Assembly (NCBI GenBank): GCA_003213495.1
Contig: QCMW01000001.1
Location: 1,117,363 to 1,181,362 of the forward strand
DNA: 64,000 nt
Reading direction: 5' to 3'
DNA from: SAR86 cluster bacterium AG-422-O05
Lineage (GTDB): Bacteria; Pseudomonadota; Gammaproteobacteria; Magnimaribacterales; D2472
Part shown: in pieces, positions 1 through 64,000 of the stretch
Position numbering within the stretch: position 1 is the first letter of the stretch
Layout: the number at the start of each line of letters is the position of its first letter
The notes under the pieces: generated by a model
The model's database searches: none
What the model was told of the DNA's origin: nothing
Seen by the model: the letters and a program-made list of their open reading frames with translations, nothing else
Position numbers and translations under genes: made by a program

Positions 1-222
1 TGTATACCAGCCTCCTCCAGGAGAAAGCTCAACTACCGTCATGTTTGATTCAATTCCAAAAAAGGTAATAGTTTCATAAGGATTTCTATATTTATCTCTT
101 AATATGTTCTTTGGAGTTCTGTCATCGCTGTTAATTGCACCTTTGAGATCATGTGCGAAGCTATTAAATGATAACAAGGATAAAGAAGTGAGTATTGGTA
201 TAAGTAAATTTATTTTTTTCAT
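1..222 (-). CDS. Secreted predicted SAM-dependent methyltransferase (COG4798-like), partial; runs off the window start
   Basis: Manual translation MKKINLLIPILTSLSLLSFNSFAHDLKGAINSDDRTPKNILRDKYRNPYETITFFGIESNMTVVELSPGGGWYT: signal peptide, RD.YR.P.ETxxFFG and VVExxPGGGWYT motifs. Confidence 0.8.
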   Translation of the reverse strand, partial: MKKINLLIPILTSLSLLSFNSFAHDLKGAINSDDRTPKNILRDKYRNPYETITFFGIESNMTVVELSPGGGWYT

Positions 223-270
223 TTTATTATTTTAAAATATTTTTTAATAATTATCCTATAGTATTTTATC

Positions 271-299
271 TTGTCTAATAACTGCAGTTAACTTAAAAT
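271..299 (+). promoter_or_regulatory. sigma70-type promoter for a likely leaderless mRNA
   Basis: TTGTCT (271-276), 17 nt, TAAAAT (294-299), 6 nt before ATG 306; no SD. Confidence 0.55.
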
Positions 300-305
300 T
301 TTTTT

Positions 306-641
306 ATGGTTTCATATGATAGAGATTCAAATCCGTACCTAAAATTAAATTTTTGGGAATTTTTAGCTCTTTCAACAGTTATGTTACTTTTTTTTCCATG
401 GTCCATCCTTGTCTGTCTTGCACTCTATGGAATTGATGAGACCAAATTAATAGTCCTTGCTGTTATTGAGGATTTTGCAAAGACACTTTTAATGGTGATT
501 GCTGTGGTGGCAACTATAATTATAACAATCATAGTTTTAGTAGTTATGTGGTTTAAATCTCCAGACGATACAGTTGATACAAATACCAGATTTGGCTCTA
601 ATATTACCATGCATATAAATGAAGTTAATCAAAGCAGATAA
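306..641 (+). CDS. Small hypothetical membrane protein (2 TM)
   Basis: 111-aa ORF with two hydrophobic segments; overlaps next gene. Confidence 0.65.
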   Translation: MVSYDRDSNPYLKLNFWEFLALSTVMLLFFPWSILVCLALYGIDETKLIVLAVIEDFAKTLLMVIAVVATIIITIIVLVVMWFKSPDDTVDTNTRFGSNITMHINEVNQSR

Positions 642-1356
642 CTATCAAACTTGGTATATAGAAAACTTTGATAAATCCATAATAATAGATCCTTGGTTAA
701 CTAATAAGCTTCAACCCAAAGGATCTTTTTTTATTCAACGAAAAAAAGCTAATAATACTATTCTTACTGATGAGGAAATTAATAAAGTAAATGCAATAGT
801 AATTACAGCGCCTTTTGAAGATCATCTTCATTTTGATTCGATTAAAATGTTTTCTGAAAGCACCGCTATTTTTACCTCAAATATGGTAAAAAAAACTTTG
901 ATTCAAAATAAGATTAGAAATCCCATCAAGATTCTTGATGAATCTGAAACTGTAATTAACTCAATAAAGGTTAAAGCTTTGCCTACTAGCTACCCTTATT
1001 ATCATTCAACTTTTTCAATACTTTTTGAAGATGAAGATGGTAATAGTATTTTTCATGAGGGACATAGAGTAAATTTCAAATATTTGCAAAATAATAAAAT
1101 CAATGCTGATGTATCAATTCTAACTGCAGAAGAAAGTAAACTTTTTGGATTTATTCAATTAGGTATGAATTACAAGAATACGCTGAAAGCAATAGATATA
1201 CTTCGATCTAAAATATTATTTATCACAGGCAATGAACCAAACAAAACAGAAGGATTTATCAGTAAATTTCTATTTACCAAATCATTTAATCTAAAGCATT
1301 TATCTGAAAAAGTTGAAGTCTACTTAAACGAGGGTGATTCGTATAAATTTAAATAA
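619..1356 (+). CDS. MBL-fold metallo-hydrolase (divergent)
   Basis: IIIDPWL, degenerate metal motif TAPFEDHLH, SIFHEGH. Confidence 0.75.
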   Translation: MKLIKADNYQTWYIENFDKSIIIDPWLTNKLQPKGSFFIQRKKANNTILTDEEINKVNAIVITAPFEDHLHFDSIKMFSESTAIFTSNMVKKTLIQNKIRNPIKILDESETVINSIKVKALPTSYPYYHSTFSILFEDEDGNSIFHEGHRVNFKYLQNNKINADVSILTAEESKLFGFIQLGMNYKNTLKAIDILRSKILFITGNEPNKTEGFISKFLFTKSFNLKHLSEKVEVYLNEGDSYKFK

Positions 1357-2464
1357 CCTGAGCTAGTGATTGAAGACAATGATCAATATTTTCTTTTTTA
1401 GATGAGTGGCCCATCAATCCAATGCGCCATACTTTTCCAGCAAGCACACCTAAACCTGCCCCAATTTCTAGATTAAAATCATTTAAAAGCCTCTGTCTAG
1501 ATTCTAGATCGTTTACACCTTCAGGAATGTATATGGCATTAAGTTGGGGCAACCTATCCTCTTTATTAACAAGATAACTGATGTTAAGTTTCTCAAGGCC
1601 CTCTCTAAGTAATAAATGATTTTCCATATGCCTTTTCCATGAATTCTCGATTCCTTCTTCTTTTAAAATGATTAAGGCTTCATGCAGACCATATAAGGCG
1701 TTTATGGGTGCAGTATGGTGGTATGACCTACCTCCTTCACCTTCCCAATAAGACATGATTAAATTTAAATCTAAGAACCAACTTTTTACTTTAGATTTTC
1801 TATTCTTTATTTTTTCTTTAGCCCTTTCACTAAAACTAATTGGTGAAAGTCCAGGAGATGCAGATAAGCACTTTTGAGTACCTGAATAAATTGCATCAAT
1901 ATTCCAGTCATCTACTTTTAACGGAACGCCAGCTAATCCAGTAACTGTATCCACTATTGATAAACATCCGTGATCATGAGCAAGTTTTGTAATAGATTCT
2001 GGATCTGTTAAAGCGCCTGTTGATGTTTCAGCATGAACAGAAGCAACTATCTTTGCATCACTATGTTGTTTTAGTGCTTCTTGAATTTTATTTAGATCTA
2101 CCTTTGTGCCCCATTCGTCGTCAATAACAATAGGAACACCTCCAAATCTTTCAACATTTTCTTTCATGCGCTCACCAAAAAAACCATTTTTAGCAATAAT
2201 AACTTTGTCTTCAGTCTCAACAAGATTGGCAAAGCAACACTCCATACCTGCCATACCAGGTGCAGAAACTGCAAAAGTTAAATCATTCTTTGTTTGAAAT
2301 GCATACTGAAGTAATCCTTTGATCTCATCCATCATTGAAATAAAGGCTGGATCTAAATGGCCAATAGTCGGTCTTGCCATAGCATCAAGAATTCTTTGAC
2401 TAACATCTGATGGGCCTGGTCCCATAAGAACTCTTTCTGGTGGTATAAAAGATTTATCCTTCAT
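1349..2464 (-). CDS. Alanine--glyoxylate / serine--pyruvate aminotransferase (class V, PLP)
   Basis: LMGPGPS, VHAETSTG, SGTQKCL (PLP lysine), WRIGLMG. Confidence 0.92.
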   Translation of the reverse strand: MKDKSFIPPERVLMGPGPSDVSQRILDAMARPTIGHLDPAFISMMDEIKGLLQYAFQTKNDLTFAVSAPGMAGMECCFANLVETEDKVIIAKNGFFGERMKENVERFGGVPIVIDDEWGTKVDLNKIQEALKQHSDAKIVASVHAETSTGALTDPESITKLAHDHGCLSIVDTVTGLAGVPLKVDDWNIDAIYSGTQKCLSASPGLSPISFSERAKEKIKNRKSKVKSWFLDLNLIMSYWEGEGGRSYHHTAPINALYGLHEALIILKEEGIENSWKRHMENHLLLREGLEKLNISYLVNKEDRLPQLNAIYIPEGVNDLESRQRLLNDFNLEIGAGLGVLAGKVWRIGLMGHSSKKENIDHCLQSLAQVI

Positions 2465-2482
2465 TATGACATAAATTTTAGA

Positions 2483-4162
2483 TTAATACCCTGAAGCTTG
2501 TCCATCCTTTCTGCTATCAGACGCGCCATAGTAAACACCATCTTTTAACATGATTGCTTGATAGCCTCCAAAACCTCCTAAATCATATTGAAATTTATGG
2601 CCTAATTTTTTTAATTTATTTATTTCCTCTTCTGAGATGCCTTTCTCCAGGCTTAAATAACCTCCATCTATCATCTTTTCACCTGTGGGTTGAGATGAAC
2701 CAACATGTCTAATTCTTGGAGCATCTCCTGCTTCTTGAAGATTCATTTTAAAGTCAACAATATTGATAACTATCTGTGCATGTCCTTGAGGCTGCATAGC
2801 ACCACCCATCAATCCAAAACTTATATAAGGTTTATCGTCTTTAGTAATAAATGCAGGAATAATTGTATGAAAAGGCCTTTTACCGCCTTCTAAGGAATTT
2901 TTATGGCTTTTGTCTAGACTAAACATTTCACCTCTATCTTGAAGCATAAAACCAAAATTATCGGGAACCATGCCTGAACCCATTCCTCGGTAATTACTTT
3001 GAATTAATGAAACCATATTTCCATATTTATCTGATACAGTTAAGTAAATCGTATCGCCATCTTCCAAGTTACCTGGGTTAAAGCTTTTTGAAGCTTTTTT
3101 TAAATCTATTAAGCTCATCCTTGATTTTGCATATTCTTTCGAAATTAATTCACTCACAGGTACATTAGTAAAATTTTGATCAGCGTAATATTTAGCTCTG
3201 TCTTCATATACAACTTTTTTTGCCTCTGTGAATAAATGAATATATTCTGCACTTCCAAATCCTAGTGATTCAATATCATAATTTTCTAATATATTTAATA
3301 TCTGAAGAGCTGCTATTCCTTGTCCATTTGGAGGCAGTTCCCAAACCTCATAACCTCTATAAATTGTAGAAACTGGCTTAATCCATTCTGGCCTGTAATC
3401 TTTTAAATCGTCTAATGAAAAGTATCCGCCCTGCTCATTAATAAATCTTACAATTTCCTTAGCAATATCTCCCTCATAAAAATCTTTACCTGCAGTTTTC
3501 GCAATTTTTTTATATGCAGATGCTAGTTGAGGATTTTTAAAGATATCACCTTTTTTAGGAGTTTTTCCTGTTGGCATCCAGACCTCTTTAAAATTTGGAT
3601 AAGCATTAAATCTTTCAGCTGATAGCTCTAAGTAATAAGCAACAACTTCGGTAACAGGAAATCCATTTTCACTGTAATCAATAGCTTCTAAGAATAAATC
3701 TTCAAATGATAAGCTGCCAAACTTATTATGAAGTTCTGTCCAACCTGCAACAGCACCAGGAACTGTTACTGGTAAGGGACCATAAGGAGGAATTTGTTGC
3801 AAGTTTTTAGCTAAAAGTTTGTCAATTGAAATATTTTTTGGTGCCGGACCAGATGAATTTAAACCATATAATTTCTTATCATCTGCGCTCCAGACGATTG
3901 CAAAAAGATCTCCTCCAATACCGCACCCAGTTGGCTCCATTAATCCGAGAACAGCGTTTGCCGCAATTGCAGCATCAATTGCATTGCCTCCTCTTTGAAG
4001 CACTTCGATTGCAGTTTGAGTTGCTAATGGATGACTTGTTGCCGCCATACCGTTAGTTGAAATTATTTCTGATCTGCTAGCAAAATCAAAGCCAGTAATT
4101 CTGTCATAACTTAATAGTGATATTGATACAAATAAAATTGATAAATTAAAAAAGTATTTCAT
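2483..4162 (-). CDS. ggt: Gamma-glutamyltransferase (exported)
   Basis: Signal peptide, GGNAIDAAIA, PPNGQG, GDT catalytic Thr, KRPFHTIIP, GGAMQPQGH, SDSRKDG. Confidence 0.92.
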   Translation of the reverse strand: MKYFFNLSILFVSISLLSYDRITGFDFASRSEIISTNGMAATSHPLATQTAIEVLQRGGNAIDAAIAANAVLGLMEPTGCGIGGDLFAIVWSADDKKLYGLNSSGPAPKNISIDKLLAKNLQQIPPYGPLPVTVPGAVAGWTELHNKFGSLSFEDLFLEAIDYSENGFPVTEVVAYYLELSAERFNAYPNFKEVWMPTGKTPKKGDIFKNPQLASAYKKIAKTAGKDFYEGDIAKEIVRFINEQGGYFSLDDLKDYRPEWIKPVSTIYRGYEVWELPPNGQGIAALQILNILENYDIESLGFGSAEYIHLFTEAKKVVYEDRAKYYADQNFTNVPVSELISKEYAKSRMSLIDLKKASKSFNPGNLEDGDTIYLTVSDKYGNMVSLIQSNYRGMGSGMVPDNFGFMLQDRGEMFSLDKSHKNSLEGGKRPFHTIIPAFITKDDKPYISFGLMGGAMQPQGHAQIVINIVDFKMNLQEAGDAPRIRHVGSSQPTGEKMIDGGYLSLEKGISEEEINKLKKLGHKFQYDLGGFGGYQAIMLKDGVYYGASDSRKDGQASGY

Positions 4163-4204
4163 ATAAAATAAGATTCGGTTGTCTTCATAATATATACTTT
4201 AAAC

Positions 4205-4537
4205 ATGAATAAGTTAATACTTGCATTAATCTTAGTGCTACCTTTTTACATAAAAGCAGATTTTGATAATAAATGTTCTGTAATCATCACATTAAGATTT
4301 CAATCAAATGAAGATGCATATAAAGATGCAATTAATAAGATTAATCAATGTGAAAAGTATGATATTTTGTCTGTTACTAGTTTTTTAGAGGAATCCATAA
4401 GTAAAGTATATATCACAGACTTAATACAAAATTACTGCATGTTTAATCATCAAATCATTACTTTAATTGATGATAAGACTTCTAATTTAAGTTGCGTTCA
4501 CAGAGGCAAGCCAAGAGTTGATAGGCAACTCAAATAA
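4205..4537 (+). CDS. Small secreted hypothetical protein (4 Cys)
   Basis: Signal peptide MNKLILALILVLPFYIKA; TATACT 6 nt upstream of ATG. Confidence 0.65.
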   Translation: MNKLILALILVLPFYIKADFDNKCSVIITLRFQSNEDAYKDAINKINQCEKYDILSVTSFLEESISKVYITDLIQNYCMFNHQIITLIDDKTSNLSCVHRGKPRVDRQLK

Positions 4538-4927
4538 TTAACTAACGCAAAGATTTAATCCCATCATTACTAACACAACTATGGATGGCAGCCATACTAA
4601 TGGTCTTATCATTGGTATTGCGTACAAATTCACCGCAGCACCAACGAGATAAGCTATTCTTAGACCAAACCACACTTGAGCCAGTATTAAATTAACATCT
4701 CCTTTATCCATCACAACTGATAAAACTGCAAACGTTAAAAATAACGGTAATGATTGTCTTAAGTTATCACTTGCAGAAGCAAATCTGGCTGATAAATCAG
4801 TCATACCAGAGATATCACCACCAGTATAAGTCCAATTAACTAACGGTACCTTATGCAGTGAGAAACTCATTGTTAAAAAGAGATGCAAGACGTAGAACAT
4901 ACCTACACAAATTATTAAATTTTCCAT
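4538..4927 (-). CDS. MAPEG-family membrane protein
   Basis: 4 TM; R..AS.NL.QSLPLF and R.AY motifs; SD GAGGA upstream. Confidence 0.7.
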   Translation of the reverse strand: MENLIICVGMFYVLHLFLTMSFSLHKVPLVNWTYTGGDISGMTDLSARFASASDNLRQSLPLFLTFAVLSVVMDKGDVNLILAQVWFGLRIAYLVGAAVNLYAIPMIRPLVWLPSIVVLVMMGLNLCVS

Positions 4928-4950
4928 AATAAATCCTCTATATCGTTATA

Positions 4951-6906
4951 CTAATATTTTAAATTAATTTTTAATTCATCTAAATGACTTTCGTAATTTT
5001 TCCAATAATCCATTCCGCTTTTATAAATTGGTTGTCGAACCTGTTCTGCACTTGGTGTTTTTACTGATCGTTTTGATTTATAGAATTCAAGACAGGACTG
5101 TTCAAAAGGTATTTGACAATAATCAAGAATTTTTTTCACTGAATCTTCAAAGCTATTCACCACATCTTCATAATTAATAGATAGTATTTGGTTTGGAAGA
5201 ACTTTATTCCAATGATTCATAAGCTCAACATAATTATTATAATAACCGGCTAAATCTTTCAAATCGTAAGTAAATTCTTGGCCCTCAGCAAAAAGTTGTT
5301 TATAACAAGAAAAACACGCTGACATAGATGAACGCCTAATATCAATTATCTTTGCATTTGGTAGTATTAATTTTATAAGCCCAATGTGTCTAAAATTATT
5401 TGGCATCTTATCAATAAAATAAGGTTTATCAGATCTGAAAACTTCGCTATCTGAAATATATTTGTCTCCAATAAGTTTTAATTGAGGAGCAGACAGACTC
5501 AATAAGATATCAGGATAGCGTGAATCTATATCTTGAGTTTTTCTTTCGTTTAATCTTAGAGCAGTTGAAATAATATTTGGTAGCTCATGAGTTGGTTCAA
5601 CCATAGAATGTGAGGAAAGAATTTGCTCAATTAATGTAGATCCAACTCGCGGTAAGCCTAAAATAAATATTGGTGCTGAAGAATCTGAACCCCAATCAGA
5701 CTTCATTTGAAATAAATCTTCATTACATACATCCTTTTGATTTAAACAGTCTTGATGAAAGTCCTCTAAATTAAACAATGCTTTGCTTTTTTTAATTTCA
5801 TTTCCTTTTTTATAATTATCAAATGAATCATCAAAATTTTCTAAATCTTCATAGGCTTTGCCAAGTGCGAAATGCATGAATACTCTTTCATTTTCAGAAA
5901 TATATTTATCGTTAACCATTTCATTTAATGAAGCTACTTCTGCATCAGAAAACTTATAAGTTTTTAAATTAGCTAGACTCCAATAGGCATCTCCAAAGTA
6001 TTTATCGGTGTAATAAGCTTTTTTATAGGAACTAATAGATTTATTAAATTCTCCAGACGTTTTATATAAGTGCCCCATGGATAACATCACATCTGTATTT
6101 TTAGGTTCTAGATTTAATATATCGTTATATATTTTAATAGCTTCTTTGTACCTGTCTGTTCTGAACAAAGCAGTAGATAGCAACTTCATTGCATTAATAT
6201 TGGATTGGTTCTCATCATAAAAAAGTTGTGCATGTTTTAATGCTTCACCATATTTCTGTCTCTTTGTAAGAATATTTATGTAATCGTATTTAATTTTTGG
6301 ATTATCGGGATCAAATAATAATGCACTTTCTAGTAAAAACTCTGCATCTTCATATATGTTAAGATCACTTCCAATATTAGCTAATAGTCTCATCGCCTCT
6401 ATGTCATGAGGATGATCTCTTAAATATTCTCTGCAGATATGATCAGCTCTTACTAGCTTGCCTTCATGAGTATAGCTTAGTACGGTTTTTAATTCTGGAG
6501 GTAAATCTTTCAAATAAAATACATTTTTTTCTGCAAATTTAATAAGTTCTTCATTTGAATTTTCTAATGATAATATTCCTAGCCAAGATGATTGTAGTGA
6601 TGGATTATGCCTAACCGCTCTTAAATATGCTTTGAGTGCTCTATCCTTATTTTTTAATACAACATTATTGTGTCCAATTTCTTGATAAGCTCTTCCATAA
6701 TTAGGGTCAATTTGAATTAACTTGTCTAAACCTAATAAAGCTTCTTTAGTATCACTTAAGTATCTATGACATACAGATGTTAAATAAAAATATTCTTTAT
6801 TTGATATATTGCTTTTATATTTGTTACATAATTTTAAAGCACCATCAAAATCTCTATTCTGAATAGATAATTCAATTTCTTTAGATGGTTCCAGGTTTTG
6901 TTCCAT
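4951..6906 (-). CDS. TPR-repeat sulfotransferase family protein
   Basis: N-terminal TPRs; 5'-PAPS loop IFILGLPRVGSTLIEQILSSH, DKMPNNF, TPSAEQVRQPIY. Confidence 0.9.
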   Translation of the reverse strand: MEQNLEPSKEIELSIQNRDFDGALKLCNKYKSNISNKEYFYLTSVCHRYLSDTKEALLGLDKLIQIDPNYGRAYQEIGHNNVVLKNKDRALKAYLRAVRHNPSLQSSWLGILSLENSNEELIKFAEKNVFYLKDLPPELKTVLSYTHEGKLVRADHICREYLRDHPHDIEAMRLLANIGSDLNIYEDAEFLLESALLFDPDNPKIKYDYINILTKRQKYGEALKHAQLFYDENQSNINAMKLLSTALFRTDRYKEAIKIYNDILNLEPKNTDVMLSMGHLYKTSGEFNKSISSYKKAYYTDKYFGDAYWSLANLKTYKFSDAEVASLNEMVNDKYISENERVFMHFALGKAYEDLENFDDSFDNYKKGNEIKKSKALFNLEDFHQDCLNQKDVCNEDLFQMKSDWGSDSSAPIFILGLPRVGSTLIEQILSSHSMVEPTHELPNIISTALRLNERKTQDIDSRYPDILLSLSAPQLKLIGDKYISDSEVFRSDKPYFIDKMPNNFRHIGLIKLILPNAKIIDIRRSSMSACFSCYKQLFAEGQEFTYDLKDLAGYYNNYVELMNHWNKVLPNQILSINYEDVVNSFEDSVKKILDYCQIPFEQSCLEFYKSKRSVKTPSAEQVRQPIYKSGMDYWKNYESHLDELKINLKY

Positions 6907-6934
6907 AGGATAATTTTAATACACTTGCATAAAA

Positions 6935-6961
6935 AAAAGGCCAGTTTACAACTGGCCTTTT
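6935..6961 (-). terminator. Intrinsic terminator/stem-loop after TBDR1
   Basis: aaaaggccagtt-tac-aactggcctttt followed by a U-run on the minus strand. Confidence 0.8.
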
Positions 6962-6977
6962 AAATTTATATCTACGA

Positions 6978-9410
6978 TTAGAATTTATAAGATACTCTTA
7001 TACCAACATTTCTAGGTCTGTTAGTAGTAATTCTTGGAATATCATCCTGATCGTTATAGTAGAAGTTAGCTCTTTCATCAGTGATATTTCTAACAAAAAA
7101 TTCAACTTCTGTACCGTTAATATTTACACCATATGCTGCATCCCAAATTGTATAGGATGGTTGTTCAAGACGCTTAGCTGCCTCAAGTGAACTATATGCT
7201 TTATCAGCACTTTTCACAGCAACTTGTGTATATGCAGGATTACCTGCAAGCTCTGAATCAACTTTAACTCTAATGTTGTACTGGAGTTTTGGTGATAAAG
7301 GCATAGTACTTCCAACATTAGATATCTGAATAATTCTAGATTTATCCTCTGTCACTTCAGTATCATTATAGGAAACAGCACTAGCTACAGTTACGTTATC
7401 ACTTGGATACCATAAAATGTCAGCTTCCATACCTTTAATTTCTGCATCAGCAGCATTTTCAATAAATGTTAGTAGACCAACATTTACAGGATCAAACTGA
7501 GATACTTGAACGTCTGTCCAATCAACCCAGTAATACGAAGCATTCAATCTTAACGTTCCGTCTAACATGACAGTCTTAACACCTATTTCAGTATTAGTAG
7601 TATCATCAGTTCCATATGTAATTAACACTGATGGTAATGCTGAGTTTCTTGATGCTAAACCACCACCTCTATTGAAACCACCAGGTCTATAACCTTCTGA
7701 TCTTGTGAAGTACCACATGGTATCGTCATCAACAGTATATTTTGCAGACAGTTTTGTAATAGTATCATTCATATTTAATGGTTCAGTACTATGGTCACCA
7801 GACACATCATAGTCTCTTCCATTTGCAACGTTAGATCCTCTATATCCGAATTTAGATTGTCCTGTATAGTCAACATCTAAATCGTATTTTCTAGCACCAA
7901 CAATAACGTCTAGCTTATCTGATATTGGGAATGTTACCTCAGCAAAGTAAGCTGTTTGCTCTTCAGTTCTCTTAAGATCATTAAAGAATCTACATGCAGG
8001 TCTTCTTACACGACCTTCTCTGGACCAGGCTCCAGGTAAAGGATTATTTACTTGATAAGCAGCCCATGTACCTGCAGATGCAAATGGATGGTCAGTACCA
8101 AGATAACAATAATCATTTTCAGTTTCTAAAATACTTTCATCAATGAAAACACCAGCAGTATATGAGAATGGAAGATCACTTTCATCATTGCTTGAAACTC
8201 TAAATTCATGAGTTGTTCTTTGATTGTCATCAATCAGTTCAACTGAAACTGTAGCAGGTCCACAAAGTGTATATGCTGTATAGTTACATACATAATATGG
8301 TAACCATGCACCTACGTTTGCATAACCACTGTAGTCAACTTGCTGCTCTGATTCTCTCTCTAAGTATGCTCCAGTATATAAAGCATCTAATTTACCCATT
8401 CTTCCCTCTAAGGTTAAAGAAGTTTGTGAGAATGAGTCATCTAAAGTATCAGGAACAAATCTACTTACATTTAAATCGCCTTTAGCAGGGTCATAATCAA
8501 AAACACCATCAGCACTAATATCTTGGCTCATGTGAGTAATTAACATATCCCAATCATCACCAATTGATGATGCTGAAGAAATTCTAAAACCTTCATATGT
8601 TGCATCATTGAAGTTATCTTCTACAAGTGTTGAGTTATCTGAAACAACATGTGCTTGTGTTTGTGGATAGGAAGCAAAAGTTCCTCTACCTTCACCAGAC
8701 CACGTTCCGGCTACATTGTCGATATAACCGCCTTGCTCTGATTTATAGAAAACACCTCTAATTGACCAAACATCATTTATTAAAGGAATATTCATGTATG
8801 CGTCATATGAATAACTTGGATCACCGTGGGCAGTTGCATAATGAGACATATTAAAGCCACCTTCTTGAACATTGAATTTTGGCTTATTTGTAATCATTCT
8901 AACGGTACCTGCTTGTGAGCTTGCACCATACAGAGTTCCTTGTGGCCCAGGCAATACCTCAATCCGTTCCATATCAGCAACATATACATCAAGGTTTCTT
9001 CCTGGAACTTGTAAAGGTTGTTCATCTAAATATAAAGCTACGTTAGGTGTGGAACCCTGTGCAGCAGATAAGAAAACGTTTACCGGATCAACAGCCATAC
9101 CTCTTATATAAATTGTTGATTGACCAGGTCCTCTTCCGCCTGATGAAACATTTGGTAAAAATTGAACGTATTCATCAAAATTAGAAACGTTCATTTCTTT
9201 TAATGTTTCTTCTGTTAAAGCAGTAACTGTTACAGCCACTTTTGAAGCACTTTCATCCTTCTTGGTAGCAGAAACAACAACTTCTTCAATTTGTCTTTCT
9301 TGTGATTCAGCAGTTTGTGGAATCATTGCAGCAACAACTCCTAAAACCCCTAAAGAAAGCTTATTTTTAATTTTATTTAATTGTTCTTTTGTATTAATTA
9401 AATTAAACAT
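6978..9410 (-). CDS. TonB-dependent receptor (TBDR1)
   Basis: TonB box IEEVVVSA, plug GPQGTLYGASSQAG, C-terminal ...VSYKF; start set at ATG 9410 because of SD GAGGA. Confidence 0.93.
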   Translation of the reverse strand: MFNLINTKEQLNKIKNKLSLGVLGVVAAMIPQTAESQERQIEEVVVSATKKDESASKVAVTVTALTEETLKEMNVSNFDEYVQFLPNVSSGGRGPGQSTIYIRGMAVDPVNVFLSAAQGSTPNVALYLDEQPLQVPGRNLDVYVADMERIEVLPGPQGTLYGASSQAGTVRMITNKPKFNVQEGGFNMSHYATAHGDPSYSYDAYMNIPLINDVWSIRGVFYKSEQGGYIDNVAGTWSGEGRGTFASYPQTQAHVVSDNSTLVEDNFNDATYEGFRISSASSIGDDWDMLITHMSQDISADGVFDYDPAKGDLNVSRFVPDTLDDSFSQTSLTLEGRMGKLDALYTGAYLERESEQQVDYSGYANVGAWLPYYVCNYTAYTLCGPATVSVELIDDNQRTTHEFRVSSNDESDLPFSYTAGVFIDESILETENDYCYLGTDHPFASAGTWAAYQVNNPLPGAWSREGRVRRPACRFFNDLKRTEEQTAYFAEVTFPISDKLDVIVGARKYDLDVDYTGQSKFGYRGSNVANGRDYDVSGDHSTEPLNMNDTITKLSAKYTVDDDTMWYFTRSEGYRPGGFNRGGGLASRNSALPSVLITYGTDDTTNTEIGVKTVMLDGTLRLNASYYWVDWTDVQVSQFDPVNVGLLTFIENAADAEIKGMEADILWYPSDNVTVASAVSYNDTEVTEDKSRIIQISNVGSTMPLSPKLQYNIRVKVDSELAGNPAYTQVAVKSADKAYSSLEAAKRLEQPSYTIWDAAYGVNINGTEVEFFVRNITDERANFYYNDQDDIPRITTNRPRNVGIRVSYKF

Positions 9411-9482
9411 ATGAATCCTCATAGTTAGTTAATATAAATTGCAAATAAACTAGCCTGGTGACCCCAGAAGATTCCCCCCCAG

Positions 9483-9530
9483 AGAAGTTTAGCCATATTT
9501 ATAGACCAGCAATTTCTGTAAATCGGTCTT
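9483..9530 (-). ncRNA. SAM-II (SAM-alpha) riboswitch aptamer
   Basis: Minus strand AAGACC-GAUUU-ACAGAAA-UUGC-UGGUCU-AUAAAUAUG-GCUAAA-CUUCU: P1 AGACC/GGUCU, GAUUU loop, UUGC/GC(U)AA pseudoknot, A-rich L3, P2a AGAA/UUCU. Confidence 0.82.
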
Positions 9531-9537
9531 GATGACA

Positions 9538-9565
9538 ATCATAACATCTTAAAATAATGATGCAA
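9538..9565 (-). promoter_or_regulatory. sigma70 promoter for the riboswitch-TBDR1 transcript
   Basis: TTGCAT, 16 nt, extended -10 TG-T-TATGAT; predicted +1 near 9531, directly at P1 of the aptamer. Confidence 0.6.
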
Positions 9566-9664
9566 TATAGATATAAAAATTGCATATAAGTAAAGATAAA
9601 CAATTTATATAACTAGAAAATTTGTACTATTTATGTTTCACTAGATTTTAAATTACGCAGTTTA

Positions 9665-11155
9665 ATGAACAATTTAAGTAAGCCAAGATTCTTATTATCC
9701 ATACTTCTTATTGTAGTTATAACGACAATTGTTTCTTTAAATTCTGACATTTCAGAATCATTTTTTCTTAATCTTCAATCATCTTTATCTAAGTATCTTG
9801 GTTGGATGATCATTATATTAGCTAATGGTTTTTTAATATTTGCAATATGTCTGGTCTTTACAAAATATAAAAATATTAGACTGGGTGGCCCAAATGCTGT
9901 TCCTAAATATTCCTATGTAAACTGGATAGCTATGTTATTTAGTGCAGGTTTAGGTATTGGTCTCTTATTTTATGGTGTAGCTGAACCAATAATGCACCTA
10001 AATTCTTATCCTGGAATGCTTGATGACAATGTTTCATATAATGCAGGAAAGGCCATTGGATTAGCTAATCTTCATTGGGGTCTGCATGGTTGGGCCATAT
10101 ACTCATTACTTGGTCTTTGTTTTGCTTTTGCAGCATATAATAAAAAACTACCTTTTAGAGTAAGTTCACTCCTCGGAAAAAATGTTGCAAACAACAAGCC
10201 TCTAGCAGTAAGTATCGATATTATTGCGATTTTAACAACTGTCTTAGGAGTTACTACATCACTTGGTCTAGGCACAATTCAAATAAGCTCTGGTCTCTCG
10301 TATGTTTTCTCTGTGCCTGAAAGTTTTGTTAATCAAGTAATTATTATCGTAATAATTACATTAATTGGACTTGCTAGTGTTTGTTTAGGATTAGATAAAG
10401 GAATCAAAAGACTATCGCAAATTAATATGGTGCTTGCTACGACACTTATGATGTTCATTTTTCTATTTGGACCTACCGTTTTTATATTAAATGCATTAAT
10501 TCAAAATTTTGGATCCTATATAAATACACTAATTGAGTCTGCTACATGGACTGAAGTTTATGAATCGACAACTTGGCAAAATGGCTGGACATTGTTCTTT
10601 TATACATGGTGGTTTGCTTGGGCACCATTTGTTTCGTTGTTTATAGCTAGAATTTCTTATGGAAGAACAATTAAAGAGTTCATTATTGGTGTTTTATTTG
10701 TACCATCGTTAATAGTTTTTTTATGGATGGGAATCTTTGGTAATGCAGCTATATATCAAGTAATAAATGAAACAAGTCAATTGAATGAAATTGTAAACAA
10801 TAATTACACTGTTGCTCTTTTTGCTTTATTTGATGTTTACCCTATAGCAACGATAGTTTCTATGCTTGCGTTGCTAATCATTGTAACTTTTTTTGTTACG
10901 TCTTCTGATTCAGGAGCCTTAGTAGCTTCAATGCTTTCGTCTAAAAGTCATGTAGGTATTCACGATGATTCTCCGATTTTATCAAGAGTTACCTGGGCAA
11001 TATTGTTAGGCATTGTTGCGGCAGTTCTTTTATACAAAGGTGGTCTTACTGCACTTCAAACCTCAGTTGTAATATGTGGAGTGCCTTTTTCTATTATTGT
11101 TGTTTTTGCTTGTCGACAGTTTTATAAATCTTTAGAAAGTGAGCTAGAAGACTAA
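9665..11155 (+). CDS. BCCT-family (betaine/choline/carnitine) transporter
   Basis: WIAMLFSAGLGIGLLFYGVAEP, HWGLHGWAIY, WTLFFYTWWFAWAPFV, FFVTSSDSG. Confidence 0.93.
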   Translation: MNNLSKPRFLLSILLIVVITTIVSLNSDISESFFLNLQSSLSKYLGWMIIILANGFLIFAICLVFTKYKNIRLGGPNAVPKYSYVNWIAMLFSAGLGIGLLFYGVAEPIMHLNSYPGMLDDNVSYNAGKAIGLANLHWGLHGWAIYSLLGLCFAFAAYNKKLPFRVSSLLGKNVANNKPLAVSIDIIAILTTVLGVTTSLGLGTIQISSGLSYVFSVPESFVNQVIIIVIITLIGLASVCLGLDKGIKRLSQINMVLATTLMMFIFLFGPTVFILNALIQNFGSYINTLIESATWTEVYESTTWQNGWTLFFYTWWFAWAPFVSLFIARISYGRTIKEFIIGVLFVPSLIVFLWMGIFGNAAIYQVINETSQLNEIVNNNYTVALFALFDVYPIATIVSMLALLIIVTFFVTSSDSGALVASMLSSKSHVGIHDDSPILSRVTWAILLGIVAAVLLYKGGLTALQTSVVICGVPFSIIVVFACRQFYKSLESELED

Positions 11156-11301
11156 TCTAATTCTTCGTCAATTTTTTTTAATTCGTCTTCATCCATTTCA
11201 TCTTCATAAACAAGATTATCATTATTATTATTCATAAATTTTTTAGATATGATTAATGCTGCTGCAACAAATATTAGTATTATTCCGATTTGATATAACA
11301 T
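11152..11301 (-). CDS. Small single-TM protein with acidic tail (49 aa; not in ORF track)
   Basis: MLYQIGIILIFVAAALIISKKFMNNNNDNLVYEDEMDEDELKKIDEELD*; fills the gap and overlaps the BCCT stop. Confidence 0.6.
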   Translation of the reverse strand: MLYQIGIILIFVAAALIISKKFMNNNNDNLVYEDEMDEDELKKIDEELD

Positions 11302-11355
11302 AATTCATTAATTAATTTAGAATGTTTATCTTAACTGTTATTATTTCACTTATAA

Positions 11356-11904
11356 ATGGATGCTTTAAATAATATTCTTAATCGAGTTTCAGCACGAGAG
11401 CTCTCTATACCTCATCCAACAAAAGATGAAATGGATTTAGTATATAAGGCAGCATTGCGTGCTCCTGATCATGCTTGGCTTCGACCGAGTAGTTTTATTG
11501 AGGTCAGTGGAGATGGATTAAAAAAACTATCTTCAATTTTTTTTAAATTTGGAGAATCTATTAATGCATCTGATGAGATAAAAGAAAAATATAAAAACGC
11601 TCCTTACAGAGCGCCAATGATAATTATTTTAGTAAATACTGTAAAAGAACATCCCAAAGTTCCTGAAATTGAACAAAAACTATCAACAGCAACAGCAGCT
11701 CAAAACATAATGCTTGCTTTAAACTCAATGAACTATTCTTGTATTTGGAGAACAGGGAAATTAGCTTTTAATAGAAATGTTCAAAATGATCTAGGTCTGA
11801 AAGAGAATCAGGAAATCCTAGGATATCTCTATGTAGGCACAGAAACAGGAGTTAAAAAAAAGATTCCTGAATTAGATATTGATGATTTTGTCTCATATCT
11901 TTGA
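11356..11904 (+). CDS. Nitroreductase family protein (YdjA-like)
   Basis: NRVS, AALRAPDH..LRP, KVPEIEQ, AQNIMLA, WRTG. Confidence 0.88.
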   Translation: MDALNNILNRVSARELSIPHPTKDEMDLVYKAALRAPDHAWLRPSSFIEVSGDGLKKLSSIFFKFGESINASDEIKEKYKNAPYRAPMIIILVNTVKEHPKVPEIEQKLSTATAAQNIMLALNSMNYSCIWRTGKLAFNRNVQNDLGLKENQEILGYLYVGTETGVKKKIPELDIDDFVSYL

Positions 11905-11932
11905 ATTTAGTTTTTATATAGTGAGGAAAGTC

Positions 11933-12631
11933 TCATAATATAATCTTCTCTATATTATTAAGATCATTATGAATAATTTCTTCATTACTTAAACTTACTA
12001 AGTGAACATTGGTATCAGTCCCAAAACTAACAGAATACTTTGGAATATCATTTACAAGATGTAGGGCGCAAAAACCCTCTATAGCAATGCACTCATCGAT
12101 TTGTTTGTTATTGAGAATTTCTTTTACATAAGGAATCCTTTCAGGCTCTTCATCATAATGAGGACAACATACACCATCAACAAAACCAAGGCATGGCAAA
12201 ATAGCTTGGTGATCTTTCCATGAATCTGTTATGCCATTATTAAACCAGCATATTGCGCCTGCACTGACTCCACTCATAATTACTCCATTCTGATAAGCAT
12301 TATTTAAAATATTATCGAGGCCCCACTCTCTCCAAACCGCAAGCATGCTTTTTGTATTTCCTCCTCCAACAAAAACTATATCTTGTTCTGCAATATGTTT
12401 ATCTAATTTAATAGTTCTCTTAAAAAAATCTATATGAGAAGTTTTGCAATTTAGCGAATCAAAAGCTTTATAAAAATTCTCAATATAGCCTTGATCATCT
12501 CCAGTTGCGGTTGGAATGAAACAAATTGATGGATTTTTGTTTTTTGACTGATTAACTATATATTTTTCAATTTTTAAATCCTTTATTTGACGGCCAAATC
12601 CACCACCACCAATTGCAATAATTTGTTTCAT
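11933..12631 (-). CDS. Peptidase E / S51 family dipeptidase
   Basis: IAIGGG, FIPTA, FVGGGNT, GVSAGA nucleophile, CPHYD. Confidence 0.88.
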   Translation of the reverse strand: MKQIIAIGGGGFGRQIKDLKIEKYIVNQSKNKNPSICFIPTATGDDQGYIENFYKAFDSLNCKTSHIDFFKRTIKLDKHIAEQDIVFVGGGNTKSMLAVWREWGLDNILNNAYQNGVIMSGVSAGAICWFNNGITDSWKDHQAILPCLGFVDGVCCPHYDEEPERIPYVKEILNNKQIDECIAIEGFCALHLVNDIPKYSVSFGTDTNVHLVSLSNEEIIHNDLNNIEKIIL

Positions 12632-14226
12632 TATTCTTTCAACTCCATATTTAAAGTTTGTTTTAAAGGGTCAAGCCAAGGTTCAAAATATTCCCATTGA
12701 CCTACTCCTTTTTTATATATTGGTTGTCTAACTTGTTCTGAACTTGGAGTTCTAACTGTTCTCTTGGTTTTAAAAAAATTTAAACAATCTTCTTCAAAAT
12801 CAAGCTCACAAAAATCCAATAATTTTCTTATTTCAACTTCAGTATTTTCTACCATGTCCTCATATACGACTTTATGAACTTTATTTGGTAAAACTTTATT
12901 CCAATGCTGCATAAGTTTTAAATAATCAAGATAATAATTTCCAATCCTATTTTGAGAATAAGTAAAACCTTGACCAGAACCAAAAAGTTGCTTGTAACAG
13001 CTAAAACAGCAATCCATTGGATTTCTTCGTGTATCAATTATCTTTGCATTAGGAAGAATGAGGTGAATTAGGCCAATATGAACAAAGTTATTTGGCATCT
13101 TGTCTATAAAATAAGGTTTATCAGTCACTCTTTGGTCAAGTGTATTGTCAATATATGCCTTACCCATTTTTTTGAATTCTGATTTTTTCATATTTTTTAA
13201 GGCAGATGGATATTCAGATTTGCTAGAAGAATCTTTTTTATTAGCGATCTTTCTTGATAAAGCAATAATATTCTGTAACTCAGTTGTTCCTTCTACAAGA
13301 GAGTGTGATGATAAAATTTGCTCAACAAGTGTTGAACCCGATCTTGGAAGACCAACAACAAATATCGGATCAGAATTCTTGTCACCAACACCTTCGTATT
13401 CTTTTATAAAATCTTTAGTAAAAAAATTTATTAACTCATTACATTCATTTGTAAAGTCTCTTGAATCCCATGGAACCTGTTTACTTTTTATGGTGTTACC
13501 TTTTGTATATGCAGCCATAGCTGATTCAAAGTTTTTAGCATCTTCTTCAGCTTTACCTAAAGCAAATAGCAAGTGAAAATAATCATCAATTTTACAATCT
13601 TTATCATTTAACAGTTCATGCAAACTTTTCATATCACTTTCAGTGAACTTATAAGTTTTTAAATTAGCTAAACTCCAATATGCTTCTCCATATCCTGTTT
13701 TACTGGAAATAGCATTTTTATATGAATTAATTGCTTCGTCTAATCTTCCAACAGCTCTGAGCGTATGTCCGTAACTTAAATGAAGTTGGTTGTTTTTAAC
13801 CCCATGATCTTTAATAATTTTCTCAAAAATTGTTAAAGCCTGATCGTGTTGATTTGCTAAGGCCAAATTTACTGCTTTAAGAGTTAAGTATTGATTATTA
13901 TTTGCTTCTTTTTCTAAAAGAATATTTATATGTTTAAGAGCTTCAAATGGAAGCTGTCTTTTATATAAAAGATTCGCATAACTTAACCTAGCTGGGTCAT
14001 ATTCAGGAGATAAATCTAAAGCACGTGTGAGCAAATATCCAGCATCTTTATAGGCTCTAAATTTAATACCAATATCAGCCAATAGCTTCATTGCATTAAC
14101 ATCCATAGGATATTCCATAAGATAATCTCTTAGGATGGGTTCAGCTTTCTTTAGTTTTTCCTCTGAGATATATTTCGCGGCTTGTATTAAAGCTTCAGGA
14201 ATATTATCTTTAGAATATGCGTTCAA
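12631..14226 (-). CDS. TPR-repeat sulfotransferase family protein (paralog 2)
   Basis: TPRs; IFVVGLPRSGSTLVEQILSSH, DKMPNNF, RNPMDCCFS, TPSSEQVRQPIY; TTG start. Confidence 0.9.
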   Translation of the reverse strand: MNAYSKDNIPEALIQAAKYISEEKLKKAEPILRDYLMEYPMDVNAMKLLADIGIKFRAYKDAGYLLTRALDLSPEYDPARLSYANLLYKRQLPFEALKHINILLEKEANNNQYLTLKAVNLALANQHDQALTIFEKIIKDHGVKNNQLHLSYGHTLRAVGRLDEAINSYKNAISSKTGYGEAYWSLANLKTYKFTESDMKSLHELLNDKDCKIDDYFHLLFALGKAEEDAKNFESAMAAYTKGNTIKSKQVPWDSRDFTNECNELINFFTKDFIKEYEGVGDKNSDPIFVVGLPRSGSTLVEQILSSHSLVEGTTELQNIIALSRKIANKKDSSSKSEYPSALKNMKKSEFKKMGKAYIDNTLDQRVTDKPYFIDKMPNNFVHIGLIHLILPNAKIIDTRRNPMDCCFSCYKQLFGSGQGFTYSQNRIGNYYLDYLKLMQHWNKVLPNKVHKVVYEDMVENTEVEIRKLLDFCELDFEEDCLNFFKTKRTVRTPSSEQVRQPIYKKGVGQWEYFEPWLDPLKQTLNMELKE

Positions 14227-14239
14227 TTGTAATTAAATA

Positions 14240-14268
14240 AAAAAGGCTGCATCCAGTACAGCCTTTTT
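14240..14268 (-). terminator. Intrinsic terminator/stem-loop after TBDR2
   Basis: aaaaaggctg-catccagta-cagccttttt. Confidence 0.75.
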
Positions 14269-14286
14269 GTTAGTTATTAAATACTA

Positions 14287-16554
14287 TTATTTATAGTTCC
14301 AACTAAATTTAACACCAACTGTAGTTGGTCTATTTACAGTAGTTAATCGTTGGATATCTTCACTATTTATATAAAGTTGTGCAACTTCATCAAATATATT
14401 GTCCATATATATTTGCATTGTCGAGTTTTCTCCAACTTGCGTAGTGAATGATAAATTAGCAATACCATAGGAGTCTTGCATCTCTCTATCATCATAGAAA
14501 AGATCGTTCCACATTTCATCTACATAAACATAGTTGAACTGAAGACTTGATGTATCACCAGTATCTACATTAACAGTTACGTTATATTTAGTATCAGGGG
14601 TAAATGGAAGGTCTTGACCATCTTTAGCCTCTACCACTCCTCTTAATACATAATCTTCCTTGAGAACAGCTTCATTATTGGCATAACCAACAGCTACGGT
14701 CACTGTGTCACTAAGAATATACTTAGCATCAATCTCAAAACCGTTACTATTTGCTTTACCAATATTATCAACTAGACCTAGCAATGATATTGAGGAGTCA
14801 AACCATCCAAGCTGGATATCATCCCAATCCATTTGATACATAGCACCGTTTAATCTTAGTCTTCCATCCATAGAGATAGATTTAAACCCAAACTCTGTAC
14901 TAGTTAAGAAGTCTGCATCATAAGTAGCGCCTAATTGAGATGTTCTATTAGCACCACCAGGTCTATATCCTTCAGATCTAGTAATGTAAAGCATAGAATT
15001 GTTGTCTACTTGATATGATAGATTAATTTTTGAAATACTATCGCTGCCATCATATTTAGAATTGACATTGTCAGATCGTGTTGAGCTACCTAAGATATAA
15101 TTTGGCCAGAAAACAGTTCCAACAAACCCCTTTAAAGTGGTTTCATTATCAAACTTTCTATGACCTAATGTTAATTCCATTTTGTCATTAATTTGATAGT
15201 AAAGTTCACCAAAAACAGCTGATTCATCCTCGGCTCTTACTTGATCTGTTTGATAATACAAATCATCAGAACCAGGAACAGCAGCAGCTGGATTAATTGC
15301 TGGAACGTGCCATTGTGAATCATACTCAGTTACGTTTTCAGTTTGGAAAGCTCCAATTATCCAATTAAATTTTTCACCTTCTTTTGATGATAGTCTTACT
15401 TCAGTTGTGTCATATTCTTGATGAGTATCGTTTTCAAATTGGATACTAGGATCAACACAAGGACCAAAATAGTATTCGTAACAGGTGTAATATCCTTCAA
15501 CATAACCATCAATTGAATAGTGAGAATAATCACTTAATACTTCAAAATCTCTCTCTAAGCTTGATGTAGTAAAAGTTAAATCTGCAAATCCGAGATCACC
15601 AGTTACTGTAGCTGAAAATCTAGTCCACTCATCATGAGTTTTGTCATCATAAAACCTACTTACGTTATATTCTCCAAGCTCATCTGGATTATGGTCCCAA
15701 ACACCATTTGTTGATGTTTCTTGACCCATGTAGTTAACATCTAGTTTCCAGTTTTCACTTAGATCAACTCTTAATGCAGCTCTATAACCATCTTTAACTG
15801 CATCGTTAAAGTTATCTTCAACGAAAACTTCATTAGACCTTGTAATACCACTTACTGGATAGGTAATTGAATCATTTACTGAATCAATAAAACCACCATC
15901 CCTGTCGTTAAATCCAACAAACCTTAAAGCAGCATTTTGTGATAGAGGAATATTAACGAAACCTTCAACCATTGTGCTTCCATCTCCACCCCGGGTAGAT
16001 TCAGCACTTAAATTAAAACCAGAATCAAACTCTGAGGAAGGTTTTTTTGTAATTATTTTTAAATTACCGGCTTGTGATGCTGCCCCATATAATGTTCCTT
16101 GTGGACCAGTTAATGACTCAACTCTCTCAATATCATAAACATGAACATCAAGATTATCACCAATCATTGTTACTGGAGATTCATCTAAGTATATAGCTAC
16201 AGCTGGGCCTTGCAGTGATTGGTTTACATTACCACCATCAGATATACCTCTCATAAAGATTTGGCCTTGACCAGGTCTTCTTTGAACAGCAGAGGCTGCA
16301 GGCAATTGAAGCACATAGTCAGCAAAATCTTTAATATTTAATGAATCAAGCTCATCAGCAGATAAGGTTGTTACACTTATTGGTACATTTTGAAGGTTTT
16401 CAGATTTCTTTTGAGCGCTGACAATAACCTCTTCGATCATCATATCGTCTTGTGCAATAGTATTAGCACTCACTAAAACTGCAGATGCAATCGCAGTAGC
16501 TTTTGTAGTTTTAACTACAGCATCGTGAACCTTCTCGGCATGAAAAATATTCAT
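14287..16554 (-). CDS. TonB-dependent receptor (TBDR2, paralog of TBDR1)
   Basis: IEEVIVSA, GPQGTLYGAASQAG, TRSEGYRPGG shared with TBDR1; start at ATG 16554 after GGGGG SD. Confidence 0.93.
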   Translation of the reverse strand: MNIFHAEKVHDAVVKTTKATAIASAVLVSANTIAQDDMMIEEVIVSAQKKSENLQNVPISVTTLSADELDSLNIKDFADYVLQLPAASAVQRRPGQGQIFMRGISDGGNVNQSLQGPAVAIYLDESPVTMIGDNLDVHVYDIERVESLTGPQGTLYGAASQAGNLKIITKKPSSEFDSGFNLSAESTRGGDGSTMVEGFVNIPLSQNAALRFVGFNDRDGGFIDSVNDSITYPVSGITRSNEVFVEDNFNDAVKDGYRAALRVDLSENWKLDVNYMGQETSTNGVWDHNPDELGEYNVSRFYDDKTHDEWTRFSATVTGDLGFADLTFTTSSLERDFEVLSDYSHYSIDGYVEGYYTCYEYYFGPCVDPSIQFENDTHQEYDTTEVRLSSKEGEKFNWIIGAFQTENVTEYDSQWHVPAINPAAAVPGSDDLYYQTDQVRAEDESAVFGELYYQINDKMELTLGHRKFDNETTLKGFVGTVFWPNYILGSSTRSDNVNSKYDGSDSISKINLSYQVDNNSMLYITRSEGYRPGGANRTSQLGATYDADFLTSTEFGFKSISMDGRLRLNGAMYQMDWDDIQLGWFDSSISLLGLVDNIGKANSNGFEIDAKYILSDTVTVAVGYANNEAVLKEDYVLRGVVEAKDGQDLPFTPDTKYNVTVNVDTGDTSSLQFNYVYVDEMWNDLFYDDREMQDSYGIANLSFTTQVGENSTMQIYMDNIFDEVAQLYINSEDIQRLTTVNRPTTVGVKFSWNYK

Positions 16555-16618
16555 AGTTTCCCCCAAATAAATAAATTATTGCTAAATATTATAATAAAAA
16601 CGTTTTATAGTAAATTTT

Positions 16619-18175
16619 TTAATAGCCCAATACACGACATACATCAATAGACCTGCTCGGTTTCATTGATATTTCTTCATTAAATGATAGAACATTAAAG
16701 ATATTAGAATCATATTGCTGCCATTCCATTAGTCGTTTGTTTGGATTACCTGTCTTTATAAAATTTACCCAAAAATCTTGGATTTTATTTGTTATAACTA
16801 TGTCTGTATCGCTTGTTGGTAACCAATCATCATGCGTATTAAAAATATATGGCAATTCTGCTCCATGGTAGGCACCCATTTCTCTACTTTTAGGACCATC
16901 TCTTACTCTATCAAACGAATAGAACCAGACTTGATTATTGGTGTTTTCTTTCAGAGATTTTGCAATAAAAGATGAGGGACACGTCCAGTTTCTAGCTGTT
17001 AATAGATAATTAAGTTTCTCCTTTTCATTTTTGATACTTGATGTGAGTGAATCTAATTTTTCTGTTTCGGTATAAAAGCCCCAACTTTCACGTTCATTAT
17101 AAAAATCATATAAATAATAATCCTTATCCAGATACATAAGCTCTTCATCAGCATTTGTGCCAATAATTAGATCAACGTGATTATAATTTCCTTGTTCATA
17201 AGATTTATAAAGCGACTCAAAAATAGAAAAATTATCTATAACAGGATAATAACCAACGTATCCAAATATTTCTTCAGCTGAATAAAGTAAAGTTACAGAA
17301 TCAACTGCTCGTAATTCTTTTAAGTTATTTAATTTATTAGTTTTGCCAATTAGTTTTTTAGATAACTTATCTGATAGTTCTGTTTGAATATCATAATCTA
17401 TATCTTTTTCTGCTATAGACCAGCCTGCGCTCTGATGAATAGCTTTATTAAATAAACCTTTTGCTAAGGGAGAAGCAATTAAATGTGCAACATTGGTGGC
17501 ACCAGCTGATTCACCTGAAATTGTAATATTTTCTGGGTCTCCTCCAACTTTAGCAATATTTTCTCTAACCCAATTTAATGACTCTATCAAATCAAGTAAT
17601 GCAAAATTAGATGCATCTAAATAAGGATGCGAGTAAAAACCAAAAACTCCAAGCCGATAAGAAACAGTGATAACAATTACACCCTTTCTGGATAAGTTTT
17701 TTCCAATATAATTTGGTTCAAATGACCAACCAGCTCTATTTGATCCCCCATGAATATAAATGAGTACAGGAATTTTTTCTTTATTATCAAGTTCATTAGG
17801 AACCCACATATTTAGATACAAACAATCTTCAGAAATTTCTGGTGTTTTAATATAATTAGGGTCGCCTCCAAATCCAGCAGCTACTCCCTTATACCAATTT
17901 ACAATTCTTGGGCCTTGCATGCATGCAGGTGCAAATTTATCCGCCACAAACCTATTTGTTTCAAATATTTTTGGTTGTGTAACTTCCCACCTCAGTGAAC
18001 CAATTGGTGGCTCTGCATAAGGCACACCCAAATAAATATCTACATCTTCAGAGGAGATTCCAACTATTTCTGTATCATTAACGTAAAAACTTGGGTTTGC
18101 AATTATTTCAAAAGTAGAAACATGTGCTGTCATTATTAATAAGATTTTAAGAGTATTTTTTTTCAGGTTATGCAT
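16619..18175 (-). CDS. Type-B carboxylesterase (cholinesterase fold)
   Basis: YLGVPYAEPP, SEDCLYLN, IHGG, GESAG nucleophile, HGAEL. Confidence 0.9.
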   Translation of the reverse strand: MHNLKKNTLKILLIMTAHVSTFEIIANPSFYVNDTEIVGISSEDVDIYLGVPYAEPPIGSLRWEVTQPKIFETNRFVADKFAPACMQGPRIVNWYKGVAAGFGGDPNYIKTPEISEDCLYLNMWVPNELDNKEKIPVLIYIHGGSNRAGWSFEPNYIGKNLSRKGVIVITVSYRLGVFGFYSHPYLDASNFALLDLIESLNWVRENIAKVGGDPENITISGESAGATNVAHLIASPLAKGLFNKAIHQSAGWSIAEKDIDYDIQTELSDKLSKKLIGKTNKLNNLKELRAVDSVTLLYSAEEIFGYVGYYPVIDNFSIFESLYKSYEQGNYNHVDLIIGTNADEELMYLDKDYYLYDFYNERESWGFYTETEKLDSLTSSIKNEKEKLNYLLTARNWTCPSSFIAKSLKENTNNQVWFYSFDRVRDGPKSREMGAYHGAELPYIFNTHDDWLPTSDTDIVITNKIQDFWVNFIKTGNPNKRLMEWQQYDSNIFNVLSFNEEISMKPSRSIDVCRVLGY

Positions 18176-18845
18176 TTTTATTATGAAATTCTATCAATCT
18201 TTTCTTCCAGAGCCTCGTAAGAATATTAAATTCTGTAGGTTTTACAATAAATTCTTGAAAAATTAAGTTTCTGTCGATCATCAAAATAACAATCTGATTG
18301 ATATCAGTATCAAACATTACATTATGCGCATTTGCATAGGCACAACATTGAAGAAAATAATCTTCAATCCACTCTCTCTTTTTCATTTTTCTAGCAGTCT
18401 TAAAATCTATCAGAGATGGCACTCCATTAATCTTACCAACACAATCTGCTGTTCCAGCATACAAACCATCAAGAATTAATCCCACCTCTAAACCCCACAC
18501 TTCAGTAATAGAATTAAGTCCAGATTCAATAAATTTTTCAGTCATTCTTTCAGCAAGAACTCCATCTTCATTATCAGAAAAATTTCTCCACTCCTGTTCA
18601 TTTAGATATAACTCTAAAGCCTCATGAACCATAGTTCCAATATCTGTACTCTGTTTAATGATTCTATTAGCCTCTTCTTCACCAACTCTATTGCGCCACT
18701 GCTGAATAGAATCTTTTTTATTGGAGGTTTTATTTAAAACCGTAGTAACACTAGGTACTGGATTATTTTTTGAATCTAAATAAAATCTACCTTCGTTACT
18801 CTCTTGTCTTTTTAACTCAGGATAAGTATAAATATTTGTTATCAT
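18168..18845 (-). CDS. PD-(D/E)XK exonuclease, phage/MGME1-like
   Basis: PSVTTVL, WR.RVG.EEA, GT.VH, YAGTADC, IDFKT, YFLQ..AYA; no Fe-S cysteine cluster. Confidence 0.8.
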   Translation of the reverse strand: MITNIYTYPELKRQESNEGRFYLDSKNNPVPSVTTVLNKTSNKKDSIQQWRNRVGEEEANRIIKQSTDIGTMVHEALELYLNEQEWRNFSDNEDGVLAERMTEKFIESGLNSITEVWGLEVGLILDGLYAGTADCVGKINGVPSLIDFKTARKMKKREWIEDYFLQCCAYANAHNVMFDTDINQIVILMIDRNLIFQEFIVKPTEFNILTRLWKKRLIEFHNKNA

Positions 18846-18868
18846 TACTTTTTACTTTGCGATTTAAA

Positions 18869-20356
18869 ATGTTTAAATTAAAAATTAATCCACTTTGGAA
18901 TATATCAGTAATATTTATTACTTTTTTCTTTTTAATTATTCTCTCATCATATGTTTTAAATAATCCAAATGAAAGTGCAAATACACTTAAAAATATTTAC
19001 GATTTTTTTGCTATTAATTTTGAATCATATTTTTTAATAATTAGTTTTTTAATTCTTATTTTTTTGATTCTTATAGCAATTACTCCTGTAGGTTCTAAAG
19101 TGCTTGTCCTTGAAGGAAAGGATACATTTTCTTATTTTTCATGGTGTTCCATGTTATTTGCAACAGGGCTGGGTGCTGCTTTGTTATATTGGTCTACAGT
19201 AGAATGGTTGGTATATTTTACAGACCCAGTGGATGGAGTTAGAACTGAGGAATCAATAAACTATCTAAAAGCAAGGTCATATCCTCATTTTCATTGGGGT
19301 TTAACAGGTTGGGCAATTTATTGCCTTCCGACTATTGCTTTTTCACTGGCTCTAATTAACAAACCTAATACACCTCTAACTTTTTCTGGAATATTGTTAA
19401 AAAAACAATCTGGAATATTAAGACTATTTCTAGATTTAATATTTATTGGAGCAATACTCACAGGTGCAGGAGTAGGCTTAACTCTATCATTCCCTTTAAT
19501 CTCAGCTGTGATATCAAAAGTATTTTTAGTTGATAAAAATATCTATTTAGATTTTTCAGCTTTGGTTTTATGTCTTCTAATATTTGGATCAAGTGTTTAC
19601 CTTGGTATTCAAAAAGGAATCAAAAGGTTAAGTAATTTAAATATAATTTTGGTAATAATATTTTTGTTGTTTATATTATTTTCTGGTCCGACTTCCTATA
19701 TTGTTAAAAATACCATCGAACCCCTTGGTTATATGTTTAGTAATTTTATTGATTTGAGTTTATCAAGTTCAAAATACAGTATTACTTGGACAGTTTTTTA
19801 TTGGGCATGGTATTTTGCTTTAGCTCCTGCTGTTGGAACTTTTATTGTCAATATTTCAAATGGAAAATCAATAAGAGAAATTGTATTTGGATGCTTGCTA
19901 ATTGGCTCTCTTGGGTGTTTTTTTCATATTGGTGTACTAAGTAACTCATCTATTTATTTGTTTGAGAATAATATATTTAATGCTCCTGAAGTTTATAGCT
20001 CTGGAACTGCTGGTCTTGAAACCATTGTTGTAGAAACTATTTCATCTTTAGACTTTGGCTTTTATTTATTAATAGCTTTTGGGGTGATAGCAATTATTTT
20101 TCTATGCACAACCTATGACTCCTCTTCCTATATTTTAGCTACGGCGGCGATGAAAAATTTTAAGGATGAACCCTCGCGAAATTTAAGATTATTTTTTGCA
20201 TTCATGCTCATAATTCAACCTGCCCTAATAATGTTTCTTGGCGGAGGGGATTCTTTTATGTGGCTTTTAGTTATATTTTCGGTACCATTGATATTCGTAA
20301 ATATTTTATTAGTAATCTCAATAGTTAAAAATGCAATTAAAATTAAAAAATCATAA
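18869..20356 (+). CDS. BCCT-family transporter (paralog 2)
   Basis: WCSMLFATGLG, FHWGLTGWAIY, KGIKRLS, WTVFYWAWY; start moved to ATG 18869 to avoid a head-on overlap. Confidence 0.88.
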   Translation: MFKLKINPLWNISVIFITFFFLIILSSYVLNNPNESANTLKNIYDFFAINFESYFLIISFLILIFLILIAITPVGSKVLVLEGKDTFSYFSWCSMLFATGLGAALLYWSTVEWLVYFTDPVDGVRTEESINYLKARSYPHFHWGLTGWAIYCLPTIAFSLALINKPNTPLTFSGILLKKQSGILRLFLDLIFIGAILTGAGVGLTLSFPLISAVISKVFLVDKNIYLDFSALVLCLLIFGSSVYLGIQKGIKRLSNLNIILVIIFLLFILFSGPTSYIVKNTIEPLGYMFSNFIDLSLSSSKYSITWTVFYWAWYFALAPAVGTFIVNISNGKSIREIVFGCLLIGSLGCFFHIGVLSNSSIYLFENNIFNAPEVYSSGTAGLETIVVETISSLDFGFYLLIAFGVIAIIFLCTTYDSSSYILATAAMKNFKDEPSRNLRLFFAFMLIIQPALIMFLGGGDSFMWLLVIFSVPLIFVNILLVISIVKNAIKIKKS

Positions 20357-21206
20357 AGCTAACATATTTGAACAATTGCCTTTTGATAACTCAAAACAAT
20401 CAATTGTTTTCCTTCCTGGAGCAGGAATGGATCACAGAATATTGTCGATGTTTAATCTTGAGGAATTGTATAATAATCATAATATCCTAGGTTTTGATTT
20501 GCCTGGTCATGGCTTTACTTCTGGTCCAATTGTTAATTCCATAGATGAACATTCTTTATTTTGTATCGATGTTTTTGATCAGTTAGATATCAAAGAGCCT
20601 ATATTAATTGGGCATAGCTGGGGTGGCCTGGTTGCCCTTGATCTTTCTACAAAAGTAAAACATAAGATGACAATTTGTATGAATATTGCTTATCCATTTT
20701 TGGTTGGAGATATGTTACTAGATTTTGCAAAAGGTAATCTTGATCAAGCAGTAGAGTTCTTGATGAAATATGGGATTCATAAATTTCCTAAAACTGAAAT
20801 TAAAACTAAGGGCTTTGGAACGATGGGTTCTGGTTTCTATGGTAGAAAAAAAGGCCAAATCAAATCACCATATGGAACAAAAGTTGTTGAAGATGATCCA
20901 GAAAGAGAAATAAAACTTTACCCATTGAAACGATTATTTAATCAGTCTGAAAAAGAGATTAGTTCAATTGATTTAAAATCCTGTAATTCATTTCGCTTAA
21001 CCGAAGAACAAATCTCAAGTTTAAAAAACATAAAATATATTTTTAGTGAAAAAGATAAGCTAGCAAGATTTAACCCAGAAAATATATTGTTACAAAATAT
21101 AGATCATGATAAAGATATTGTTATCTTAGAAGATGTTGGGCACTTTCCATACTTTGAAAGTCCTGAAGAAACAAATAAGGCTCTAATCTCCATAATCAAA
21201 AAATAA
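20331..21206 (+). CDS. Alpha/beta hydrolase
   Basis: DLPGHG, GHSWGG, DKL, VGHFP. Confidence 0.85.
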   Translation: MQLKLKNHKANIFEQLPFDNSKQSIVFLPGAGMDHRILSMFNLEELYNNHNILGFDLPGHGFTSGPIVNSIDEHSLFCIDVFDQLDIKEPILIGHSWGGLVALDLSTKVKHKMTICMNIAYPFLVGDMLLDFAKGNLDQAVEFLMKYGIHKFPKTEIKTKGFGTMGSGFYGRKKGQIKSPYGTKVVEDDPEREIKLYPLKRLFNQSEKEISSIDLKSCNSFRLTEEQISSLKNIKYIFSEKDKLARFNPENILLQNIDHDKDIVILEDVGHFPYFESPEETNKALISIIKK

Positions 21207-21208
21207 TT

Positions 21209-22114
21209 TTAGATTTCTTTATCAAAGAAGTCTGTTAACAATTTATAGCGCCTATCTTTATTTAGATCGCTAAATATCTCATGTCTACCATTACCAAATG
21301 TAAATAAGGATAAATTTTTAAAATGATTTTTTAAAAACGTGTATAGTCTCTCAACACCTTTACCATTGTCGCCAACAGGATCTTTAGAGCCTGCAACTAA
21401 TAAAATTCTTAAATTCTTATTATTGCTTATATAGTTTTCAACTTTAAATGTGCTTTCAATTCCTTCTACCATATCTAGCCAAAGTCCATTGGTAACTTTA
21501 AATCCGCATAAATCATCTTCAATATAATTGTCTACACTGTCTTCGTCATCAGATACCCAGTCAAACTCAGTTCTGTTTGGTTTAAAATTGCTATTAAATC
21601 TTTTGGTAGTAAGTCGCTCCATAATATTATTTAATTTATTTCTGCCATTAAAAAAAATATCTATTTTTATTATTAGTTTTTGGAACGTTATCAAAAATTG
21701 TGGATATTTTGCTGATGCCGATAGTATGAGTCCATCGATTATAAGTTCTTTTTTTAATAGCGATAAAGCTATCCATGAACCCATGCTGTGCGCAAACACA
21801 AATTGTTTTAAATCAGGAAAACTTTTTTTTGTATCATTTATAAGCAAATGGAAATCATCCACAACTTTATCCCATCCATTCTCATCATCGGAAAATTTAC
21901 CTCTATCTGTAGAATTATGTATTCTTTTTCCATGTCCTCTATGATCTATCGATATTACATGATACCCATCATTATTAAGCTTGGAGGTTAACCATTTATA
22001 TCTTCCTATATGTTCTGCTTTACCGTGACAAATATGAACTATTCCTTTTGATTGAGACATGTTTGATAAATGAACATATAGGTAGCTTTTATCAATAGAG
22101 CTATTTAAAATCAT
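21209..22114 (-). CDS. Lysophospholipase-like alpha/beta hydrolase
   Basis: HGKAEHIGRY, DHRGHG, AHSMGS, DPVG, RHEIF. Confidence 0.85.
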   Translation of the reverse strand: MILNSSIDKSYLYVHLSNMSQSKGIVHICHGKAEHIGRYKWLTSKLNNDGYHVISIDHRGHGKRIHNSTDRGKFSDDENGWDKVVDDFHLLINDTKKSFPDLKQFVFAHSMGSWIALSLLKKELIIDGLILSASAKYPQFLITFQKLIIKIDIFFNGRNKLNNIMERLTTKRFNSNFKPNRTEFDWVSDDEDSVDNYIEDDLCGFKVTNGLWLDMVEGIESTFKVENYISNNKNLRILLVAGSKDPVGDNGKGVERLYTFLKNHFKNLSLFTFGNGRHEIFSDLNKDRRYKLLTDFFDKEI

Positions 22115-22153
22115 AATTTATAATAAACATATTAGATAAATATTAATATAACT

Positions 22154-23269
22154 ATGGATAATATTCATATTGCTGGAACTGGCATCTGGCATCCGGAAGA
22201 AATGATAACTAACGATGAGATAGTTGAATCTTATAATTCATATGTTGACAATTTTAATTACAAAAATGCTAATGAAATTGATAATGGAAATATGGTTGCA
22301 ATGGAACATTCATCAGCTGAATTTATCGAAAAAGCATCTGGCATAAAAACTAGATATGTCATAGATAAAAAAAATATTTTAGACATAGATAAAATGATGC
22401 CGCAGGTAGAACATGAAGATGAATCTAGGCTTTCAATTCATGCTGTGGTAGGTATTAATGCCGCAAAAAAAGCTATGGAACAAGCTAATGTCTCAGCTGC
22501 AGATATTGATGGAGTTATTTTAGGCACCTCGCATGCTGCAAGAAATTATCCATCTGTGGCAATTGAGATTCAAAATGAACTTGGTATTGATGGGTATGCA
22601 TATGACATGCTTGTAGGATGCTCATCTACTACATTTGCAATTAATAATGCCTACAGCGATATTGCATCGGGCCTAGCAAATACAGTGCTAGTTATAAATC
22701 CTGAAATATCTACACCATTTGTAAATTACACGCGTAGAGATATACATTTTATATTTGGTGATGGGTGTGTAGCAACTGTAGTTAGCAAAAATAATTCTTC
22801 AAAGCATTCGCATAAAGTTTTAGACAGAAAACTTGTTACAAAATTTTCTAATAATATTAGAAGTGATTGGAGCTATTTAGTAAGAGCAGCTGATAATAGC
22901 AAAACCTATGAAGATTTATTATTTTATCAAAATGGTAACAGTGTTTTTAAAGAGGTTTGTCCTATGGTGGCTGAATTTATATCAACACAGCTTAAAGATA
23001 ACGACATTGAACCAGGCGAGATTAAAAAATTCTGGCTTCATCAGGCAAATGCTAGAATGATCAACTTAATTGTGGCTAAGATCATTGGTACAGATCAATT
23101 CGATACATCATTAGCTCCAATGCCAATTGAAAAATTTGGTAACTTAGCAAGTGCTGGCTCTATGTTTGCATTCAACATACATAATGATCTTAAAAAAGGT
23201 GAAAAAGGCTTAATCTGTTCTTTTGGTGCGGGTTACTCTGTTTGTTCAATAATTGTAGAAAAAGTCTAA
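22154..23269 (+). CDS. fabH: Beta-ketoacyl-ACP synthase III (long FabH-like)
   Basis: Catalytic C (VGCSS), H (WLHQAN), N (GNLASA); FGDG; SFGAGY. Confidence 0.85.
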   Translation: MDNIHIAGTGIWHPEEMITNDEIVESYNSYVDNFNYKNANEIDNGNMVAMEHSSAEFIEKASGIKTRYVIDKKNILDIDKMMPQVEHEDESRLSIHAVVGINAAKKAMEQANVSAADIDGVILGTSHAARNYPSVAIEIQNELGIDGYAYDMLVGCSSTTFAINNAYSDIASGLANTVLVINPEISTPFVNYTRRDIHFIFGDGCVATVVSKNNSSKHSHKVLDRKLVTKFSNNIRSDWSYLVRAADNSKTYEDLLFYQNGNSVFKEVCPMVAEFISTQLKDNDIEPGEIKKFWLHQANARMINLIVAKIIGTDQFDTSLAPMPIEKFGNLASAGSMFAFNIHNDLKKGEKGLICSFGAGYSVCSIIVEKV

Positions 23270-23310
23270 TATAAATTTATTTCAAAACACAAAACATTTA
23301 TAATCTGCGC

Positions 23311-23454
23311 ATGGGTGAATACGATGCAGTTTGGGTTTTCTTAATTTCTTTAGCTTTTGTGGGTTTTTATATCTATATTGAAGCAAGACCTAAAGGCTCA
23401 AATCTCTTTGGAAATATCTCAGATACGATAAGTAGATTCTTCAGACAAAAGTAA
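23311..23454 (+). CDS. Small single-TM protein (47 aa; not in ORF track)
   Basis: MGEYDAVWVFLISLAFVGFYIYIEARPKGSNLFGNISDTISRFFRQK*; TATAAT 6 nt upstream. Confidence 0.6.
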   Translation: MGEYDAVWVFLISLAFVGFYIYIEARPKGSNLFGNISDTISRFFRQK

Positions 23455-23470
23455 GAACATTTTTTAATGT

Positions 23471-23911
23471 ATGCAAGAGAAGAAGATTAAGTTAGTCATT
23501 GCAGTCATTCTTGCTGCTATGATTGGTAGCTTGGCCTCCACGCAAGCAAGCTCTGACTTATGGTACTTATCTCTTAATAAAAGTGAACTTAATCCGCCAA
23601 GTTATGTGTTTGGAATAGTCTGGCCGATACTTTATGTCCTGATGATGATTTCTGCATATCTAGCTTACAAGAAGATCTACGAAATTTTTCTAATTCAATT
23701 AGCTTTTAATGCTGCATGGTCATGGTTGTTTTTCAGATTTCAAATGCCGCTGATATCACTCATCGATATTTATCTGCTTGTTGCTTTAAACTTGTATATA
23801 ACTGCACTTATGTATAGAGAAAATAAATTGGCATTTATTTTATTTATTCCATATGTCTTATGGATATCTTTTGCTAGTTATCTAAATTTGTTTATTGTCA
23901 TCAATAATTAA
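23471..23911 (+). CDS. tspO: TspO/MBR tryptophan-rich sensory protein
   Basis: WY..L.K..LNPP..VFG.VW..LY, QL..N..WS..FF, PY..W..FA..LN. Confidence 0.9.
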   Translation: MQEKKIKLVIAVILAAMIGSLASTQASSDLWYLSLNKSELNPPSYVFGIVWPILYVLMMISAYLAYKKIYEIFLIQLAFNAAWSWLFFRFQMPLISLIDIYLLVALNLYITALMYRENKLAFILFIPYVLWISFASYLNLFIVINN

Positions 23912-25158
23912 ATAAAAATTCCAACTATTAATCCAGTCATACAAGATGCTAGTGTTGCACCAACAAGTGCTTTAAGAGAAACCTTGATAAGATCGTCTTT
24001 TCTTTCTGGAGCCATTGCAGTAATTCCAGAGATAAGAATTCCTACTGACGATAAATTAGCAAAACCACATAGGCTATAAAATGTTATTAGTTTTGATCTC
24101 TCTGAAAGTTCTCCATTATCCAAAGCAGCCAAACCAGGATAAGCAACAAACTCATTTAATGTTGTCTTTATTCCAAGAAGTTCTCCAGCAATGATAGCTT
24201 CATCCCATGGAATTCCCATCAACCATGCAATAGGTGCAAAAAGGTAACCAAGGATTATTTCTATAGACAAATCAAAACCAAATTGAGATGATAAAAATCC
24301 TAATATTGAGTTAGCAATAAATACTAGCGCAATAACTGCAATCAATATTGTTCCAACACTAAACGCAATACTTGCTCCATCTGATGAACCTCTAGTTACT
24401 GCATCCATGGTACTGTTGAAAACTTTGGGTACTTTATTTTCATCAAAATCAGTAATTGTATTTGAAGGTATCATAATATTTGCATACATAATTGCAGCAG
24501 GAACTGATAATACAGACGCGGTAATAAAATGTTGAATCAAGTTCTGATTAATGAATGAGCTTTCAAGTATTGCAATTAAAGCAACCATTACAGAACCAGC
24601 AACGGTAGCCATGCCTGCAGTCATTAAAATTAAGAGTTCTTTATTAGATAATTTACTAACATAGGGCCTTATTAATAATGGAGCCTCAACCTGTCCAACA
24701 AAAATATTTGCAGCCGCTCCCAATCCAACTGGCCCACCAATATTGAAAAGCTTTTGACATGCTCTAGAGATTAAATTAACAATAAAAGGAAGTACTCCCC
24801 AATGCCATAATATAGCCGAAATACATGCCATGACTATGATGTATGGTAAAACTCCAAAAGCAAAAGTTTCTAAAAGAGATCTATATGGTGTACTGCTATC
24901 TGTAGGAGGATAACCAAATACAAAATTAGCGCCCTCTTGAGTAGCTTGCTGAAGGATAACGACACCATTTCCTAAAATTTCAAAAAAACTGACTACAAAA
25001 GGTAATTTAAGTAATATTACTGCAAGTATTATTTGAGCAAGTATTCCGTATAGAACATAGCGGTAGTTTATAGTTTTAAAATTATCTGAAAAAGGTATAG
25101 CTAATGCTACAAGACCAATAAAACCAATGAAAATCTGTAAAATAAAAAGAGTATCCAT
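23908..25158 (-). CDS. nupC: NupC/CNT-family Na+:nucleoside transporter
   Basis: NIFVGQVEAP, GMATVAGS, LNEFVAY, LCGFAN. Confidence 0.9.
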   Translation of the reverse strand: MDTLFILQIFIGFIGLVALAIPFSDNFKTINYRYVLYGILAQIILAVILLKLPFVVSFFEILGNGVVILQQATQEGANFVFGYPPTDSSTPYRSLLETFAFGVLPYIIVMACISAILWHWGVLPFIVNLISRACQKLFNIGGPVGLGAAANIFVGQVEAPLLIRPYVSKLSNKELLILMTAGMATVAGSVMVALIAILESSFINQNLIQHFITASVLSVPAAIMYANIMIPSNTITDFDENKVPKVFNSTMDAVTRGSSDGASIAFSVGTILIAVIALVFIANSILGFLSSQFGFDLSIEIILGYLFAPIAWLMGIPWDEAIIAGELLGIKTTLNEFVAYPGLAALDNGELSERSKLITFYSLCGFANLSSVGILISGITAMAPERKDDLIKVSLKALVGATLASCMTGLIVGIFI

Positions 25159-25159
25159 C

Positions 25160-26062
25160 TTAATAAAGCTTTATTTCTTTGAGCCTCTGATCAAGGAAAT
25201 CGTTAGCTAGAATTCCCTCATCACTGTCTCTAAATATAGATTTTAAATTTACTGAAGGTGCTGGATGAAGAAAAAAAGGTATGCTATATCTTGGCTTAGA
25301 TTCGGTTAGCTTATCTTGTATTACACGGTGTGTAGTGCTTTTTAATTTTTTATCGGTAACAAGCTGCATCATGTCACCAATATTGCAAACAATTGCTTCT
25401 GAGCTTGGAGAGACTTTAATCCAAGACCCATCCTTGTTCAAAACCTCTAAACCACCTTCTTCAGCTCCAATTAATAATGTAATTAAATTAATATCTTCAT
25501 GAGCTCTTGCTCTATGAGGATTTAAATTAGAATCTACAGGTGGATAATGAATAGATCTTAAAAGCGAATTGCCCTTTTCTATCCAAGGTGTAAAAAAATT
25601 TTTATCTATTTCCAATGACAAAGCAATTACTGACAATACTCTAGAACCAATTTTATGAAGCTCTAAATACAATTCATCATAATATTTATTAAATTCAGGC
25701 ATCTCCTCAATAATTATATTTTTTGGAATTTTTTGATCAAATGTATCATCAACAACTGGACCGTGATGCCAAAATTCTTTTTGATCAGGTACATTCTCAC
25801 CAACTGCAGTTTCGATACCTTTTGGGGTATAGCCTCTAGCCCCTTTAGAGCCAACTGAACTATACTTATTCTTAGTCTCATATTCTAGATTAAAAAACTG
25901 TTTTGATAATTGATAACACTTATCTACAAGCTCATTAGATAATCCGTGTTCAGTTATTGAAAAAAATCCATGGTCTTCTAAAGCATCAGACAGAATATTT
26001 ATAGAATTAGAGTCACCTTTTTCAATATCTACAAAAGAAAGTTCAGGTATTTGTTTATTCAT
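25160..26062 (-). CDS. 2OG-Fe(II) oxygenase (isopenicillin N synthase family)
   Basis: HED, NIGDM, HRV, RYSIPFF. Confidence 0.9.
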   Translation of the reverse strand: MNKQIPELSFVDIEKGDSNSINILSDALEDHGFFSITEHGLSNELVDKCYQLSKQFFNLEYETKNKYSSVGSKGARGYTPKGIETAVGENVPDQKEFWHHGPVVDDTFDQKIPKNIIIEEMPEFNKYYDELYLELHKIGSRVLSVIALSLEIDKNFFTPWIEKGNSLLRSIHYPPVDSNLNPHRARAHEDINLITLLIGAEEGGLEVLNKDGSWIKVSPSSEAIVCNIGDMMQLVTDKKLKSTTHRVIQDKLTESKPRYSIPFFLHPAPSVNLKSIFRDSDEGILANDFLDQRLKEIKLY

Positions 26063-26068
26063 AATAAA

Positions 26069-26091
26069 AAAGGCGGTATTAAACCGCCTTT
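26069..26091 (-). terminator. Stem-loop after TBDR3
   Basis: aaaggcggt-attaa-accgccttt with a U-run on the minus strand. Confidence 0.75.
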
Positions 26092-26110
26092 AAATTATAT
26101 ATAAGTATTA

Positions 26111-29100
26111 TTAGAAATTATACTTAAATCCTAACTGAGCTCTCCAAACACTTTGTGTTGCTGAAAGACTCATATTGTATGGATCATCAAAACTATATCT
26201 AAAAGCATTTCTGCTGTAGTCATATTTTGATCCATCAACAATTCTAAGATCTATTACAGGAATTCTTCCTGAGTAATAACCATATCTGACAACACCTTTG
26301 TCATCATCTAGAAGGTTTAATAAGTTCTCAATACCTAATGTAATAACGACTTCATCATCATCTCTGAAACCAGGTAAGATTTGAGTAATTTTGAAATCAA
26401 GCGATGACTGCCATGGGAATCTCATAGAACCTCTATCGGCAATTTCACCAGCTTTACCCTCTAAACCAAACACATTGTAAAGAAGGTTTAAAACTGCCTC
26501 TTCTCTAGCAAGCGCATCAGCAGAACCTTCATCTGTACATTTATATGAGTAACAAACAATAGGATCGCTTCTTGTTGGTATATACAATAAGGATGAGCTG
26601 TCATCGTTTAAATTGAAGTCATAACCAAAAGCCTTGGTTTTGTAATCACCTGGCCAACTTGTGTATGTATCAAAAGTTGGATAAGCAGGCAAACCAGACT
26701 TTCTTTCAAAAATCAAAGTAAAAGTTGTTGGCTTGTCAGTTCCAAAGAAATAATGCTTTGATCTCAAAGTTGCAAGTAATCTATGCTCTGTTTCATAAAT
26801 TGATGTCATTGCTTTTCTGTTGTTGAAGTCAATAGCACCGGTTTTACCAAAGTTTGAATTAGAAGTTGAGGAAGTCATTCCGCTTAATTCGGTATTATCC
26901 TGACCTGTGTAACTTATTGAAACAACAGTGTCACCATCCCTAAATGCTTTATTAAGGGTTGCTGAAATAACTTCTCTTTCACCACAACAGTCATTATATA
27001 AACCAGCTTTATAAGTTCTTTTACCAGTCATATCATATATAGGACGTCCATCTGGTGCAGTTTCAGTAGGTACAGTTGGAGTATCGCCGTTTAATGGATA
27101 ACCCGTATCAATAACTTTATATAAAGCTTCTTCTTGTTTTGATTTTAAATAAGTAACACTTAAGTCCATATCATATGGAAGATCTCTTTCATAAGTTATA
27201 TTTAAAATCTTTGAATCAGGCCAATCAAAGCTTGGGGCAACAAAGTCAATCTTAGAGCTTGTCAAAGGAGCATCTGCAATTGCTTGCTGTACACAGGCCG
27301 GAATGCCAGCACCTGGTGCTGTTAATGGATCACAACCAGCTGGTGCATAACTGCTATTGTAAGCAGAAACTCTAACTCCGTCGTTAGTGTATGCATTTGA
27401 TATCCAAACTGTAGGAAGTTTTGATGAATATGTGCCATACGTTACATTAATATCACTCATGTCATCAATTACAAGATCCATACCCAATCTAACATTTAGC
27501 AAGCTTGTGCCATCAATACCACCATTAGCAAAACCGTATGTTGCAAGAAAGTCTTGATTTAGTGCAGGAGCGTCATCTGAATCATATTCATCATATCTGA
27601 TACCTGCGGTAAGGCTTAATCTATCTGAAAACGTGTATTCATCCATTACATATAATGAAGTTAGTCCGTAATCAAAGATAGCTGCTGCATCATCAACATT
27701 GCCTGATTTTGCATTGTTTGCACTAAACGAGCTAGCAACACCAGCTTCATAGTCTGCTAATGAATCAAATTCCCATTCTCCATCTTGAGCCACAACAAAG
27801 AGATTGTATATATCCCAAGTTGTATTTTCATATCCTGCAGTAATCTTATGATTACCGGTATAGTAAGTAAGTTTAGCCTTTAAAAAATCTGTTTCCGTGG
27901 CTAACTCATTTGCACTTCTGTATATGTCAGCACCGAGATAAACTCTCATACCATAGGCATCATCAATATAAAAATTTGGAACATTCTGTCCAGCAGGTGA
28001 TTCTTGACTAGTATCTGTAGATTTATTTGAATAATAAATTTCAGATACTAAATTGTCTGACCAATCTGAAACTAAAAGAATACTTGATGTGTCAGTTTTT
28101 TCACCTTTGAAGTATGAGGCAGATTCAAAATAGAAGCTCGAGTTGCTTCCACTTGCTCGAAGTCTATCACCCTCTGTGCTTTTATAATTATACGTAAGTC
28201 TATGATTTTCATTCAAAATATAATCTACCCTTAAAGATGTATTTTCTTGATTAGACTCTGTAGTCGAAGCAACACCTAACGGATCCCATCCGTATTTATT
28301 GATAGTTATCTGTCTAATGTTATCAACTTGAGCAAGAGTAATAGCTTGCTCATTTGCTGCACCTGAACCTGCAGGTCCATACAATACTGGATTAGTTACA
28401 GTGGTTTCCTCATATGTGACATAGAAAAAAGCTTTGTCTTTAATTATTGGTCCACCTAAAGTGAAACTTTGAGCAGTATCTTCCTTATCAAAGGTATATT
28501 TTTGCCCTTCAATTTTATCTCCATAAAATTGATCTCCTCTATCATAATATCCAACACTACCTTCAAATTCATTTGTGCCACCTTTAGTAACAAACTCAAT
28601 GATACCGCCTCTGAAATTTGAATATTCTACAGAGGCTGGTGCAACTTTCACTGACATTTGTTCAATCGAATCTAAGTTAATTGGACTTCTTTGAGATGGA
28701 TATCCATTATCATTCAAACCAAAGTCATCATTAAATGAGACGCCATCAACTTTAATGTCATTACTTCTAGGATGTGCACCACCAATAGAGATGCTTGCAT
28801 AATCATCTTCTGCATCGTCCAATGAAACTAGAGGATTTAGTTTAATTAAATCTTTTATGTCTCTTGTGACTGATGGTGTTTCTTGAATAGTTTGTGCATC
28901 AATAGTAGATGAAAAACCAAGTCCATCATCTGAAGATACCCTTTGTGCAGTAACTACTACATCATCAACTGAAGATGCTGAACTCAAAACAAAAGAAAGT
29001 CTTGATGTTTCTCCTACTACTAGACTTGTTGTAACCTGATCAGCAGCTAATCCAGCAGCTGAAACTTTAATAGTATAAGGTCCACCTGGTCTCAAACCGC

Positions 29101-29302
29101 CTGCCGAGTATCTGCCCGAGGCATCTGTAACACGGGTAACCACAGTATTAGTTGGTTCATAAGTAATCTCAACTTGAGCACCGCTAACCGCACCATTTGC
29201 AGAAGATACTGAACCAGTAATGTCCGAGGTAAGTTCTTGAGCGATTAAGATTGGTGAAATAAAAATTGAGAGTAACGAAAGTTTTAAAAATTTCCGAATC
29301 AT
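26111..29302 (-). CDS. Oar-type TonB-dependent receptor with N-terminal carboxypeptidase-regulatory-like domain (TBDR3)
   Basis: GLRPGGPYTI N-domain, DGV.FND.FGL, TKGGTNEF, C-terminal QLGFKYNF. Confidence 0.9.
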   Translation of the reverse strand: MIRKFLKLSLLSIFISPILIAQELTSDITGSVSSANGAVSGAQVEITYEPTNTVVTRVTDASGRYSAGGLRPGGPYTIKVSAAGLAADQVTTSLVVGETSRLSFVLSSASSVDDVVVTAQRVSSDDGLGFSSTIDAQTIQETPSVTRDIKDLIKLNPLVSLDDAEDDYASISIGGAHPRSNDIKVDGVSFNDDFGLNDNGYPSQRSPINLDSIEQMSVKVAPASVEYSNFRGGIIEFVTKGGTNEFEGSVGYYDRGDQFYGDKIEGQKYTFDKEDTAQSFTLGGPIIKDKAFFYVTYEETTVTNPVLYGPAGSGAANEQAITLAQVDNIRQITINKYGWDPLGVASTTESNQENTSLRVDYILNENHRLTYNYKSTEGDRLRASGSNSSFYFESASYFKGEKTDTSSILLVSDWSDNLVSEIYYSNKSTDTSQESPAGQNVPNFYIDDAYGMRVYLGADIYRSANELATETDFLKAKLTYYTGNHKITAGYENTTWDIYNLFVVAQDGEWEFDSLADYEAGVASSFSANNAKSGNVDDAAAIFDYGLTSLYVMDEYTFSDRLSLTAGIRYDEYDSDDAPALNQDFLATYGFANGGIDGTSLLNVRLGMDLVIDDMSDINVTYGTYSSKLPTVWISNAYTNDGVRVSAYNSSYAPAGCDPLTAPGAGIPACVQQAIADAPLTSSKIDFVAPSFDWPDSKILNITYERDLPYDMDLSVTYLKSKQEEALYKVIDTGYPLNGDTPTVPTETAPDGRPIYDMTGKRTYKAGLYNDCCGEREVISATLNKAFRDGDTVVSISYTGQDNTELSGMTSSTSNSNFGKTGAIDFNNRKAMTSIYETEHRLLATLRSKHYFFGTDKPTTFTLIFERKSGLPAYPTFDTYTSWPGDYKTKAFGYDFNLNDDSSSLLYIPTRSDPIVCYSYKCTDEGSADALAREEAVLNLLYNVFGLEGKAGEIADRGSMRFPWQSSLDFKITQILPGFRDDDEVVITLGIENLLNLLDDDKGVVRYGYYSGRIPVIDLRIVDGSKYDYSRNAFRYSFDDPYNMSLSATQSVWRAQLGFKYNF

Positions 29303-29371
29303 AAATACACACCCCTAAATGTGAAAAATTAGTTTAGATTCATAATATATATCAAAATTCATCAGAGAACT

Positions 29372-29400
29372 ATTACAATTTTGTAAAAAATTTGTGAACT
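29372..29400 (-). promoter_or_regulatory. Putative Pho-box-like 11-nt direct repeats
   Basis: AGTTCACAAAT/TTTTTACAAAA/TTGTAAT upstream of TBDR3. Confidence 0.35.
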
Positions 29401-29417
29401 GCGTGTTTACAGTATTT

Positions 29418-30377
29418 TTAATAATCTAATTTTACTGAATTCAAGCTTTTTCCTGACTTGTCCTTAAGCTTAAGCTTGATTGTATTTGCAGATATTTCTA
29501 AGAGACCATAATTTTCCTCTGGAAAAGTACTACCAATCAAAAATTTATCAGTTTCGTATGAGAATGAACCAGGCTTATTTAACGATGAAGCTGTTATTTC
29601 ATAAATACTATCTTTTTTGTACAAACCACCGCGATGTCTATCACCAGAAACTAATATAGTTTTATGCTTGAATTGATCAAGAATATTTAACAATTTTTTT
29701 CTATCATTAGGGAAATTAGCCCATTTCTCAAAACCATGATCTTCAGGGAGAACCTGTATTGAACTAAATAAGATTAAAAAATCAAATTTTTGATTTAATT
29801 CATTTGTGAGCCATTTCCATTGAACATCACCTAATATTGTTGCGTCTTTAGATTCATTCTTGAGATATTTTCCTTTTTGACCTTTCAATTCAGATCTAAA
29901 AAATCTGGTATCAAGAAATACTAGTTTGAAAGTCTTATTAAAAAAAAGAACGTCTTGTGAGAAATAAATTCCATCCCTCTTATATCTTACATCGCTCTTA
30001 GGTATATCCCAAAATTTAAGAAACATATCTTCAGCAAGTTCCTTATTTTTATAATCCATTCCGCCATCATTTACTCCATAATCATGATCATCCCATATAG
30101 AAAATATTTCTATTTCATCTAGAAAATCTGGAAGGAGTGATTTTTGTTTTGTATATGCTCTTTCCATTTTTTTTAATGACCCAGTTAAACTATCGCCATA
30201 GACATTGTCACCAAGAAACACAAAATAACTAATATCCTCATTTTCAACTGACTTCCAAATAGGTTGAGGATAATCTTGATCTAGACAAGACCCAAGACCA
30301 ATTTTAATAGTTTCAGCATTAACTGATGTTATATTTATTAATAATGTAAAAAATATTTTTATTGATATATGCTTCAA
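29418..30377 (-). CDS. phoD: PhoD-family alkaline phosphatase/phosphodiesterase
   Basis: GSC, GDNVYGD, WDDHDYG, LDTR, SGDRH; N-terminal signal peptide. Confidence 0.85.
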   Translation of the reverse strand: MKHISIKIFFTLLINITSVNAETIKIGLGSCLDQDYPQPIWKSVENEDISYFVFLGDNVYGDSLTGSLKKMERAYTKQKSLLPDFLDEIEIFSIWDDHDYGVNDGGMDYKNKELAEDMFLKFWDIPKSDVRYKRDGIYFSQDVLFFNKTFKLVFLDTRFFRSELKGQKGKYLKNESKDATILGDVQWKWLTNELNQKFDFLILFSSIQVLPEDHGFEKWANFPNDRKKLLNILDQFKHKTILVSGDRHRGGLYKKDSIYEITASSLNKPGSFSYETDKFLIGSTFPEENYGLLEISANTIKLKLKDKSGKSLNSVKLDY

Positions 30378-31621
30378 CTAACTTTTAATGTGTCTGAACC
30401 AAAATATTCTTGTAAACATTTTGGTATTCTTACAGAATTGCTGCCATCAAAATTATTTTCAATTAATGCGATTAAGCATCGTCCTACAGCAAGGCCAGAG
30501 CCGTTGATGGTATGAACATATCTGTTTCCGCTTTCAGATTTATATTTTATGTTTGCGCGTCTTGCTTGGAAATCAGTAAAATTTGAGCAAGATGATATTT
30601 CTCGATATTTATTTTGACTGGGCATCCATACCTCGATATCAAATGTTTTTGCAGAAGAAAAGCCTAAATCACCAGTACAAAGTTCAATTACCTGATATGG
30701 TAGCTCAAGAAGATCTAATATTTCACAAGCATTGCTCAATAAAACATCTAAGCATTTCATAGAATTATCAGGATGAGTAATTTGTACTAATTCAATTTTT
30801 TCAAATTGATGTTGCCTAATTAATCCTTTCGTATCTTTGCCATAGCTACCCGCTTCTGATCTAAAACATGGCGTATGAGATGTGACTTTAATTGGTAATT
30901 CTTTTTCACTTACAAATTCATTTCTAAACAGGTTTGTTAAGGGAACTTCAGCCGTTGGAATTAGATATAATTTTTCACTAGTCTTAAAAAGATCTTCTTC
31001 AAATTTGGGTAACTGCCCAGTACCTGTCAATGATTCTGAGTTCGCCATAAAAGGAACATAATATTCTTTATATCCGTTCTTAATTGCATGATCTAACATA
31101 AAACTGATAAGAGATCTTTGAAGTTTTGCCATATCGCCTTTTAAGACAGAAAATCTGGATCCTGCAAGTTTAGACGCTAAATCAATATCAATATCATCAG
31201 CGATCTCTAAATGATCAAGCTCATTTGCAGAAAGAATCTTTCCATGTTCATTAATTACGACATTCTCAGTTTCGTCTTTGCCTTCTGGAACGCTATCATC
31301 AGGAATATTGGGCATATCTAGCATAAGCGAATCGAGCTGAGTCATTATTTCTTGAAGTTCCACATCCTTTGTCGATAATTCATCATTTTTATTATCAATA
31401 ATTTTTTTTAGTTCATCGGTAGGCTCGCCAGAAGATTTTAATTTTCCAAATTTAGCTGAAAGTTTTTTTCTTTCGGCTTGAAGATTTTCAACATCAACTT
31501 GTAAGGACTTTCTTGCGCTGTCTAATTGAGAGAATAAGGTCACATCTAAGTCATAACCACGTTTTCTTAAAGCTTGTTTAACCGATTCTGGATTATCTCT
31601 TAATTTTTTTATATCTATCAT
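30374..31621 (-). CDS. serS: Serine--tRNA ligase
   Basis: GTGQLPKFE, LIPTAE, CFRSEAGSYG, REISSCSN, HTINGSGLA. Confidence 0.97.
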   Translation of the reverse strand: MIDIKKLRDNPESVKQALRKRGYDLDVTLFSQLDSARKSLQVDVENLQAERKKLSAKFGKLKSSGEPTDELKKIIDNKNDELSTKDVELQEIMTQLDSLMLDMPNIPDDSVPEGKDETENVVINEHGKILSANELDHLEIADDIDIDLASKLAGSRFSVLKGDMAKLQRSLISFMLDHAIKNGYKEYYVPFMANSESLTGTGQLPKFEEDLFKTSEKLYLIPTAEVPLTNLFRNEFVSEKELPIKVTSHTPCFRSEAGSYGKDTKGLIRQHQFEKIELVQITHPDNSMKCLDVLLSNACEILDLLELPYQVIELCTGDLGFSSAKTFDIEVWMPSQNKYREISSCSNFTDFQARRANIKYKSESGNRYVHTINGSGLAVGRCLIALIENNFDGSNSVRIPKCLQEYFGSDTLKVS

Positions 31622-31980
31622 TATCTAGTTATCAATGTTCCGAAATATGTTGCAAAAATACTCAAGAATATAGTGAGCATTATATATGAAACTGCTGAAA
31701 TTAAATTTGAATTAAACATCAATATCGTTTGATGCGTGAATGCCGACATAGTGGTGAATGAGCCTAAGAAACCAATAATGAAAAAATAATAAAATGAATC
31801 TTTAACAGGAATATTAATACCTAGATAAAGTCCGATAAAAAAACATCCCAAAACATTAATAAGTAATGTAGATAGTGGGAAAGAAGTAAAAGATATTCTT
31901 TCAAATATTTCATTTATACCTAATCTTGAAACTGCTCCCAAAGCTCCACCAAGACCAACATATAAAAAATTTAATATCAT
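31621..31980 (-). CDS. crcB: Fluoride channel Fluc/CrcB
   Basis: GGALGA..R, FP..TL.IN..G, GFLGSFTT.S.F; synteny with serS. Confidence 0.88.
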   Translation of the reverse strand: MILNFLYVGLGGALGAVSRLGINEIFERISFTSFPLSTLLINVLGCFFIGLYLGINIPVKDSFYYFFIIGFLGSFTTMSAFTHQTILMFNSNLISAVSYIMLTIFLSIFATYFGTLITR

Positions 31981-32474
31981 GAACTTCTTGAAAACCTAAT
32001 TAAATTATCAATTCCCAAATTATCTTTATATTTTAGTTGCAATGTATTTTTATTAATGAAATCAATTGCAATTTCAAGATTATCCTTAATAAGAATATAT
32101 TTACCATCCTCAATTACATTGATATGGTCATAGTCATCAGTAACACCATTTAAGATTAAATTTAAAAAGAAATTATTTTCCAAGTCTTCGATTGGTATAT
32201 ATCGTATCTGACTAAATTCAATATCAACAATCTCAATTTCATCATCATAAATATAATAAGTTTCACGGTAAGGCGAAAAAACATCTATACTTATATGATC
32301 ATTATATCTCTCAAAAAAGCCGTTGGATTCTTCAATGTTATTGTTTTTTTTATTTAAACTTTTATGAACAAAAACCGAACCGGATTGAAAAAAATTATTT
32401 AATTGATCTGCAACATTAAGTGCCTGAACATTTACATTAAATATTAGTAAAAGTAATAAAGTTTTAACTTTCAA
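31977..32474 (-). CDS. Divergent LolA-like lipoprotein chaperone
   Basis: Signal peptide, beta-rich, located directly after ftsK (canonical lolA position). Confidence 0.6.
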   Translation of the reverse strand: MKVKTLLLLLIFNVNVQALNVADQLNNFFQSGSVFVHKSLNKKNNNIEESNGFFERYNDHISIDVFSPYRETYYIYDDEIEIVDIEFSQIRYIPIEDLENNFFLNLILNGVTDDYDHINVIEDGKYILIKDNLEIAIDFINKNTLQLKYKDNLGIDNLIRFSRSS

Positions 32475-32475
32475 A

Positions 32476-34776
32476 TTAATCTCGTTTAGGAACTAAAACT
32501 TCTCTAGAACCATTAGAGCTCATTTCAGTAACAATTCCAGCTTCTTCCATAGTTTCAATTAAACGTGCAGCTCTGTTATAGCCTATTCTTAATTTTCTTT
32601 GCACGGCAGAAATTGAGGCTCTTCTCGAATCAATTACAAAATTAACAGCTTCATCATAAAGTTCATCTTGCTCATCATCTGATGAAGTTTCACTATTTGT
32701 CCATCCTGTTATGGGTCCAGTATCCTGCTTGGAAGAAATAATTTCCTCTACATAATTTGGTTCTGCCTTTGATTTCATATCACTTACAACTCTATGCACT
32801 TCATCATCACCAACAAAAGCACCATGAACTCTTTTTGGAACTCCAACTCCTGGTGGAAAATAAAGCATATCTCCATCACCAAGTAGTTGTTCTGCGCCAC
32901 CTTGATCTAAAATTGTTCTTGAGTCTATTTTTGTAGACACTTGAAATGCTATTCTTGTTGGCATATTAGCTTTAATTAGTCCTGTAATTACGTCTACCGA
33001 AGGTCTTTGTGTAGCAAGAATTAGGTGGATACCTGCAGCTCTAGCTTTTTGAGCAATTCTTGCAATGAGGTGTTCAAGCTTTTTGCCAACTAACATCATC
33101 ATGTCTGCAAACTCATCAACAACCACGACTATGGATGGTAAAGTTTCAAGAAACTCCTCTTCATCCTCGTTATATGGGTTAACAATTTGTTTGTTATTTT
33201 TTTCAGCATCTTTAATTTTTTTATTGTAAGCTGCTAGGCTCTTAACACCTGTTAAAGACATTAATTTATATCTTCTATCCATTTCAGCTACACACCACCT
33301 AAGACCATTTGAAGCATTACTCATATCTGTTATTACTGGAGTTAATAGATGTGGAATTCCCTCATAAACAGAAAGTTCAAGCATTTTTGGATCAATCAAT
33401 ATCATCCTCACTTCTTCAGGATCAGATTTAAATAATAAGCTCAGTAACATCGCATTTAATCCTACCGACTTTCCTGAACCAGTTGTTCCTGCAACAAGTA
33501 AGTGTGGCATTTTTGCTAAATCGGCAACAACAGGATTGCCAGAAATATCTTTACCCAATGCTAAACTCAAACTAGATGTTGAATTTTTAAATGCATCGGA
33601 TGACAATATTTCAGTTAGTCTTACCATCTTTCTATTGTTGTTTGGAATTTCTACGCCTACGAAAGATTTACCTTCAATAACTTCAACTACTCTCACACTA
33701 CTAACAGATAAAGATCTTGCAATATCTTGAGCAATATTAGTAATCTTACTTGCTTTTGTACCCGGTGCTGGTTGTATTTCAAACCTTGTAACTACTGGTC
33801 CAGGTATTACAGACTCAACAGTTGCCTCAATCCCAAATTCATCTAACTTTGTCTCTAACAATGATGCAATCTGATTTAATTCGTTTTCAGATAAAGATTG
33901 TCCATCATCAAGCGCCCTGTCAAGTAGCTCTGTGCTAGGTGTTATTTTGTTTTGATTGATTGCATCTTCTTTGGTTGTATCAATTTCTTTTTTGGGGACA
34001 ACTTTAAGATCATTTTCTTTTATAGGTAGCTCACCCTGTCTGACAGGTTTTTCTGAAAAATCTTTTTCTTCATTTTTTATTTCAGTTTGACTCTTAATTT
34101 TAGGCTTTGATTTAGTTTTTTTATTATCTGCAATATTTACTTTTGTGTAATTAACTATTTTTTTTAATTTTGAAAAAAAAGATTTTGATATTCCAATAGT
34201 TTTATTCAATAAAAATAAAACTACTTTCAATATAGCTTTGTAAGTTGCAATTAATTTTTTGCCGAAATAGTCTGTTGCTTTTAACCAGGAGAAATTAAAC
34301 GACATGGATATTGATGGAATAATTAAAATAATTAGAAATATTAAAGCTCCTATTTCTCCAACTAAAGACGATAAATTTGTAAAAATTACGTTTCCAAAAA
34401 ATCCACCAAAGTTATTAGTTAAATAGAAGTGTCCTATTGAGCAAAAACATATTAATAATAAAACTGAGCTTGATAGTCTTAATACATTATCTAATCTAGA
34501 AATATTTGAATTATTAAAGAATAAAACTTGAATACACCACGCTGAAGATATTAATAATAATAAATATGATCCAAAACCAATAAGTGTAAACAAATAATCT
34601 GAAATGAAAGCGCCTAATGGGCCTCCTAAGTTATTAACTGTTGAGGAAGAATCTCGATACCAATATCCTGAGTCTGATGAATCATAAGATAAAAGTGATA
34701 TAAAAATATAAAGTGAAAATGCAATCAAGAAAAAGCTAAAGAAGCTTATTAGAGTATTTTTTATGTTTGGAGACAT
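32476..34776 (-). CDS. ftsK: DNA translocase FtsK
   Basis: N-terminal TMs, [27 protein letters not shown], gamma domain [13 protein letters not shown]. Confidence 0.96.
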
Positions 34777-34816
34777 CAAAGTAATTTATATAATATTTAT
34801 GTAATTATAGGCATAA

Positions 34817-35793
<977 letters not shown>

Positions 35794-35794
<1 letters not shown>

Positions 35795-36771
35795 TGGCAT
35801 ACAAAGGTTATCTAGTTGAAGAAATTGATGGGTCATTTGTAGGAAATATTAAAGATATAGATATTCCTAAAATTTCTGATGGGAATGTTCTGATAAAGGT
35901 AAAGTATTCATCGTTGAATTACAAAGATGCTCTTGCGTCGTCAGGTGCAAAAGGAGTGGTAAGAAAATATCCATTTGTTCCAGGTATTGACGTTGCTGGA
36001 GAAGTAATTGAAACACGATCATCAAAATTTTCTTTAGGAGATGAAGTTATAGCAACTGGCTACAAAATTGGTATGTCTGAATTTGGTGGTTTTGGTGAAG
36101 TTGTTCATCTTCCAGATAATTGGGTGATCAAAATGCCTAAAAATTTTTCTTCGTATGATGCAATGACCTATGGAACCGCAGGTTTAACTGCAGCAGCTTC
36201 GGTAAAGAAGATTACTGATTTGTGTGATTTTAGTTCTGGGCCGGCATTGGTATCTGGAGCAACAGGCGGTGTTGGATCAATTTCCGTTGGATTATTATCT
36301 AAATTAGGCGTTGAAGTTCATGCTGTAACAGGCAAACCAGATGAATCAGAAGTTTTATCAAAAATGGGAGCAAAAAAAATAATATCAAGAAATGATTTTA
36401 TGTCAGAGCCCGTCAGAGCATTAGATAAAGGTATTTATACCAGTGCGGTCGACACTGTTGGCGGTAATGTATTAGCTAAAATTATCTCACTTATAAACAA
36501 TCATGGTGTTATATCATGTTGTGGTAATGTTGCTGGGGCATCATTTGAGTCATCAGTATTTCCATTCATCCTACGTGGAATCCAATTATGTGGTATTGAT
36601 TCTGCAGAATCACCATTAGATTTAAAAGAAAATTTATGGGAATTACTGTCAAATGAATGGTCCTTAGATCTTACAAATCAAACCAAGACTGTTAAAATTG
36701 CCGACATAGGAAATGAAATAAGTAAAATTTTAAAAGGTGAACAGATAGGAAGGATAGTAATCAAACACTAG
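35794..36771 (+). CDS. acuI: YhdH/AcuI-family oxidoreductase (acrylyl-CoA reductase-like)
   Basis: SSLNYKDAL, PGID.AG, GTAGLTA, SGATGGVGS, PFILRG. Confidence 0.8.
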
Positions 36772-36779
36772 GTATAAGT

Positions 36780-36911
36780 ATGAAAGATGACTACAAAGAA
36801 TTTTATGAATCAGAAGAAGCTAATCTAGATAGCAAAAGTGATGCTAAGGTTATCTTATTTTTAATTATTGTTGCTGTTATTGCTGCTACTTACTGGGTAG
36901 CTGTTCAATAA
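36780..36911 (+). CDS. Small protein with acidic N-terminus and C-terminal TM (43 aa; not in ORF track)
   Basis: MKDDYKEFYESEEANLDSKSDAKVILFLIIVAVIAATYWVAVQ*; exactly fills the gap. Confidence 0.6.
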   Translation: MKDDYKEFYESEEANLDSKSDAKVILFLIIVAVIAATYWVAVQ

Positions 36912-37682
36912 TTATCTAGGCTTCATACGCATAGCAGAGTCAAGTCGAATTGTTTCCCCATTTAAATAAGCATTTTCAACAATATGCACTGCTAAGTCAG
37001 CGAATTCACTAGGCTGTCCAAATCTGTGAGGAAATTGAGTTGACTCCAGTAAAGGATCTCTTACCTTTTCAGGTGCAAGCTGCATAAGAGGAGTATCAAA
37101 AATACCGGGAGCAATTGTACATACCCTTACAGCATGTCGAGCAAGATCTCGTGCTGCGGTTAAGGTCAATCCTATTACCCCTGCCTTTGATGCGCTATAT
37201 GCTGATTGTCCAATTTGTCCTTCATAACCAGCAATTGAAGCTGTATTTATGATAACGCCTTTTTCTCCCTTTTCATTTGGTTCATTTTTGTCCATTAACT
37301 CTGCGGCAATTCTCATTACATTGAATGTTCCAACAAGATTGAGATTAACAATAAACTTGAATGCATCTAAAGGATGAGGTGCTTCTTTTCCAAGTATTCT
37401 TCCAGGATAACCTGTTCCAGCACAATTTACAGCTATGTGTAAACCGCCAAATTTTTCTTTGATTTGATTAACTGCGTTTACAACAGGCTCTTCTTCCATA
37501 ATATTTGTTGATATAAACAAAACGTTATCTTCGCCCAAGTTATCAATAATTTTTTTAGCATTATCTTCATTAATATCTAAAATAACGGCTTTCGCTCCTT
37601 TAGAGACAAATTCCTCAACAGTAGCTTGGCCTAAACCTGATGCACCACCTGTTACTAATGCAATTGAATTTTTTAATTCCAT
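36912..37682 (-). CDS. SDR, type II 3-hydroxyacyl-CoA dehydrogenase-like
   Basis: TGGASGLG, NCAG, YSASK, IAPGIFDTP; SD GGAG. Confidence 0.9.
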   Translation of the reverse strand: MELKNSIALVTGGASGLGQATVEEFVSKGAKAVILDINEDNAKKIIDNLGEDNVLFISTNIMEEEPVVNAVNQIKEKFGGLHIAVNCAGTGYPGRILGKEAPHPLDAFKFIVNLNLVGTFNVMRIAAELMDKNEPNEKGEKGVIINTASIAGYEGQIGQSAYSASKAGVIGLTLTAARDLARHAVRVCTIAPGIFDTPLMQLAPEKVRDPLLESTQFPHRFGQPSEFADLAVHIVENAYLNGETIRLDSAMRMKPR

Positions 37683-37746
37683 ACGAACTCCATTTAATGC
37701 CCAAAATTATAACTTTTTGAAAAATAAAAAACAGTATTTACATATT

Positions 37747-37761
37747 TGGCACGTTAATTGC
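37747..37761 (+). promoter_or_regulatory. sigma54 (-24/-12) promoter of the porin-glnK-amtB operon
   Basis: TGGCACGTTAATTGC, an exact GG-N10-GC consensus. Confidence 0.85.
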
Positions 37762-37797
37762 ATTACTAAAGTAAATGATTTTTATAAGGAGGACTAA

Positions 37798-38746
<949 letters not shown>

Positions 38747-38762
38747 ATTTTAAGGAGATATT

Positions 38763-40019
38763 ATGGAAGAAATTAAATTTGCATTAGATACCTTTTACGC
38801 AGTAATGGCTGGTGCACTTGTTATGTGGATGGCAGCTGGTTTTACCATGCTTGAAGCTGGATTAGTGCAAAAAAAAGACGTATCTGAAATAGTTACTAAA
38901 AACCTTGGCTTGTATTCGATAGCTTGCATCATGTATTTGGTGTGTGGTTTTGTATTAATGTATCCGAGTGGAAGTGCTTTAAGCTGGCTTGGTGTAGAAT
39001 TTTTGGATGGATATCTACCAGCTATTGGTAGTTCTGTTACTTTATCAACTGGGTTACCAAATGAAGATATTGGTATACCTTATGGTATGGAATATTCACA
39101 ACAAGCAGACTTCTTTTTCCAAGTAGTTTTTGTTGCTACGGCTATGTCAATTGTATCAGGAGCAGTGGCTGGAAGAATGAAATTATTACCTTTCTATCTA
39201 TTTGCAGTTATTCTTACTGGATTCATATACCCTATTCAGGGTTATTGGAACTGGGGTGGAGGTTTTCTAAATCAGATGGGTTATTCTGACTACGCAGGTT
39301 CCGGAACTGTTCACTTATGTGGTGCAGCTGCAGCTCTTGCAGTAGTAATGGTATTAGGTCCAAGAAAAGGTAAATATGGATACGATGGTTCTGTAAATCC
39401 TATGCCAGGATCAAATATCCCTCTAGCTGCACTTGGTGCATGGATTCTTTGGTTAGGATGGTTTGGTTTTAATGGTGGTTCTGAACTTGCTGTTGCTAGT
39501 GAAGGAAGTGCTATTGCTGTAAGTCAGGTATTTCTTAATACAAATATGGCTGCTGCAGGTGGTGTGGTAGCTGCTCTGTTAATGAGCTTAATCGCCACTG
39601 GTAAAATGGATGTTACTATGGCAATTAATGGAGCAATTGCCGGTCTAGTTGCAATCACAGCTGATCCATTGAGTCCATCTGGTGGTGTTGCAGTATTTGT
39701 TGGAGCTATTGGAGGAATCATAGTCTATTTCTCAATACTTACGCTTGAAAAATCAGGTATAGATGATCCTGTAGGTGCAATATCTGCTCACGGGGTTGTT
39801 GGTATATTTGGCGTGCTCGCTGTTTCATTTACAGGCGGTGCATCATTTGTTACTCAACTTATTGGTGTTATTGCAATTGCAGGATTCACGTTTGTTGTAA
39901 GCTATGCTGCAACTCTTGCAATTGACTCATTTATGCCAATTAGAGCTTCAGATGAAGAACAAGATTTAGGTCTTGATGTTTCTGAGATAGGAGTTGATGC
40001 CTATCCAGAGTTTAAATAA
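38763..40019 (+). CDS. amtB: Ammonium transporter
   Basis: GFTMLEAG, DYAGSGTVH, WFGFNGGS, DDPVGAISAH. Confidence 0.96.
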   Translation: MEEIKFALDTFYAVMAGALVMWMAAGFTMLEAGLVQKKDVSEIVTKNLGLYSIACIMYLVCGFVLMYPSGSALSWLGVEFLDGYLPAIGSSVTLSTGLPNEDIGIPYGMEYSQQADFFFQVVFVATAMSIVSGAVAGRMKLLPFYLFAVILTGFIYPIQGYWNWGGGFLNQMGYSDYAGSGTVHLCGAAAALAVVMVLGPRKGKYGYDGSVNPMPGSNIPLAALGAWILWLGWFGFNGGSELAVASEGSAIAVSQVFLNTNMAAAGGVVAALLMSLIATGKMDVTMAINGAIAGLVAITADPLSPSGGVAVFVGAIGGIIVYFSILTLEKSGIDDPVGAISAHGVVGIFGVLAVSFTGGASFVTQLIGVIAIAGFTFVVSYAATLAIDSFMPIRASDEEQDLGLDVSEIGVDAYPEFK

Positions 40020-40024
40020 TTTAA

Positions 40025-40113
40025 TACTTATGACTGCCTAAAGTGCTCCCCCAAATATAGTCAAAATATTAAATTTTTAGAGAAGGGTTAAGTGATTAAC
40101 CCTTCTTTTTTTT
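40025..40113 (+). ncRNA. Candidate amtB 3'-UTR-derived small RNA
   Basis: Stem tgactg/tagtca enclosing a C-rich loop (GCUCCCCCAAAUA), followed by the operon terminator. Confidence 0.35.
40081..40113 (+). terminator. Intrinsic terminator of the amtB operon
   Basis: agaagggttaa-gtga-ttaacccttct followed by a T-run. Confidence 0.9.
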
Positions 40114-40118
40114 GGTCT

Positions 40119-41228
40119 TTAGGTAATAGAATTACTATATTGATTTAATAAATATGGATGCATTTCATCTGGTATTAAACTTAGCCTTTTTTTTAAGTAT
40201 TCAGTCGATTCTGTTATTTCATGACTCCATTCTTCAGGATAATCAATGTCTCTTCCCTGCATAATTGCAGCAGCATAGTTAGTTGGATGTAAATAGAATA
40301 ACTTTCTTATGTTTTCAGTAATTTCATAAGAACATTCTTCATATGAATCTGAATTAAAAGTCATAACATTTCCAATTGTTAAATTAACATTTCCTTTTTG
40401 TCCATTTATACCCTCAGCAATACTTTGCATATCTTCTTTTCTTTCTTTTATGTAAATTTTATTTAAGTTTGTGAGGTACAACTCTTTTGCTTTTAATATG
40501 TCATTAGGATCTTTTTCATATGAAATTGAAACAGGCACTACATTTAATTTATTTAGGTACTCAGATAAACTTATTTTTTTTCTTGCATTCAAATGTATCA
40601 TTTTAATTACAGATGGGTCTGTATAGTCATTACCGTCTTTTGACCTGCCCTGTCTTTGTGCAATCCAAATGGAATGATTATTATTATTTATTGCATTAAA
40701 AATAAATTCAGATGCAAGATTTAAGCTCCTATAAATATCTCTTTTTGATTTATCACTTCTATCAATAATAAAACTTTTATTTAGCCTCATAAGGTCAGAT
40801 GCCCATTTTTCACCTAATAGATTATTACCAACCGCATTATATGTAGTAGATAGATTGTTTTGATGCAGAGTTAAGTTTAACAATGCAGAATCTAGCGTTA
40901 TATCTCTGTGGTTAGCTATAAATAAATATCCTTTATCAGGATTAACGTTCTTAATTCCAGATACTGTAAAGTTAGTAATAGAGTTTTTAACTACACCCTC
41001 AACAATATTTTCAAAAATATCTTGATATTTTTCTACTGAATCAATTTTATTAACTCTTTTTTTTAGTAAATGGCTTAAGATTTTTCTTGCAAATGGTAAA
41101 TACCTGATATGATCAAATGTGCCAGTTGTAAATAACATTTTGAGAAATCTTCTATTATTAGAAAGATCTATTAATACATTATTAACCTCTTCGTCGTTAT
41201 AAGGTCTTATTGAATTAAATTTATCCAC
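40119..41228 (-). CDS. Phospholipid/glycerol acyltransferase (PlsC-like)
   Basis: NHRDITLD (HX4D), WIAQRQGRSKDGND, PVSISYE. Confidence 0.85.
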   Translation of the reverse strand: MDKFNSIRPYNDEEVNNVLIDLSNNRRFLKMLFTTGTFDHIRYLPFARKILSHLLKKRVNKIDSVEKYQDIFENIVEGVVKNSITNFTVSGIKNVNPDKGYLFIANHRDITLDSALLNLTLHQNNLSTTYNAVGNNLLGEKWASDLMRLNKSFIIDRSDKSKRDIYRSLNLASEFIFNAINNNNHSIWIAQRQGRSKDGNDYTDPSVIKMIHLNARKKISLSEYLNKLNVVPVSISYEKDPNDILKAKELYLTNLNKIYIKERKEDMQSIAEGINGQKGNVNLTIGNVMTFNSDSYEECSYEITENIRKLFYLHPTNYAAAIMQGRDIDYPEEWSHEITESTEYLKKRLSLIPDEMHPYLLNQYSNSIT

Positions 41229-41291
41229 AAAAATTTTTGAACTTTATATGTGGGATATATTTTACATTAATAATGTATACAATAGCCTTAA

Positions 41292-42026
41292 ATGAAAACT
41301 TATCTAGATTATGAAGGTATTGAAGTTCTTGCTCACAGGGGCGGTGCAGAGGAATCATATGAAAATACACTTGAATCATTTGAATATTCACAGTCTTTAG
41401 GATGTAAGTTTATTGAAACAGATGTTCAAGTGTCCTCAGATGGAATTCCGTATATATTTCATGATGATGATCTTAAAAGAATTTGTGAAATACCAAAAAA
41501 ATTTGATTCATTAAAAAGTGATGAAATTGATAGTCTTACCATATTTAACAATCATAAAATTCCCAAACTAGAAGATGCTTTAAATAAATTTCCACATTTA
41601 TCCTTTCAAATAGATTTCAAAACTGATGAGGTGGTTGAACCAGCTTTGAATGTTATTCAAAAAACTAATTCAACAGATAGAGTGTGTATTGCTAGCTTCA
41701 GCAGCAAACGATTAGAGCGAGTAAGATCTATGTCACCAAACTTATGTATATCAATGGGTCCTAATGAAGTTTTTAAAACGCTGCTTTCAAGATATAAATT
41801 AATTAATAGTCCTCTCAAGGGCGATTGTTTACAAGTACCAATGAAATACTATGGTCTTAAGATAGTAACTAAAAAATTTGTTGAATATCTGAAGTCAAAA
41901 GATATCAAAATCATGGTATGGACTATTAATGATGTAGAGACTTTCAAATATTTAATCCAACTTAATGTTGATGGGATCATTACAGACAAACCTAAGTTGT
42001 TATTTGATACTCTAGAGAAAAGTTAA
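41292..42026 (+). CDS. Glycerophosphodiester phosphodiesterase
   Basis: AHRGG, ENTL, ETDV, FHD, WTIN, GIITDKP. Confidence 0.92.
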   Translation: MKTYLDYEGIEVLAHRGGAEESYENTLESFEYSQSLGCKFIETDVQVSSDGIPYIFHDDDLKRICEIPKKFDSLKSDEIDSLTIFNNHKIPKLEDALNKFPHLSFQIDFKTDEVVEPALNVIQKTNSTDRVCIASFSSKRLERVRSMSPNLCISMGPNEVFKTLLSRYKLINSPLKGDCLQVPMKYYGLKIVTKKFVEYLKSKDIKIMVWTINDVETFKYLIQLNVDGIITDKPKLLFDTLEKS

Positions 42027-42208
42027 AGATACTTTCTTGCTATTCTTGTTATCACTGCGTACATTGGAATGATAATAGCTGTTGTAATAAGCAGCTCAAC
42101 GGTAACAGAATAATCAAGAAAACTTCTAATCAATGGAGCTATTATAAAGGCTGTTATTGCCCCTAATATACTATAAAAAATAATAGACTTTTTACTAAAC
42201 AGTTTCAT
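42023..42208 (-). CDS. Small 2-TM hypothetical protein
   Basis: 61-aa hydrophobic ORF overlapping the MFS stop. Confidence 0.6.
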   Translation of the reverse strand: MKLFSKKSIIFYSILGAITAFIIAPLIRSFLDYSVTVELLITTAIIIPMYAVITRIARKYL

Positions 42209-43430
42209 GCTTTACTTTAAATAGTACGATGCCACCAAAAACAAATAATAAAATGACTGGCAATAATCCTAATTGAATATTATCAGGTGAAAGTGCAACA
42301 CCAACAAGTGTGGGACCAATAAAAGCACCAGCCTTTCCAAACATATTAAAGAAACCAAAAAATTCTCCAGATCTTTGAGCTGGAATTATTGTTGCAAAAA
42401 AAGATCTTGAACTAGCTTGTATCCCACCTTGTACACTGCCGACCAGGGCGGCAAGAATATAAAACTCAATTGCATTTGATAATGTGAGTGAGAATAATAT
42501 TACTCCAATATATATCAAAATTGAGAGATTAATGACCAGCTTATCATTATATTTTTCAGCAACGTATGCCCATATGAGAGTAAATGGAAATGCTACAAAT
42601 TGTACTATTAATAAACCAACAATAATTGCACTATCATCTAAATTTAATAATTTTGCATACAGAACAGCAGAACTCATTACAGTATGAACACCATCGATGT
42701 ACAAGAAAAATGCTAACAAAAATAAAAATATCTTTTTATTTTCAGAGATAGATTTTATTGTTGAGTAAGTTTTTTTAAATGATTCTGCAATTATGTTTCG
42801 CTGTATTTGATGTTGAACAATTTTTTCATCTTTATAATTTATGGCCAAAGGAAGTAGAAATATAGACCACCATATGGAAACAGTTAGAAATGCAAACAAA
42901 ATTGCTTCAGCAGAGTTCTCAAACCACAAGCTTTCCCAAAACATAAACATTATAGAGTTAATTAAAAAAAGTAAGCCGCCTCCAAAATAACCCCATGCAT
43001 AGCCTATTCCAGAAATTTTAGAATATCGATCAGGACTTGTAATCTTTACTAAAATTTTGTCATATAAAATATTACCAGCTGAAAAGAAATAGTTCGCTAC
43101 ACCGAAAAAGATTAATGCAGAAATCCACATCCCTGCCTTAGTAAAAAATAATACTCCAACACAGATAATGGCGATTGCTGTAAAAGTTATAAAAATCTTT
43201 TTTGTTGAACCGTTGATATCTGTAAGTGCTCCAATTACAGGAGCGCTTATAAAAAGAAGAAAGTTAGAAAGAGCTACTGTCCAAAGCAAATATGATGCTG
43301 ACTGCACTGAGGTTAAGTCCTTTCCCCAAAACTCTGGAAAAAATAATGGAAAGAATGCCGCTAAAACAGTGGTAGCAAATGCTGAGTTACCAAGATCGTA
43401 GGAAATCCATGCTTTTTCAAGTTTAGACAT
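42195..43430 (-). CDS. MFS transporter (UMF1/Atg22-like)
   Basis: W..YD.GNSAF.T, SG.G.A.GY.GG, Q..SRS.F, FFGF..M.GK. Confidence 0.87.
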   Translation of the reverse strand: MSKLEKAWISYDLGNSAFATTVLAAFFPLFFPEFWGKDLTSVQSASYLLWTVALSNFLLFISAPVIGALTDINGSTKKIFITFTAIAIICVGVLFFTKAGMWISALIFFGVANYFFSAGNILYDKILVKITSPDRYSKISGIGYAWGYFGGGLLFLINSIMFMFWESLWFENSAEAILFAFLTVSIWWSIFLLPLAINYKDEKIVQHQIQRNIIAESFKKTYSTIKSISENKKIFLFLLAFFLYIDGVHTVMSSAVLYAKLLNLDDSAIIVGLLIVQFVAFPFTLIWAYVAEKYNDKLVINLSILIYIGVILFSLTLSNAIEFYILAALVGSVQGGIQASSRSFFATIIPAQRSGEFFGFFNMFGKAGAFIGPTLVGVALSPDNIQLGLLPVILLFVFGGIVLFKVKHETV

Positions 43431-43540
43431 TTTAATATTTTGAAAAGTACTTTAAATTTATATAAGTTTACAGGTTAAATCATTAAATATGTTGAAAAGG
43501 GATATTTTTTAATATAATGATAAATTCAAGGGGAATATAA

Positions 43541-43642
43541 ATGGATGATAATACAACTTTAAAATATAGTGTGTTCTTTGCAGTTGGTATTGGAGTGACT
43601 ATCTTTGGACTTGGACTAGGAGCATATTTATATTTTAATTAG
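43541..43642 (+). CDS. Small single-TM protein (33 aa; not in ORF track)
   Basis: MDDNTTLKYSVFFAVGIGVTIFGLGLGAYLYFN*; SD AGGGGA and upstream TATAAT. Confidence 0.6.
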   Translation: MDDNTTLKYSVFFAVGIGVTIFGLGLGAYLYFN

Positions 43643-43980
43643 CCAGGTGGCCAATTTAAAACTCTGCCTGACATGAGGTGCAGATGTAAATGAAAAACAC
43701 TTTGCCCTGCTTTGGCTCCATTATTAACAATGAGTCTAAATGTATCATCTAGCTCTAATTGCCTAGATATTTTTCCTGCTACCAGCATCAAATGACCTAA
43801 GATTGCTTGATCCTCTTGATTTGCATCAGACAACTTTGGAATAACTTTTTTTGGAATTATTAATAAGTGTGTTGGAGCTTGTGGATTTATATCTTTAATA
43901 ACAATTGAAATATCATCTTCATAAATTATGTCTGCAGGAATATCTTTTTTAATAATTTTTTCAAATAATGTTTCAGTCAT
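43639..43980 (-). CDS. hinT: Histidine triad nucleotide-binding protein
   Basis: DINPQAPTH, GQSVFHLHLH, WPPG. Confidence 0.92.
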   Translation of the reverse strand: MTETLFEKIIKKDIPADIIYEDDISIVIKDINPQAPTHLLIIPKKVIPKLSDANQEDQAILGHLMLVAGKISRQLELDDTFRLIVNNGAKAGQSVFHLHLHLMSGRVLNWPPG

Positions 43981-43988
43981 ATGTTTTA

Positions 43989-44171
43989 TTAAAATGCTCT
44001 AAAAAATCTATAGGCTAAATAAGCTATAACTGCAGTCATGAGTATTGCTAAAAAAATAATTAATAAATCTCTGAGGGTTTGCACAAATCTTCCCTGCTTA
44101 CCTGCTTTAATTAATTGAAATAATAAATATAAAACTGCAATCGAGCTTACAACTAAAATTAATATACTCAT
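43989..44171 (-). CDS. Small 2-TM hypothetical protein
   Basis: 60-aa hydrophobic ORF in operon position. Confidence 0.6.
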   Translation of the reverse strand: MSILILVVSSIAVLYLLFQLIKAGKQGRFVQTLRDLLIIFLAILMTAVIAYLAYRFFRAF

Positions 44172-44175
44172 AAAA

Positions 44176-44679
44176 TCATCCTATAACTGAACCAACGCCG
44201 CTGACCAAAAGTGCTAATGCTGCTCCCCACAAAGAGCAAGCAATAATGTCAGCTATATAAAATCTTACAGGTTTTAAATCAGAAATTCCAAGTAAAAAAG
44301 GCACTATTGGTCGCACAGCAGGTATAAATCTTCCTGTTATAACTGTGTAGGAACCTGTTTTATCAAGAAATCTTTGTGCTCTATTTATTGTTTTCTCTCT
44401 TTTTTTTAAAAACTTAGTTTGTAGAAGTTTTGACCCAACTGTTTTACCAAAATAAAAACCTGACATATCTCCTGAATGTGCACCTAAAATAGCAATAGGA
44501 ACAATTGCATAAAGCGGAAGAATTTCCATATTAAACACAAATACACAAACCGAGAATAATATTACGCTCGAAACTAAAAGGCCAGATAGAATAAATGATT
44601 CCATAAAAGCAAAAACAAATATTGCTATCCAAGCAAGTTCACTATTTTGGGTTAAAAAGGATTCAATATTATCAAACAT
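44176..44679 (-). CDS. DedA-family membrane protein
   Basis: FAFMES, GD..GFYFG, GRFIPAVR. Confidence 0.88.
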   Translation of the reverse strand: MFDNIESFLTQNSELAWIAIFVFAFMESFILSGLLVSSVILFSVCVFVFNMEILPLYAIVPIAILGAHSGDMSGFYFGKTVGSKLLQTKFLKKREKTINRAQRFLDKTGSYTVITGRFIPAVRPIVPFLLGISDLKPVRFYIADIIACSLWGAALALLVSGVGSVIG

Positions 44680-44749
44680 AATCTGTTATTTTACTTCAAT
44701 GTATAATGTTATTGAAAAAATAAGCTTTTTAAATATTTCATAATTTAAC

Positions 44750-45865
44750 ATGATAGAGAACTACCACATTAAAGTTGCTGAAGAAGATATTCAGCTTTTA
44801 AAAGACAAAATAAAGCTTACAAGATGGCCAGATGAAATTAATCATAGATGGTCTCATGGAACAGATCTTAATTTCCTAAAAGAGCTAACAAACTATTGGC
44901 GGAATGAATTTAATTGGCGAGATCATGAAAAGAAGATTAATGACATTGGTAGCTACAGATATACTACTAAGTCAGGACTTAAGCTTCATTTCCTTCATTC
45001 AAAGTCAAACAACGATAATGCTATTCCATTAGTAATGACTCATGGTTGGCCTGGAAGCATCCAAGAATTTTTAAAAATAATACCTATAATTCAAAAAAAC
45101 TCTGATATTCCAATTGATATTATTTGTCCTTCTCTGCCAGGATTTGGATTTTCCGATAAACCAAAAGAAGTTGGTATGGATTCCAAACATATTGCTATTT
45201 TGCAGCATGAGCTCTTGATAGCTCTTGGATATGATAAATATATTGTTCAAGGTGGTGACTGGGGAGCTACCATAAGCAAATGGATGGCTGAACTTTATCC
45301 AGATCATTGTATTGGCATTCACCTTAATATGATCATTGCTTGGCCACCGGTTGATAAAGATCCATTAGAAAATACTTCACAAGAAGAACAAAAATTAATG
45401 GCAAATTATGAAAAATATAAAGAACAAGGAGTTGGATACTATGAGATACAAAAAACAAAACCACAAACACTTGGTTATGGCTTAAATGACTCTCCTGTTG
45501 GACTTGCTGCATGGATTGTAGAGAAGTTTTATGGCTGGTTTGATGGTGAAGAGAATAAACTAGTTGTTTCTAATGATGAAGTTTTGGCAATAATATCTTT
45601 GTATTGGTTTAGTGAATCAATAACTTCATCAACAAGGTTATATAAAGAAAATGGAGACTTAGGATTTTCTTTTGAAAACATTAAGCAACCTATGGCAGGC
45701 GCAGTTTTTGAAAGAGACTTAATTGCACCTCCAAGAGCATGGGCTGAAGAAATCTATAATGTAGTTCAATGGAATACTCACAAAGGCGGACATTTTGCAG
45801 CCTTAGAGCAACCTGAGTCACTTTCTAAGGATATTATAGAATTTATAAAGAAACTAAAGATCTAA
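44750..45865 (+). CDS. Epoxide hydrolase (microsomal EHN type)
   Basis: HGWPGS, PSLPGFGFS, QGGDWG, GGHFAALE. Confidence 0.92.
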   Translation: MIENYHIKVAEEDIQLLKDKIKLTRWPDEINHRWSHGTDLNFLKELTNYWRNEFNWRDHEKKINDIGSYRYTTKSGLKLHFLHSKSNNDNAIPLVMTHGWPGSIQEFLKIIPIIQKNSDIPIDIICPSLPGFGFSDKPKEVGMDSKHIAILQHELLIALGYDKYIVQGGDWGATISKWMAELYPDHCIGIHLNMIIAWPPVDKDPLENTSQEEQKLMANYEKYKEQGVGYYEIQKTKPQTLGYGLNDSPVGLAAWIVEKFYGWFDGEENKLVVSNDEVLAIISLYWFSESITSSTRLYKENGDLGFSFENIKQPMAGAVFERDLIAPPRAWAEEIYNVVQWNTHKGGHFAALEQPESLSKDIIEFIKKLKI

Positions 45866-46939
45866 TTTTTCAAGAACATCAGCAAAAGAAACATATTTAA
45901 AATTCTGTCTCTTAACCTTATTTTTACCATCATTTGTTCCATCCTGCAGGACAAATAAACCCATAGGATATTTATTACCAAAATTGAAATTAATAACGTC
46001 AATACCATCGGTGTCATTAACATTATCAATGTCCTTGTTACTACCAACTTTAAAACTGCCTATGTAGTTATAAGGCTCTTGTCGATTATAAATATTAAAA
46101 GAACTATCACCTTGAGATGAAACGATAACATATCCATCTTTTTCAGAAGATTTATAAACGGTTACTCCTTCAGGATCACCATCTATATTTCCAGATCTAT
46201 TATCAATAATAATAGGATTTGAAAAATCTAATTCGTTATTTATTTTATAGGCTCTTAAAATACCTCTATCTTGTTCTTCAGATATAAAAAGAGTTCTATT
46301 TTCATCGTCGTAAACACATCCCTCAGATTGAGTTGCATTTCCATTATTAAATGTTGTTAAAAGTGTCATTCCAAAAGGACCATAATTCCACATCTGTACC
46401 TTTGGTCCCTCATCTTCTGTTAAAAATGCTATTAATCCAAATCTCGAATCAATACCTGCACAAACTCCATAAACTACCATGTTTGCTTTAGCATTTATAT
46501 AAGGGTCCTTTGAAATTTCAAAATTATCATCCTTTACAGCTTTATCAATGTTGGTATCTTTGTATGTCCATATATCAAGTGTATTTGTTGTTCTATTTGA
46601 TGCAAAAATAAATGAATAACTACCTATATCTTTATTGTCATCATCAGTAACATTCATTGTTCTAACATCAATATTATTAATATCTCCAATTTCTGTGTAG
46701 CCTATTTTTTCGCCCTTTAAGTTATATGTATATATGCCGCTTCTCTTATCTGTTCCAAATACTAGTGATCTATTTGGATTTAATTTATTTAGCCAAATAG
46801 CAGGATCATCTGCAGCATCACCTTTTGAGATTACTTGTGGAGTCTCATCTATTGCAGGAACTATATGAATAATTTTATCTATAGGATCAGATACTACAGA
46901 GAGCGAATATATAAATATTGTTGTGAGTAGGAATTTCAT
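45854..46939 (-). CDS. Beta-propeller phytase (3-phytase)
   Basis: DAADDPAIW, NNIDVR, EGCV.DDE, D.EG, SSQGD, DTDGID, QNFK; signal peptide from ATG 46939. Confidence 0.92.
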   Translation of the reverse strand: MKFLLTTIFIYSLSVVSDPIDKIIHIVPAIDETPQVISKGDAADDPAIWLNKLNPNRSLVFGTDKRSGIYTYNLKGEKIGYTEIGDINNIDVRTMNVTDDDNKDIGSYSFIFASNRTTNTLDIWTYKDTNIDKAVKDDNFEISKDPYINAKANMVVYGVCAGIDSRFGLIAFLTEDEGPKVQMWNYGPFGMTLLTTFNNGNATQSEGCVYDDENRTLFISEEQDRGILRAYKINNELDFSNPIIIDNRSGNIDGDPEGVTVYKSSEKDGYVIVSSQGDSSFNIYNRQEPYNYIGSFKVGSNKDIDNVNDTDGIDVINFNFGNKYPMGLFVLQDGTNDGKNKVKRQNFKYVSFADVLEKLDL

Positions 46940-46950
46940 AATTTTTTTAA

Positions 46951-46979
46951 AATAAGGCAAGTTAAAGTCTTGCCTTATT
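46951..46979 (-). terminator. Stem-loop between TBDR4 and phytase
   Basis: aataaggcaag-ttaaagt-cttgccttatt. Confidence 0.7.
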
Positions 46980-46992
46980 AATATTTTAAAGA

Positions 46993-49521
46993 TTATAAGT
47001 TATATCTAATACCTATTGAATAGGTTGTTCCATATACATCATATTGAGATAGTCTATCAGGTGATCCCCAGTAATAAAATTCAGGCTCGTCAGTAATATT
47101 ACTGATATCAAATTTAACACTAAAGTTGTCATTAATTTTATACTTTAGATTAAAATCGTATTGGGTATGATCATCTGTATATCTGATATTATCTAGTGAT
47201 AATTCTTCCTGAACATCTCCTGGACTATCCTCATCTGCTAAATAATCTAAATATGGAGTTCTTGATACAGCTGATAATCTCATGTCTAGCTTTCCTTGAT
47301 CATAACCAATTGAAAGGTTTGAATTTCTATCTGAGAGTTTTCTGAAAGGAAATGTAACTTTTCCATTATCTACATCAAGAGTACTTTCTCCATCAGTTTT
47401 TGTAATATTAAGAGAAACAAACATTCCATTAAAAGGTTCTGGTAAAAATTCTAATTCTTGAAAAACATTCATTTCAAATCCGGAAACATCAGAAGGACCA
47501 GTATTGACATATGTTTCTAGTTCACTAAAAACAATTCCGTTAATAGTTCCTGCGGTTACGAGTGGATAAATAGCATTATCAATATCCTTCTTAAAATATC
47601 CAATTGAATATGAGCCGGTATCGCCATATCTTTCTATAGAGAGATCAAAATTATTGGCTTCATATGGATCTAAATCTGGATTTCCCATTTCACCTGAAAA
47701 AGTTCCATCATTTTCATTTTCAATTTCTGCAACTGTAGATGCTTGACCAAATCCAGGCCTGGATAAAGCCCTCCAAATTGCTCCTCTTATAATGGTTTGA
47801 TCATCAAGAAAATATTTTACGTTTATACTAGGAGAAACAAATGTGTAATCTTTTGATGCTGTTATGGGATCATTTATATCACCATCGTTGTAACCTAATG
47901 TTGAGTAGGAAGTATCTTCAACTCTTAAACCTAAAATAACAATCGCATTTTCAGCTTCCATAGTACCCATTAAATATATTGCCATGATATCTTCATCGGA
48001 TTCGTAATCTTCCTTAACATTTGAATAATCAGGGCCGCCAAACGTACCTTTTAGAGGCCATAAGAGTGAATCATTTGCCATAGGACCCATGGATTGACCT
48101 GCGAAAGGCCATGAAATTTGAGATGGATTAAATTGAGATTGCATTAAATCAGTTGCAGGACCATCTTCTATCTCAATCGCATTTCTATCTCTTTCTTTAG
48201 TTCTTTGACTATATTTAAACCCATATTTAACAGTAGTGGGCATATCCATGAATGAAAAGCCTTCTTTTGACATATCAATTTTGAAAGCTTTTTCGGAATC
48301 TTTAATTAATGACCAATCTTCCTCCCATGCATCAACTGTCATTGAAGTATCCCATATAGGTGCAACAGATGAGTTAAATTCAAGTCCAACTTTTTTTGGA
48401 TCTGAGTAAAAGAAATATCCACAAGGTCCACCGCAATCATCTGTATCGTACCTTTCACTTCTAAATTTAACATCTATGTTATTAGTGTCGTCTTCTTCTG
48501 CATATGAATGGCTAAACTGTATTTCTGTAAACCAACCGTTGATCATGGTCTCGGCACCTATAACTGCTGTTCTAATATCTCTAGTTTCAATCCTTCTTCT
48601 AACTTCTGCATCTCTTCTAATTCTATTTATTTCACTATAATCAGAAAAAACTTCACCGTGTTTTAAACTGCCATATTCGTCTTTATATCTAAGTTCGTTA
48701 TCTTCATAATTGTTGTATAAAAAATTTGCAAATATTGCTGTTTGATCATCAACCATGTAATCAATATCATAAGTTAGGCCTGTTCTCTCTCTGGTAAGAT
48801 CGTAATATCGCATTTCCCAATCATCGTCTAATCTTTTACCAGCTCCATTATTGGTCCATCCTGGAAAACCTGTCTCATTGTTATAAGTAATAATTTGTTT
48901 GCTAGCATAAGTTAAACCAATAATGTGGCCAACTGAATCAGATATCATATCTCCGTAAGTCAAAGCAATTTTAGGATTATCAGAATTTTTTGATTGCTCA
49001 TTATAGGATGTATCAAATTTTGCTTTAAAAAGAGTTTTATCTAATGAGGTAGCTCTTTTTGTATTAAATTCTATTCTTCCACCAATAGAGTCAGCATCTT
49101 GATCTGCAGTTAATGTCTTATAAACTTCGATAGAATCCAAAAGTTCTGTAGGTAAGCCATCAAGCATTACTTTTCTTCCACCTTCAGGAGCCGGAACAAG
49201 TGCACCATTTACGGATATAGAATTTAGATCACCCGAGAGGCCTCTTATACTTACATACCTTCCTTCACCTTGATCATTTTCAACTGTGATACCAGAAAGT
49301 CTTCTAATTGCTTCAGCAGCAGTAGTATCTGGAAAATCACCAAGTGCATCAGAGTCCACAACTGATACAATAAGATTTGATTTTCTCTGTTTTTCAATTG
49401 CAGATATAATACTTGCTTTTGTACCAATTACTACAATATCTTCAACTGATTCATTTTCATTTTCTGACTCTTGTGAAAATAAAGATAACGATAGTAATAG
49501 TGGGAATAAAAATTTTTTCAT
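46993..49521 (-). CDS. TonB-dependent receptor (TBDR4, phytase-associated)
   Basis: DIVVIG, FPD...AEA.RR..G, DQGEGRYVSIRG, GNPDLDPY; SD AAGGAG. Confidence 0.92.
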   Translation of the reverse strand: MKKFLFPLLLSLSLFSQESENENESVEDIVVIGTKASIISAIEKQRKSNLIVSVVDSDALGDFPDTTAAEAIRRLSGITVENDQGEGRYVSIRGLSGDLNSISVNGALVPAPEGGRKVMLDGLPTELLDSIEVYKTLTADQDADSIGGRIEFNTKRATSLDKTLFKAKFDTSYNEQSKNSDNPKIALTYGDMISDSVGHIIGLTYASKQIITYNNETGFPGWTNNGAGKRLDDDWEMRYYDLTRERTGLTYDIDYMVDDQTAIFANFLYNNYEDNELRYKDEYGSLKHGEVFSDYSEINRIRRDAEVRRRIETRDIRTAVIGAETMINGWFTEIQFSHSYAEEDDTNNIDVKFRSERYDTDDCGGPCGYFFYSDPKKVGLEFNSSVAPIWDTSMTVDAWEEDWSLIKDSEKAFKIDMSKEGFSFMDMPTTVKYGFKYSQRTKERDRNAIEIEDGPATDLMQSQFNPSQISWPFAGQSMGPMANDSLLWPLKGTFGGPDYSNVKEDYESDEDIMAIYLMGTMEAENAIVILGLRVEDTSYSTLGYNDGDINDPITASKDYTFVSPSINVKYFLDDQTIIRGAIWRALSRPGFGQASTVAEIENENDGTFSGEMGNPDLDPYEANNFDLSIERYGDTGSYSIGYFKKDIDNAIYPLVTAGTINGIVFSELETYVNTGPSDVSGFEMNVFQELEFLPEPFNGMFVSLNITKTDGESTLDVDNGKVTFPFRKLSDRNSNLSIGYDQGKLDMRLSAVSRTPYLDYLADEDSPGDVQEELSLDNIRYTDDHTQYDFNLKYKINDNFSVKFDISNITDEPEFYYWGSPDRLSQYDVYGTTYSIGIRYNL

Positions 49522-49580
49522 GAGCACTCCTTTAAATGATTTTTAAAGTTTAAATTTATAATGCAACAATTATTCAACTA

Positions 49581-49602
49581 ATTTGTGAGGATTCTGTGAA
49601 CT
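49581..49602 (-). promoter_or_regulatory. Putative Pho-box-like 11-nt direct repeat
   Basis: AGTTCACAGAA/TCCTCACAAAT upstream of the TBDR4-phytase operon. Confidence 0.4.
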
Positions 49603-49672
49603 TAATAAAACATCTTTCACTTTAAATTTTTAAAAATATTTACTTTTTTAGACATTTGTCGATAATAAATTA

Positions 49673-50266
49673 ATGAAAGTAGTTGCTAAACAAAAAAGAA
49701 GCAAAGATAGAATATCTATAATTATTAAAACTGCAATTACAATTATTGAAACCGAAGGATTGGAATCGTTAACAATTGCTGAAATATCTAAAAAATCCGG
49801 ACTTAAAAGAACCTCAACATATAAATTTATTCCCACTCCCAATGCTCTTAAAGAATTAGTTATAAATGAATGTGTAGATCAATGCATAGAGAGTATCTCC
49901 AAAGATACCTCATTAGTTGCTAATCAAGATCAAGTTGTTGGGGCTACAAATAATATTGTATTAAAAATGTATAATTTTTTTGTTTCCTCACTAGTAAGTC
50001 AGAGAATAATTTTAGGTAATACTATTAATCCGCCAATTGATTCAGATTCAATTCACAAATTAGGTCATCTTGTTGAAAAAGAGTTTGAAAAATATATAAG
50101 TCTGGATTCTATTTTTAATAAAAGTGGTGTGTGTAGAGTTGTAGCGCAAATAATACTTTCTATTTTTTCATTAAATACAAAAGAAAGTGGTGCTTTAAAC
50201 GAGGTAGGCAAAATTGAAGCTAATAGAGCGGTAATTGCATATATTAAAAGTTGGTTAAATAAGTAA
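49673..50266 (+). CDS. TetR/AcrR-family regulator
   Basis: Q.RS..R, N-terminal HTH GLESLTIAEISKKSGLKRTSTYKF. Confidence 0.85.
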   Translation: MKVVAKQKRSKDRISIIIKTAITIIETEGLESLTIAEISKKSGLKRTSTYKFIPTPNALKELVINECVDQCIESISKDTSLVANQDQVVGATNNIVLKMYNFFVSSLVSQRIILGNTINPPIDSDSIHKLGHLVEKEFEKYISLDSIFNKSGVCRVVAQIILSIFSLNTKESGALNEVGKIEANRAVIAYIKSWLNK

Positions 50267-50267
50267 A

Positions 50268-51518
50268 CTAGACACCAAAAACAAATCTCAATAGTACCCA
50301 AAACAAAATTGTAAGCATTGCTCCAATTGGAATTGTTATCAACCATGACGAAATAATTCTTATGATTGACTTTGTATTGAGATGTTTTGCACCTTTTGCA
50401 AGCCCCACACCAATTACGCCCCCTACTAATGTATGAGTTGTAGATATTGGAAAGCCTGCATATGAAGCCAATACCACTGTAGTAGCTGTGGCTAATTCTG
50501 CTGAAAAACCAAGACTTGGTTTGAGTGATGTAATCTTTTCTCCAACTGTCTTTATAACGTTTTTACCCAAGAATGTAAGACCAAAGACAATACCTGTTGC
50601 CCCTAAAAACAAAATCCAAGGATAAGTTTCTGATGATTCTTGAATAAGGCCATTCGAATTTACTGTGTTTACAATAGCAGCTAGTGGGCCTATCGCATTG
50701 GCAACATCATTTGAGCCATGAGCAAAAGCCATTGCGCATGCTGAGATAATCATCAGCACTGCAAATGCAGGCTCAACTCCATTCAATTCAATCTCACTTT
50801 TGTTTCTTCTAAGAGCAAAAGAAGTAAATAAAGCTGCTGCAAAACTAATTATTAAAGTGAAGGTATAAATTTCTGACTCAGACATCTCTAGTCCAATATT
50901 CTTAAGCCCTTTTCTTGCAATTACTAAAGAAATAATAAATCCAACATAGAAGCTATATATGGGAATAATATTGATAGCTGCTTTACCTGGATTATCTCTG
51001 TCTAAGATAAATTTTTTAGCACTTAAAAAAATAATAAAAGCCAATGTCGCAGCTATTAAGGGAGAAGTAACCCAACTTCCAGCTATGCCTCCTACAGTAT
51101 TCCATGATACAAAACTTGGACCCTTAGAGATGCAAACAAATCCAATAATAGCCCCTACAATAGAATGAGTGGTTGACACAGGCCAACCTCTTTGAGATGC
51201 AATTATCAACCAGGTACCTGCAGCTAGAAGAGCTGATAGCATGCCTAAGATAAAAATATTAGGATCTTCTTCATATATTTGAGGATCTACAATTTCTTTA
51301 CGAATAGTATCTGTAACTGATCCACCAGCTAAATAAGCACCTATGAACTCAAATATTGCTGCAATTATAATTGCTTGTTTTAAGGTTATAGCTTTGCTGC
51401 CAACTGAGGTGCCCATGGCATTAGCAACATCATTCGCTCCAATACCATAAGCCATAAAGAAACCAACTACTGATGCTATAATTATTATGGCTAAAGGATT
51501 GATAAATAAGCTTTCCAT
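50268..51518 (-). CDS. pit: Inorganic phosphate transporter (PiT family)
   Basis: GANDVANAM, PVSTTH, HGSNDVANAI, PISTTH; start at ATG 51518. Confidence 0.93.
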   Translation of the reverse strand: MESLFINPLAIIIIASVVGFFMAYGIGANDVANAMGTSVGSKAITLKQAIIIAAIFEFIGAYLAGGSVTDTIRKEIVDPQIYEEDPNIFILGMLSALLAAGTWLIIASQRGWPVSTTHSIVGAIIGFVCISKGPSFVSWNTVGGIAGSWVTSPLIAATLAFIIFLSAKKFILDRDNPGKAAINIIPIYSFYVGFIISLVIARKGLKNIGLEMSESEIYTFTLIISFAAALFTSFALRRNKSEIELNGVEPAFAVLMIISACAMAFAHGSNDVANAIGPLAAIVNTVNSNGLIQESSETYPWILFLGATGIVFGLTFLGKNVIKTVGEKITSLKPSLGFSAELATATTVVLASYAGFPISTTHTLVGGVIGVGLAKGAKHLNTKSIIRIISSWLITIPIGAMLTILFWVLLRFVFGV

Positions 51519-51611
51519 AGTCACTAGTATAAGCCGCAAATACTATTATTTGTGTTAACTTTATTAAACTTTTTTGAAAACTATTACCTATAAAAAATTG
51601 TAATTTCTAGA

Positions 51612-52451
51612 ATGAAAATAATTTATTTAGATCAAAGCGAATATAAAAAACTACATTCTAAAACTTATGCTTTAGAAAAAAGAAGGCTGCAAATTGAACT
51701 GCTAAAACTTCAAGAAGACATAATTAAAAATCAAAGAAAAATTTGTATTGTATTTGAAGGACGTGACACTGCAGGTAAAAGCTCTGCAATTAAATTTTTT
51801 TCAGAATATTTAAGACCAAAAAATTTTAATTATATTCAACTAGGGATTCCAACAAAATGGGAATCATCCCATTGGTTTCAAAGATGGGAAAAAGTACTAC
51901 CTAAAAAAGGGCAAATAACATTCCTTGATCGTTCATGGTATACCAGAGCTGTTACAGAACCTGTTATGAATTACTGTACTGAACAACAGTACCGAAAATT
52001 TATGAATACTGTAAACAAATGGGAACAAAATCATATTAAAAGTGGTCTTGAGCTTACAAAATTTTATTTTTCTTTATCAAAAGAGCAGCAAACAAGAAGA
52101 ATTCACGCCAGAAAAAATTCAAGCCTCAAGTACTGGAAATTGTCAAAGCATGATGAAAAGATTGTTACAAAGTGGGATGCATTTACACTTTATAAAGATC
52201 AAATGTTCGAGAAAACAGGTACCGAAATAGCTCCATGGATTGTTATCAATTCAAATAATAAAATGATTGGTAGGTTAACTTCTCTTAGATATCTTCTCAA
52301 TAAAACTAATTATGAAAATAAAAAAATTCTAAAACCTGTAAAATGGACACAGTCATTAAATAACTATTCAGCTTCAATTGAAGGTGTCATGTTTGAGAAT
52401 TTATCATATGACCAATTTTTGATAATTTCAAAATATAGTGATGATATATAA
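51612..52451 (+). CDS. ppk2: Polyphosphate kinase 2
   Basis: FEGRDTAGKS, DRSWY, WKLS, APW. Confidence 0.92.
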   Translation: MKIIYLDQSEYKKLHSKTYALEKRRLQIELLKLQEDIIKNQRKICIVFEGRDTAGKSSAIKFFSEYLRPKNFNYIQLGIPTKWESSHWFQRWEKVLPKKGQITFLDRSWYTRAVTEPVMNYCTEQQYRKFMNTVNKWEQNHIKSGLELTKFYFSLSKEQQTRRIHARKNSSLKYWKLSKHDEKIVTKWDAFTLYKDQMFEKTGTEIAPWIVINSNNKMIGRLTSLRYLLNKTNYENKKILKPVKWTQSLNNYSASIEGVMFENLSYDQFLIISKYSDDI

Positions 52452-53311
52452 TGAAGATAGCATCAATTGATATAGGAACAAATGCTATAAAATCAAAGGT
52501 TTTTGATACCAGTCCAACAACAATTACTTTCATTGAAGCAATTAGATCCCCTATTAGACTTGGAGAAGAGGTCTTTAATGATGGAATATTATCAAAAGCC
52601 AAATTGAATGAATTAATATCTACGCTTATGCAATATCAAAAAACTTTTGAAAAGAAGGATATAGTATCTTATGAAATAACTGCAACTAGCGCTTTTAGAG
52701 ATACCAAAAATTCTGAAGATGCTCGTAGATATGTTGAAAATCAAATAGAACATCCAATAAGAATAATATCAGGTCTTGAGGAAGCTAAATTAATTAGCTT
52801 GCATCCTAAAGCACAGACTGGAACCGGAAAAATGTTTGTTGATGTAGGTGGAGGAAGTACAGAAATATACATATATAAAGAAGAAAAACATTCTATTCAA
52901 TCTTTTCAATTGGGTGGAGTAAGGTTGATGCTTAAAAAAGATAAAAAAAATGAATGGAGTAGACTTGAAGAATGGATAAAAAAACAAAGAAATATAAATA
53001 CAATTACTGGATTGGGAGGAAATATAAGAGCTTTTCTAAATATTCATAACGTAAAAAAAATGTCATCAAATGAATTTATTAAAAAGGCAGGTGAATTGAG
53101 AAAATTATCTGTCGAAGAAAAAATTGCTTTGCATAATTTAGGCCATGATCGTGCTGATGTTATAGACCATGGATTAAGGATCTTTTTAAAAATTATTAAC
53201 GAATTACAAGTTAAAAAAATTAAATCTACAAAATGGGGTGTCTCGGATTCTATCGCAGTAAAATCTTTTCATGAGCTTTATTCAAAAAAAATCTCTATTA
53301 ATAGTAATTAA
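52451..53311 (+). CDS. ppx: Ppx/GppA exopolyphosphatase (short form)
   Basis: IDIGTNA, ATSAFR, ISGLEEA, DVGGGSTE, DRADVI. Confidence 0.88.
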   Translation: MKIASIDIGTNAIKSKVFDTSPTTITFIEAIRSPIRLGEEVFNDGILSKAKLNELISTLMQYQKTFEKKDIVSYEITATSAFRDTKNSEDARRYVENQIEHPIRIISGLEEAKLISLHPKAQTGTGKMFVDVGGGSTEIYIYKEEKHSIQSFQLGGVRLMLKKDKKNEWSRLEEWIKKQRNINTITGLGGNIRAFLNIHNVKKMSSNEFIKKAGELRKLSVEEKIALHNLGHDRADVIDHGLRIFLKIINELQVKKIKSTKWGVSDSIAVKSFHELYSKKISINSN

Positions 53312-53398
53312 AGACTTATGAGTAAATAGATATCAGAATTTATTGATGGAATTCATGCTTATCTTTTTTATAAATTTTTTTTCAAACTAAAATAAAAT

Positions 53399-53845
53399 TT
53401 ATTCAGTGAATACCAATGTTGTTTCTGATTTATTATCAATAGTTGAATATGACACCTTAATTAAACTCATATTTAATTTGTTTGAAATTTCATCTGAGAG
53501 AGAAATTGAGTTTTTTAAACTATTTGAAGAAAAAGTTATCATAAAATTATTATTTTCTTTTGTAATATTTATATCTGAAATCTCCCCTGAATTAATATTT
53601 TCTAAATAAGACTTTATTTCATTAATATTTAATTTAGATTCGGGAATAAGTTTATTAAAAACTTCTGCTTTTGAAACAACATATTCATAATCATCTTTAG
53701 CTTTAGATAATTTTTTATTTGATAAGTTTAAAGATTTAATAACATTATTTGAAAAAGCAAAAATAACAAAAATAAAAATAACACTTACTGCTATTGCTAT
53801 AAGAAGCTTCTCTCTATTATTTAGATTATTTATTAGTTTATCCAT
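53399..53845 (-). CDS. gspM: Type II secretion protein M-like
   Basis: LNNREK plus TM; last gene of the gsp operon. Confidence 0.65.
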   Translation of the reverse strand: MDKLINNLNNREKLLIAIAVSVIFIFVIFAFSNNVIKSLNLSNKKLSKAKDDYEYVVSKAEVFNKLIPESKLNINEIKSYLENINSGEISDINITKENNNFMITFSSNSLKNSISLSDEISNKLNMSLIKVSYSTIDNKSETTLVFTE

Positions 53846-55001
53846 TTCTAAAAGAAATTGTTATTTGACCAGATGCAGATTTATCTACAATTTCCACGTC
53901 TTGATCAACAACATTTACATCAAAGCTCTCTGCTAATTCTTTGATAATACTAAATTGCATTTCTGGCATTCCATTTATAATTAAAATTGCAGTATTTGTT
54001 CTATAATCTATTTCGACATTTTCGATAAACTTTTCACCAATATTTACTAGAAATCCTAGGTTTGCAAATTTATCTAAATTTAAATCTGCAGTCTTCATAG
54101 AATTTGGTATTTGCTTAACCAGCTCATCAATTTGCTTTTTTGGTGAAACTATATTCATAGTATTTTTATCTATTTGTTTAAAAATTTTTAAAGTTTCCTC
54201 TTCATAAACTTTTGCATTTCTTTCATTTTGATTAATTACAAGAAATGGAAAAGAAAAAATTGAAATAATTAGAAAGCTGCAAAGGTATAAATCAAATTTT
54301 TTAATATCTAATCTGTGAATAAAGTTCTTAAAAGAAAAATCTAATTTAAATAAATTGGGTAGATTTTCTATTTCATTTTTAGAGAAATGTTCCAAGTCTG
54401 CTTTGTGCCTAGCATTATAATTTTTAAGGGTATTTGTGCTTTCATCTTCCTTGACAGAAATTGAGGGATTAAAATTTGGATTAGATCGCTGTATTACTGA
54501 TAAATATGTATCAATATTTTCTCTATCTATTGAATTACCAGTCCCATTAGAGAATGAGAATAGAAATTTATCATTAAATTCAGTTATGCGATCTTTACCA
54601 GACTGATGACATATAAAGTAATCTGGCAACAGAATTATATTACATTTTAAAAAATTTAATGCATAGTTTAATTCTTTATATTTTCGTTTATCAATCACAT
54701 AAGCATTTTTTTCAAAAAGAAAAAATTCATTATCAGAAACATCATTTACCAAGTTGCTATCAATTTCTGATATGAAATTTGCAACATTATTTTGACTAGA
54801 TATTTTTTTATTATTTTCAAATGTATAACTGCTAACTAAATATGATGGAATTAAATAAATTAAAGTATCCTTATCTTTAAGAAAATTGAATTCAGACACT
54901 GCATTGAAATCATTATCTTTTTTAAATCCATCACTGCAAGAATAAAATAATCCTGATTGAAGGTTTGAATTGTTTGCATGTGCTATGTAAGTGTTCATCA
55001 A
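53838..55001 (-). CDS. gspL: Type II secretion protein L-like
   Basis: LLPDYF, central TM, position between gspK and gspM. Confidence 0.65.
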   Translation of the reverse strand: MMNTYIAHANNSNLQSGLFYSCSDGFKKDNDFNAVSEFNFLKDKDTLIYLIPSYLVSSYTFENNKKISSQNNVANFISEIDSNLVNDVSDNEFFLFEKNAYVIDKRKYKELNYALNFLKCNIILLPDYFICHQSGKDRITEFNDKFLFSFSNGTGNSIDRENIDTYLSVIQRSNPNFNPSISVKEDESTNTLKNYNARHKADLEHFSKNEIENLPNLFKLDFSFKNFIHRLDIKKFDLYLCSFLIISIFSFPFLVINQNERNAKVYEEETLKIFKQIDKNTMNIVSPKKQIDELVKQIPNSMKTADLNLDKFANLGFLVNIGEKFIENVEIDYRTNTAILIINGMPEMQFSIIKELAESFDVNVVDQDVEIVDKSASGQITISFRNG

Positions 55002-55972
55002 ACACCATTATAAATTCTAGAAAAAATATAGCTATTCTTATTATTTCCATAAATGATTATGCTTCTTGATTCAGAAAGATATTCATTGAAATTAATACTT
55101 GTTGTAATTTCAAATATGTTTGATTTAAATAAAACTTTGCCATTAGACATAGTAAAATCTAAGTCAGGAAAAGTAGTGTTAAAATTAATGATATCTGCAA
55201 ATCCTTCTAAGGGTATATTTTCAATTATATATTCAGAATCATCTAGTTCTATATTTGGATAAATAGATGCAAGCAAAAATGCATCTTTTTGCGATAATGT
55301 ATTTATATTCAATGATAGGTCCGAAGACATTGGTAAAGCACAAAAATAGTTTTTAAATATTTCCCAATCTATATTATTTGAAGCAGGAATGCTTTTAAGC
55401 TCCTCAATTGATGTCATCAACCTCATTCCACTATATTCTTTTGGACTATGTAAAGGACCTGTATAATAGTAATTCTCTAATCCATATGTTCTTGGATTTG
55501 AATCTAAATCTATCCAATCAATTATTTGATCAATAAGCTCATCTATGAGGTTATCATCAATGTCTTGCAGAGACATAAATCGTTTCAAAGCATTTATAGA
55601 TTTAATATTTTCATAATAATTACCATCTTTATAAACAACCAATGAATTAATGTTAAAACAATTAGATGCATCTTTTATATTACTAACAATATCAGCTCCG
55701 TTTACATTGAAAATAAAATTAGAGTTAATGATAGGATTATTTTTAGAGAGTTTAGATGAATTAAACCTTAATTCTTTATCAATCTTATGTTTTGACAATG
55801 ACTCTAAGTTCCTGAAAATGTTTAGTGATATTATTTGAAATTCAGTATATTGAGCTCTTTTGAGTGAAAGTAAATATTTATTGCCAAATAGTATGGCAAC
55901 AGATGACAAAATAAGAACAATTAAAAGAATTGAAATTAAAACAACTCCTTTAGTTTTGGAAGACATATTCAA
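54998..55972 (-). CDS. gspK: Type II secretion minor pseudopilin K
   Basis: KGVVLISIL, CFNINSL, DWID.D, NINT. Confidence 0.88.
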   Translation of the reverse strand: MNMSSKTKGVVLISILLIVLILSSVAILFGNKYLLSLKRAQYTEFQIISLNIFRNLESLSKHKIDKELRFNSSKLSKNNPIINSNFIFNVNGADIVSNIKDASNCFNINSLVVYKDGNYYENIKSINALKRFMSLQDIDDNLIDELIDQIIDWIDLDSNPRTYGLENYYYTGPLHSPKEYSGMRLMTSIEELKSIPASNNIDWEIFKNYFCALPMSSDLSLNINTLSQKDAFLLASIYPNIELDDSEYIIENIPLEGFADIINFNTTFPDLDFTMSNGKVLFKSNIFEITTSINFNEYLSESRSIIIYGNNKNSYIFSRIYNGV

Positions 55973-56549
55973 TATTGGGCTCTACTATCCATTCGTAGGC
56001 TTCTTGATTTTTTTTAAACTTAAACTTAATCAGAGTGGGAATCTGTCTTTCTGTTATAGGGCTTATTGGCCATTGTTGATACCATTGACGTTGAAACATA
56101 AACTCAATATCCATTTGAGATATATCTTCTATTAAAAAAGTAGCTATAAATTCATCGGCATCATATGGATTGGTAGAAAAAAATTGTCTCCTTATAAATT
56201 TATTATCCTCTAATACGTATTCCACTCTTTTTATTGGAGATGAGTTATTAGAAATTGATTTTATTTTTGTATTAAACATGATTCTTTTATCCTCATTATT
56301 GCCGATCAGCGTAGCACTCATAGGATTACCGTAAAAATCTTTTAAAGGAACGTTAATGATTTGCCTGATATCTCTTCTGATAAGAATCGAAGAAAAGTTT
56401 AAATTGCTTGCAGAGCTCAACCTTTGTGATGAAGTTCTTTCTAATTCTAAAGAAGATTGGACTATATTTGATGAAATAACAGCTATCATTGACAAAATAA
56501 CCAATGAAACCAAAACTTCGATTAATGTAAACCCTTTATTCATTATCAA
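55950..56549 (-). CDS. gspJ: Type II secretion minor pseudopilin J
   Basis: KGFTLIEVLV, RDIRQ, RVEY; gene order. Confidence 0.85.
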   Translation of the reverse strand: MIMNKGFTLIEVLVSLVILSMIAVISSNIVQSSLELERTSSQRLSSASNLNFSSILIRRDIRQIINVPLKDFYGNPMSATLIGNNEDKRIMFNTKIKSISNNSSPIKRVEYVLEDNKFIRRQFFSTNPYDADEFIATFLIEDISQMDIEFMFQRQWYQQWPISPITERQIPTLIKFKFKKNQEAYEWIVEPNIEYVFQN

Positions 56550-56928
56550 TAAAGCCTTTTATAGAATAAAGATATTTTTCATCGCCCTTTAATCTTACTA
56601 ATATTTCATACTCATAAAATTCATCAGTTAGAGTCTTTTTAATTGATTCTTTCCAATACCAATTCATTCCTCCCATTATCATCTCACCATCTCTTTCAGT
56701 TGGTCTCAATGGTTTCTCAATTGTATTAATTAGAGCAATTCTGTTAGCTGCAACCTCTTTAGCTAAATATCTCTGCTCTAATTCAAAAGAAGAACTTGTC
56801 GTAGAAATTATTAGATTATAAATTGAACTTACAGCTATACTTAAAATAAATAAAGAAACTACAACCTCAATTAAGCTAAAGCCTTTATTTGTTCTAATAA
56901 TTGATGATTTTATTAATTTTGTTGCCAT
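56536..56928 (-). CDS. gspI: Type II secretion minor pseudopilin I
   Basis: KGFSLIEVVV, A..VA.N, W.W; gene order. Confidence 0.85.
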   Translation of the reverse strand: MATKLIKSSIIRTNKGFSLIEVVVSLFILSIAVSSIYNLIISTTSSSFELEQRYLAKEVAANRIALINTIEKPLRPTERDGEMIMGGMNWYWKESIKKTLTDEFYEYEILVRLKGDEKYLYSIKGFIDNE

Positions 56929-57406
56929 TATTTTTAATAATTATTCTTTGAATGTAATCTGTATAGTAAATATCTAGCTCACCACCAGAAACTTCGCCAG
57001 ATGGATAGAAAACTAACAAAGGCATATCCAATTTTGAGTTGTGCAAATCAATAGTTATTCCATCATTAAATTTAAAAGTTTTCTTTAAGGATAAAGAATC
57101 AATTTCTGAAGATATTTTAATATTATTTATAATTTTACTTTTGTTATTTTTAAAAAGATAAGCAGCATACTCACCTTCTGAATCATAATACCAAGCCACA
57201 ATATTACCAGTTAGGATGCTTTCTTGTGACAAAACATCAAAAGTATATTCAAAAGATTTTGCTTGTTTTTCTATGGAATTTAATGAGCTAAAATTTAAAG
57301 TTATAAGAGTAACTGAAATCCCAAGTATGAATAAAACAACTAATATTTCAATTAAAGTAAAGCCTTTAGAGGTATTACTGTTGCATCCAATTGCCAATAT
57401 CAGCAT
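56894..57406 (-). CDS. gspH: Type II secretion minor pseudopilin H
   Basis: KGFTLIEILVV, FYPSGE; gene order. Confidence 0.82.
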   Translation of the reverse strand: MLILAIGCNSNTSKGFTLIEILVVLFILGISVTLITLNFSSLNSIEKQAKSFEYTFDVLSQESILTGNIVAWYYDSEGEYAAYLFKNNKSKIINNIKISSEIDSLSLKKTFKFNDGITIDLHNSKLDMPLLVFYPSGEVSGGELDIYYTDYIQRIIIKNNGNKINKIINY

Positions 57407-57812
57407 CCTCTCCTGAACCTCCTTCTAAACCATCTGCACCTAAAGTGTATAAATCATATTTAGTTGATTTTGTTCCAGGATATTCATATAAATATTCTCT
57501 ACCCCAGGGATCTAATGGTATTGAGGATATGTAGCCATCTACAGGATATAAGAAAGGATTTTTTAGTTCTGAGTGTGGCGTTACTAATGCATTCAAACCT
57601 TGAGAAGTTGTGGGATAAGTTAATTCATTAAATCTGTATAACTCAAGAGCTTTATTTGTATTAGCCATATCTGCTCTAATTTTTTCAAAATTAGCTCTTT
57701 GAAACACAGGATCAACACTTACAGCAACAACTGTGGCAAGTATACCGAGTATAACTAAAACAGCCATAAGCTCAATTAGTGTAAAACCCTCACTTAACTT
57801 TTTAAATTTCAT
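57375..57812 (-). CDS. gspG: Type II secretion major pseudopilin G
   Basis: GFTLIELM, YPTT.QGL.AL, DPWG..Y.Y, LGADG, DIGNW. Confidence 0.95.
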   Translation of the reverse strand: MKFKKLSEGFTLIELMAVLVILGILATVVAVSVDPVFQRANFEKIRADMANTNKALELYRFNELTYPTTSQGLNALVTPHSELKNPFLYPVDGYISSIPLDPWGREYLYEYPGTKSTKYDLYTLGADGLEGGSGEDADIGNWMQQ

Positions 57813-59002
57813 TGTATTGCCATAGTATTCATTTGCATTATAGGTAAAAGTATAGCTAGAACAATCATCATAATAAATCCTCCCATAAAAATTATTACTA
57901 AAGGTTCTAGCAAAGACAGAAAAATTGCCCTTTTGTTTTCAATTTCAGATTTCATGAAATGAGATACCTTGCCAAACATTTTAACTAAATTACCTGATCT
58001 GTAGCCACTTGAGATAAGTTGTATAAAAATGTCAGGGAATATTCCATCTTTTTTTAAAGCAACTATGAAGTCCTTGCCTTCAACCACATCATTCTTTGCA
58101 TCAGATATTTTGTTTGCTAAATATTTATTATTAAAAATTTTTGAACACTCATCCAAAGCAACATCCAGATTTGTTCCTGATGCTAAGAGAAGCTCCATAG
58201 TACTGGAAAACCTTTCTAGTTCTGAATTTAAAATAAAGTTACCAAAGAATGGAAATGAAATAAATTTTTTATGCATCTTAATTTTATTTTCTGGTTTTTT
58301 TACATAATTTCTATATGAAAATAATATGCCAAAAAAAATAGTGATCATTAATATAAAGATCAAGAAAATATTGTTGGATATCCCTAGTAGTAAGTTAGTA
58401 ATAAATGGAAGATCTGCGCCAGCTTTCATAAATTGATTAACTACTTGAGGTAAAACAAATATCAATAAAGAAACTATAACTAGGAGTGAAAAACCAATAA
58501 GAATTAATGGATATGTCATAGCTGAAATAATTTTTTGTCGTATTGACGCACTCTCTTCAAGGTAATCAGCTAATCTTGAAAAAACTGCATCGAGATTTCC
58601 TGAAGAATCTCCAGCAGATACCATTGAAATGTATGTATCTGAAAAAATACCAGGAAATTTTCTCATTGAATTACCAAGTCTTTTTCCCTGAACTATATCT
58701 TCTTTTAAGGTAAGCATAATATAGACGAGGTTCTTATTTCGTAATTGATTGGCTGTAATATCAATAGCATCAACAATAGGAGTGCTCGCCTCAAGTAGTG
58801 TTGCAAGTTGTCTTGTCATGATTACAACATCTTTATTTTTGATTTTAAGAGCTTTACCAATATTTTTAGATTCAGAAATTTTTATTGGTGTTAAGTGGAG
58901 ATCTTTTACTAGCCTTCTAGCATCTCTTTCTGAGTCAGCACTTAGTATGCCTTTCTTTTTAATGCCTAAATTATTTATTGCAGTGTAATTATATGCTGGC
59001 AT
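57809..59002 (-). CDS. gspF: Type II secretion inner-membrane protein F
   Basis: TRQLATLL, AGDSSGNL, AMTYP, LLEP; start at ATG 59002 (MPAYNYTA). Confidence 0.93.
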   Translation of the reverse strand: MPAYNYTAINNLGIKKKGILSADSERDARRLVKDLHLTPIKISESKNIGKALKIKNKDVVIMTRQLATLLEASTPIVDAIDITANQLRNKNLVYIMLTLKEDIVQGKRLGNSMRKFPGIFSDTYISMVSAGDSSGNLDAVFSRLADYLEESASIRQKIISAMTYPLILIGFSLLVIVSLLIFVLPQVVNQFMKAGADLPFITNLLLGISNNIFLIFILMITIFFGILFSYRNYVKKPENKIKMHKKFISFPFFGNFILNSELERFSSTMELLLASGTNLDVALDECSKIFNNKYLANKISDAKNDVVEGKDFIVALKKDGIFPDIFIQLISSGYRSGNLVKMFGKVSHFMKSEIENKRAIFLSLLEPLVIIFMGGFIMMIVLAILLPIMQMNTMAIQ

Positions 59003-60488
59003 TTTCTTTAATATTATTAACTCTAATAATTTCCTCACATGAGGTAACGCCTTCGGTTATAAGATCAATGGAGGCTTGATCAATTGATTTATTGTCTTTA
59101 AAAACATATTCATTTATTTCATTTTCAGAAGCATTATTATGAGTAAGGTCTTTTAATTTTTTATCAAATTGAATACATTCGGCAATGGCAATTCTTCCTT
59201 GGTAGCCTGTCTGATTGCAATAATCACAACCTTTTGGTTTAAATATTGTGCTTCCTTTATCAAGTTTGAATATTTCAACTGATTCATTTGAAGGCAAGCT
59301 TTTCATTTTACACTTTTGACATAAACGTCTAACAAGTCGTTGTGAGATTATCGTTCTTAGACTAGAAGCTAAAAGAAAGGATTCTATTCCCATATCTCTC
59401 AATCTTGTGATTGCCGAAACCGCACTATTAGTATGAACAGTGGACAGAACAAGATGCCCAGTCAAACTAGCCTGTATTCCAATTTGTGCAGTTTCAATGT
59501 CCCTCATCTCTCCTACCATTACAACGTCAGGATCCTGTCTTAATATCGCCCTTAAACCTTTTGCAAAAGTATATCCAGTCTTAGGGTTAACTTGTGTTTG
59601 ACCAATCCCATTCAATGTATATTCAATGGGGTCTTCAACAGTAAGAATATTTTGCGATGAATCACTAAGATATCTTAATCCAGCATATAAAGTTGTTGTT
59701 TTTCCAGAGCCTGTAGGCCCTGTAAAAAGAATAATACCCTCTGGATTTTTTAAAGAGCTTTTATAATTCGAAAGTATTTTGGGAGGCAATCCTAAATCGT
59801 TAATATTAATTTGAGCTGCTTGTTTATCTAAAATCCTTAAAACAATTCTTTCGCCATATGAAGAGGGAAGAGTCGAGACCCTCACATCTACATTTTTATC
59901 ACCAAGCGACAATGAAACTCTTCCATCTTGAGGCAACCGCCTTTCTGAAATATCTAAACCTGAAATTATTTTGATTCTTGAAATTAAAATCGAAGCTATT
60001 TTACTATCCTGCTGCAAGATTTCTTTTAAAATACCATCTATCCTAAAACGAATTTTTATATGTTTCTCGTATGGTTCAAAATGTATATCTGAAGCTCTAC
60101 TCTTTATTGCTTGGCTAATAATTCCATTTATTAACTTAATTATTGGAGCATCATTATTACCACTTAAGAGATCTTCTGTAGCATTAATACTTCCAGCATA
60201 ATCTTGAAGATCAAAATCATCTGTGAGCTCTTCTGAAATATTATCATTGTGGTTAGATGAAGAAAATGAACTGGTAAGTATTTCATTGAATACTTCTGCG
60301 CTACATAATTCAAATTTAAAACTTGAGTTAAGATATCTTTGTATCTCTTGATAGAGATCTAAACTTAACTGAAATGGTGAAATTGCAACAAACTCATTAT
60401 TAGATTCAGAAACAATTACTTCATTGTCTTTTACAAAATCATAAGGTAGTAAGTCTGACTTGATATTTTCGAATTGACTGTTAGTCAT
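58989..60488 (-). CDS. gspE: Type II secretion ATPase E
   Basis: ASDIH, RLPQDGR, GPTGSGKTTTLY, LRQDPD, Cys-metal motif. Confidence 0.95.
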   Translation of the reverse strand: MTNSQFENIKSDLLPYDFVKDNEVIVSESNNEFVAISPFQLSLDLYQEIQRYLNSSFKFELCSAEVFNEILTSSFSSSNHNDNISEELTDDFDLQDYAGSINATEDLLSGNNDAPIIKLINGIISQAIKSRASDIHFEPYEKHIKIRFRIDGILKEILQQDSKIASILISRIKIISGLDISERRLPQDGRVSLSLGDKNVDVRVSTLPSSYGERIVLRILDKQAAQININDLGLPPKILSNYKSSLKNPEGIILFTGPTGSGKTTTLYAGLRYLSDSSQNILTVEDPIEYTLNGIGQTQVNPKTGYTFAKGLRAILRQDPDVVMVGEMRDIETAQIGIQASLTGHLVLSTVHTNSAVSAITRLRDMGIESFLLASSLRTIISQRLVRRLCQKCKMKSLPSNESVEIFKLDKGSTIFKPKGCDYCNQTGYQGRIAIAECIQFDKKLKDLTHNNASENEINEYVFKDNKSIDQASIDLITEGVTSCEEIIRVNNIKENASI

Positions 60489-60490
60489 AT

Positions 60491-62338
60491 TTATTCTTCT
60501 TTCGTTCTAAGATCTATAAGGTCTAAATCATCATCTGAAGCTTGTTGAGCCTTTATGAAATTATACTTCTCTAGAGAAACTTGATTAATACCATTTGAAT
60601 CAATAAGAATAGTTGGTTTTAGAAAAACCATTAAATTTTTTTTACTGGATGTGCTTGATGAAGACTGAAATAGTTTTCCTAAAACTGGTATTGAGCCTAA
60701 GACTGGAACTTTTGATATAACTTCTTGAGTATCTTCATCAATTAAACCACCTAAAACAATTATTTGGTTGTTATCAACCAATACAGTTGTTTCAATTTCT
60801 CTTTTATTGGTTATTAGATCTGTACCACTTTGAGCAACACCTGCAATTCCTGAAACACCTTGTTTAATATTTAATATAACTGAAGTGCCTTCATCTATTT
60901 GAGGAGTAATTTCTAATTCAATACCAACCTCTTGTCTAGATGTAGTTCTGAATGGGTTGGAGTTATTTGTGCCAAGACTTTCTCCTGTAGTAATAGGTAT
61001 CTCTTGACCTATAAATAACCTAGCTGACTCGTTATCCATAGCCAATATTGAAGGAGTGGATAAAATATTGGAATCTGTATCAGAAGCTATAGCATTTAAA
61101 ATTCCAACAAAGTTATCTTCTCCATTTCTAACATCACCGAAACCAGCAACTAAACCTTGAGTATTTAATAAAGAAGAGACAGCTGTTGTTGTTAAAGTAA
61201 CATTTGTATCATCATCAGAAGCACCAGCTATACTTAATAGATCAGGGCCAGTACCAGAAAATCTAGTAACTCCTATGGGAATACTATCGTCCGCATCCCC
61301 TGAAAATATAGCCTCTACTCCAAGGGATTTAGCTCCTTGCTCAGATAAATCTACTACTATAGCTTCCACGAGAACCTGGGCCCTTCTAATATCAAGTTTT
61401 GCAATAATATTCTTAATAGAATTCAAATTTTCTTCTGCAGAAGAAATTATCAAAGAATTTGTTTTTTCATGATGAGTAATAACAGTTTTTGTTCCCTCAG
61501 AATCACTTACGAACGTCCCCGCAATTGAGTTAAGTATTGGTGCAATATCTGAAGCTTTTGCATATTTTAGGTATATAACATCAGTTGAATCATCACTAGT
61601 TATGTCTTTATCCAAAGAATTTAATGTAGACATAATATTTTTAGTTATGAAATCATTTGAAGATAAAATTACCGAATTAGATGGGGTGAATGGAATTGCT
61701 ATAAAGTTATTGATAGTTGGATTATTTTGAGCTTTAAGTCTTTCTAATATTCTGACTGCTTCAATTGAAGAAAGATTTTCAAGCTTTATTATAGAAATTT
61801 TTGCTGTATTATTTTTGTCTAGATCAATTAATAATTCCCTAATTCTTGTAACATTACTTGAGCGATCTACAAGCAAAATAGAATTTATTGAAGGTATGCT
61901 GGATAAATGGGACTGTCTACCAGTGATTGGTTTTATCATAGGTAATATTTCTTCAGTAGATCTATTTCCTAAAGGTATTACAGCTGTTTCAAAGTCGCCT
62001 GATGAAAAACTAGAAGTTTGATCCCTTGTAGCCTCATTTTCAGGTATCACCCTTAAAAATCCATTCTCCGATATGGTGCTAAAACCATTTACTTGTATTG
62101 TTCTTAAATAAACATCCCATACTTGATCTCTACTTAAATTAGCATTTGAATAAATTGTAATTTTACCCTTGACTCTAGGATCAAGAATAATTGTTTTTTT
62201 TGAAAAACGTGCTATGTCTTGAGTAACTTTTTTTATGTCAACATCTTCATAGTTCAATATAAAAGTATCTTGTGTATAAGCATAATTATTGAATGAAAAA
62301 GAAATAATAATTAAACATATTTTAAGTTTAAGATTCAT
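60491..62338 (-). CDS. gspD: Type II secretion secretin D
   Basis: LDPRVKG, LDIRRAQVLVEAI, NILSTP, VLGGLI, KVP.LG.IP.LG.LF. Confidence 0.95.
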   Translation of the reverse strand: MNLKLKICLIIISFSFNNYAYTQDTFILNYEDVDIKKVTQDIARFSKKTIILDPRVKGKITIYSNANLSRDQVWDVYLRTIQVNGFSTISENGFLRVIPENEATRDQTSSFSSGDFETAVIPLGNRSTEEILPMIKPITGRQSHLSSIPSINSILLVDRSSNVTRIRELLIDLDKNNTAKISIIKLENLSSIEAVRILERLKAQNNPTINNFIAIPFTPSNSVILSSNDFITKNIMSTLNSLDKDITSDDSTDVIYLKYAKASDIAPILNSIAGTFVSDSEGTKTVITHHEKTNSLIISSAEENLNSIKNIIAKLDIRRAQVLVEAIVVDLSEQGAKSLGVEAIFSGDADDSIPIGVTRFSGTGPDLLSIAGASDDDTNVTLTTTAVSSLLNTQGLVAGFGDVRNGEDNFVGILNAIASDTDSNILSTPSILAMDNESARLFIGQEIPITTGESLGTNNSNPFRTTSRQEVGIELEITPQIDEGTSVILNIKQGVSGIAGVAQSGTDLITNKREIETTVLVDNNQIIVLGGLIDEDTQEVISKVPVLGSIPVLGKLFQSSSSTSSKKNLMVFLKPTILIDSNGINQVSLEKYNFIKAQQASDDDLDLIDLRTKEE

Positions 62339-62737
62339 TTATTTACCCACCAGATTCTCAATTTTATATAATTTTTCTTGATTACGAAATACTATCTCTT
62401 CGTTGTTTACTTCTATTAACTCAAATAAACCATCTAATTTATCACCTTTAGCTACTACATATTCTTTATTACCTTTTTTTAAGATTACTGAAGAATCATT
62501 TCCACCTGATCGATAACCGATTAATTGATAATTGAATTCTGGCATTTGAGATTTTTGATTCGAAGTCTCACTAGATAAATTATTTTGTGAGTTGAACTCA
62601 AGATCTTTCATATTAGGTAACGATATTTCAACTATTTTAGGTTTATCAAAAAAGTTAGATATAAATGTGACTATAAGCAATAAAGCAGGAACAAATAATA
62701 TCGCAATAGATATTTTTTTTAATTTTATAAAATTCAT
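62339..62737 (-). CDS. GspC/PilP-like HR-domain protein (no PDZ)
   Basis: N-terminal TM plus L.G...G...S..I..G......GD.L pattern; precedes gspD. Confidence 0.6.
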   Translation of the reverse strand: MNFIKLKKISIAILFVPALLLIVTFISNFFDKPKIVEISLPNMKDLEFNSQNNLSSETSNQKSQMPEFNYQLIGYRSGGNDSSVILKKGNKEYVVAKGDKLDGLFELIEVNNEEIVFRNQEKLYKIENLVGK

Positions 62738-62740
62738 AAT

Positions 62741-62768
62741 AAAATGAGCTATTAGTGTAGCTCATTTT
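62741..62768 (-). terminator. Stem-loop after TBDR5
   Basis: aaaatgagcta-ttagtg-tagctcatttt. Confidence 0.7.
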
Positions 62769-62783
62769 AATCTCAAATCTAAG

Positions 62784-64000
62784 TTAAAAACTAAACTTAA
62801 ACCCTAATGATACAGAACTTCCAAGGTTGTACTGATCATATACAACAGTATCAGCCATTGCAGCATAATATTCTTCATCAAGAAGATTCCTTAATTCAAG
62901 GGATAGTTTAAGATTAGAGTCTCTATAATCTATATTTCTTGAATAAACAAAATCAACTAAAAGTGGCGGCTCTTCGTATATATCTGGCAAAACATCAATA
63001 CCTCTTGCTCTTACTCTATCACTGACATAATTTACAATAAGGGTTCCCTGGGAACCGTTTTGTAAATCATCCCAGCCAATTTGAAAATTAGCTATTTCTT
63101 CAGATTGACCTTGAAGTCTAGTATCTCTTCCATTAGCAAATAATGTTGTTGCATCAACTATCGAACCGGATGAATTGATGTATGTGTCACCAGGATTAAC
63201 AATAACCTCAGATTCCGTAGCTGTGAAATTCATTTTTAAAATAAATTCTTTAGTTTTGGCCCAGTCAATATTTGGCATCAATTCCTCAAAAACTCTTTCA
63301 TACTCAATTTCAAAACCAGATACTTCTGCTTTTGGAACATTTTGATAAGAAGTAATAATCAAATCGCCAGATTCATTTACAACTTCCTCAATTGGATTCA
63401 TGATATCTTTAAAAAATATTCCAGCAGTCAAAAATTGATTAAATCCCCAATAGTATTCAAGTCTAAGATCAATATTATCAATTTCGGAGTTTTCAAGAAA
63501 TAAAGATCCTGCAATTACCCTATCCGTATCAACATCTATAAATAATGTAGGTGAAAGCTCTCTAAATGTAGGCCTTGCAATAGTTTGTGATATCCCAAGT
63601 CTGATTTGAAGATTTTCGTCAAAGTCAGGCAAATATGTCAAAGTAAATGATGGTAAATTGTAATCTTCATCAATAACTTTTTCGATGTTTGAATCTACTG
63701 GTTTAAATACATCATAGGTATTAACCATTTGCTCACCAGATTCATTTCTTATACCAGCTGCTAGTCTGAAATTGTCATTAATGTATGCATCCATATTTAC
63801 ATATGCTGAGGTTATTTCAAGATCCCCTAAATAACCAGCTGGTGACGACGCAGCTGTATTTTCAATCACAATTAACCTTGAAGGGTCAAAATTTTTATCT
63901 TCGAAAATATAATCAATTCTATTATCAAGTCCATCTAAAGGAATAGGACCACCCTCTGCTAAAAACCTAAAGCTTCTAACCTCAGCTTCACGATAACTAT
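62784..64000 (-). CDS. TonB-dependent receptor, C-terminal part (TBDR5; 5' end outside the window)
   Basis: SQTIARP.FREL, N.DLR.EYY, NLLD, C-terminal SLGFKFSF; frame open to the window edge. Confidence 0.9.
   Translation of the reverse strand, partial: SYREAEVRSFRFLAEGGPIPLDGLDNRIDYIFEDKNFDPSRLIVIENTAASSPAGYLGDLEITSAYVNMDAYINDNFRLAAGIRNESGEQMVNTYDVFKPVDSNIEKVIDEDYNLPSFTLTYLPDFDENLQIRLGISQTIARPTFRELSPTLFIDVDTDRVIAGSLFLENSEIDNIDLRLEYYWGFNQFLTAGIFFKDIMNPIEEVVNESGDLIITSYQNVPKAEVSGFEIEYERVFEELMPNIDWAKTKEFILKMNFTATESEVIVNPGDTYINSSGSIVDATTLFANGRDTRLQGQSEEIANFQIGWDDLQNGSQGTLIVNYVSDRVRARGIDVLPDIYEEPPLLVDFVYSRNIDYRDSNLKLSLELRNLLDEEYYAAMADTVVYDQYNLGSSVSLGFKFSF

Follow-up and report, generated by a model that had tools for sequence, protein, structure and literature searches.

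Two anciently diverged receptor–sulfotransferase–BCCT modules in a SAR86 genome, candidate systems for the acquisition of onium compounds

The genome of SAR86 cluster bacterium AG-422-O05 carries, side by side, two anciently diverged versions of one acquisition module that is conserved in Alpha- and Gammaproteobacteria and whose sole constant is the pairing of a TonB-dependent receptor (TBDR) with a TPR-sulfotransferase (ST); no recent duplication is involved. As a working interpretation, to which we assign a probability of about 0.4, these are two old modules that import onium cargo by way of the TBDR, an esterase and a BCCT carrier, with the ST acting on a constant acceptor.

Organization of the two modules

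A duplicated TBDR, ST and divergent BCCT architecture between positions 4538 and 21206 had been described in an earlier sequence-only reading of the 64,000-nt stretch of DNA analysed here (the window), and is reproduced by the gene calls and Pfam matches that form the basis of Table 1. Module 1 consists of MAPEG, ST1 and TBDR1 on the reverse strand and of BCCT1, divergent from TBDR1, on the forward strand; module 2 combines an S51 peptidase, ST2, TBDR2, a carboxylesterase and a 225-aa ORF (reverse) with BCCT2 and an alpha/beta hydrolase (forward). The hydrolase adjoins BCCT2 in two related loci (L095 and L097) and lies nearby in two others (L086 and L089). The start codon of BCCT2 is uncertain, its Pfam match beginning at residue 47, and the "nuclease" previously assigned to module 2 reduces to the 225-aa ORF with its weak match below cut-off. 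Pfam and NCBIfam profile searches returned no family match for the 110-aa ORF; in NCBIfam, the nitroreductase reaches 145.7 bits with PRK10828 (cut-off 183) and the Hydrolase_4 protein 48.9 bits with lysophospholipase L2, under the cut-off.

Table 1. Features of the two modules and their flanks (positions in the 64,000-nt window; L numbers denote related loci)
Feature	Positions	Strand	Evidence and remarks
Gamma-glutamyltranspeptidase (GGT)	2483..4162	-	Pfam G_glu_transpept 527 bits; signal-peptide-like N-terminus
110-aa ORF	4205..4537	+	Signal-peptide-like N-terminus; beside MAPEG in L095-L097
MAPEG-family membrane protein, downstream of ST1	4538..4927	-	Pfam MAPEG 36.2 bits; also in L095-L097
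ST1, TPR + sulfotransferase, 651 aa	4951..6906	-	Sulfotransfer_3 143.1 bits + TPR families
Terminator-like hairpin, gap between TBDR1 stop and ST1 start	6935..6961	-	12-bp stem, then T run
TBDR1, TonB-dependent receptor, ST-linked clade, 814 aa	6978..9422	-	Plug 60.8 bits
Divergent intergenic region, TBDR1/BCCT1	9423..9664		"SAM-II" site of the sequence-only reading
BCCT1, betaine/choline-type BCCT carrier, 496 aa	9665..11155	+	Pfam BCCT 543.3 bits
NAD(P)H nitroreductase between both modules	11356..11904	+	Pfam Nitroreductase; syntenic in L095-L097
S51 peptidase (PepE/cyanophycinase-like), downstream of ST2	11933..12631	-	Pfam Peptidase_S51 173 bits
ST2, TPR + sulfotransferase, 531 aa	12631..14226	-	Sulfotransfer_3 164.8 bits
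Terminator-like hairpin, gap between TBDR2 stop and ST2 start	14240..14268	-	12-bp stem, then T run
TBDR2, TonB-dependent receptor, ST-linked clade, 759 aa	14287..16566	-	Plug 51.8 bits
Type-B carboxylesterase, upstream of TBDR2	16619..18175	-	Pfam COesterase 308.6 bits; signal-peptide-like N-terminus
225-aa ORF, weakly PD-(D/E)XK-like	18168..18845	-	PDDEXK_1 17.6 bits, below cut-off 22; in L095, L097
BCCT2, divergent BCCT carrier	18770..20356	+	Pfam BCCT 319.3 bits
Alpha/beta hydrolase, downstream of BCCT2	20331..21206	+	Abhydrolase_6 63.9 bits
Hydrolase_4 (lysophospholipase/monoacylglycerol-lipase-like), module 2 flank	21209..22114	-	Pfam Hydrolase_4 149 bits

Age of the modules

The host genome (1.28 Mb, 96.7% complete) encodes 18 Plug-domain TBDRs, two BCCTs and two TPR-sulfotransferases of this kind; since both STs and both BCCTs fall, together with 2 of the 18 TBDRs, inside the same 17 kb, the arrangement exceeds chance. 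As had been proposed, the two TBDRs are paralogous (34% identity, E 3e-126; 385 bits for this pair versus 136 bits for the next-best of the genome's 16 other TBDRs), and so are the two sulfotransferases (44% identity, E 3e-157); BCCT1 and BCCT2 share 31% identity (E 4e-46). What does not stand is the notion of one duplicated module, for the ST tree and the synteny of a sister family reveal two old types side by side. Both types have orthologues in Alpha- and Gammaproteobacteria, ST1 and ST2 belong to different old clades, with ST1 clustering among BCCT1-linked STs from other taxa, and in the sister family (f2) modules 1 and 2 are unlinked and far apart, each retaining its own BCCT.

TBDR–ST pairing across genomes

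At least 572 related loci were present in the genome collection, and 80 remote ones were used for neighbour counts. In 75 of these 80, the ST has a TBDR no more than 2 kb away, and three of the five misses are contig ends on the relevant side. The sequence-only reading had made its proposal depend on conservation of the three-part linkage in related genomes, and the gene-neighbourhood check found that linkage conserved. When 400 Pseudomonadota genomes were sampled evenly across the phylum, 14 TBDR2-like places turned up besides those of the host genome, every one of them at most about 1.1 kb from an ST place; the ST clade itself occurs in 31 of the 400 genomes (about 8%; E ≤ 1e-120).

Among 78 pairs, the TBDR precedes the ST in 31, follows it in 37 and is divergent from it in 10; there is one ST clade per gene order, and both classes are mixed within every clade. 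ST and TBDR co-diverge, with patristic distances correlating at r 0.91 against a maximum of 0.14 in 500 permutations. That the architecture is nothing but a relic of local duplication or a chance adjacency is hardly credible: the modules do sit side by side in the host's own genus, and related genomes are non-independent samples, but the pairing recurs in two classes and three gene orders with co-divergence, survives where the modules are unlinked (f2) and involves STs from different old clades. Literature searches found no paper on this pairing.

Many loci consist of the ST–TBDR pair alone, and the gaps within it mostly measure 4–170 bp. Methanobactin operons reportedly pair a sulfotransferase with a TonB-dependent transporter, and by analogy with these, or with sulfated RaxX, the ST could modify an exported peptide or metabolite that the TBDR re-imports. 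A TPST-like fold of the ST (see below) would suit such a role, and a methanobactin gene-cluster paper refers to TonB as well as to a sulfotransferase (PMC3621798); a precursor gene would not fit into the gaps, however, exporter or biosynthetic genes do not recur among the neighbours and the 1.28-Mb host probably has few biosynthetic genes, so that we regard a secreted scavenger as very improbable.

Carriers, esterase and cargo

Both carriers score well above the Pfam BCCT cut-off of 27. BCCT1 alone passes the NCBIfam subfamily model TIGR00842 (448.6 bits, cut-off 407.55); neither reaches the cut-off of 650 of the betaine_BCCT equivalog NF047988 (484.6 and 224.4 bits for BCCT1 and BCCT2) or those of the BetT and CaiT models, and BCCT2 stays under the cut-off of every NCBIfam model. 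A BCCT is joined to the TBDR–ST pair in the host's order and, outside it, in a minority of taxa: it is found in 11 of the 80 remote loci, and in the host's order it adjoins the ST almost everywhere. In a sample of that order the distributions of BCCT and ST are identical (22 of 24 genomes in family f1, 5 of 6 in f2, none of 5 in f3 and none of 5 in f4), the BCCT subtype tracks the module subtype in all cases but one (L037), and in four loci (L029, L082, L083 and L087) the reading frames of ST1 and BCCT1 overlap or all but abut. Even a distant ST paralogue beside another type of TBDR (L102) has a BCCT at a distance of 1.8 kb. One genome (G034) has kept a BCCT2-like gene that has neither an ST nor a TBDR within 9 kb.

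The carboxylesterase exceeds its Pfam cut-off of 27 along profile positions 16–503 of 515; it accompanies TBDR2, ST2 and BCCT2 in L004, L005, L059 and L086 and recurs with them in Haliea and Marinicauda. This recurrence and its signal-peptide-like N-terminus fit periplasmic ester cleavage, in agreement with the scheme of import, hydrolysis and BCCT uptake put forward by the sequence-only reading. In Haliea, Marinicauda and L039, TBDR2–ST2 is found with LysR, SDR, ADH_Zn, carboxylesterase, BCCT2 and BKACE genes, Hellea and sphingomonad loci have additional Ldh_2, aldehyde dehydrogenase, MR_MLE and DMGDH-like genes, and a class-III aminotransferase is also among the recurrent neighbours elsewhere. 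BKACE, DMGDH-like, MR_MLE and similar families, assigned here by family name and absent from the window itself, are presumably those of carnitine, betaine and hydroxyproline-betaine catabolism. These neighbours thus suggest a nitrogenous onium cargo and hint at a link to one of these three catabolic routes.

The cargo previously envisaged had included sulfonium as well as quaternary-amine compounds; nothing specific to organosulfur was found, and it is the nitrogenous side that the recurrent neighbours favour. Two supposed signs of sulfur scavenging are also weaker than had been proposed: GGT adjoins module 1 in the host's own genus only (L095 and L096) and is absent in the sister-family loci L087, L088 and L091, and the only candidate for the "AcuI" elsewhere in the window is an ADH_N/ADH_zinc_N ORF (35794–36771).

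In the proposed mechanism, the TBDR would capture a quaternary-ammonium cargo of the choline, carnitine or betaine type at low ambient concentrations and bring it over the outer membrane, the carboxylesterase would de-esterify it in the periplasm where required (the cargo of module 2 being, on this proposal, an ester of such a compound) and the BCCT would move it into the cytoplasm. Reading the cargo as an onium compound means generalising from the minority of loci that have a BCCT (11 of 80), and many others are bare pairs.

A sulfotransferase resembling tyrosylprotein sulfotransferases

Both STs exceed the Pfam Sulfotransfer_3 cut-off of 27, which places them in the PAPS-type sulfotransferase family, and their N-termini read as free of a signal peptide, so that both are predicted to be cytoplasmic. 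P294, R295, G297, S298, T299, R400 and R401 are invariant in 68 ST sequences, and S409 is conserved in at least 90% of them; the corresponding PRxGST (5'-phosphosulfate loop) and RR...S (3'-phosphate) motifs align to the PAPS motifs of solved sulfotransferases (CurM and one from a plant). The AF2 model of ST2 (pLDDT 92.8, pTM 0.89) has a single fixed arrangement of its two domains. Judged by this model, the catalytic domain is closest in fold to the tyrosylprotein sulfotransferases (TPSTs): the top seven matches of a fold search are all TPSTs (Z 21.8–22.6), headed by TPST1 (5wrj; Z 22.6, rmsd 2.7 Å over 238 residues), with the next sulfotransferases (CurM/OLS) at Z 17.9–18.0. By sequence, the ST appears almost invariant across module types, with 134 columns identical in three clades and merely 2 clade-specific, compared with 80 of 759 identical in the TBDR.

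In the preferred, onium-import reading the ST would act on a single constant acceptor and not on the variable body of the cargo. Our leading guess, a tentative one, is that it O-sulfates the imported head group, of choline or carnitine type, at its free hydroxyl. A fold closest to protein-modifying enzymes and protein-binding TPRs fit poorly with a small-molecule acceptor, and we know of no bacterial choline or carnitine sulfotransferase.

The receptor and its DYxxY loop

The Plug domains identify TBDR1 and TBDR2 as TonB-dependent transporters. The AF2 model of TBDR2 (pLDDT 89.7) shows a barrel with plug, whose best Foldseek match is FyuA (TM 0.88, E 1e-40), and a conserved LEEVxVTA-like stretch after the signal region of the TBDRs is a putative TonB box. 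Only 36 columns are invariant in 68 TBDRs, and these include D346, Y347 and Y350 of TBDR2, which make up a DYxxY motif. In the loop alignment this motif begins a Tyr/Asp-rich stretch free of K and R, which strand counting in the AF2 model places between strands 7 and 8 (extracellular loop 4), and the densest Tyr window abuts the motif in 79 of 79 sequences.

This loop offers a second, unlikely candidate for the acceptor, namely that the ST sulfates tyrosines of loop 4 on the precursor of its own TBDR in the cytoplasm, thereby creating an anionic aromatic site for cations. It would account for a pair that is the module's only constant and co-diverges, for the near-invariance of an enzyme with a TPST-like fold and OGT-like TPRs, and for the invariance of the motif and its tyrosine-rich surroundings; there is also the precedent of RaxST, which is reported to sulfate the outer-membrane protein Omp1X (PMC4892823). 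On the other hand, the Tyr enrichment is modest (median 7 per 30 residues, versus 5 in other TBDRs); 5 of 20 distant ST paralogues adjoin TBDRs of another type, about 1000 aa long, with neither DYxxY nor such a loop; export of a sulfated precursor via Sec and BAM is unproven; the host has no visible PAPS source; and the tight coupling of ST and BCCT is left unexplained.

Sulfate donor

In the host genome, ATP sulfurylase (PF01747) has no match, PF01507 matches just a PP-loop ORF below the cut-off, and searches found no Sat- or CysD/CysH-type protein, SulP or sulfatase. PF01583 detects a 136-aa ORF (30 bits, cut-off 21.1) but covers its profile at positions 5–91 of 152 alone; this ORF, named adenylylsulfate kinase in databases, scores 31.9 bits with the NCBIfam APS kinase model, whose cut-off is 127. 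Full-length APS kinase is absent from the host and from all 30 genomes of families f1 and f2; in other families, 5 of 5 genomes with ST and TBDR have an APS kinase. With no full-length APS kinase, Sat or CysD/CysH found, a PAPS-dependent step has no visible donor in the host, which thus appears to lack canonical PAPS synthesis and yet possesses two STs with intact nucleotide-binding motifs.

One way out would be for the ST to use bound PAP as a shuttle, stripping sulfate from imported esters (aryl sulfates, perhaps choline-O-sulfate) and passing it to another acceptor or to PAP, in which case PAPS synthesis would be unneeded. Such an exchange would suit a genome that lacks sulfatase and PAPS synthesis but keeps two intact STs beside its sole two BCCTs. 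It is nonetheless quite improbable, since moving sulfate from an alkyl ester onto PAP is strongly disfavoured by thermodynamics, the product would be useless in a host with no PAPS reductase, PAPS is made in the normal way by other bacteria with the module and no neighbour gene indicates a sulfated cargo. A slim chance, somewhat better than that of an exchange, is given to a scheme in which the ST is a bacterial tyrosylprotein sulfotransferase that converts the DYxxY loop of its own receptor into a sulfotyrosine site for onium compounds, with PAPS supplied by a minimal pathway of two genes, those for a 129-aa HxGH nucleotidyltransferase and the 136-aa APS-kinase-like protein; both proteins occur in the two families that also have the ST.

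Relation to known systems

Among the outer-membrane proteins that SAR86 and many other marine and soil Proteobacteria express, TBDRs are dominant; to our knowledge, few of them have a known cargo or known accessory factors. The clade described here is defined by a constant, highly conserved cytoplasmic partner resembling TPSTs. Should the ST act on the cargo, choline- or carnitine-type osmolytes would pass through an unrecognised sulfation step when they are turned over; should it act on the receptor, the latter would be the first sulfotyrosine-dependent bacterial transporter. In either case, two STs without canonical PAPS synthesis pose a concrete puzzle about the sulfur metabolism of a bacterial group that ranks among the most abundant in the ocean.

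Human TPST1/2 and tick TPST match the catalytic domain at Z 21.8–22.6 (rmsd 2.6–2.8 Å over 235–240 residues, 19–21% identity) and share its PAPS-binding motifs, with marginal sequence similarity (E about 3e-3). Unlike TPSTs and RaxST, the ST has a large N-terminal TPR superhelix and neither a membrane anchor nor a secretory location; and in contrast to the RaxST/RaxX system, its partner is a TonB-dependent receptor, no RaxX-like precursor or exporter having been seen here. The TPR part matches that of OGT (sequence E 6e-9, fold Z 17–19), and a TPR superhelix feeding a transferase domain is also the layout of OGT and SPINDLY, with a sulfotransferase in place of the GT-B glycosyltransferase in the ST.

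The TBDRs share the 22-strand barrel and plug of TonB nutrient-uptake receptors, their best fold matches being the siderophore receptors FyuA, Fiu, FhuE and FptA (11–16% identity to any solved receptor). As in CUT loci and PULs, genes for an inner-membrane carrier and for degradative enzymes lie close to that of the receptor; the difference lies in the constant partner, a cytoplasmic ST, and no iron, sigma/anti-sigma or SusD-type partners were seen here.

The closest precedent is the work of Dupont et al. 2012 (PMC3358033), which likewise concerns SAR86 (an ST with 71% identity carries the source label "SAR86 cluster bacterium"). It describes TBDR loci with esterases and a choline/carnitine/betaine transporter, the same TBDR, esterase and BCCT set as here, and proposes that head groups are imported once esters, betaine lipids among them, have been cleaved; it also reports that sulfate uptake and reduction are lacking in SAR86. 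The article contains 0 occurrences of "sulfotransferase" and mentions neither an ST–receptor-clade pairing nor a spread far outside SAR86. The idea of a TBDR, esterase and BCCT route in SAR86 has thus been in print since 2012, and the ST partner was not part of it.

Intergenic elements and transcripts

A SAM-II riboswitch had been proposed between TBDR1 and BCCT1. An Rfam search of the whole window gave nothing at gathering score, and at E ≤ 10 the interval 9350–9750 yielded two chance-level matches to unrelated families and no SAM family. RNA-library contigs from four studies cover TBDR1 at word depths of 16–123; depths are about 5–160 in TBDR bins and about 0–8 in ST bins, values from contigs that cannot rank genes. 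In two studies, metatranscriptome contigs over TBDR1 stop at 6955–6958, within the hairpin that follows this gene. We propose that the terminator-like hairpins after the TBDR genes would allow the receptor to be made in bulk and the ST at a low level: much receptor, little enzyme.

Both sulfotransferases and both BCCT carriers of the genome lie in one region

The corresponding members of the two modules are true paralogues, with identities of 34% between the TonB-dependent receptors (TBDR1 and TBDR2), 44% between the TPR-sulfotransferases (ST1 and ST2) and 31% between the betaine/choline-type carriers (BCCT1 and BCCT2). The genome, which comprises 1.28 Mb in two contigs and has an estimated completeness of 96.7%, encodes just two BCCTs and two STs of this kind, and all four fall inside the module region, a clustering that is beyond chance; its Plug-domain receptors number 18. 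Among these, TBDR1 and TBDR2 are reciprocal best matches at 385 bits, and the runner-up scores 136 bits. Signal-peptide-like N-termini are present in the carboxylesterase, the GGT and a 110-aa ORF, and absent from both ST1 and ST2.

Genes of the two modules (window coordinates) and the APS-kinase-like unit found elsewhere in the genome
Feature	Position	Strand	Remark
MAPEG	4538-4927	minus	module 1; ORF listing and Pfam
ST1	4951-6906	minus	module 1; TPR repeats and Sulfotransfer_3; ORF listing and Pfam
TBDR1	6978-9422	minus	module 1; ORF listing and Pfam
BCCT1	9665-11155		module 1; divergent from TBDR1; ORF listing and Pfam
Nitroreductase	11356-11904		after BCCT1; ORF listing and Pfam
S51 peptidase	11933-12631	minus	module 2
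ST2	12631-14226	minus	module 2
TBDR2	14287-16566	minus	module 2
Type-B carboxylesterase	16619-18175	minus	module 2
225-aa ORF	18168-18845	minus	sole match, to PD-(D/E)XK, below threshold
BCCT2	18770-20356		divergent from the minus-strand genes of module 2
Alpha/beta hydrolase	20331-21206		divergent from the minus-strand genes, alongside BCCT2
Two-gene APS-kinase-like unit (136 aa, 129 aa)	G000:C1:755135-755921 (L084:957-1749)	minus	own genome

Two details of the sequence-only reading were not borne out: no Rfam family was matched in the TBDR1/BCCT1 intergenic region, where a SAM-II element had been proposed, and the supposed nuclease is the 225-aa ORF with its sub-threshold match. The flanking segment 23471-26062 encodes a TspO/MBR protein, a Na+-dependent nucleoside transporter and a 2OG-Fe(II) oxygenase; taken with MAPEG, the nitroreductase, the GGT and the carboxylesterase, they make this stretch rich in protein families more usually associated with the metabolism of xenobiotics in eukaryotes. 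A phosphorus theme is seen further along the window, where a CarboxypepD_reg-type TBDR adjoins a PhoD-like phosphatase (26111-30377) and a phytase beside a TBDR is followed by a PHO4 phosphate carrier, PPK2 and Ppx/GppA (45854-53311).

The sulfotransferase and its receptor travel as a pair

A scan with the ST1/ST2 alignment as query, using one genome per species, returned at least 585 matching stretches, of which at least 572 were confirmed as ST loci. The best 80 of these, taken for neighbourhood analysis, include Halieaceae, Woeseiaceae, Xanthomonadales/Lysobacterales, Steroidobacteraceae and Alteromonadaceae as well as Caulobacterales, Sphingomonadales, Hellea, Kordiimonas, Emcibacter and others. 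At 75 of these 80 loci, an ORF resembling TBDR1/2 is located no more than 2 kb from the ST; among the rest, two start a contig with the ST and one has only ~300 nt downstream, so that L024 and L053 are the true cases of an ST without a nearby receptor. Gene order varies among the 78 pairs counted (minimum scores of 350 bits for the ST and 300 bits for the TBDR, whose ORF had to span 2 kb or more), with the receptor first in 31, the ST first in 37 and a divergent arrangement in 10.

In FastTree phylogenies built from 79 pairs, with the window included and a single ST taken for each receptor, ST clades match gene order and each of them holds both classes; this mixing within clades shows that ST and receptor travel as a unit. 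Patristic distances of STs and receptors are correlated with an r of 0.91 (maximum 0.14 in 500 permutations), a value to which shared species history also contributes, and the three nearest relatives of the receptor include the partner of the ST's nearest neighbour in 66/79 pairs. An independent sample of 400 genomes, drawn evenly from the phylum at a completeness of at least 90%, was bimodal, with an ST match at E <= 1e-120 in 31 genomes and only weaker paralogues in 39. All 14 TBDR2-like places outside the own genome (E <= 1e-70) lie within ~1.1 kb of an ST and, with two candidates scored per genome, a TBDR2-like receptor was absent from every genome of the sample that has no strong ST.

A full-text literature search, with subscription-only papers and supplements outside its reach, retrieved no paper on an obligate, co-diverging TPST-like partner of a TBDR; PMC3542563 mentions sulfotransferases in O-chain islands only. 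The combination of TBDR, esterase and BCCT in SAR86 has been published before (PMC3358033).

A TPST-like catalytic domain and an invariant receptor loop

Alignments of 96 ST sequences, and of the 68 that remain upon removal of truncated rows, over-long rows and near-duplicates, show invariant PRxGST, E316, DKMPNNF and R400-R401 elements, a near-invariant S409 and a conserved C-terminal R...T.S..QVR.P block; PRxGST and RR...S coincide in alignment with the PAPS loops of sulfotransferases of known structure. In a confident AlphaFold2 model of ST2 (pLDDT 92.8, pTM 0.89), residues 282-531 match TPST1/2 and tick TPST (Z 21.8-22.6, rmsd 2.6-2.8 Å over 235-240 residues), ~4 Z units above the CurM and olefin-synthase sulfotransferases, and residues 5-250 match the repeats of OGT and consensus TPRs.

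The comparison of three ST clades drew on 63 sequences out of the 96 (16 in clade A, 10 in B, 37 in D), with own-order, Haliea-type and L039/L057/L059 rows set aside. As many as 134 ST columns are conserved and identical across the clades, 93 of them within the 251-residue catalytic part, and only two are clade-specific; we infer that every module type offers the ST the same acceptor group. The corresponding numbers for the receptor are 80 identical columns out of 759 and six clade-specific ones. D346, Y347 and Y350 of TBDR2 (DYxxY) are among the 36 columns invariant in 68 ST-linked receptors (72 available, minus three contig-truncated rows and one near-duplicate), and open a Tyr/Asp-rich stretch in which no sequence has a K or an R. 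In the AlphaFold2 model of TBDR2 (pLDDT 89.7), DYxxY closes strand 328-346 and begins a loop of 29 residues that includes three short helices and which strand counting identifies as the predicted extracellular loop 4. Tyrosine density as such was discarded as evidence on the receptor, the difference between ST-linked and other TBDRs being modest.

The modelled loop could be a cation-binding site in its unmodified form or a target of sulfation. A sulfation step directed at the receptor would agree with the constancy of the ST-TBDR pairing, with the TPST-plus-TPR build of the enzyme and with the parallel invariance of ST and receptor, but it is at odds with part of the distant ST paralogues. Whereas none of 20 distant loci has a linked receptor when TBDR1/2 are the queries, five have one when all 18 own TBDRs are used, and the idea that only STs of the high-scoring clade are linked to a receptor was accordingly dropped. 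At these five loci (L099, L100, L102, L103 and L111, in genomes G434, G402, G237, G322 and G379, respectively), a TPR-sulfotransferase scoring 236-296 bits against ST2 adjoins a different type of receptor, of ~1000 aa, from which DYxxY is absent; the association of ST and receptor thus recurs beyond the main ST clade. The alternative, a step directed at the head group of the cargo, is favored by the tight coupling between ST and BCCT described below and by L102, whose ST paralogue lies between the other receptor type and a BCCT gene 1.8 kb away. Other unusual arrangements among the paralogues are five to six TPR-sulfotransferases in tandem (L110, G086:C107:530-20322) and a single 1740-aa open frame in which a sulfotransferase-like match occurs twice (L101, G391:C4).

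Two old module types with matching carriers

The region had been described as a duplicated module; while the paralogy of its parts holds, a recent duplication does not, since both the tree and synteny in the sister family f2 indicate that modules 1 and 2 are old types. ST1 groups with BCCT1-linked STs of Woeseiaceae, Hellea, Parvularculaceae and an uncultured alphaproteobacterium, and the STs of Haliea are sister to ST2. In the f2 genomes (G028, G031, G037, G040), the two modules lie hundreds of kb apart and each keeps its carrier, with the order TBDR1>ST1>BCCT1 in module 1 (L087, L088, L091) and TBDR2 ... BCCT2<>ST in module 2 (L086, L089, L090, L094), accompanied by a carboxylesterase in L086 only. 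Even among members of the genus there are two versions of module 2, L095 and L097 having another receptor and an ST that branches deeply in the same place, which suggests that module versions were replaced or differentially lost. At these loci (L095 in G015, 1524-8224; L097 in G008, 14044-19899), the receptor at the module-2 position is TBDR2-like, and the order is TBDR, hydrolase, BCCT2 <> ST, 225-aa ORF, peptidase.

A BCCT gene is found at 11 of the best 80 remote loci and follows the type of the pair: six are BCCT1-like with type-1 pairs and four BCCT2-like with type-2-like pairs, the exception being L037, where a BCCT1-like gene lies 8.7 kb from a divergent-type pair. Across 41 genomes of the host's order, the BCCT is distributed among families exactly as the ST is (f1 22/24, f2 5/6, f3 0/5, f4 0/5), a lineage-level pattern rather than a statistic because related genomes are not independent. 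There are at most two BCCTs per genome, beside STs, except in G034 from the sister family (a single contig, 94% complete), which has a lone BCCT2-like gene (L118, G034:C1:501000-520900); no ST, TBDR or carboxylesterase was found within 9 kb of this gene, and no ST genome-wide.

Neighbouring genes suggest onium-type rather than organosulfur cargo

ORFs within 8 kb of the STs, defined from stop to stop, were clustered and their representatives scanned with Pfam, spurious antisense clusters being disregarded. The recurrent families are aldehyde dehydrogenase (16 loci), SDR and class-III aminotransferase (15 each), LysR (10), an ABC ATPase with TOBE (9), BKACE, DMGDH-like and S9 peptidase (7 each), MR_MLE, M20 and carboxylesterase (6 each), and Ldh_2, M19, DAO and ADH_Zn (5 each). 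In Haliea (L004-L006), Marinicauda (L059) and L039, the TBDR2-ST2 pair is accompanied by LysR, SDR, ADH_Zn, carboxylesterase, BCCT2 and BKACE; in Hellea and sphingomonads, TBDR1-ST1 stands with Ldh_2 or MR_MLE and aldehyde dehydrogenase. We take these extended sets to suggest carnitine-like, betaine-like and hydroxyproline(-betaine)-like catabolism. None of the families specifically indicates an organosulfur cargo, as had been proposed from the sequence, although DMSP is still a conceivable BCCT substrate. A fold search with the TBDR, run for a hint of its cargo, returned generic siderophore-type receptors only, at 11-16% identity. There is reasonable support for a module in which choline-, carnitine- or betaine-type compounds are taken up by a TonB-powered receptor and a BCCT carrier, with a periplasmic esterase as an optional part.

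Source of the sulfate donor

Searches of the own genome with PF01747, PF01507, PF00916 and PF00884 detected no Sat-type sulfurylase, CysD/CysH-type, SulP or sulfatase protein, nor did it yield a full-length APS kinase; this 96.7%-complete genome, in which canonical genes for PAPS synthesis were not found, retains two STs with intact PAPS motifs. A full-length APS kinase is likewise absent from all 30 f1 and f2 genomes, present in one f4 genome, and normal in 5/5 ST/TBDR-bearing genomes from other families. PMC3358033 describes SAR86 as lacking sulfate uptake and assimilatory reduction, in agreement with the own genome.

The sole candidate in the own genome is a 136-aa protein that is called adenylylsulfate kinase by its sources and resembles the APS-kinase profile over its first 60% only. 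Its gene is preceded by a 367-aa methyltransferase-like ORF and always followed by that of a 129-aa HxGH/ISxTxxR nucleotidyltransferase, NMNAT/cytidylyltransferase-like and 75-89% identical across two families. Like the STs, the unit occurs in f1 and f2 and was not found in f3 and f4, a co-distribution that amounts to two families against two, with mismatches in G005, G019 and G034 and in G020, G022 and G040. Considering the partial match and the NMNAT/cytidylyltransferase-like neighbour, the 136-aa ORF was rejected as proof of PAPS synthesis. The pair could be a minimal sulfate-activation unit, and may equally be a split NadR-like unit of NAD salvage, to which we liken it by analogy.

Possible transcript termination between receptor and sulfotransferase

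Contigs from four marine metatranscriptome studies with at least 90% likeness to the region cover TBDR1 and TBDR2 at a word depth of ~5-160 per bin, and the bins of ST, BCCT and esterase mostly at ~0-8, with low-depth contigs on ST1; these depths are a hint only, because genes cannot be ranked by contigs, some of which may stem from carried-over DNA, and little or no cover in parts of the region does not equal silence. Both TBDR-ST gaps hold a terminator-like hairpin with a 12-bp stem, and TBDR1 contigs from two studies stop at 6955-6958, within the first hairpin, which fits an abundant receptor mRNA with low read-through into the ST gene.

Follow-up and report, generated by a model that had tools for sequence, protein, structure and literature searches.

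A putative diverged SAM-II-type leader RNA ahead of a TonB-dependent receptor operon in a SAR86 cluster bacterium

Genomic Context and Anatomy of the Leader

The stretch of DNA analysed here (the window) comprises 64,000 nt of contig QCMW01000001.1 from SAR86 cluster bacterium AG-422-O05, the genome of which amounts to 1.28 Mb; all features described below lie on the minus strand. The window harbours a gene for a TonB-dependent receptor of 810 aa (6978..9410, counted from the AUG at 9410), which carries a Pfam Plug domain (E 2e-16) and matches only generic TonB-dependent receptor families of NCBIfam, below their cut-offs. It is followed by a TPR-repeat sulfotransferase-family gene (4951..6906), second in the likely operon, in a gene order found in three other genera, and by a gene for a MAPEG-family membrane protein (4538..4927), third in the likely operon and kept after the sulfotransferase gene in the g10 and g11 loci. 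No signal peptide is evident in the TPR-repeat sulfotransferase-family protein. The receptor start codon (AUG, 9410-9408) has a Shine-Dalgarno sequence, GAGGA (9420-9416), 5 nt ahead of it; the open reading frame listing opens the receptor frame at an in-frame AUG at 9422, which is devoid of a Shine-Dalgarno sequence.

Upstream of the receptor, the leader begins with a promoter (9538..9565) composed of a -35 element, TTGCAT (9565-9560), matching TTGACA at 3/6 positions, and, after a 16-nt spacer, an extended -10 element, TGnTATGAT (9546-9538). From this geometry, transcription would start at 9530..9531, 7-8 nt past the -10 and just before the first helix (P1) of the aptamer. The -10 (TGnTAT..T) is kept 7-9 nt ahead of AGAC in all four genera possessing the leader and the -35 (TTGCAT) in three of the four, while a consensus promoter scan did not call the leader promoter. 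In RNA libraries of three studies, contigs stop at 9530, 9526 and 9518, and 0/4 of them reach upstream of 9530 (an uncovered stretch upstream being no evidence of absence), which provides a weak hint of a start near 9530. The original prediction had placed the transcription start at the +1 of an extended -10 promoter; the -10 is conserved and the position weakly hinted at, with the consensus scan remaining silent.

Comparison with known RNAs delimits a SAM-II-type aptamer, an H-type pseudoknot, at 9484..9529. Its P1 pairs AGACC (9529-9525) with GGUCU (9507-9503), as originally predicted, but is longer by a sixth pair, G9524-U9508, so that the full helix is 9529-9524/9508-9503. GAUUU (9524-9520) contributes the L1 third strand AUUU (9523-9520), and it is followed by the 5′ strand of P2a/P2b, GAAAUUGC (9516-9509), the A-rich L3 linker, AUAAAUAUG (9502-9494), and the P2b 3′ strand, GC(U)AAA (9493-9488), in which U9491 is bulged. 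CUUCU (9487-9483) includes the P2a 3′ strand, UUC (9486-9484); P2a had been read as AGAA/UUCU, of which the three pairs GAA/UUC are conserved and the fourth, A:U, is not. Beyond the aptamer lie a G7 run (9480-9474), a terminator-like hairpin (UCUGG-GGUCA-CCAGG, 9468-9454) with a U-rich tail, and a putative switch strand (9436..9450) consisting of U-rich GUUUAUUU (9450-9443) and GCAAUUU (9442-9436). Most leaders retain a G-run of 4-7, which is degenerate in L074 and L076. All motifs listed in the original prediction are present at their places on the minus strand, and the gap of about 60 nt that it noted between aptamer and Shine-Dalgarno sequence is borne out.

Conservation of the Leader and of Its Fold

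A 137-nt leader query found matches in 37/139 genomes of the family, spread over 4/10 genera and occurring once per genome. At 34/37 loci the leader is followed by an ORF whose N-terminus is of receptor type (of the rest, two escaped the regular expression and one is located at the end of a contig), the downstream gene is a TonB-dependent receptor wherever it is readable, and the Plug domain was confirmed in 5/5 receptors tested. The element was never found ahead of any methionine or SAM gene. Model R2 gave a single strong match (68-81 bits) in each of 12/151 genomes of the order, all from the same family; the next best match was at 28 bits, and the weak matches (22-29 bits in 7 genomes) were rejected as further copies, those examined being inside coding regions or lacking P1. 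Across 35 leaders, 33 aptamer columns are invariant, with receptor identity going down to 37%, and the core is unchanged over four genera, with the flanking leader sequence diverging freely; copies from the same genus are very similar overall. The same core is present in ~51 of the first 116 metagenome stretches among the pattern matches listed. The proposed existence of a conserved leader RNA for this receptor type is thus upheld, as is the conservation of GAUUU, UUGC and GCUAAA in orthologous leaders, except that the G of GAUUU is replaced by A in two clades.

In a structure alignment of 53 distinct rows (including 36 distinct metagenome variants), 99.6% of cells are paired over the aptamer and 99.1% over the six pairs of P1. 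Two P1 pairs show compensatory change (7:25 = CG/UG/UA and 8:24 = GU/AU/UA); 0/500 shuffles reached the observed percentage of pairing and 8/500 reached the count of compensatory pairs. Compensatory changes likewise separate the P1 columns of the leaders from those of SAM-II elements of methionine genes. P2b (UUGC/GC(U)AA), its bulged U and the L1 U-triplet are invariant in 35/35 leaders and in 25/25 rows of a joint alignment with such SAM-II elements. P2 never varies in the leaders and shows no covariation (its letters in the metagenome rows being fixed by the search pattern); owing to this invariance, pairing in P2b is taken from the structures solved for SAM-II and SAM-V, as described in the accessible text of PMC3303485 and PMC6061858. 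The covariation suggested as a check on the prediction has been found in P1 and not in P2. The L3 linker measures 8-10 nt among leaders and forms no hairpin, its AAA being invariant and its flanks varying as in true SAM-II.

Relationship to SAM-II Riboswitches

Established models fail to recognise the element. Over the window, Rfam gave 0 matches at gathering score, and SAM_alpha, SAM-II long-loop and SAM-V gave none at E <= 10 in 9350-9700 (351 nt) or 9478-9540 (63 nt), so the covariance-model check proposed for SAM_alpha and SAM_V went against the prediction. RF00521, RF01826 and RF01726 found nothing over cut-off anywhere in the bacterium's own genome, where the best matches of RF00521 (12 bits) and RF01826 (19.3 bits) lie elsewhere; that of RF01726 (28.7 bits) falls inside gatC and was dismissed as noise. 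A descriptor comprising a P1 of at least 4 bp followed by AUUU, UUGC, AAA and GCUAAA, written after both sequence sets had been seen, matches the own genome once, at the leader. It matches 20 shuffled genomes 0.65 times each on average, and the motif by itself is therefore not beyond chance. The minimum free energy of the whole leader (z = -0.09) means that energy alone shows nothing. The element is judged real on account of its conservation and of its similarity to the SAM-II elements known from this order.

The latter are common: RF00521 matches 63/101 genomes of the order at E <= 0.01, 11 of them over cut-off. These elements precede MetY-like and BHMT/MmuM-like genes; of seven downstream genes tested, 4/7 carry Cys_Met_Meta_PP and 3/7 S-methyl_trans, and five genomes (G041, G043, G096, G107 and G119) possess both a methionine-gene SAM-II and the receptor leader. 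Two models were built from known elements, R1 from 20 alphaproteobacterial SAM-II and R3 from 31 same-order SAM-II. R1 scores the own leader at 11.9 bits (E 0.18), and the reverse search with R2 hit 0/25 alphaproteobacterial SAM-II loci. With R3, the leader ranks first in the window and aligns in register over P1 through GCUAAA (9530-9488, 19.2 bits, E 0.025); in the own genome it has E 0.51 and is second to an unrelated 21.6-bit match. Among leader loci, 16/16 are matched by R3 in register at 13.1-31.0 bits (best E 1.9e-5), as compared to 34-77 bits for the methionine-gene SAM-II of the same genomes.

The binding pocket was compared in the joint alignment of 25 rows (11 methionine-gene elements and 14 leaders), using the SAM-contact numbering given in the accessible text of PMC3303485. 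Equivalents of SAM-II U10-U12, U20, U21, G22, bulged U44 and A45-A47 are identical in 11/11 methionine-gene elements and 14/14 leaders; the A19 equivalent is A in 14/14 leaders and divided between A (6) and C (5) in the methionine-gene elements. In the available portions of PMC6061858 and PMC3303485, the U:A.U triple is credited with reading of the sulfonium charge. The SAM-II architecture of the original prediction is therefore sustained by the invariance of the SAM-contact equivalents and by the common register with the same-order model. Taken together, 9484-9529 is probably a diverged member of the SAM-II class, missed by Rfam and situated at the 5′ end of an operon that would be switched on at low SAM. 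It never precedes a methionine or SAM gene, so SAM is a candidate ligand by resemblance.

Expression Platform and Proposed Switching

Both the L3 linker and the 5′ strand of P2, AAAUUGC (9515-9509), find their complement in the switch strand (9450-9436). A complement of the P2 5′ strand corresponding to the heptamer GCAAUUU occurs in 32/34 leaders, as against 9% of shuffles and 3/11 methionine-gene elements. The helix so formed is 97.9% paired; the C-to-U and A-to-G changes within it retain wobble pairs, and it is contained in an equal-energy unconstrained minimum free energy fold in 21/34 leaders. An OFF switch is suggested by the ability of the heptamer (9436-9442) to base-pair with this strand of P2. 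Co-evolution of the linker with the U tract, first read by eye, was discarded following a swap control (own -5.93 versus swapped -6.00 kcal/mol; 2320/5000 permutations as low). As for the non-canonical platform of the original prediction, a long distance between aptamer and start codon turned out to be usual in the order (the ORF starts 21-106 nt past the Rfam match in 13/13 same-order SAM-II examined), and it is the heptamer that is special to the leaders.

Modelled probabilities of an unpaired Shine-Dalgarno sequence fall from the alternative to the aptamer fold in g17 (0.61 to 0.12) and g11 (0.59 to 0.24), with almost no change in the window's own genus (0.61 to 0.56). A scan for terminator-like hairpins found 1 as compared to 0.1 in shuffles; a strong intrinsic terminator was rejected, the stem being of only 5 bp, and other genera have, by eye, different stems at this site (CUAGG/CCUAG, UUAGG/CCUAA and UCAGGC/GCCUGA). 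Neither CUUCUC (9487-9482) nor AAUCUUC (9473-9467) was retained as an anti-Shine-Dalgarno strand, because both segments vary without compensation and GAGGA is fixed.

The following mechanism may be envisaged. The aptamer begins at, or one base past, the operon's putative transcription start, and S-adenosylmethionine would bind the P2b/L1 triplex and lock the pseudoknot. Without SAM, the P2 5′ strand and A-rich linker would instead pair with the switch strand, which would be set free once SAM is present. For two sister genera, the prediction is that the released strand base-pairs with the Shine-Dalgarno region, which would block translation; in the own genus, candidates for the read-out are the weak terminator-like hairpin with its U tract (9468-9443) or a long-range fold of the ribosome-binding site. 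The net effect would be expression of the operon at low SAM, which fits a cell needing uptake of reduced sulfur or methionine.

Physiological Setting and Alternative Explanations

The own genome (G000, 96.7% complete) harbours metK. Searches of it did not find NIR_SIR, S-methyl_trans or Meth_synt_2, PAPS_reduct appeared below cut-off score only, and its MetY-like gene has no leader motif upstream. The same deficits are described for SAR86 in the accessible text of Dupont et al. (PMC3358033), in which the word “riboswitch” does not occur. With metK present and no detectable genes for sulfate reduction or methionine synthase, control of an uptake operon by SAM would be sensible, and the earlier suggestion that the receptor (TBDR1) imports a reduced-sulfur or methyl-donor compound at low SAM is physiologically plausible. 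If SAM represses the operon, the substrate of the receptor should feed the supply of methionine/SAM or reduced sulfur, and the placement of the element before the receptor hints at an uncharacterised uptake system serving that supply. Such a supply would matter to cells unable to reduce sulfate or, in the own genome, to make methionine from homocysteine. A bolder and doubtful, although possible, extension is that the receptor/TPR-sulfotransferase/MAPEG operon is dedicated to high-affinity capture of organosulfur or methionine/SAM-related compounds from seawater, with the riboswitch as the only SAM sensor retained by a streamlined genome and with an anti-aptamer design of its own in place of the textbook Shine-Dalgarno-in-P2a arrangement. 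If true, an abundant ocean heterotroph would control its sulfur or methyl-group homeostasis at the outer membrane and not through biosynthetic enzymes.

Three other explanations deserve consideration. The leader might be another kind of conserved cis-regulatory RNA (a binding site for a protein or sRNA, or a ligand-independent attenuator) resembling SAM-II through a coincidence of short AU-rich motifs; the silence of Rfam, the descriptor expectation in shuffled genomes, the marginal model E-values of the own copy and the lack of covariation in P2 speak for it. Nevertheless, R3 finds the same register in every one of the 16 orthologous leaders, the invariant columns coincide with those of SAM-II, the loop lengths equal those of same-order SAM-II and P1 covaries at the predicted columns, and this explanation is considered unlikely. 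Slightly less credit is given to a SAM-II-derived aptamer with a changed ligand, such as SAH, a SAM breakdown product or the compound imported by the receptor. Such a change would agree with the association of the element with an uptake operon at every locus with a readable downstream gene, no methionine or SAM gene ever being found there, with R3 scores far below those of the methionine-gene SAM-II in the same genomes, and with lineage-specific invariant letters outside the contacts (for example, AUUU is followed by A, and in most SAM-II by G); however, all SAM-contact equivalents are kept in all leaders, including the U:A.U triple, and the pocket has no visible change.

A functionless chance motif, conserved through promoter or ribosome-binding-site constraint or through recent common descent, would account for the overall similarity of copies within a genus. 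It is very remote, and in practice refuted by the conservation data: the core stays invariant over four genera in which the receptors and flanks have diverged, and it recurs in the metagenome stretches. The reading as a diverged SAM-II member is thus preferred, and the novelty lies in a putative SAM-II-class variant whose target, a TonB-dependent receptor operon, is of a kind new to the class.

With an outer-membrane uptake operon, the SAM-II regulon would gain a target of a new type, and current Rfam models would be missing a whole AT-rich branch of SAM-II that is common in marine metagenomes. Furthermore, SAR86-like bacteria have many uncharacterised TonB-dependent receptors, and the leader would offer the first functional clue to one of them, making the long-open question of what these receptors import directly testable. 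In the literature searched, nothing relevant was found joining SAM-II or SAM riboswitches to TonB, or SAR86 to riboswitches or sulfotransferases; the supplementary alignments of PMC2704228 (Additional file 7) and PMC6061858 (Supplementary Figure S2) could hold receptor-linked examples.

Comparison With Known Systems

The closest relative is SAM-II (RF00521, SAM_alpha), which shares with the leader the H-type pseudoknot with P1, the order of GAUUU, UUGC, A-rich L3 and GC(U)AAA, and identical letters at nearly all SAM-contact positions. Some local SAM-II copies also have the 7-nt GAUUU-UUGC spacing of the leader, and the 13 local ones examined likewise have the start codon tens of nt downstream. 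The leader differs in falling below every Rfam threshold, in its P1 (AGACCG/UGGUCU, compared to the GC-rich P1 of the SAM-II family), in the A after AUUU (mostly G in SAM-II), in a 3′ tail of pyrimidine-rich CUUCUCU and then the G-run in place of AGG, and in the prevalence of the heptamer complementary to the P2 5′ strand. Its target would be an outer-membrane receptor operon, whereas SAM-II controls methionine/SAM enzymes.

SAM-V (RF01826), known from Pelagibacter metY, bhmT and mmuM, likewise belongs to marine AT-rich genomes and, according to the accessible text of PMC6061858 and PMC2704228, has the same kind of pocket with a U triple, a bulged U and an A.A pair. Unlike SAM-V, the leader has no P3 stem-loop in the linker, and its P2b has 4 pairs as compared to the longer UUGUGC/GCAC(U)AA; RF01826 matched 0/101 genomes of the order at E <= 0.01.

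A SAM-II aptamer with a far start codon (74 nt) is also known, the corresponding distance in the leader being 77 nt from GCUAAA, and both have a purine-rich stretch just past the aptamer. That system needs a Shine-Dalgarno sequence inside the riboswitch and has a terminator between two AUGs, whereas the leader has a normal Shine-Dalgarno sequence just ahead of its AUG.

With respect to the target, the nearest parallel is btuB of E. coli, a TonB-dependent receptor under a cobalamin riboswitch, by which uptake is turned off when the cell is replete. In both cases an outer-membrane TonB-dependent receptor stands under a leader that senses (or, here, would sense) a metabolite. The btuB riboswitch responds to the compound that is imported, or to the cofactor form of it, whereas the present leader would sense SAM, probably an end product several steps removed from import.

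Leader architecture and transcription

The probable SAM-II-type aptamer (9484-9529, minus strand) lies in the leader of a TonB-dependent receptor gene, and the original prediction's account of this leader is accurate, as the listed elements could be read on the minus strand. A -35 hexamer (TTGCAT, 9565-9560) and an extended -10 (TGnTATGAT, 9546-9538) are followed, 7-8 bases past the -10, by AGACC (9529-9525), GAUUU (9524-9520) and ACA, GAAAUUGC (9516-9509) and U, GGUCU (9507-9503), AUAAAUAUG (9502-9494), and GCUAAA (9493-9488) with CUUCUCU behind it. Farther 3' are seven consecutive G (9480-9474), a hairpin (UCUGG-GGUCA-CCAGG, 9468-9454) leading into a U-rich stretch, the heptamer GCAAUUU (9442-9436), the Shine-Dalgarno (SD) sequence GAGGA (9420-9416) and the AUG at 9410.

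A consensus promoter scan makes no call for the element's promoter; the extended -10 is conserved in four genera with constant spacing. RNA-library contigs from four studies span the leader together with the 5' part of the coding region, with upstream ends at 9530, 9526, 9518 and 9470 and none past 9530; since contigs are unable to prove a start, this gives a weak hint only of transcription starting near 9530. Three of the four contigs aligned have one additional C behind 9473, within the loop that follows the G-run, in agreement with the length variation among congeneric leaders.

Covariance-model and motif searches

The match to an Rfam SAM family to which the original prediction had looked was not obtained. 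Rfam 15 gave zero matches at gathering score over the whole 64 kb, and neither 9350-9700 nor the 63-nt core gave a match to any of its SAM families at E <= 10. Similarly, RF00521, RF01826 and RF01726 yielded nothing over cut-off in the window's whole genome (1.28 Mb, 32% G+C, 96.7% complete), where the best RF01726 match falls inside gatC and was rejected. No model of Rfam 15 is able to see the element. A covariance model built from 20 alphaproteobacterial SAM-II matches (R1) ranks it first in the window at 11.9 bits (E 0.18, E-values being rough for this model and for R2 and R3 below). A simple motif descriptor finds exactly one site in the genome, namely this element, and a mean of 0.65 sites per shuffled genome; the motif, taken by itself, could be due to chance.

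Conservation of the leader and the comparison with genuine SAM-II of the same order speak against this possibility. RF00521 matches 63 of 101 such genomes at E <= 0.01, with 11 of these over the cut-off. An ORF follows the match in all 13 cases examined, and Pfam analysis of seven ORFs gave four Cys_Met_Meta_PP (MetY-like) and three S-methyl_trans (BHMT/MmuM-like) proteins; some of these met-gene elements share a genome with the receptor leader. R3, a model made from 31 met-gene elements, aligns the window's element in the correct register, P1 through GCUAAA (19.2 bits; E 0.025 in the window search). On the whole genome, the element has an E-value of 0.51 and ranks second behind an unrelated match outside the window (C1:166533-166601, minus strand; 21.6 bits, E 0.12), which is probably noise as the AUUU/UUGC/GCUAAA architecture is absent from it. 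R3 matched the element in all of 16 leader loci (13.1-31.0 bits, best E 1.9e-5); because the leaders are clearly orthologues of one another, the significant scores of some copies stand for the whole family. In a joint alignment, loop lengths are equal in leaders and met-gene elements. Furthermore, the equivalents of the SAM-contacting positions of the solved SAM-II structure (U10-U12, U20, U21, G22, bulged U44 and A45-A47; PMC3303485, with the SAM-V counterparts from PMC6061858) are identical in 11/11 met-gene elements and 14/14 leaders. At the A19 equivalent, all 14 leaders have A, and the met-gene elements have A or C.

In a genome of the same genus that has no receptor leader, an RF00521-type SAM-II (L183, G023:C4:94471-94545; 33.9 bits) is found ahead of an S-methyl_trans gene, flanked by the two paralogous receptor genes of the same island.

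Conservation of the leader

The 11 closest receptor orthologues (61-100% identity, tblastn) all have a nearly identical leader, and a 137-nt leader query finds matches in 37 of the 139 genomes of the family, spread over four of its ten genera. The aptamer retains 33 invariant columns over 35 sequences, the remaining leader being divergent, and receptor protein identity falls to 37% while the aptamer columns stay invariant. Among 151 genomes of the order, the model built from receptor leaders (R2) recovers a single copy in each of 12, all of this family, at 68-81 bits, with nothing else above 28 bits in the 151; the weak matches examined were rejected, lying inside coding regions or lacking P1. 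An ORF with a receptor-type N-terminus is downstream in 34 of 37 leader loci (that of the other three being missed for technical reasons), and every receptor tested proved to have a Plug domain.

Ten same-genus genomes carry a receptor of about 41% identity at the same place adjoining the BCCT transporter gene, with another leader (AAAUUUGCAUAGUUU...; L022, L023, L025-L031, L033) that is itself conserved and in which the SAM-II motifs are absent, which suggests an allelic variant or a replacement of the locus. In one genome of genus g17, the receptor behind the element consists of three ORFs of 252, 242 and 279 aa (L153, G168:C1:845900-855400), which indicates a frameshifted gene or assembly errors. 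A scaffold of Puteibacter caeruleilacunae (Bacteroidota; L109, 3384-3431, minus strand) reads AGACC...AUUU...GAAAUUGCUGGUCU...GCUAAA and gives a local R2 match of 22.1 bits. No ORF of 80 aa lies downstream, and Rfam detects none of its SAM families at the site, which may hold a SAM-II relative or a chance match.

Gene neighbourhood and physiology

The receptor gene (6978-9410, minus strand; Plug domain) matches only generic NCBIfam families, all sub-threshold. It is followed on the same strand by a TPR-sulfotransferase-family gene (4951-6906) and then a MAPEG gene (4538-4927); beyond these lie gamma-glutamyltranspeptidase and class-V aminotransferase genes. The sulfotransferase-family product lacks an evident signal peptide and is a member of an uncharacterised family. 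The order receptor, TPR-sulfotransferase, MAPEG is kept in the window's genus (g1) and in genera g10 and g11, and receptor and sulfotransferase are seen at the g17 loci. In g11, a GcvT-family gene comes after this operon (L152, 2421-3554; L155, 2692-3837; both minus strand); the DMSP demethylase DmdA is a member of this family. Divergent from the receptor gene is a BCCT transporter gene (from 9665), and about 20 nt ahead of its start the conserved motif TTATGTTTCACTAG (9631-9644, plus strand) occurs with both the riboswitch leader and the other receptor type in the genomes compared; it may serve the transporter gene as an operator or a leader element. A second minus-strand module (11933-20356) comprises a receptor (14287-16566), a TPR-sulfotransferase (12631-14226), an S51 peptidase, a carboxylesterase and a second BCCT gene, and therefore the pairing of receptor and TPR-sulfotransferase recurs; the riboswitch-like leader is on the first receptor copy only, not on this module.

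The genome has metK and one MetY-like gene without SAM-II upstream, leaving the element as the sole SAM-II-like sequence found there. Sulfite reductase, homocysteine methyltransferase (MetH/BHMT type) and MetE were not detected in a gene search of this genome, and PAPS reductase gave a sub-threshold match only. Dupont et al. (PMC3358033) describe SAR86 with genomes of this size as unable to reduce sulfate and partly unable to make methionine, dependent on DMSP and glutathione, and rich in TonB-dependent receptors. On these traits, the organism of the window would belong with this group. The neighbourhood features BCCT transporters, gamma-glutamyltranspeptidase and, in g11, the GcvT-family gene, and SAM repression of an uptake operon would fit such a biology.

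Predicted folding and switching

P1 and P2 are paired in 99.5% of cells over 34 genome-derived leaders, with one-sided changes only. A metagenome scan (P2 and L1 letters fixed, P1 free) found at least 116 stretches, about 51 of the matches listed being this leader, and 36 distinct variants were added to the pairing alignment. With these, 99.6% of cells are paired (reached by 0/500 shuffles), and pair 7:25 occurs as CG, UG and UA and pair 8:24 as GU, AU and UA, two compensatory pairs being reached by 8/500 shuffles. P2, invariant in all leaders and with letters preset in the metagenome rows, gives no covariation; because it never varies, the pseudoknot is assigned by homology, not by covariation.

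The heptamer GCAAUUU is complementary to AAAUUGC, the 5' strand of P2. Of 34 distinct leaders, 32 contain a heptamer able to form this pairing, compared with 9% of shuffled versions of the stretch and just 3 of 11 met-gene SAM-II elements from the order. The heptamer helix is paired in 97.9% of cells, with C to U and A to G changes keeping wobble pairs, and forcing it gives an energy equal to the unconstrained MFE in 21 of 34 leaders. Adjoining it, pairing of the A-rich linker with the U-rich tract is always possible, with no co-evolution found between the two. The element probably works as an OFF switch, in which the aptamer would compete with this anti-aptamer strand. The modelled probability of an unpaired SD, for the alternative fold and the aptamer fold (aptamer nucleotides blocked) respectively, is 0.61 and 0.12 in g17, 0.59 and 0.24 in g11, 0.61 and 0.56 in g1, and 0.61 and 0.60 in g10. 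The only other read-out candidate in g1 is a weak terminator-like hairpin with a U-rich tail (9468-9443), part of which the alternative fold would use up; read-out details are proposed with much lower confidence than the assignment as a SAM-II-type riboswitch.

Assignment and comparison with known systems

The element is very likely a functional cis-regulatory RNA and probably a SAM-sensing riboswitch of the SAM-II type. Leader conservation, the R3 register and the SAM-contact equivalents speak for the SAM-II reading of the original prediction, which is partly supported; the Rfam match and the special role given to the long aptamer-to-start distance fall away, such a distance being found in 13/13 met-gene elements examined. 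Among the records returned by a literature search for SAM-II or SAM riboswitches with TonB-dependent receptors, nothing relevant was found, and we rate the element as a SAM-II class variant with a new kind of target gene. For the long distance, S. meliloti serves as a precedent (PMC9373788). The pairing with metagenome variants gives a P1 of six pairs stacked directly under P2b, and P1 is likewise stacked under P2b in the solved structures.
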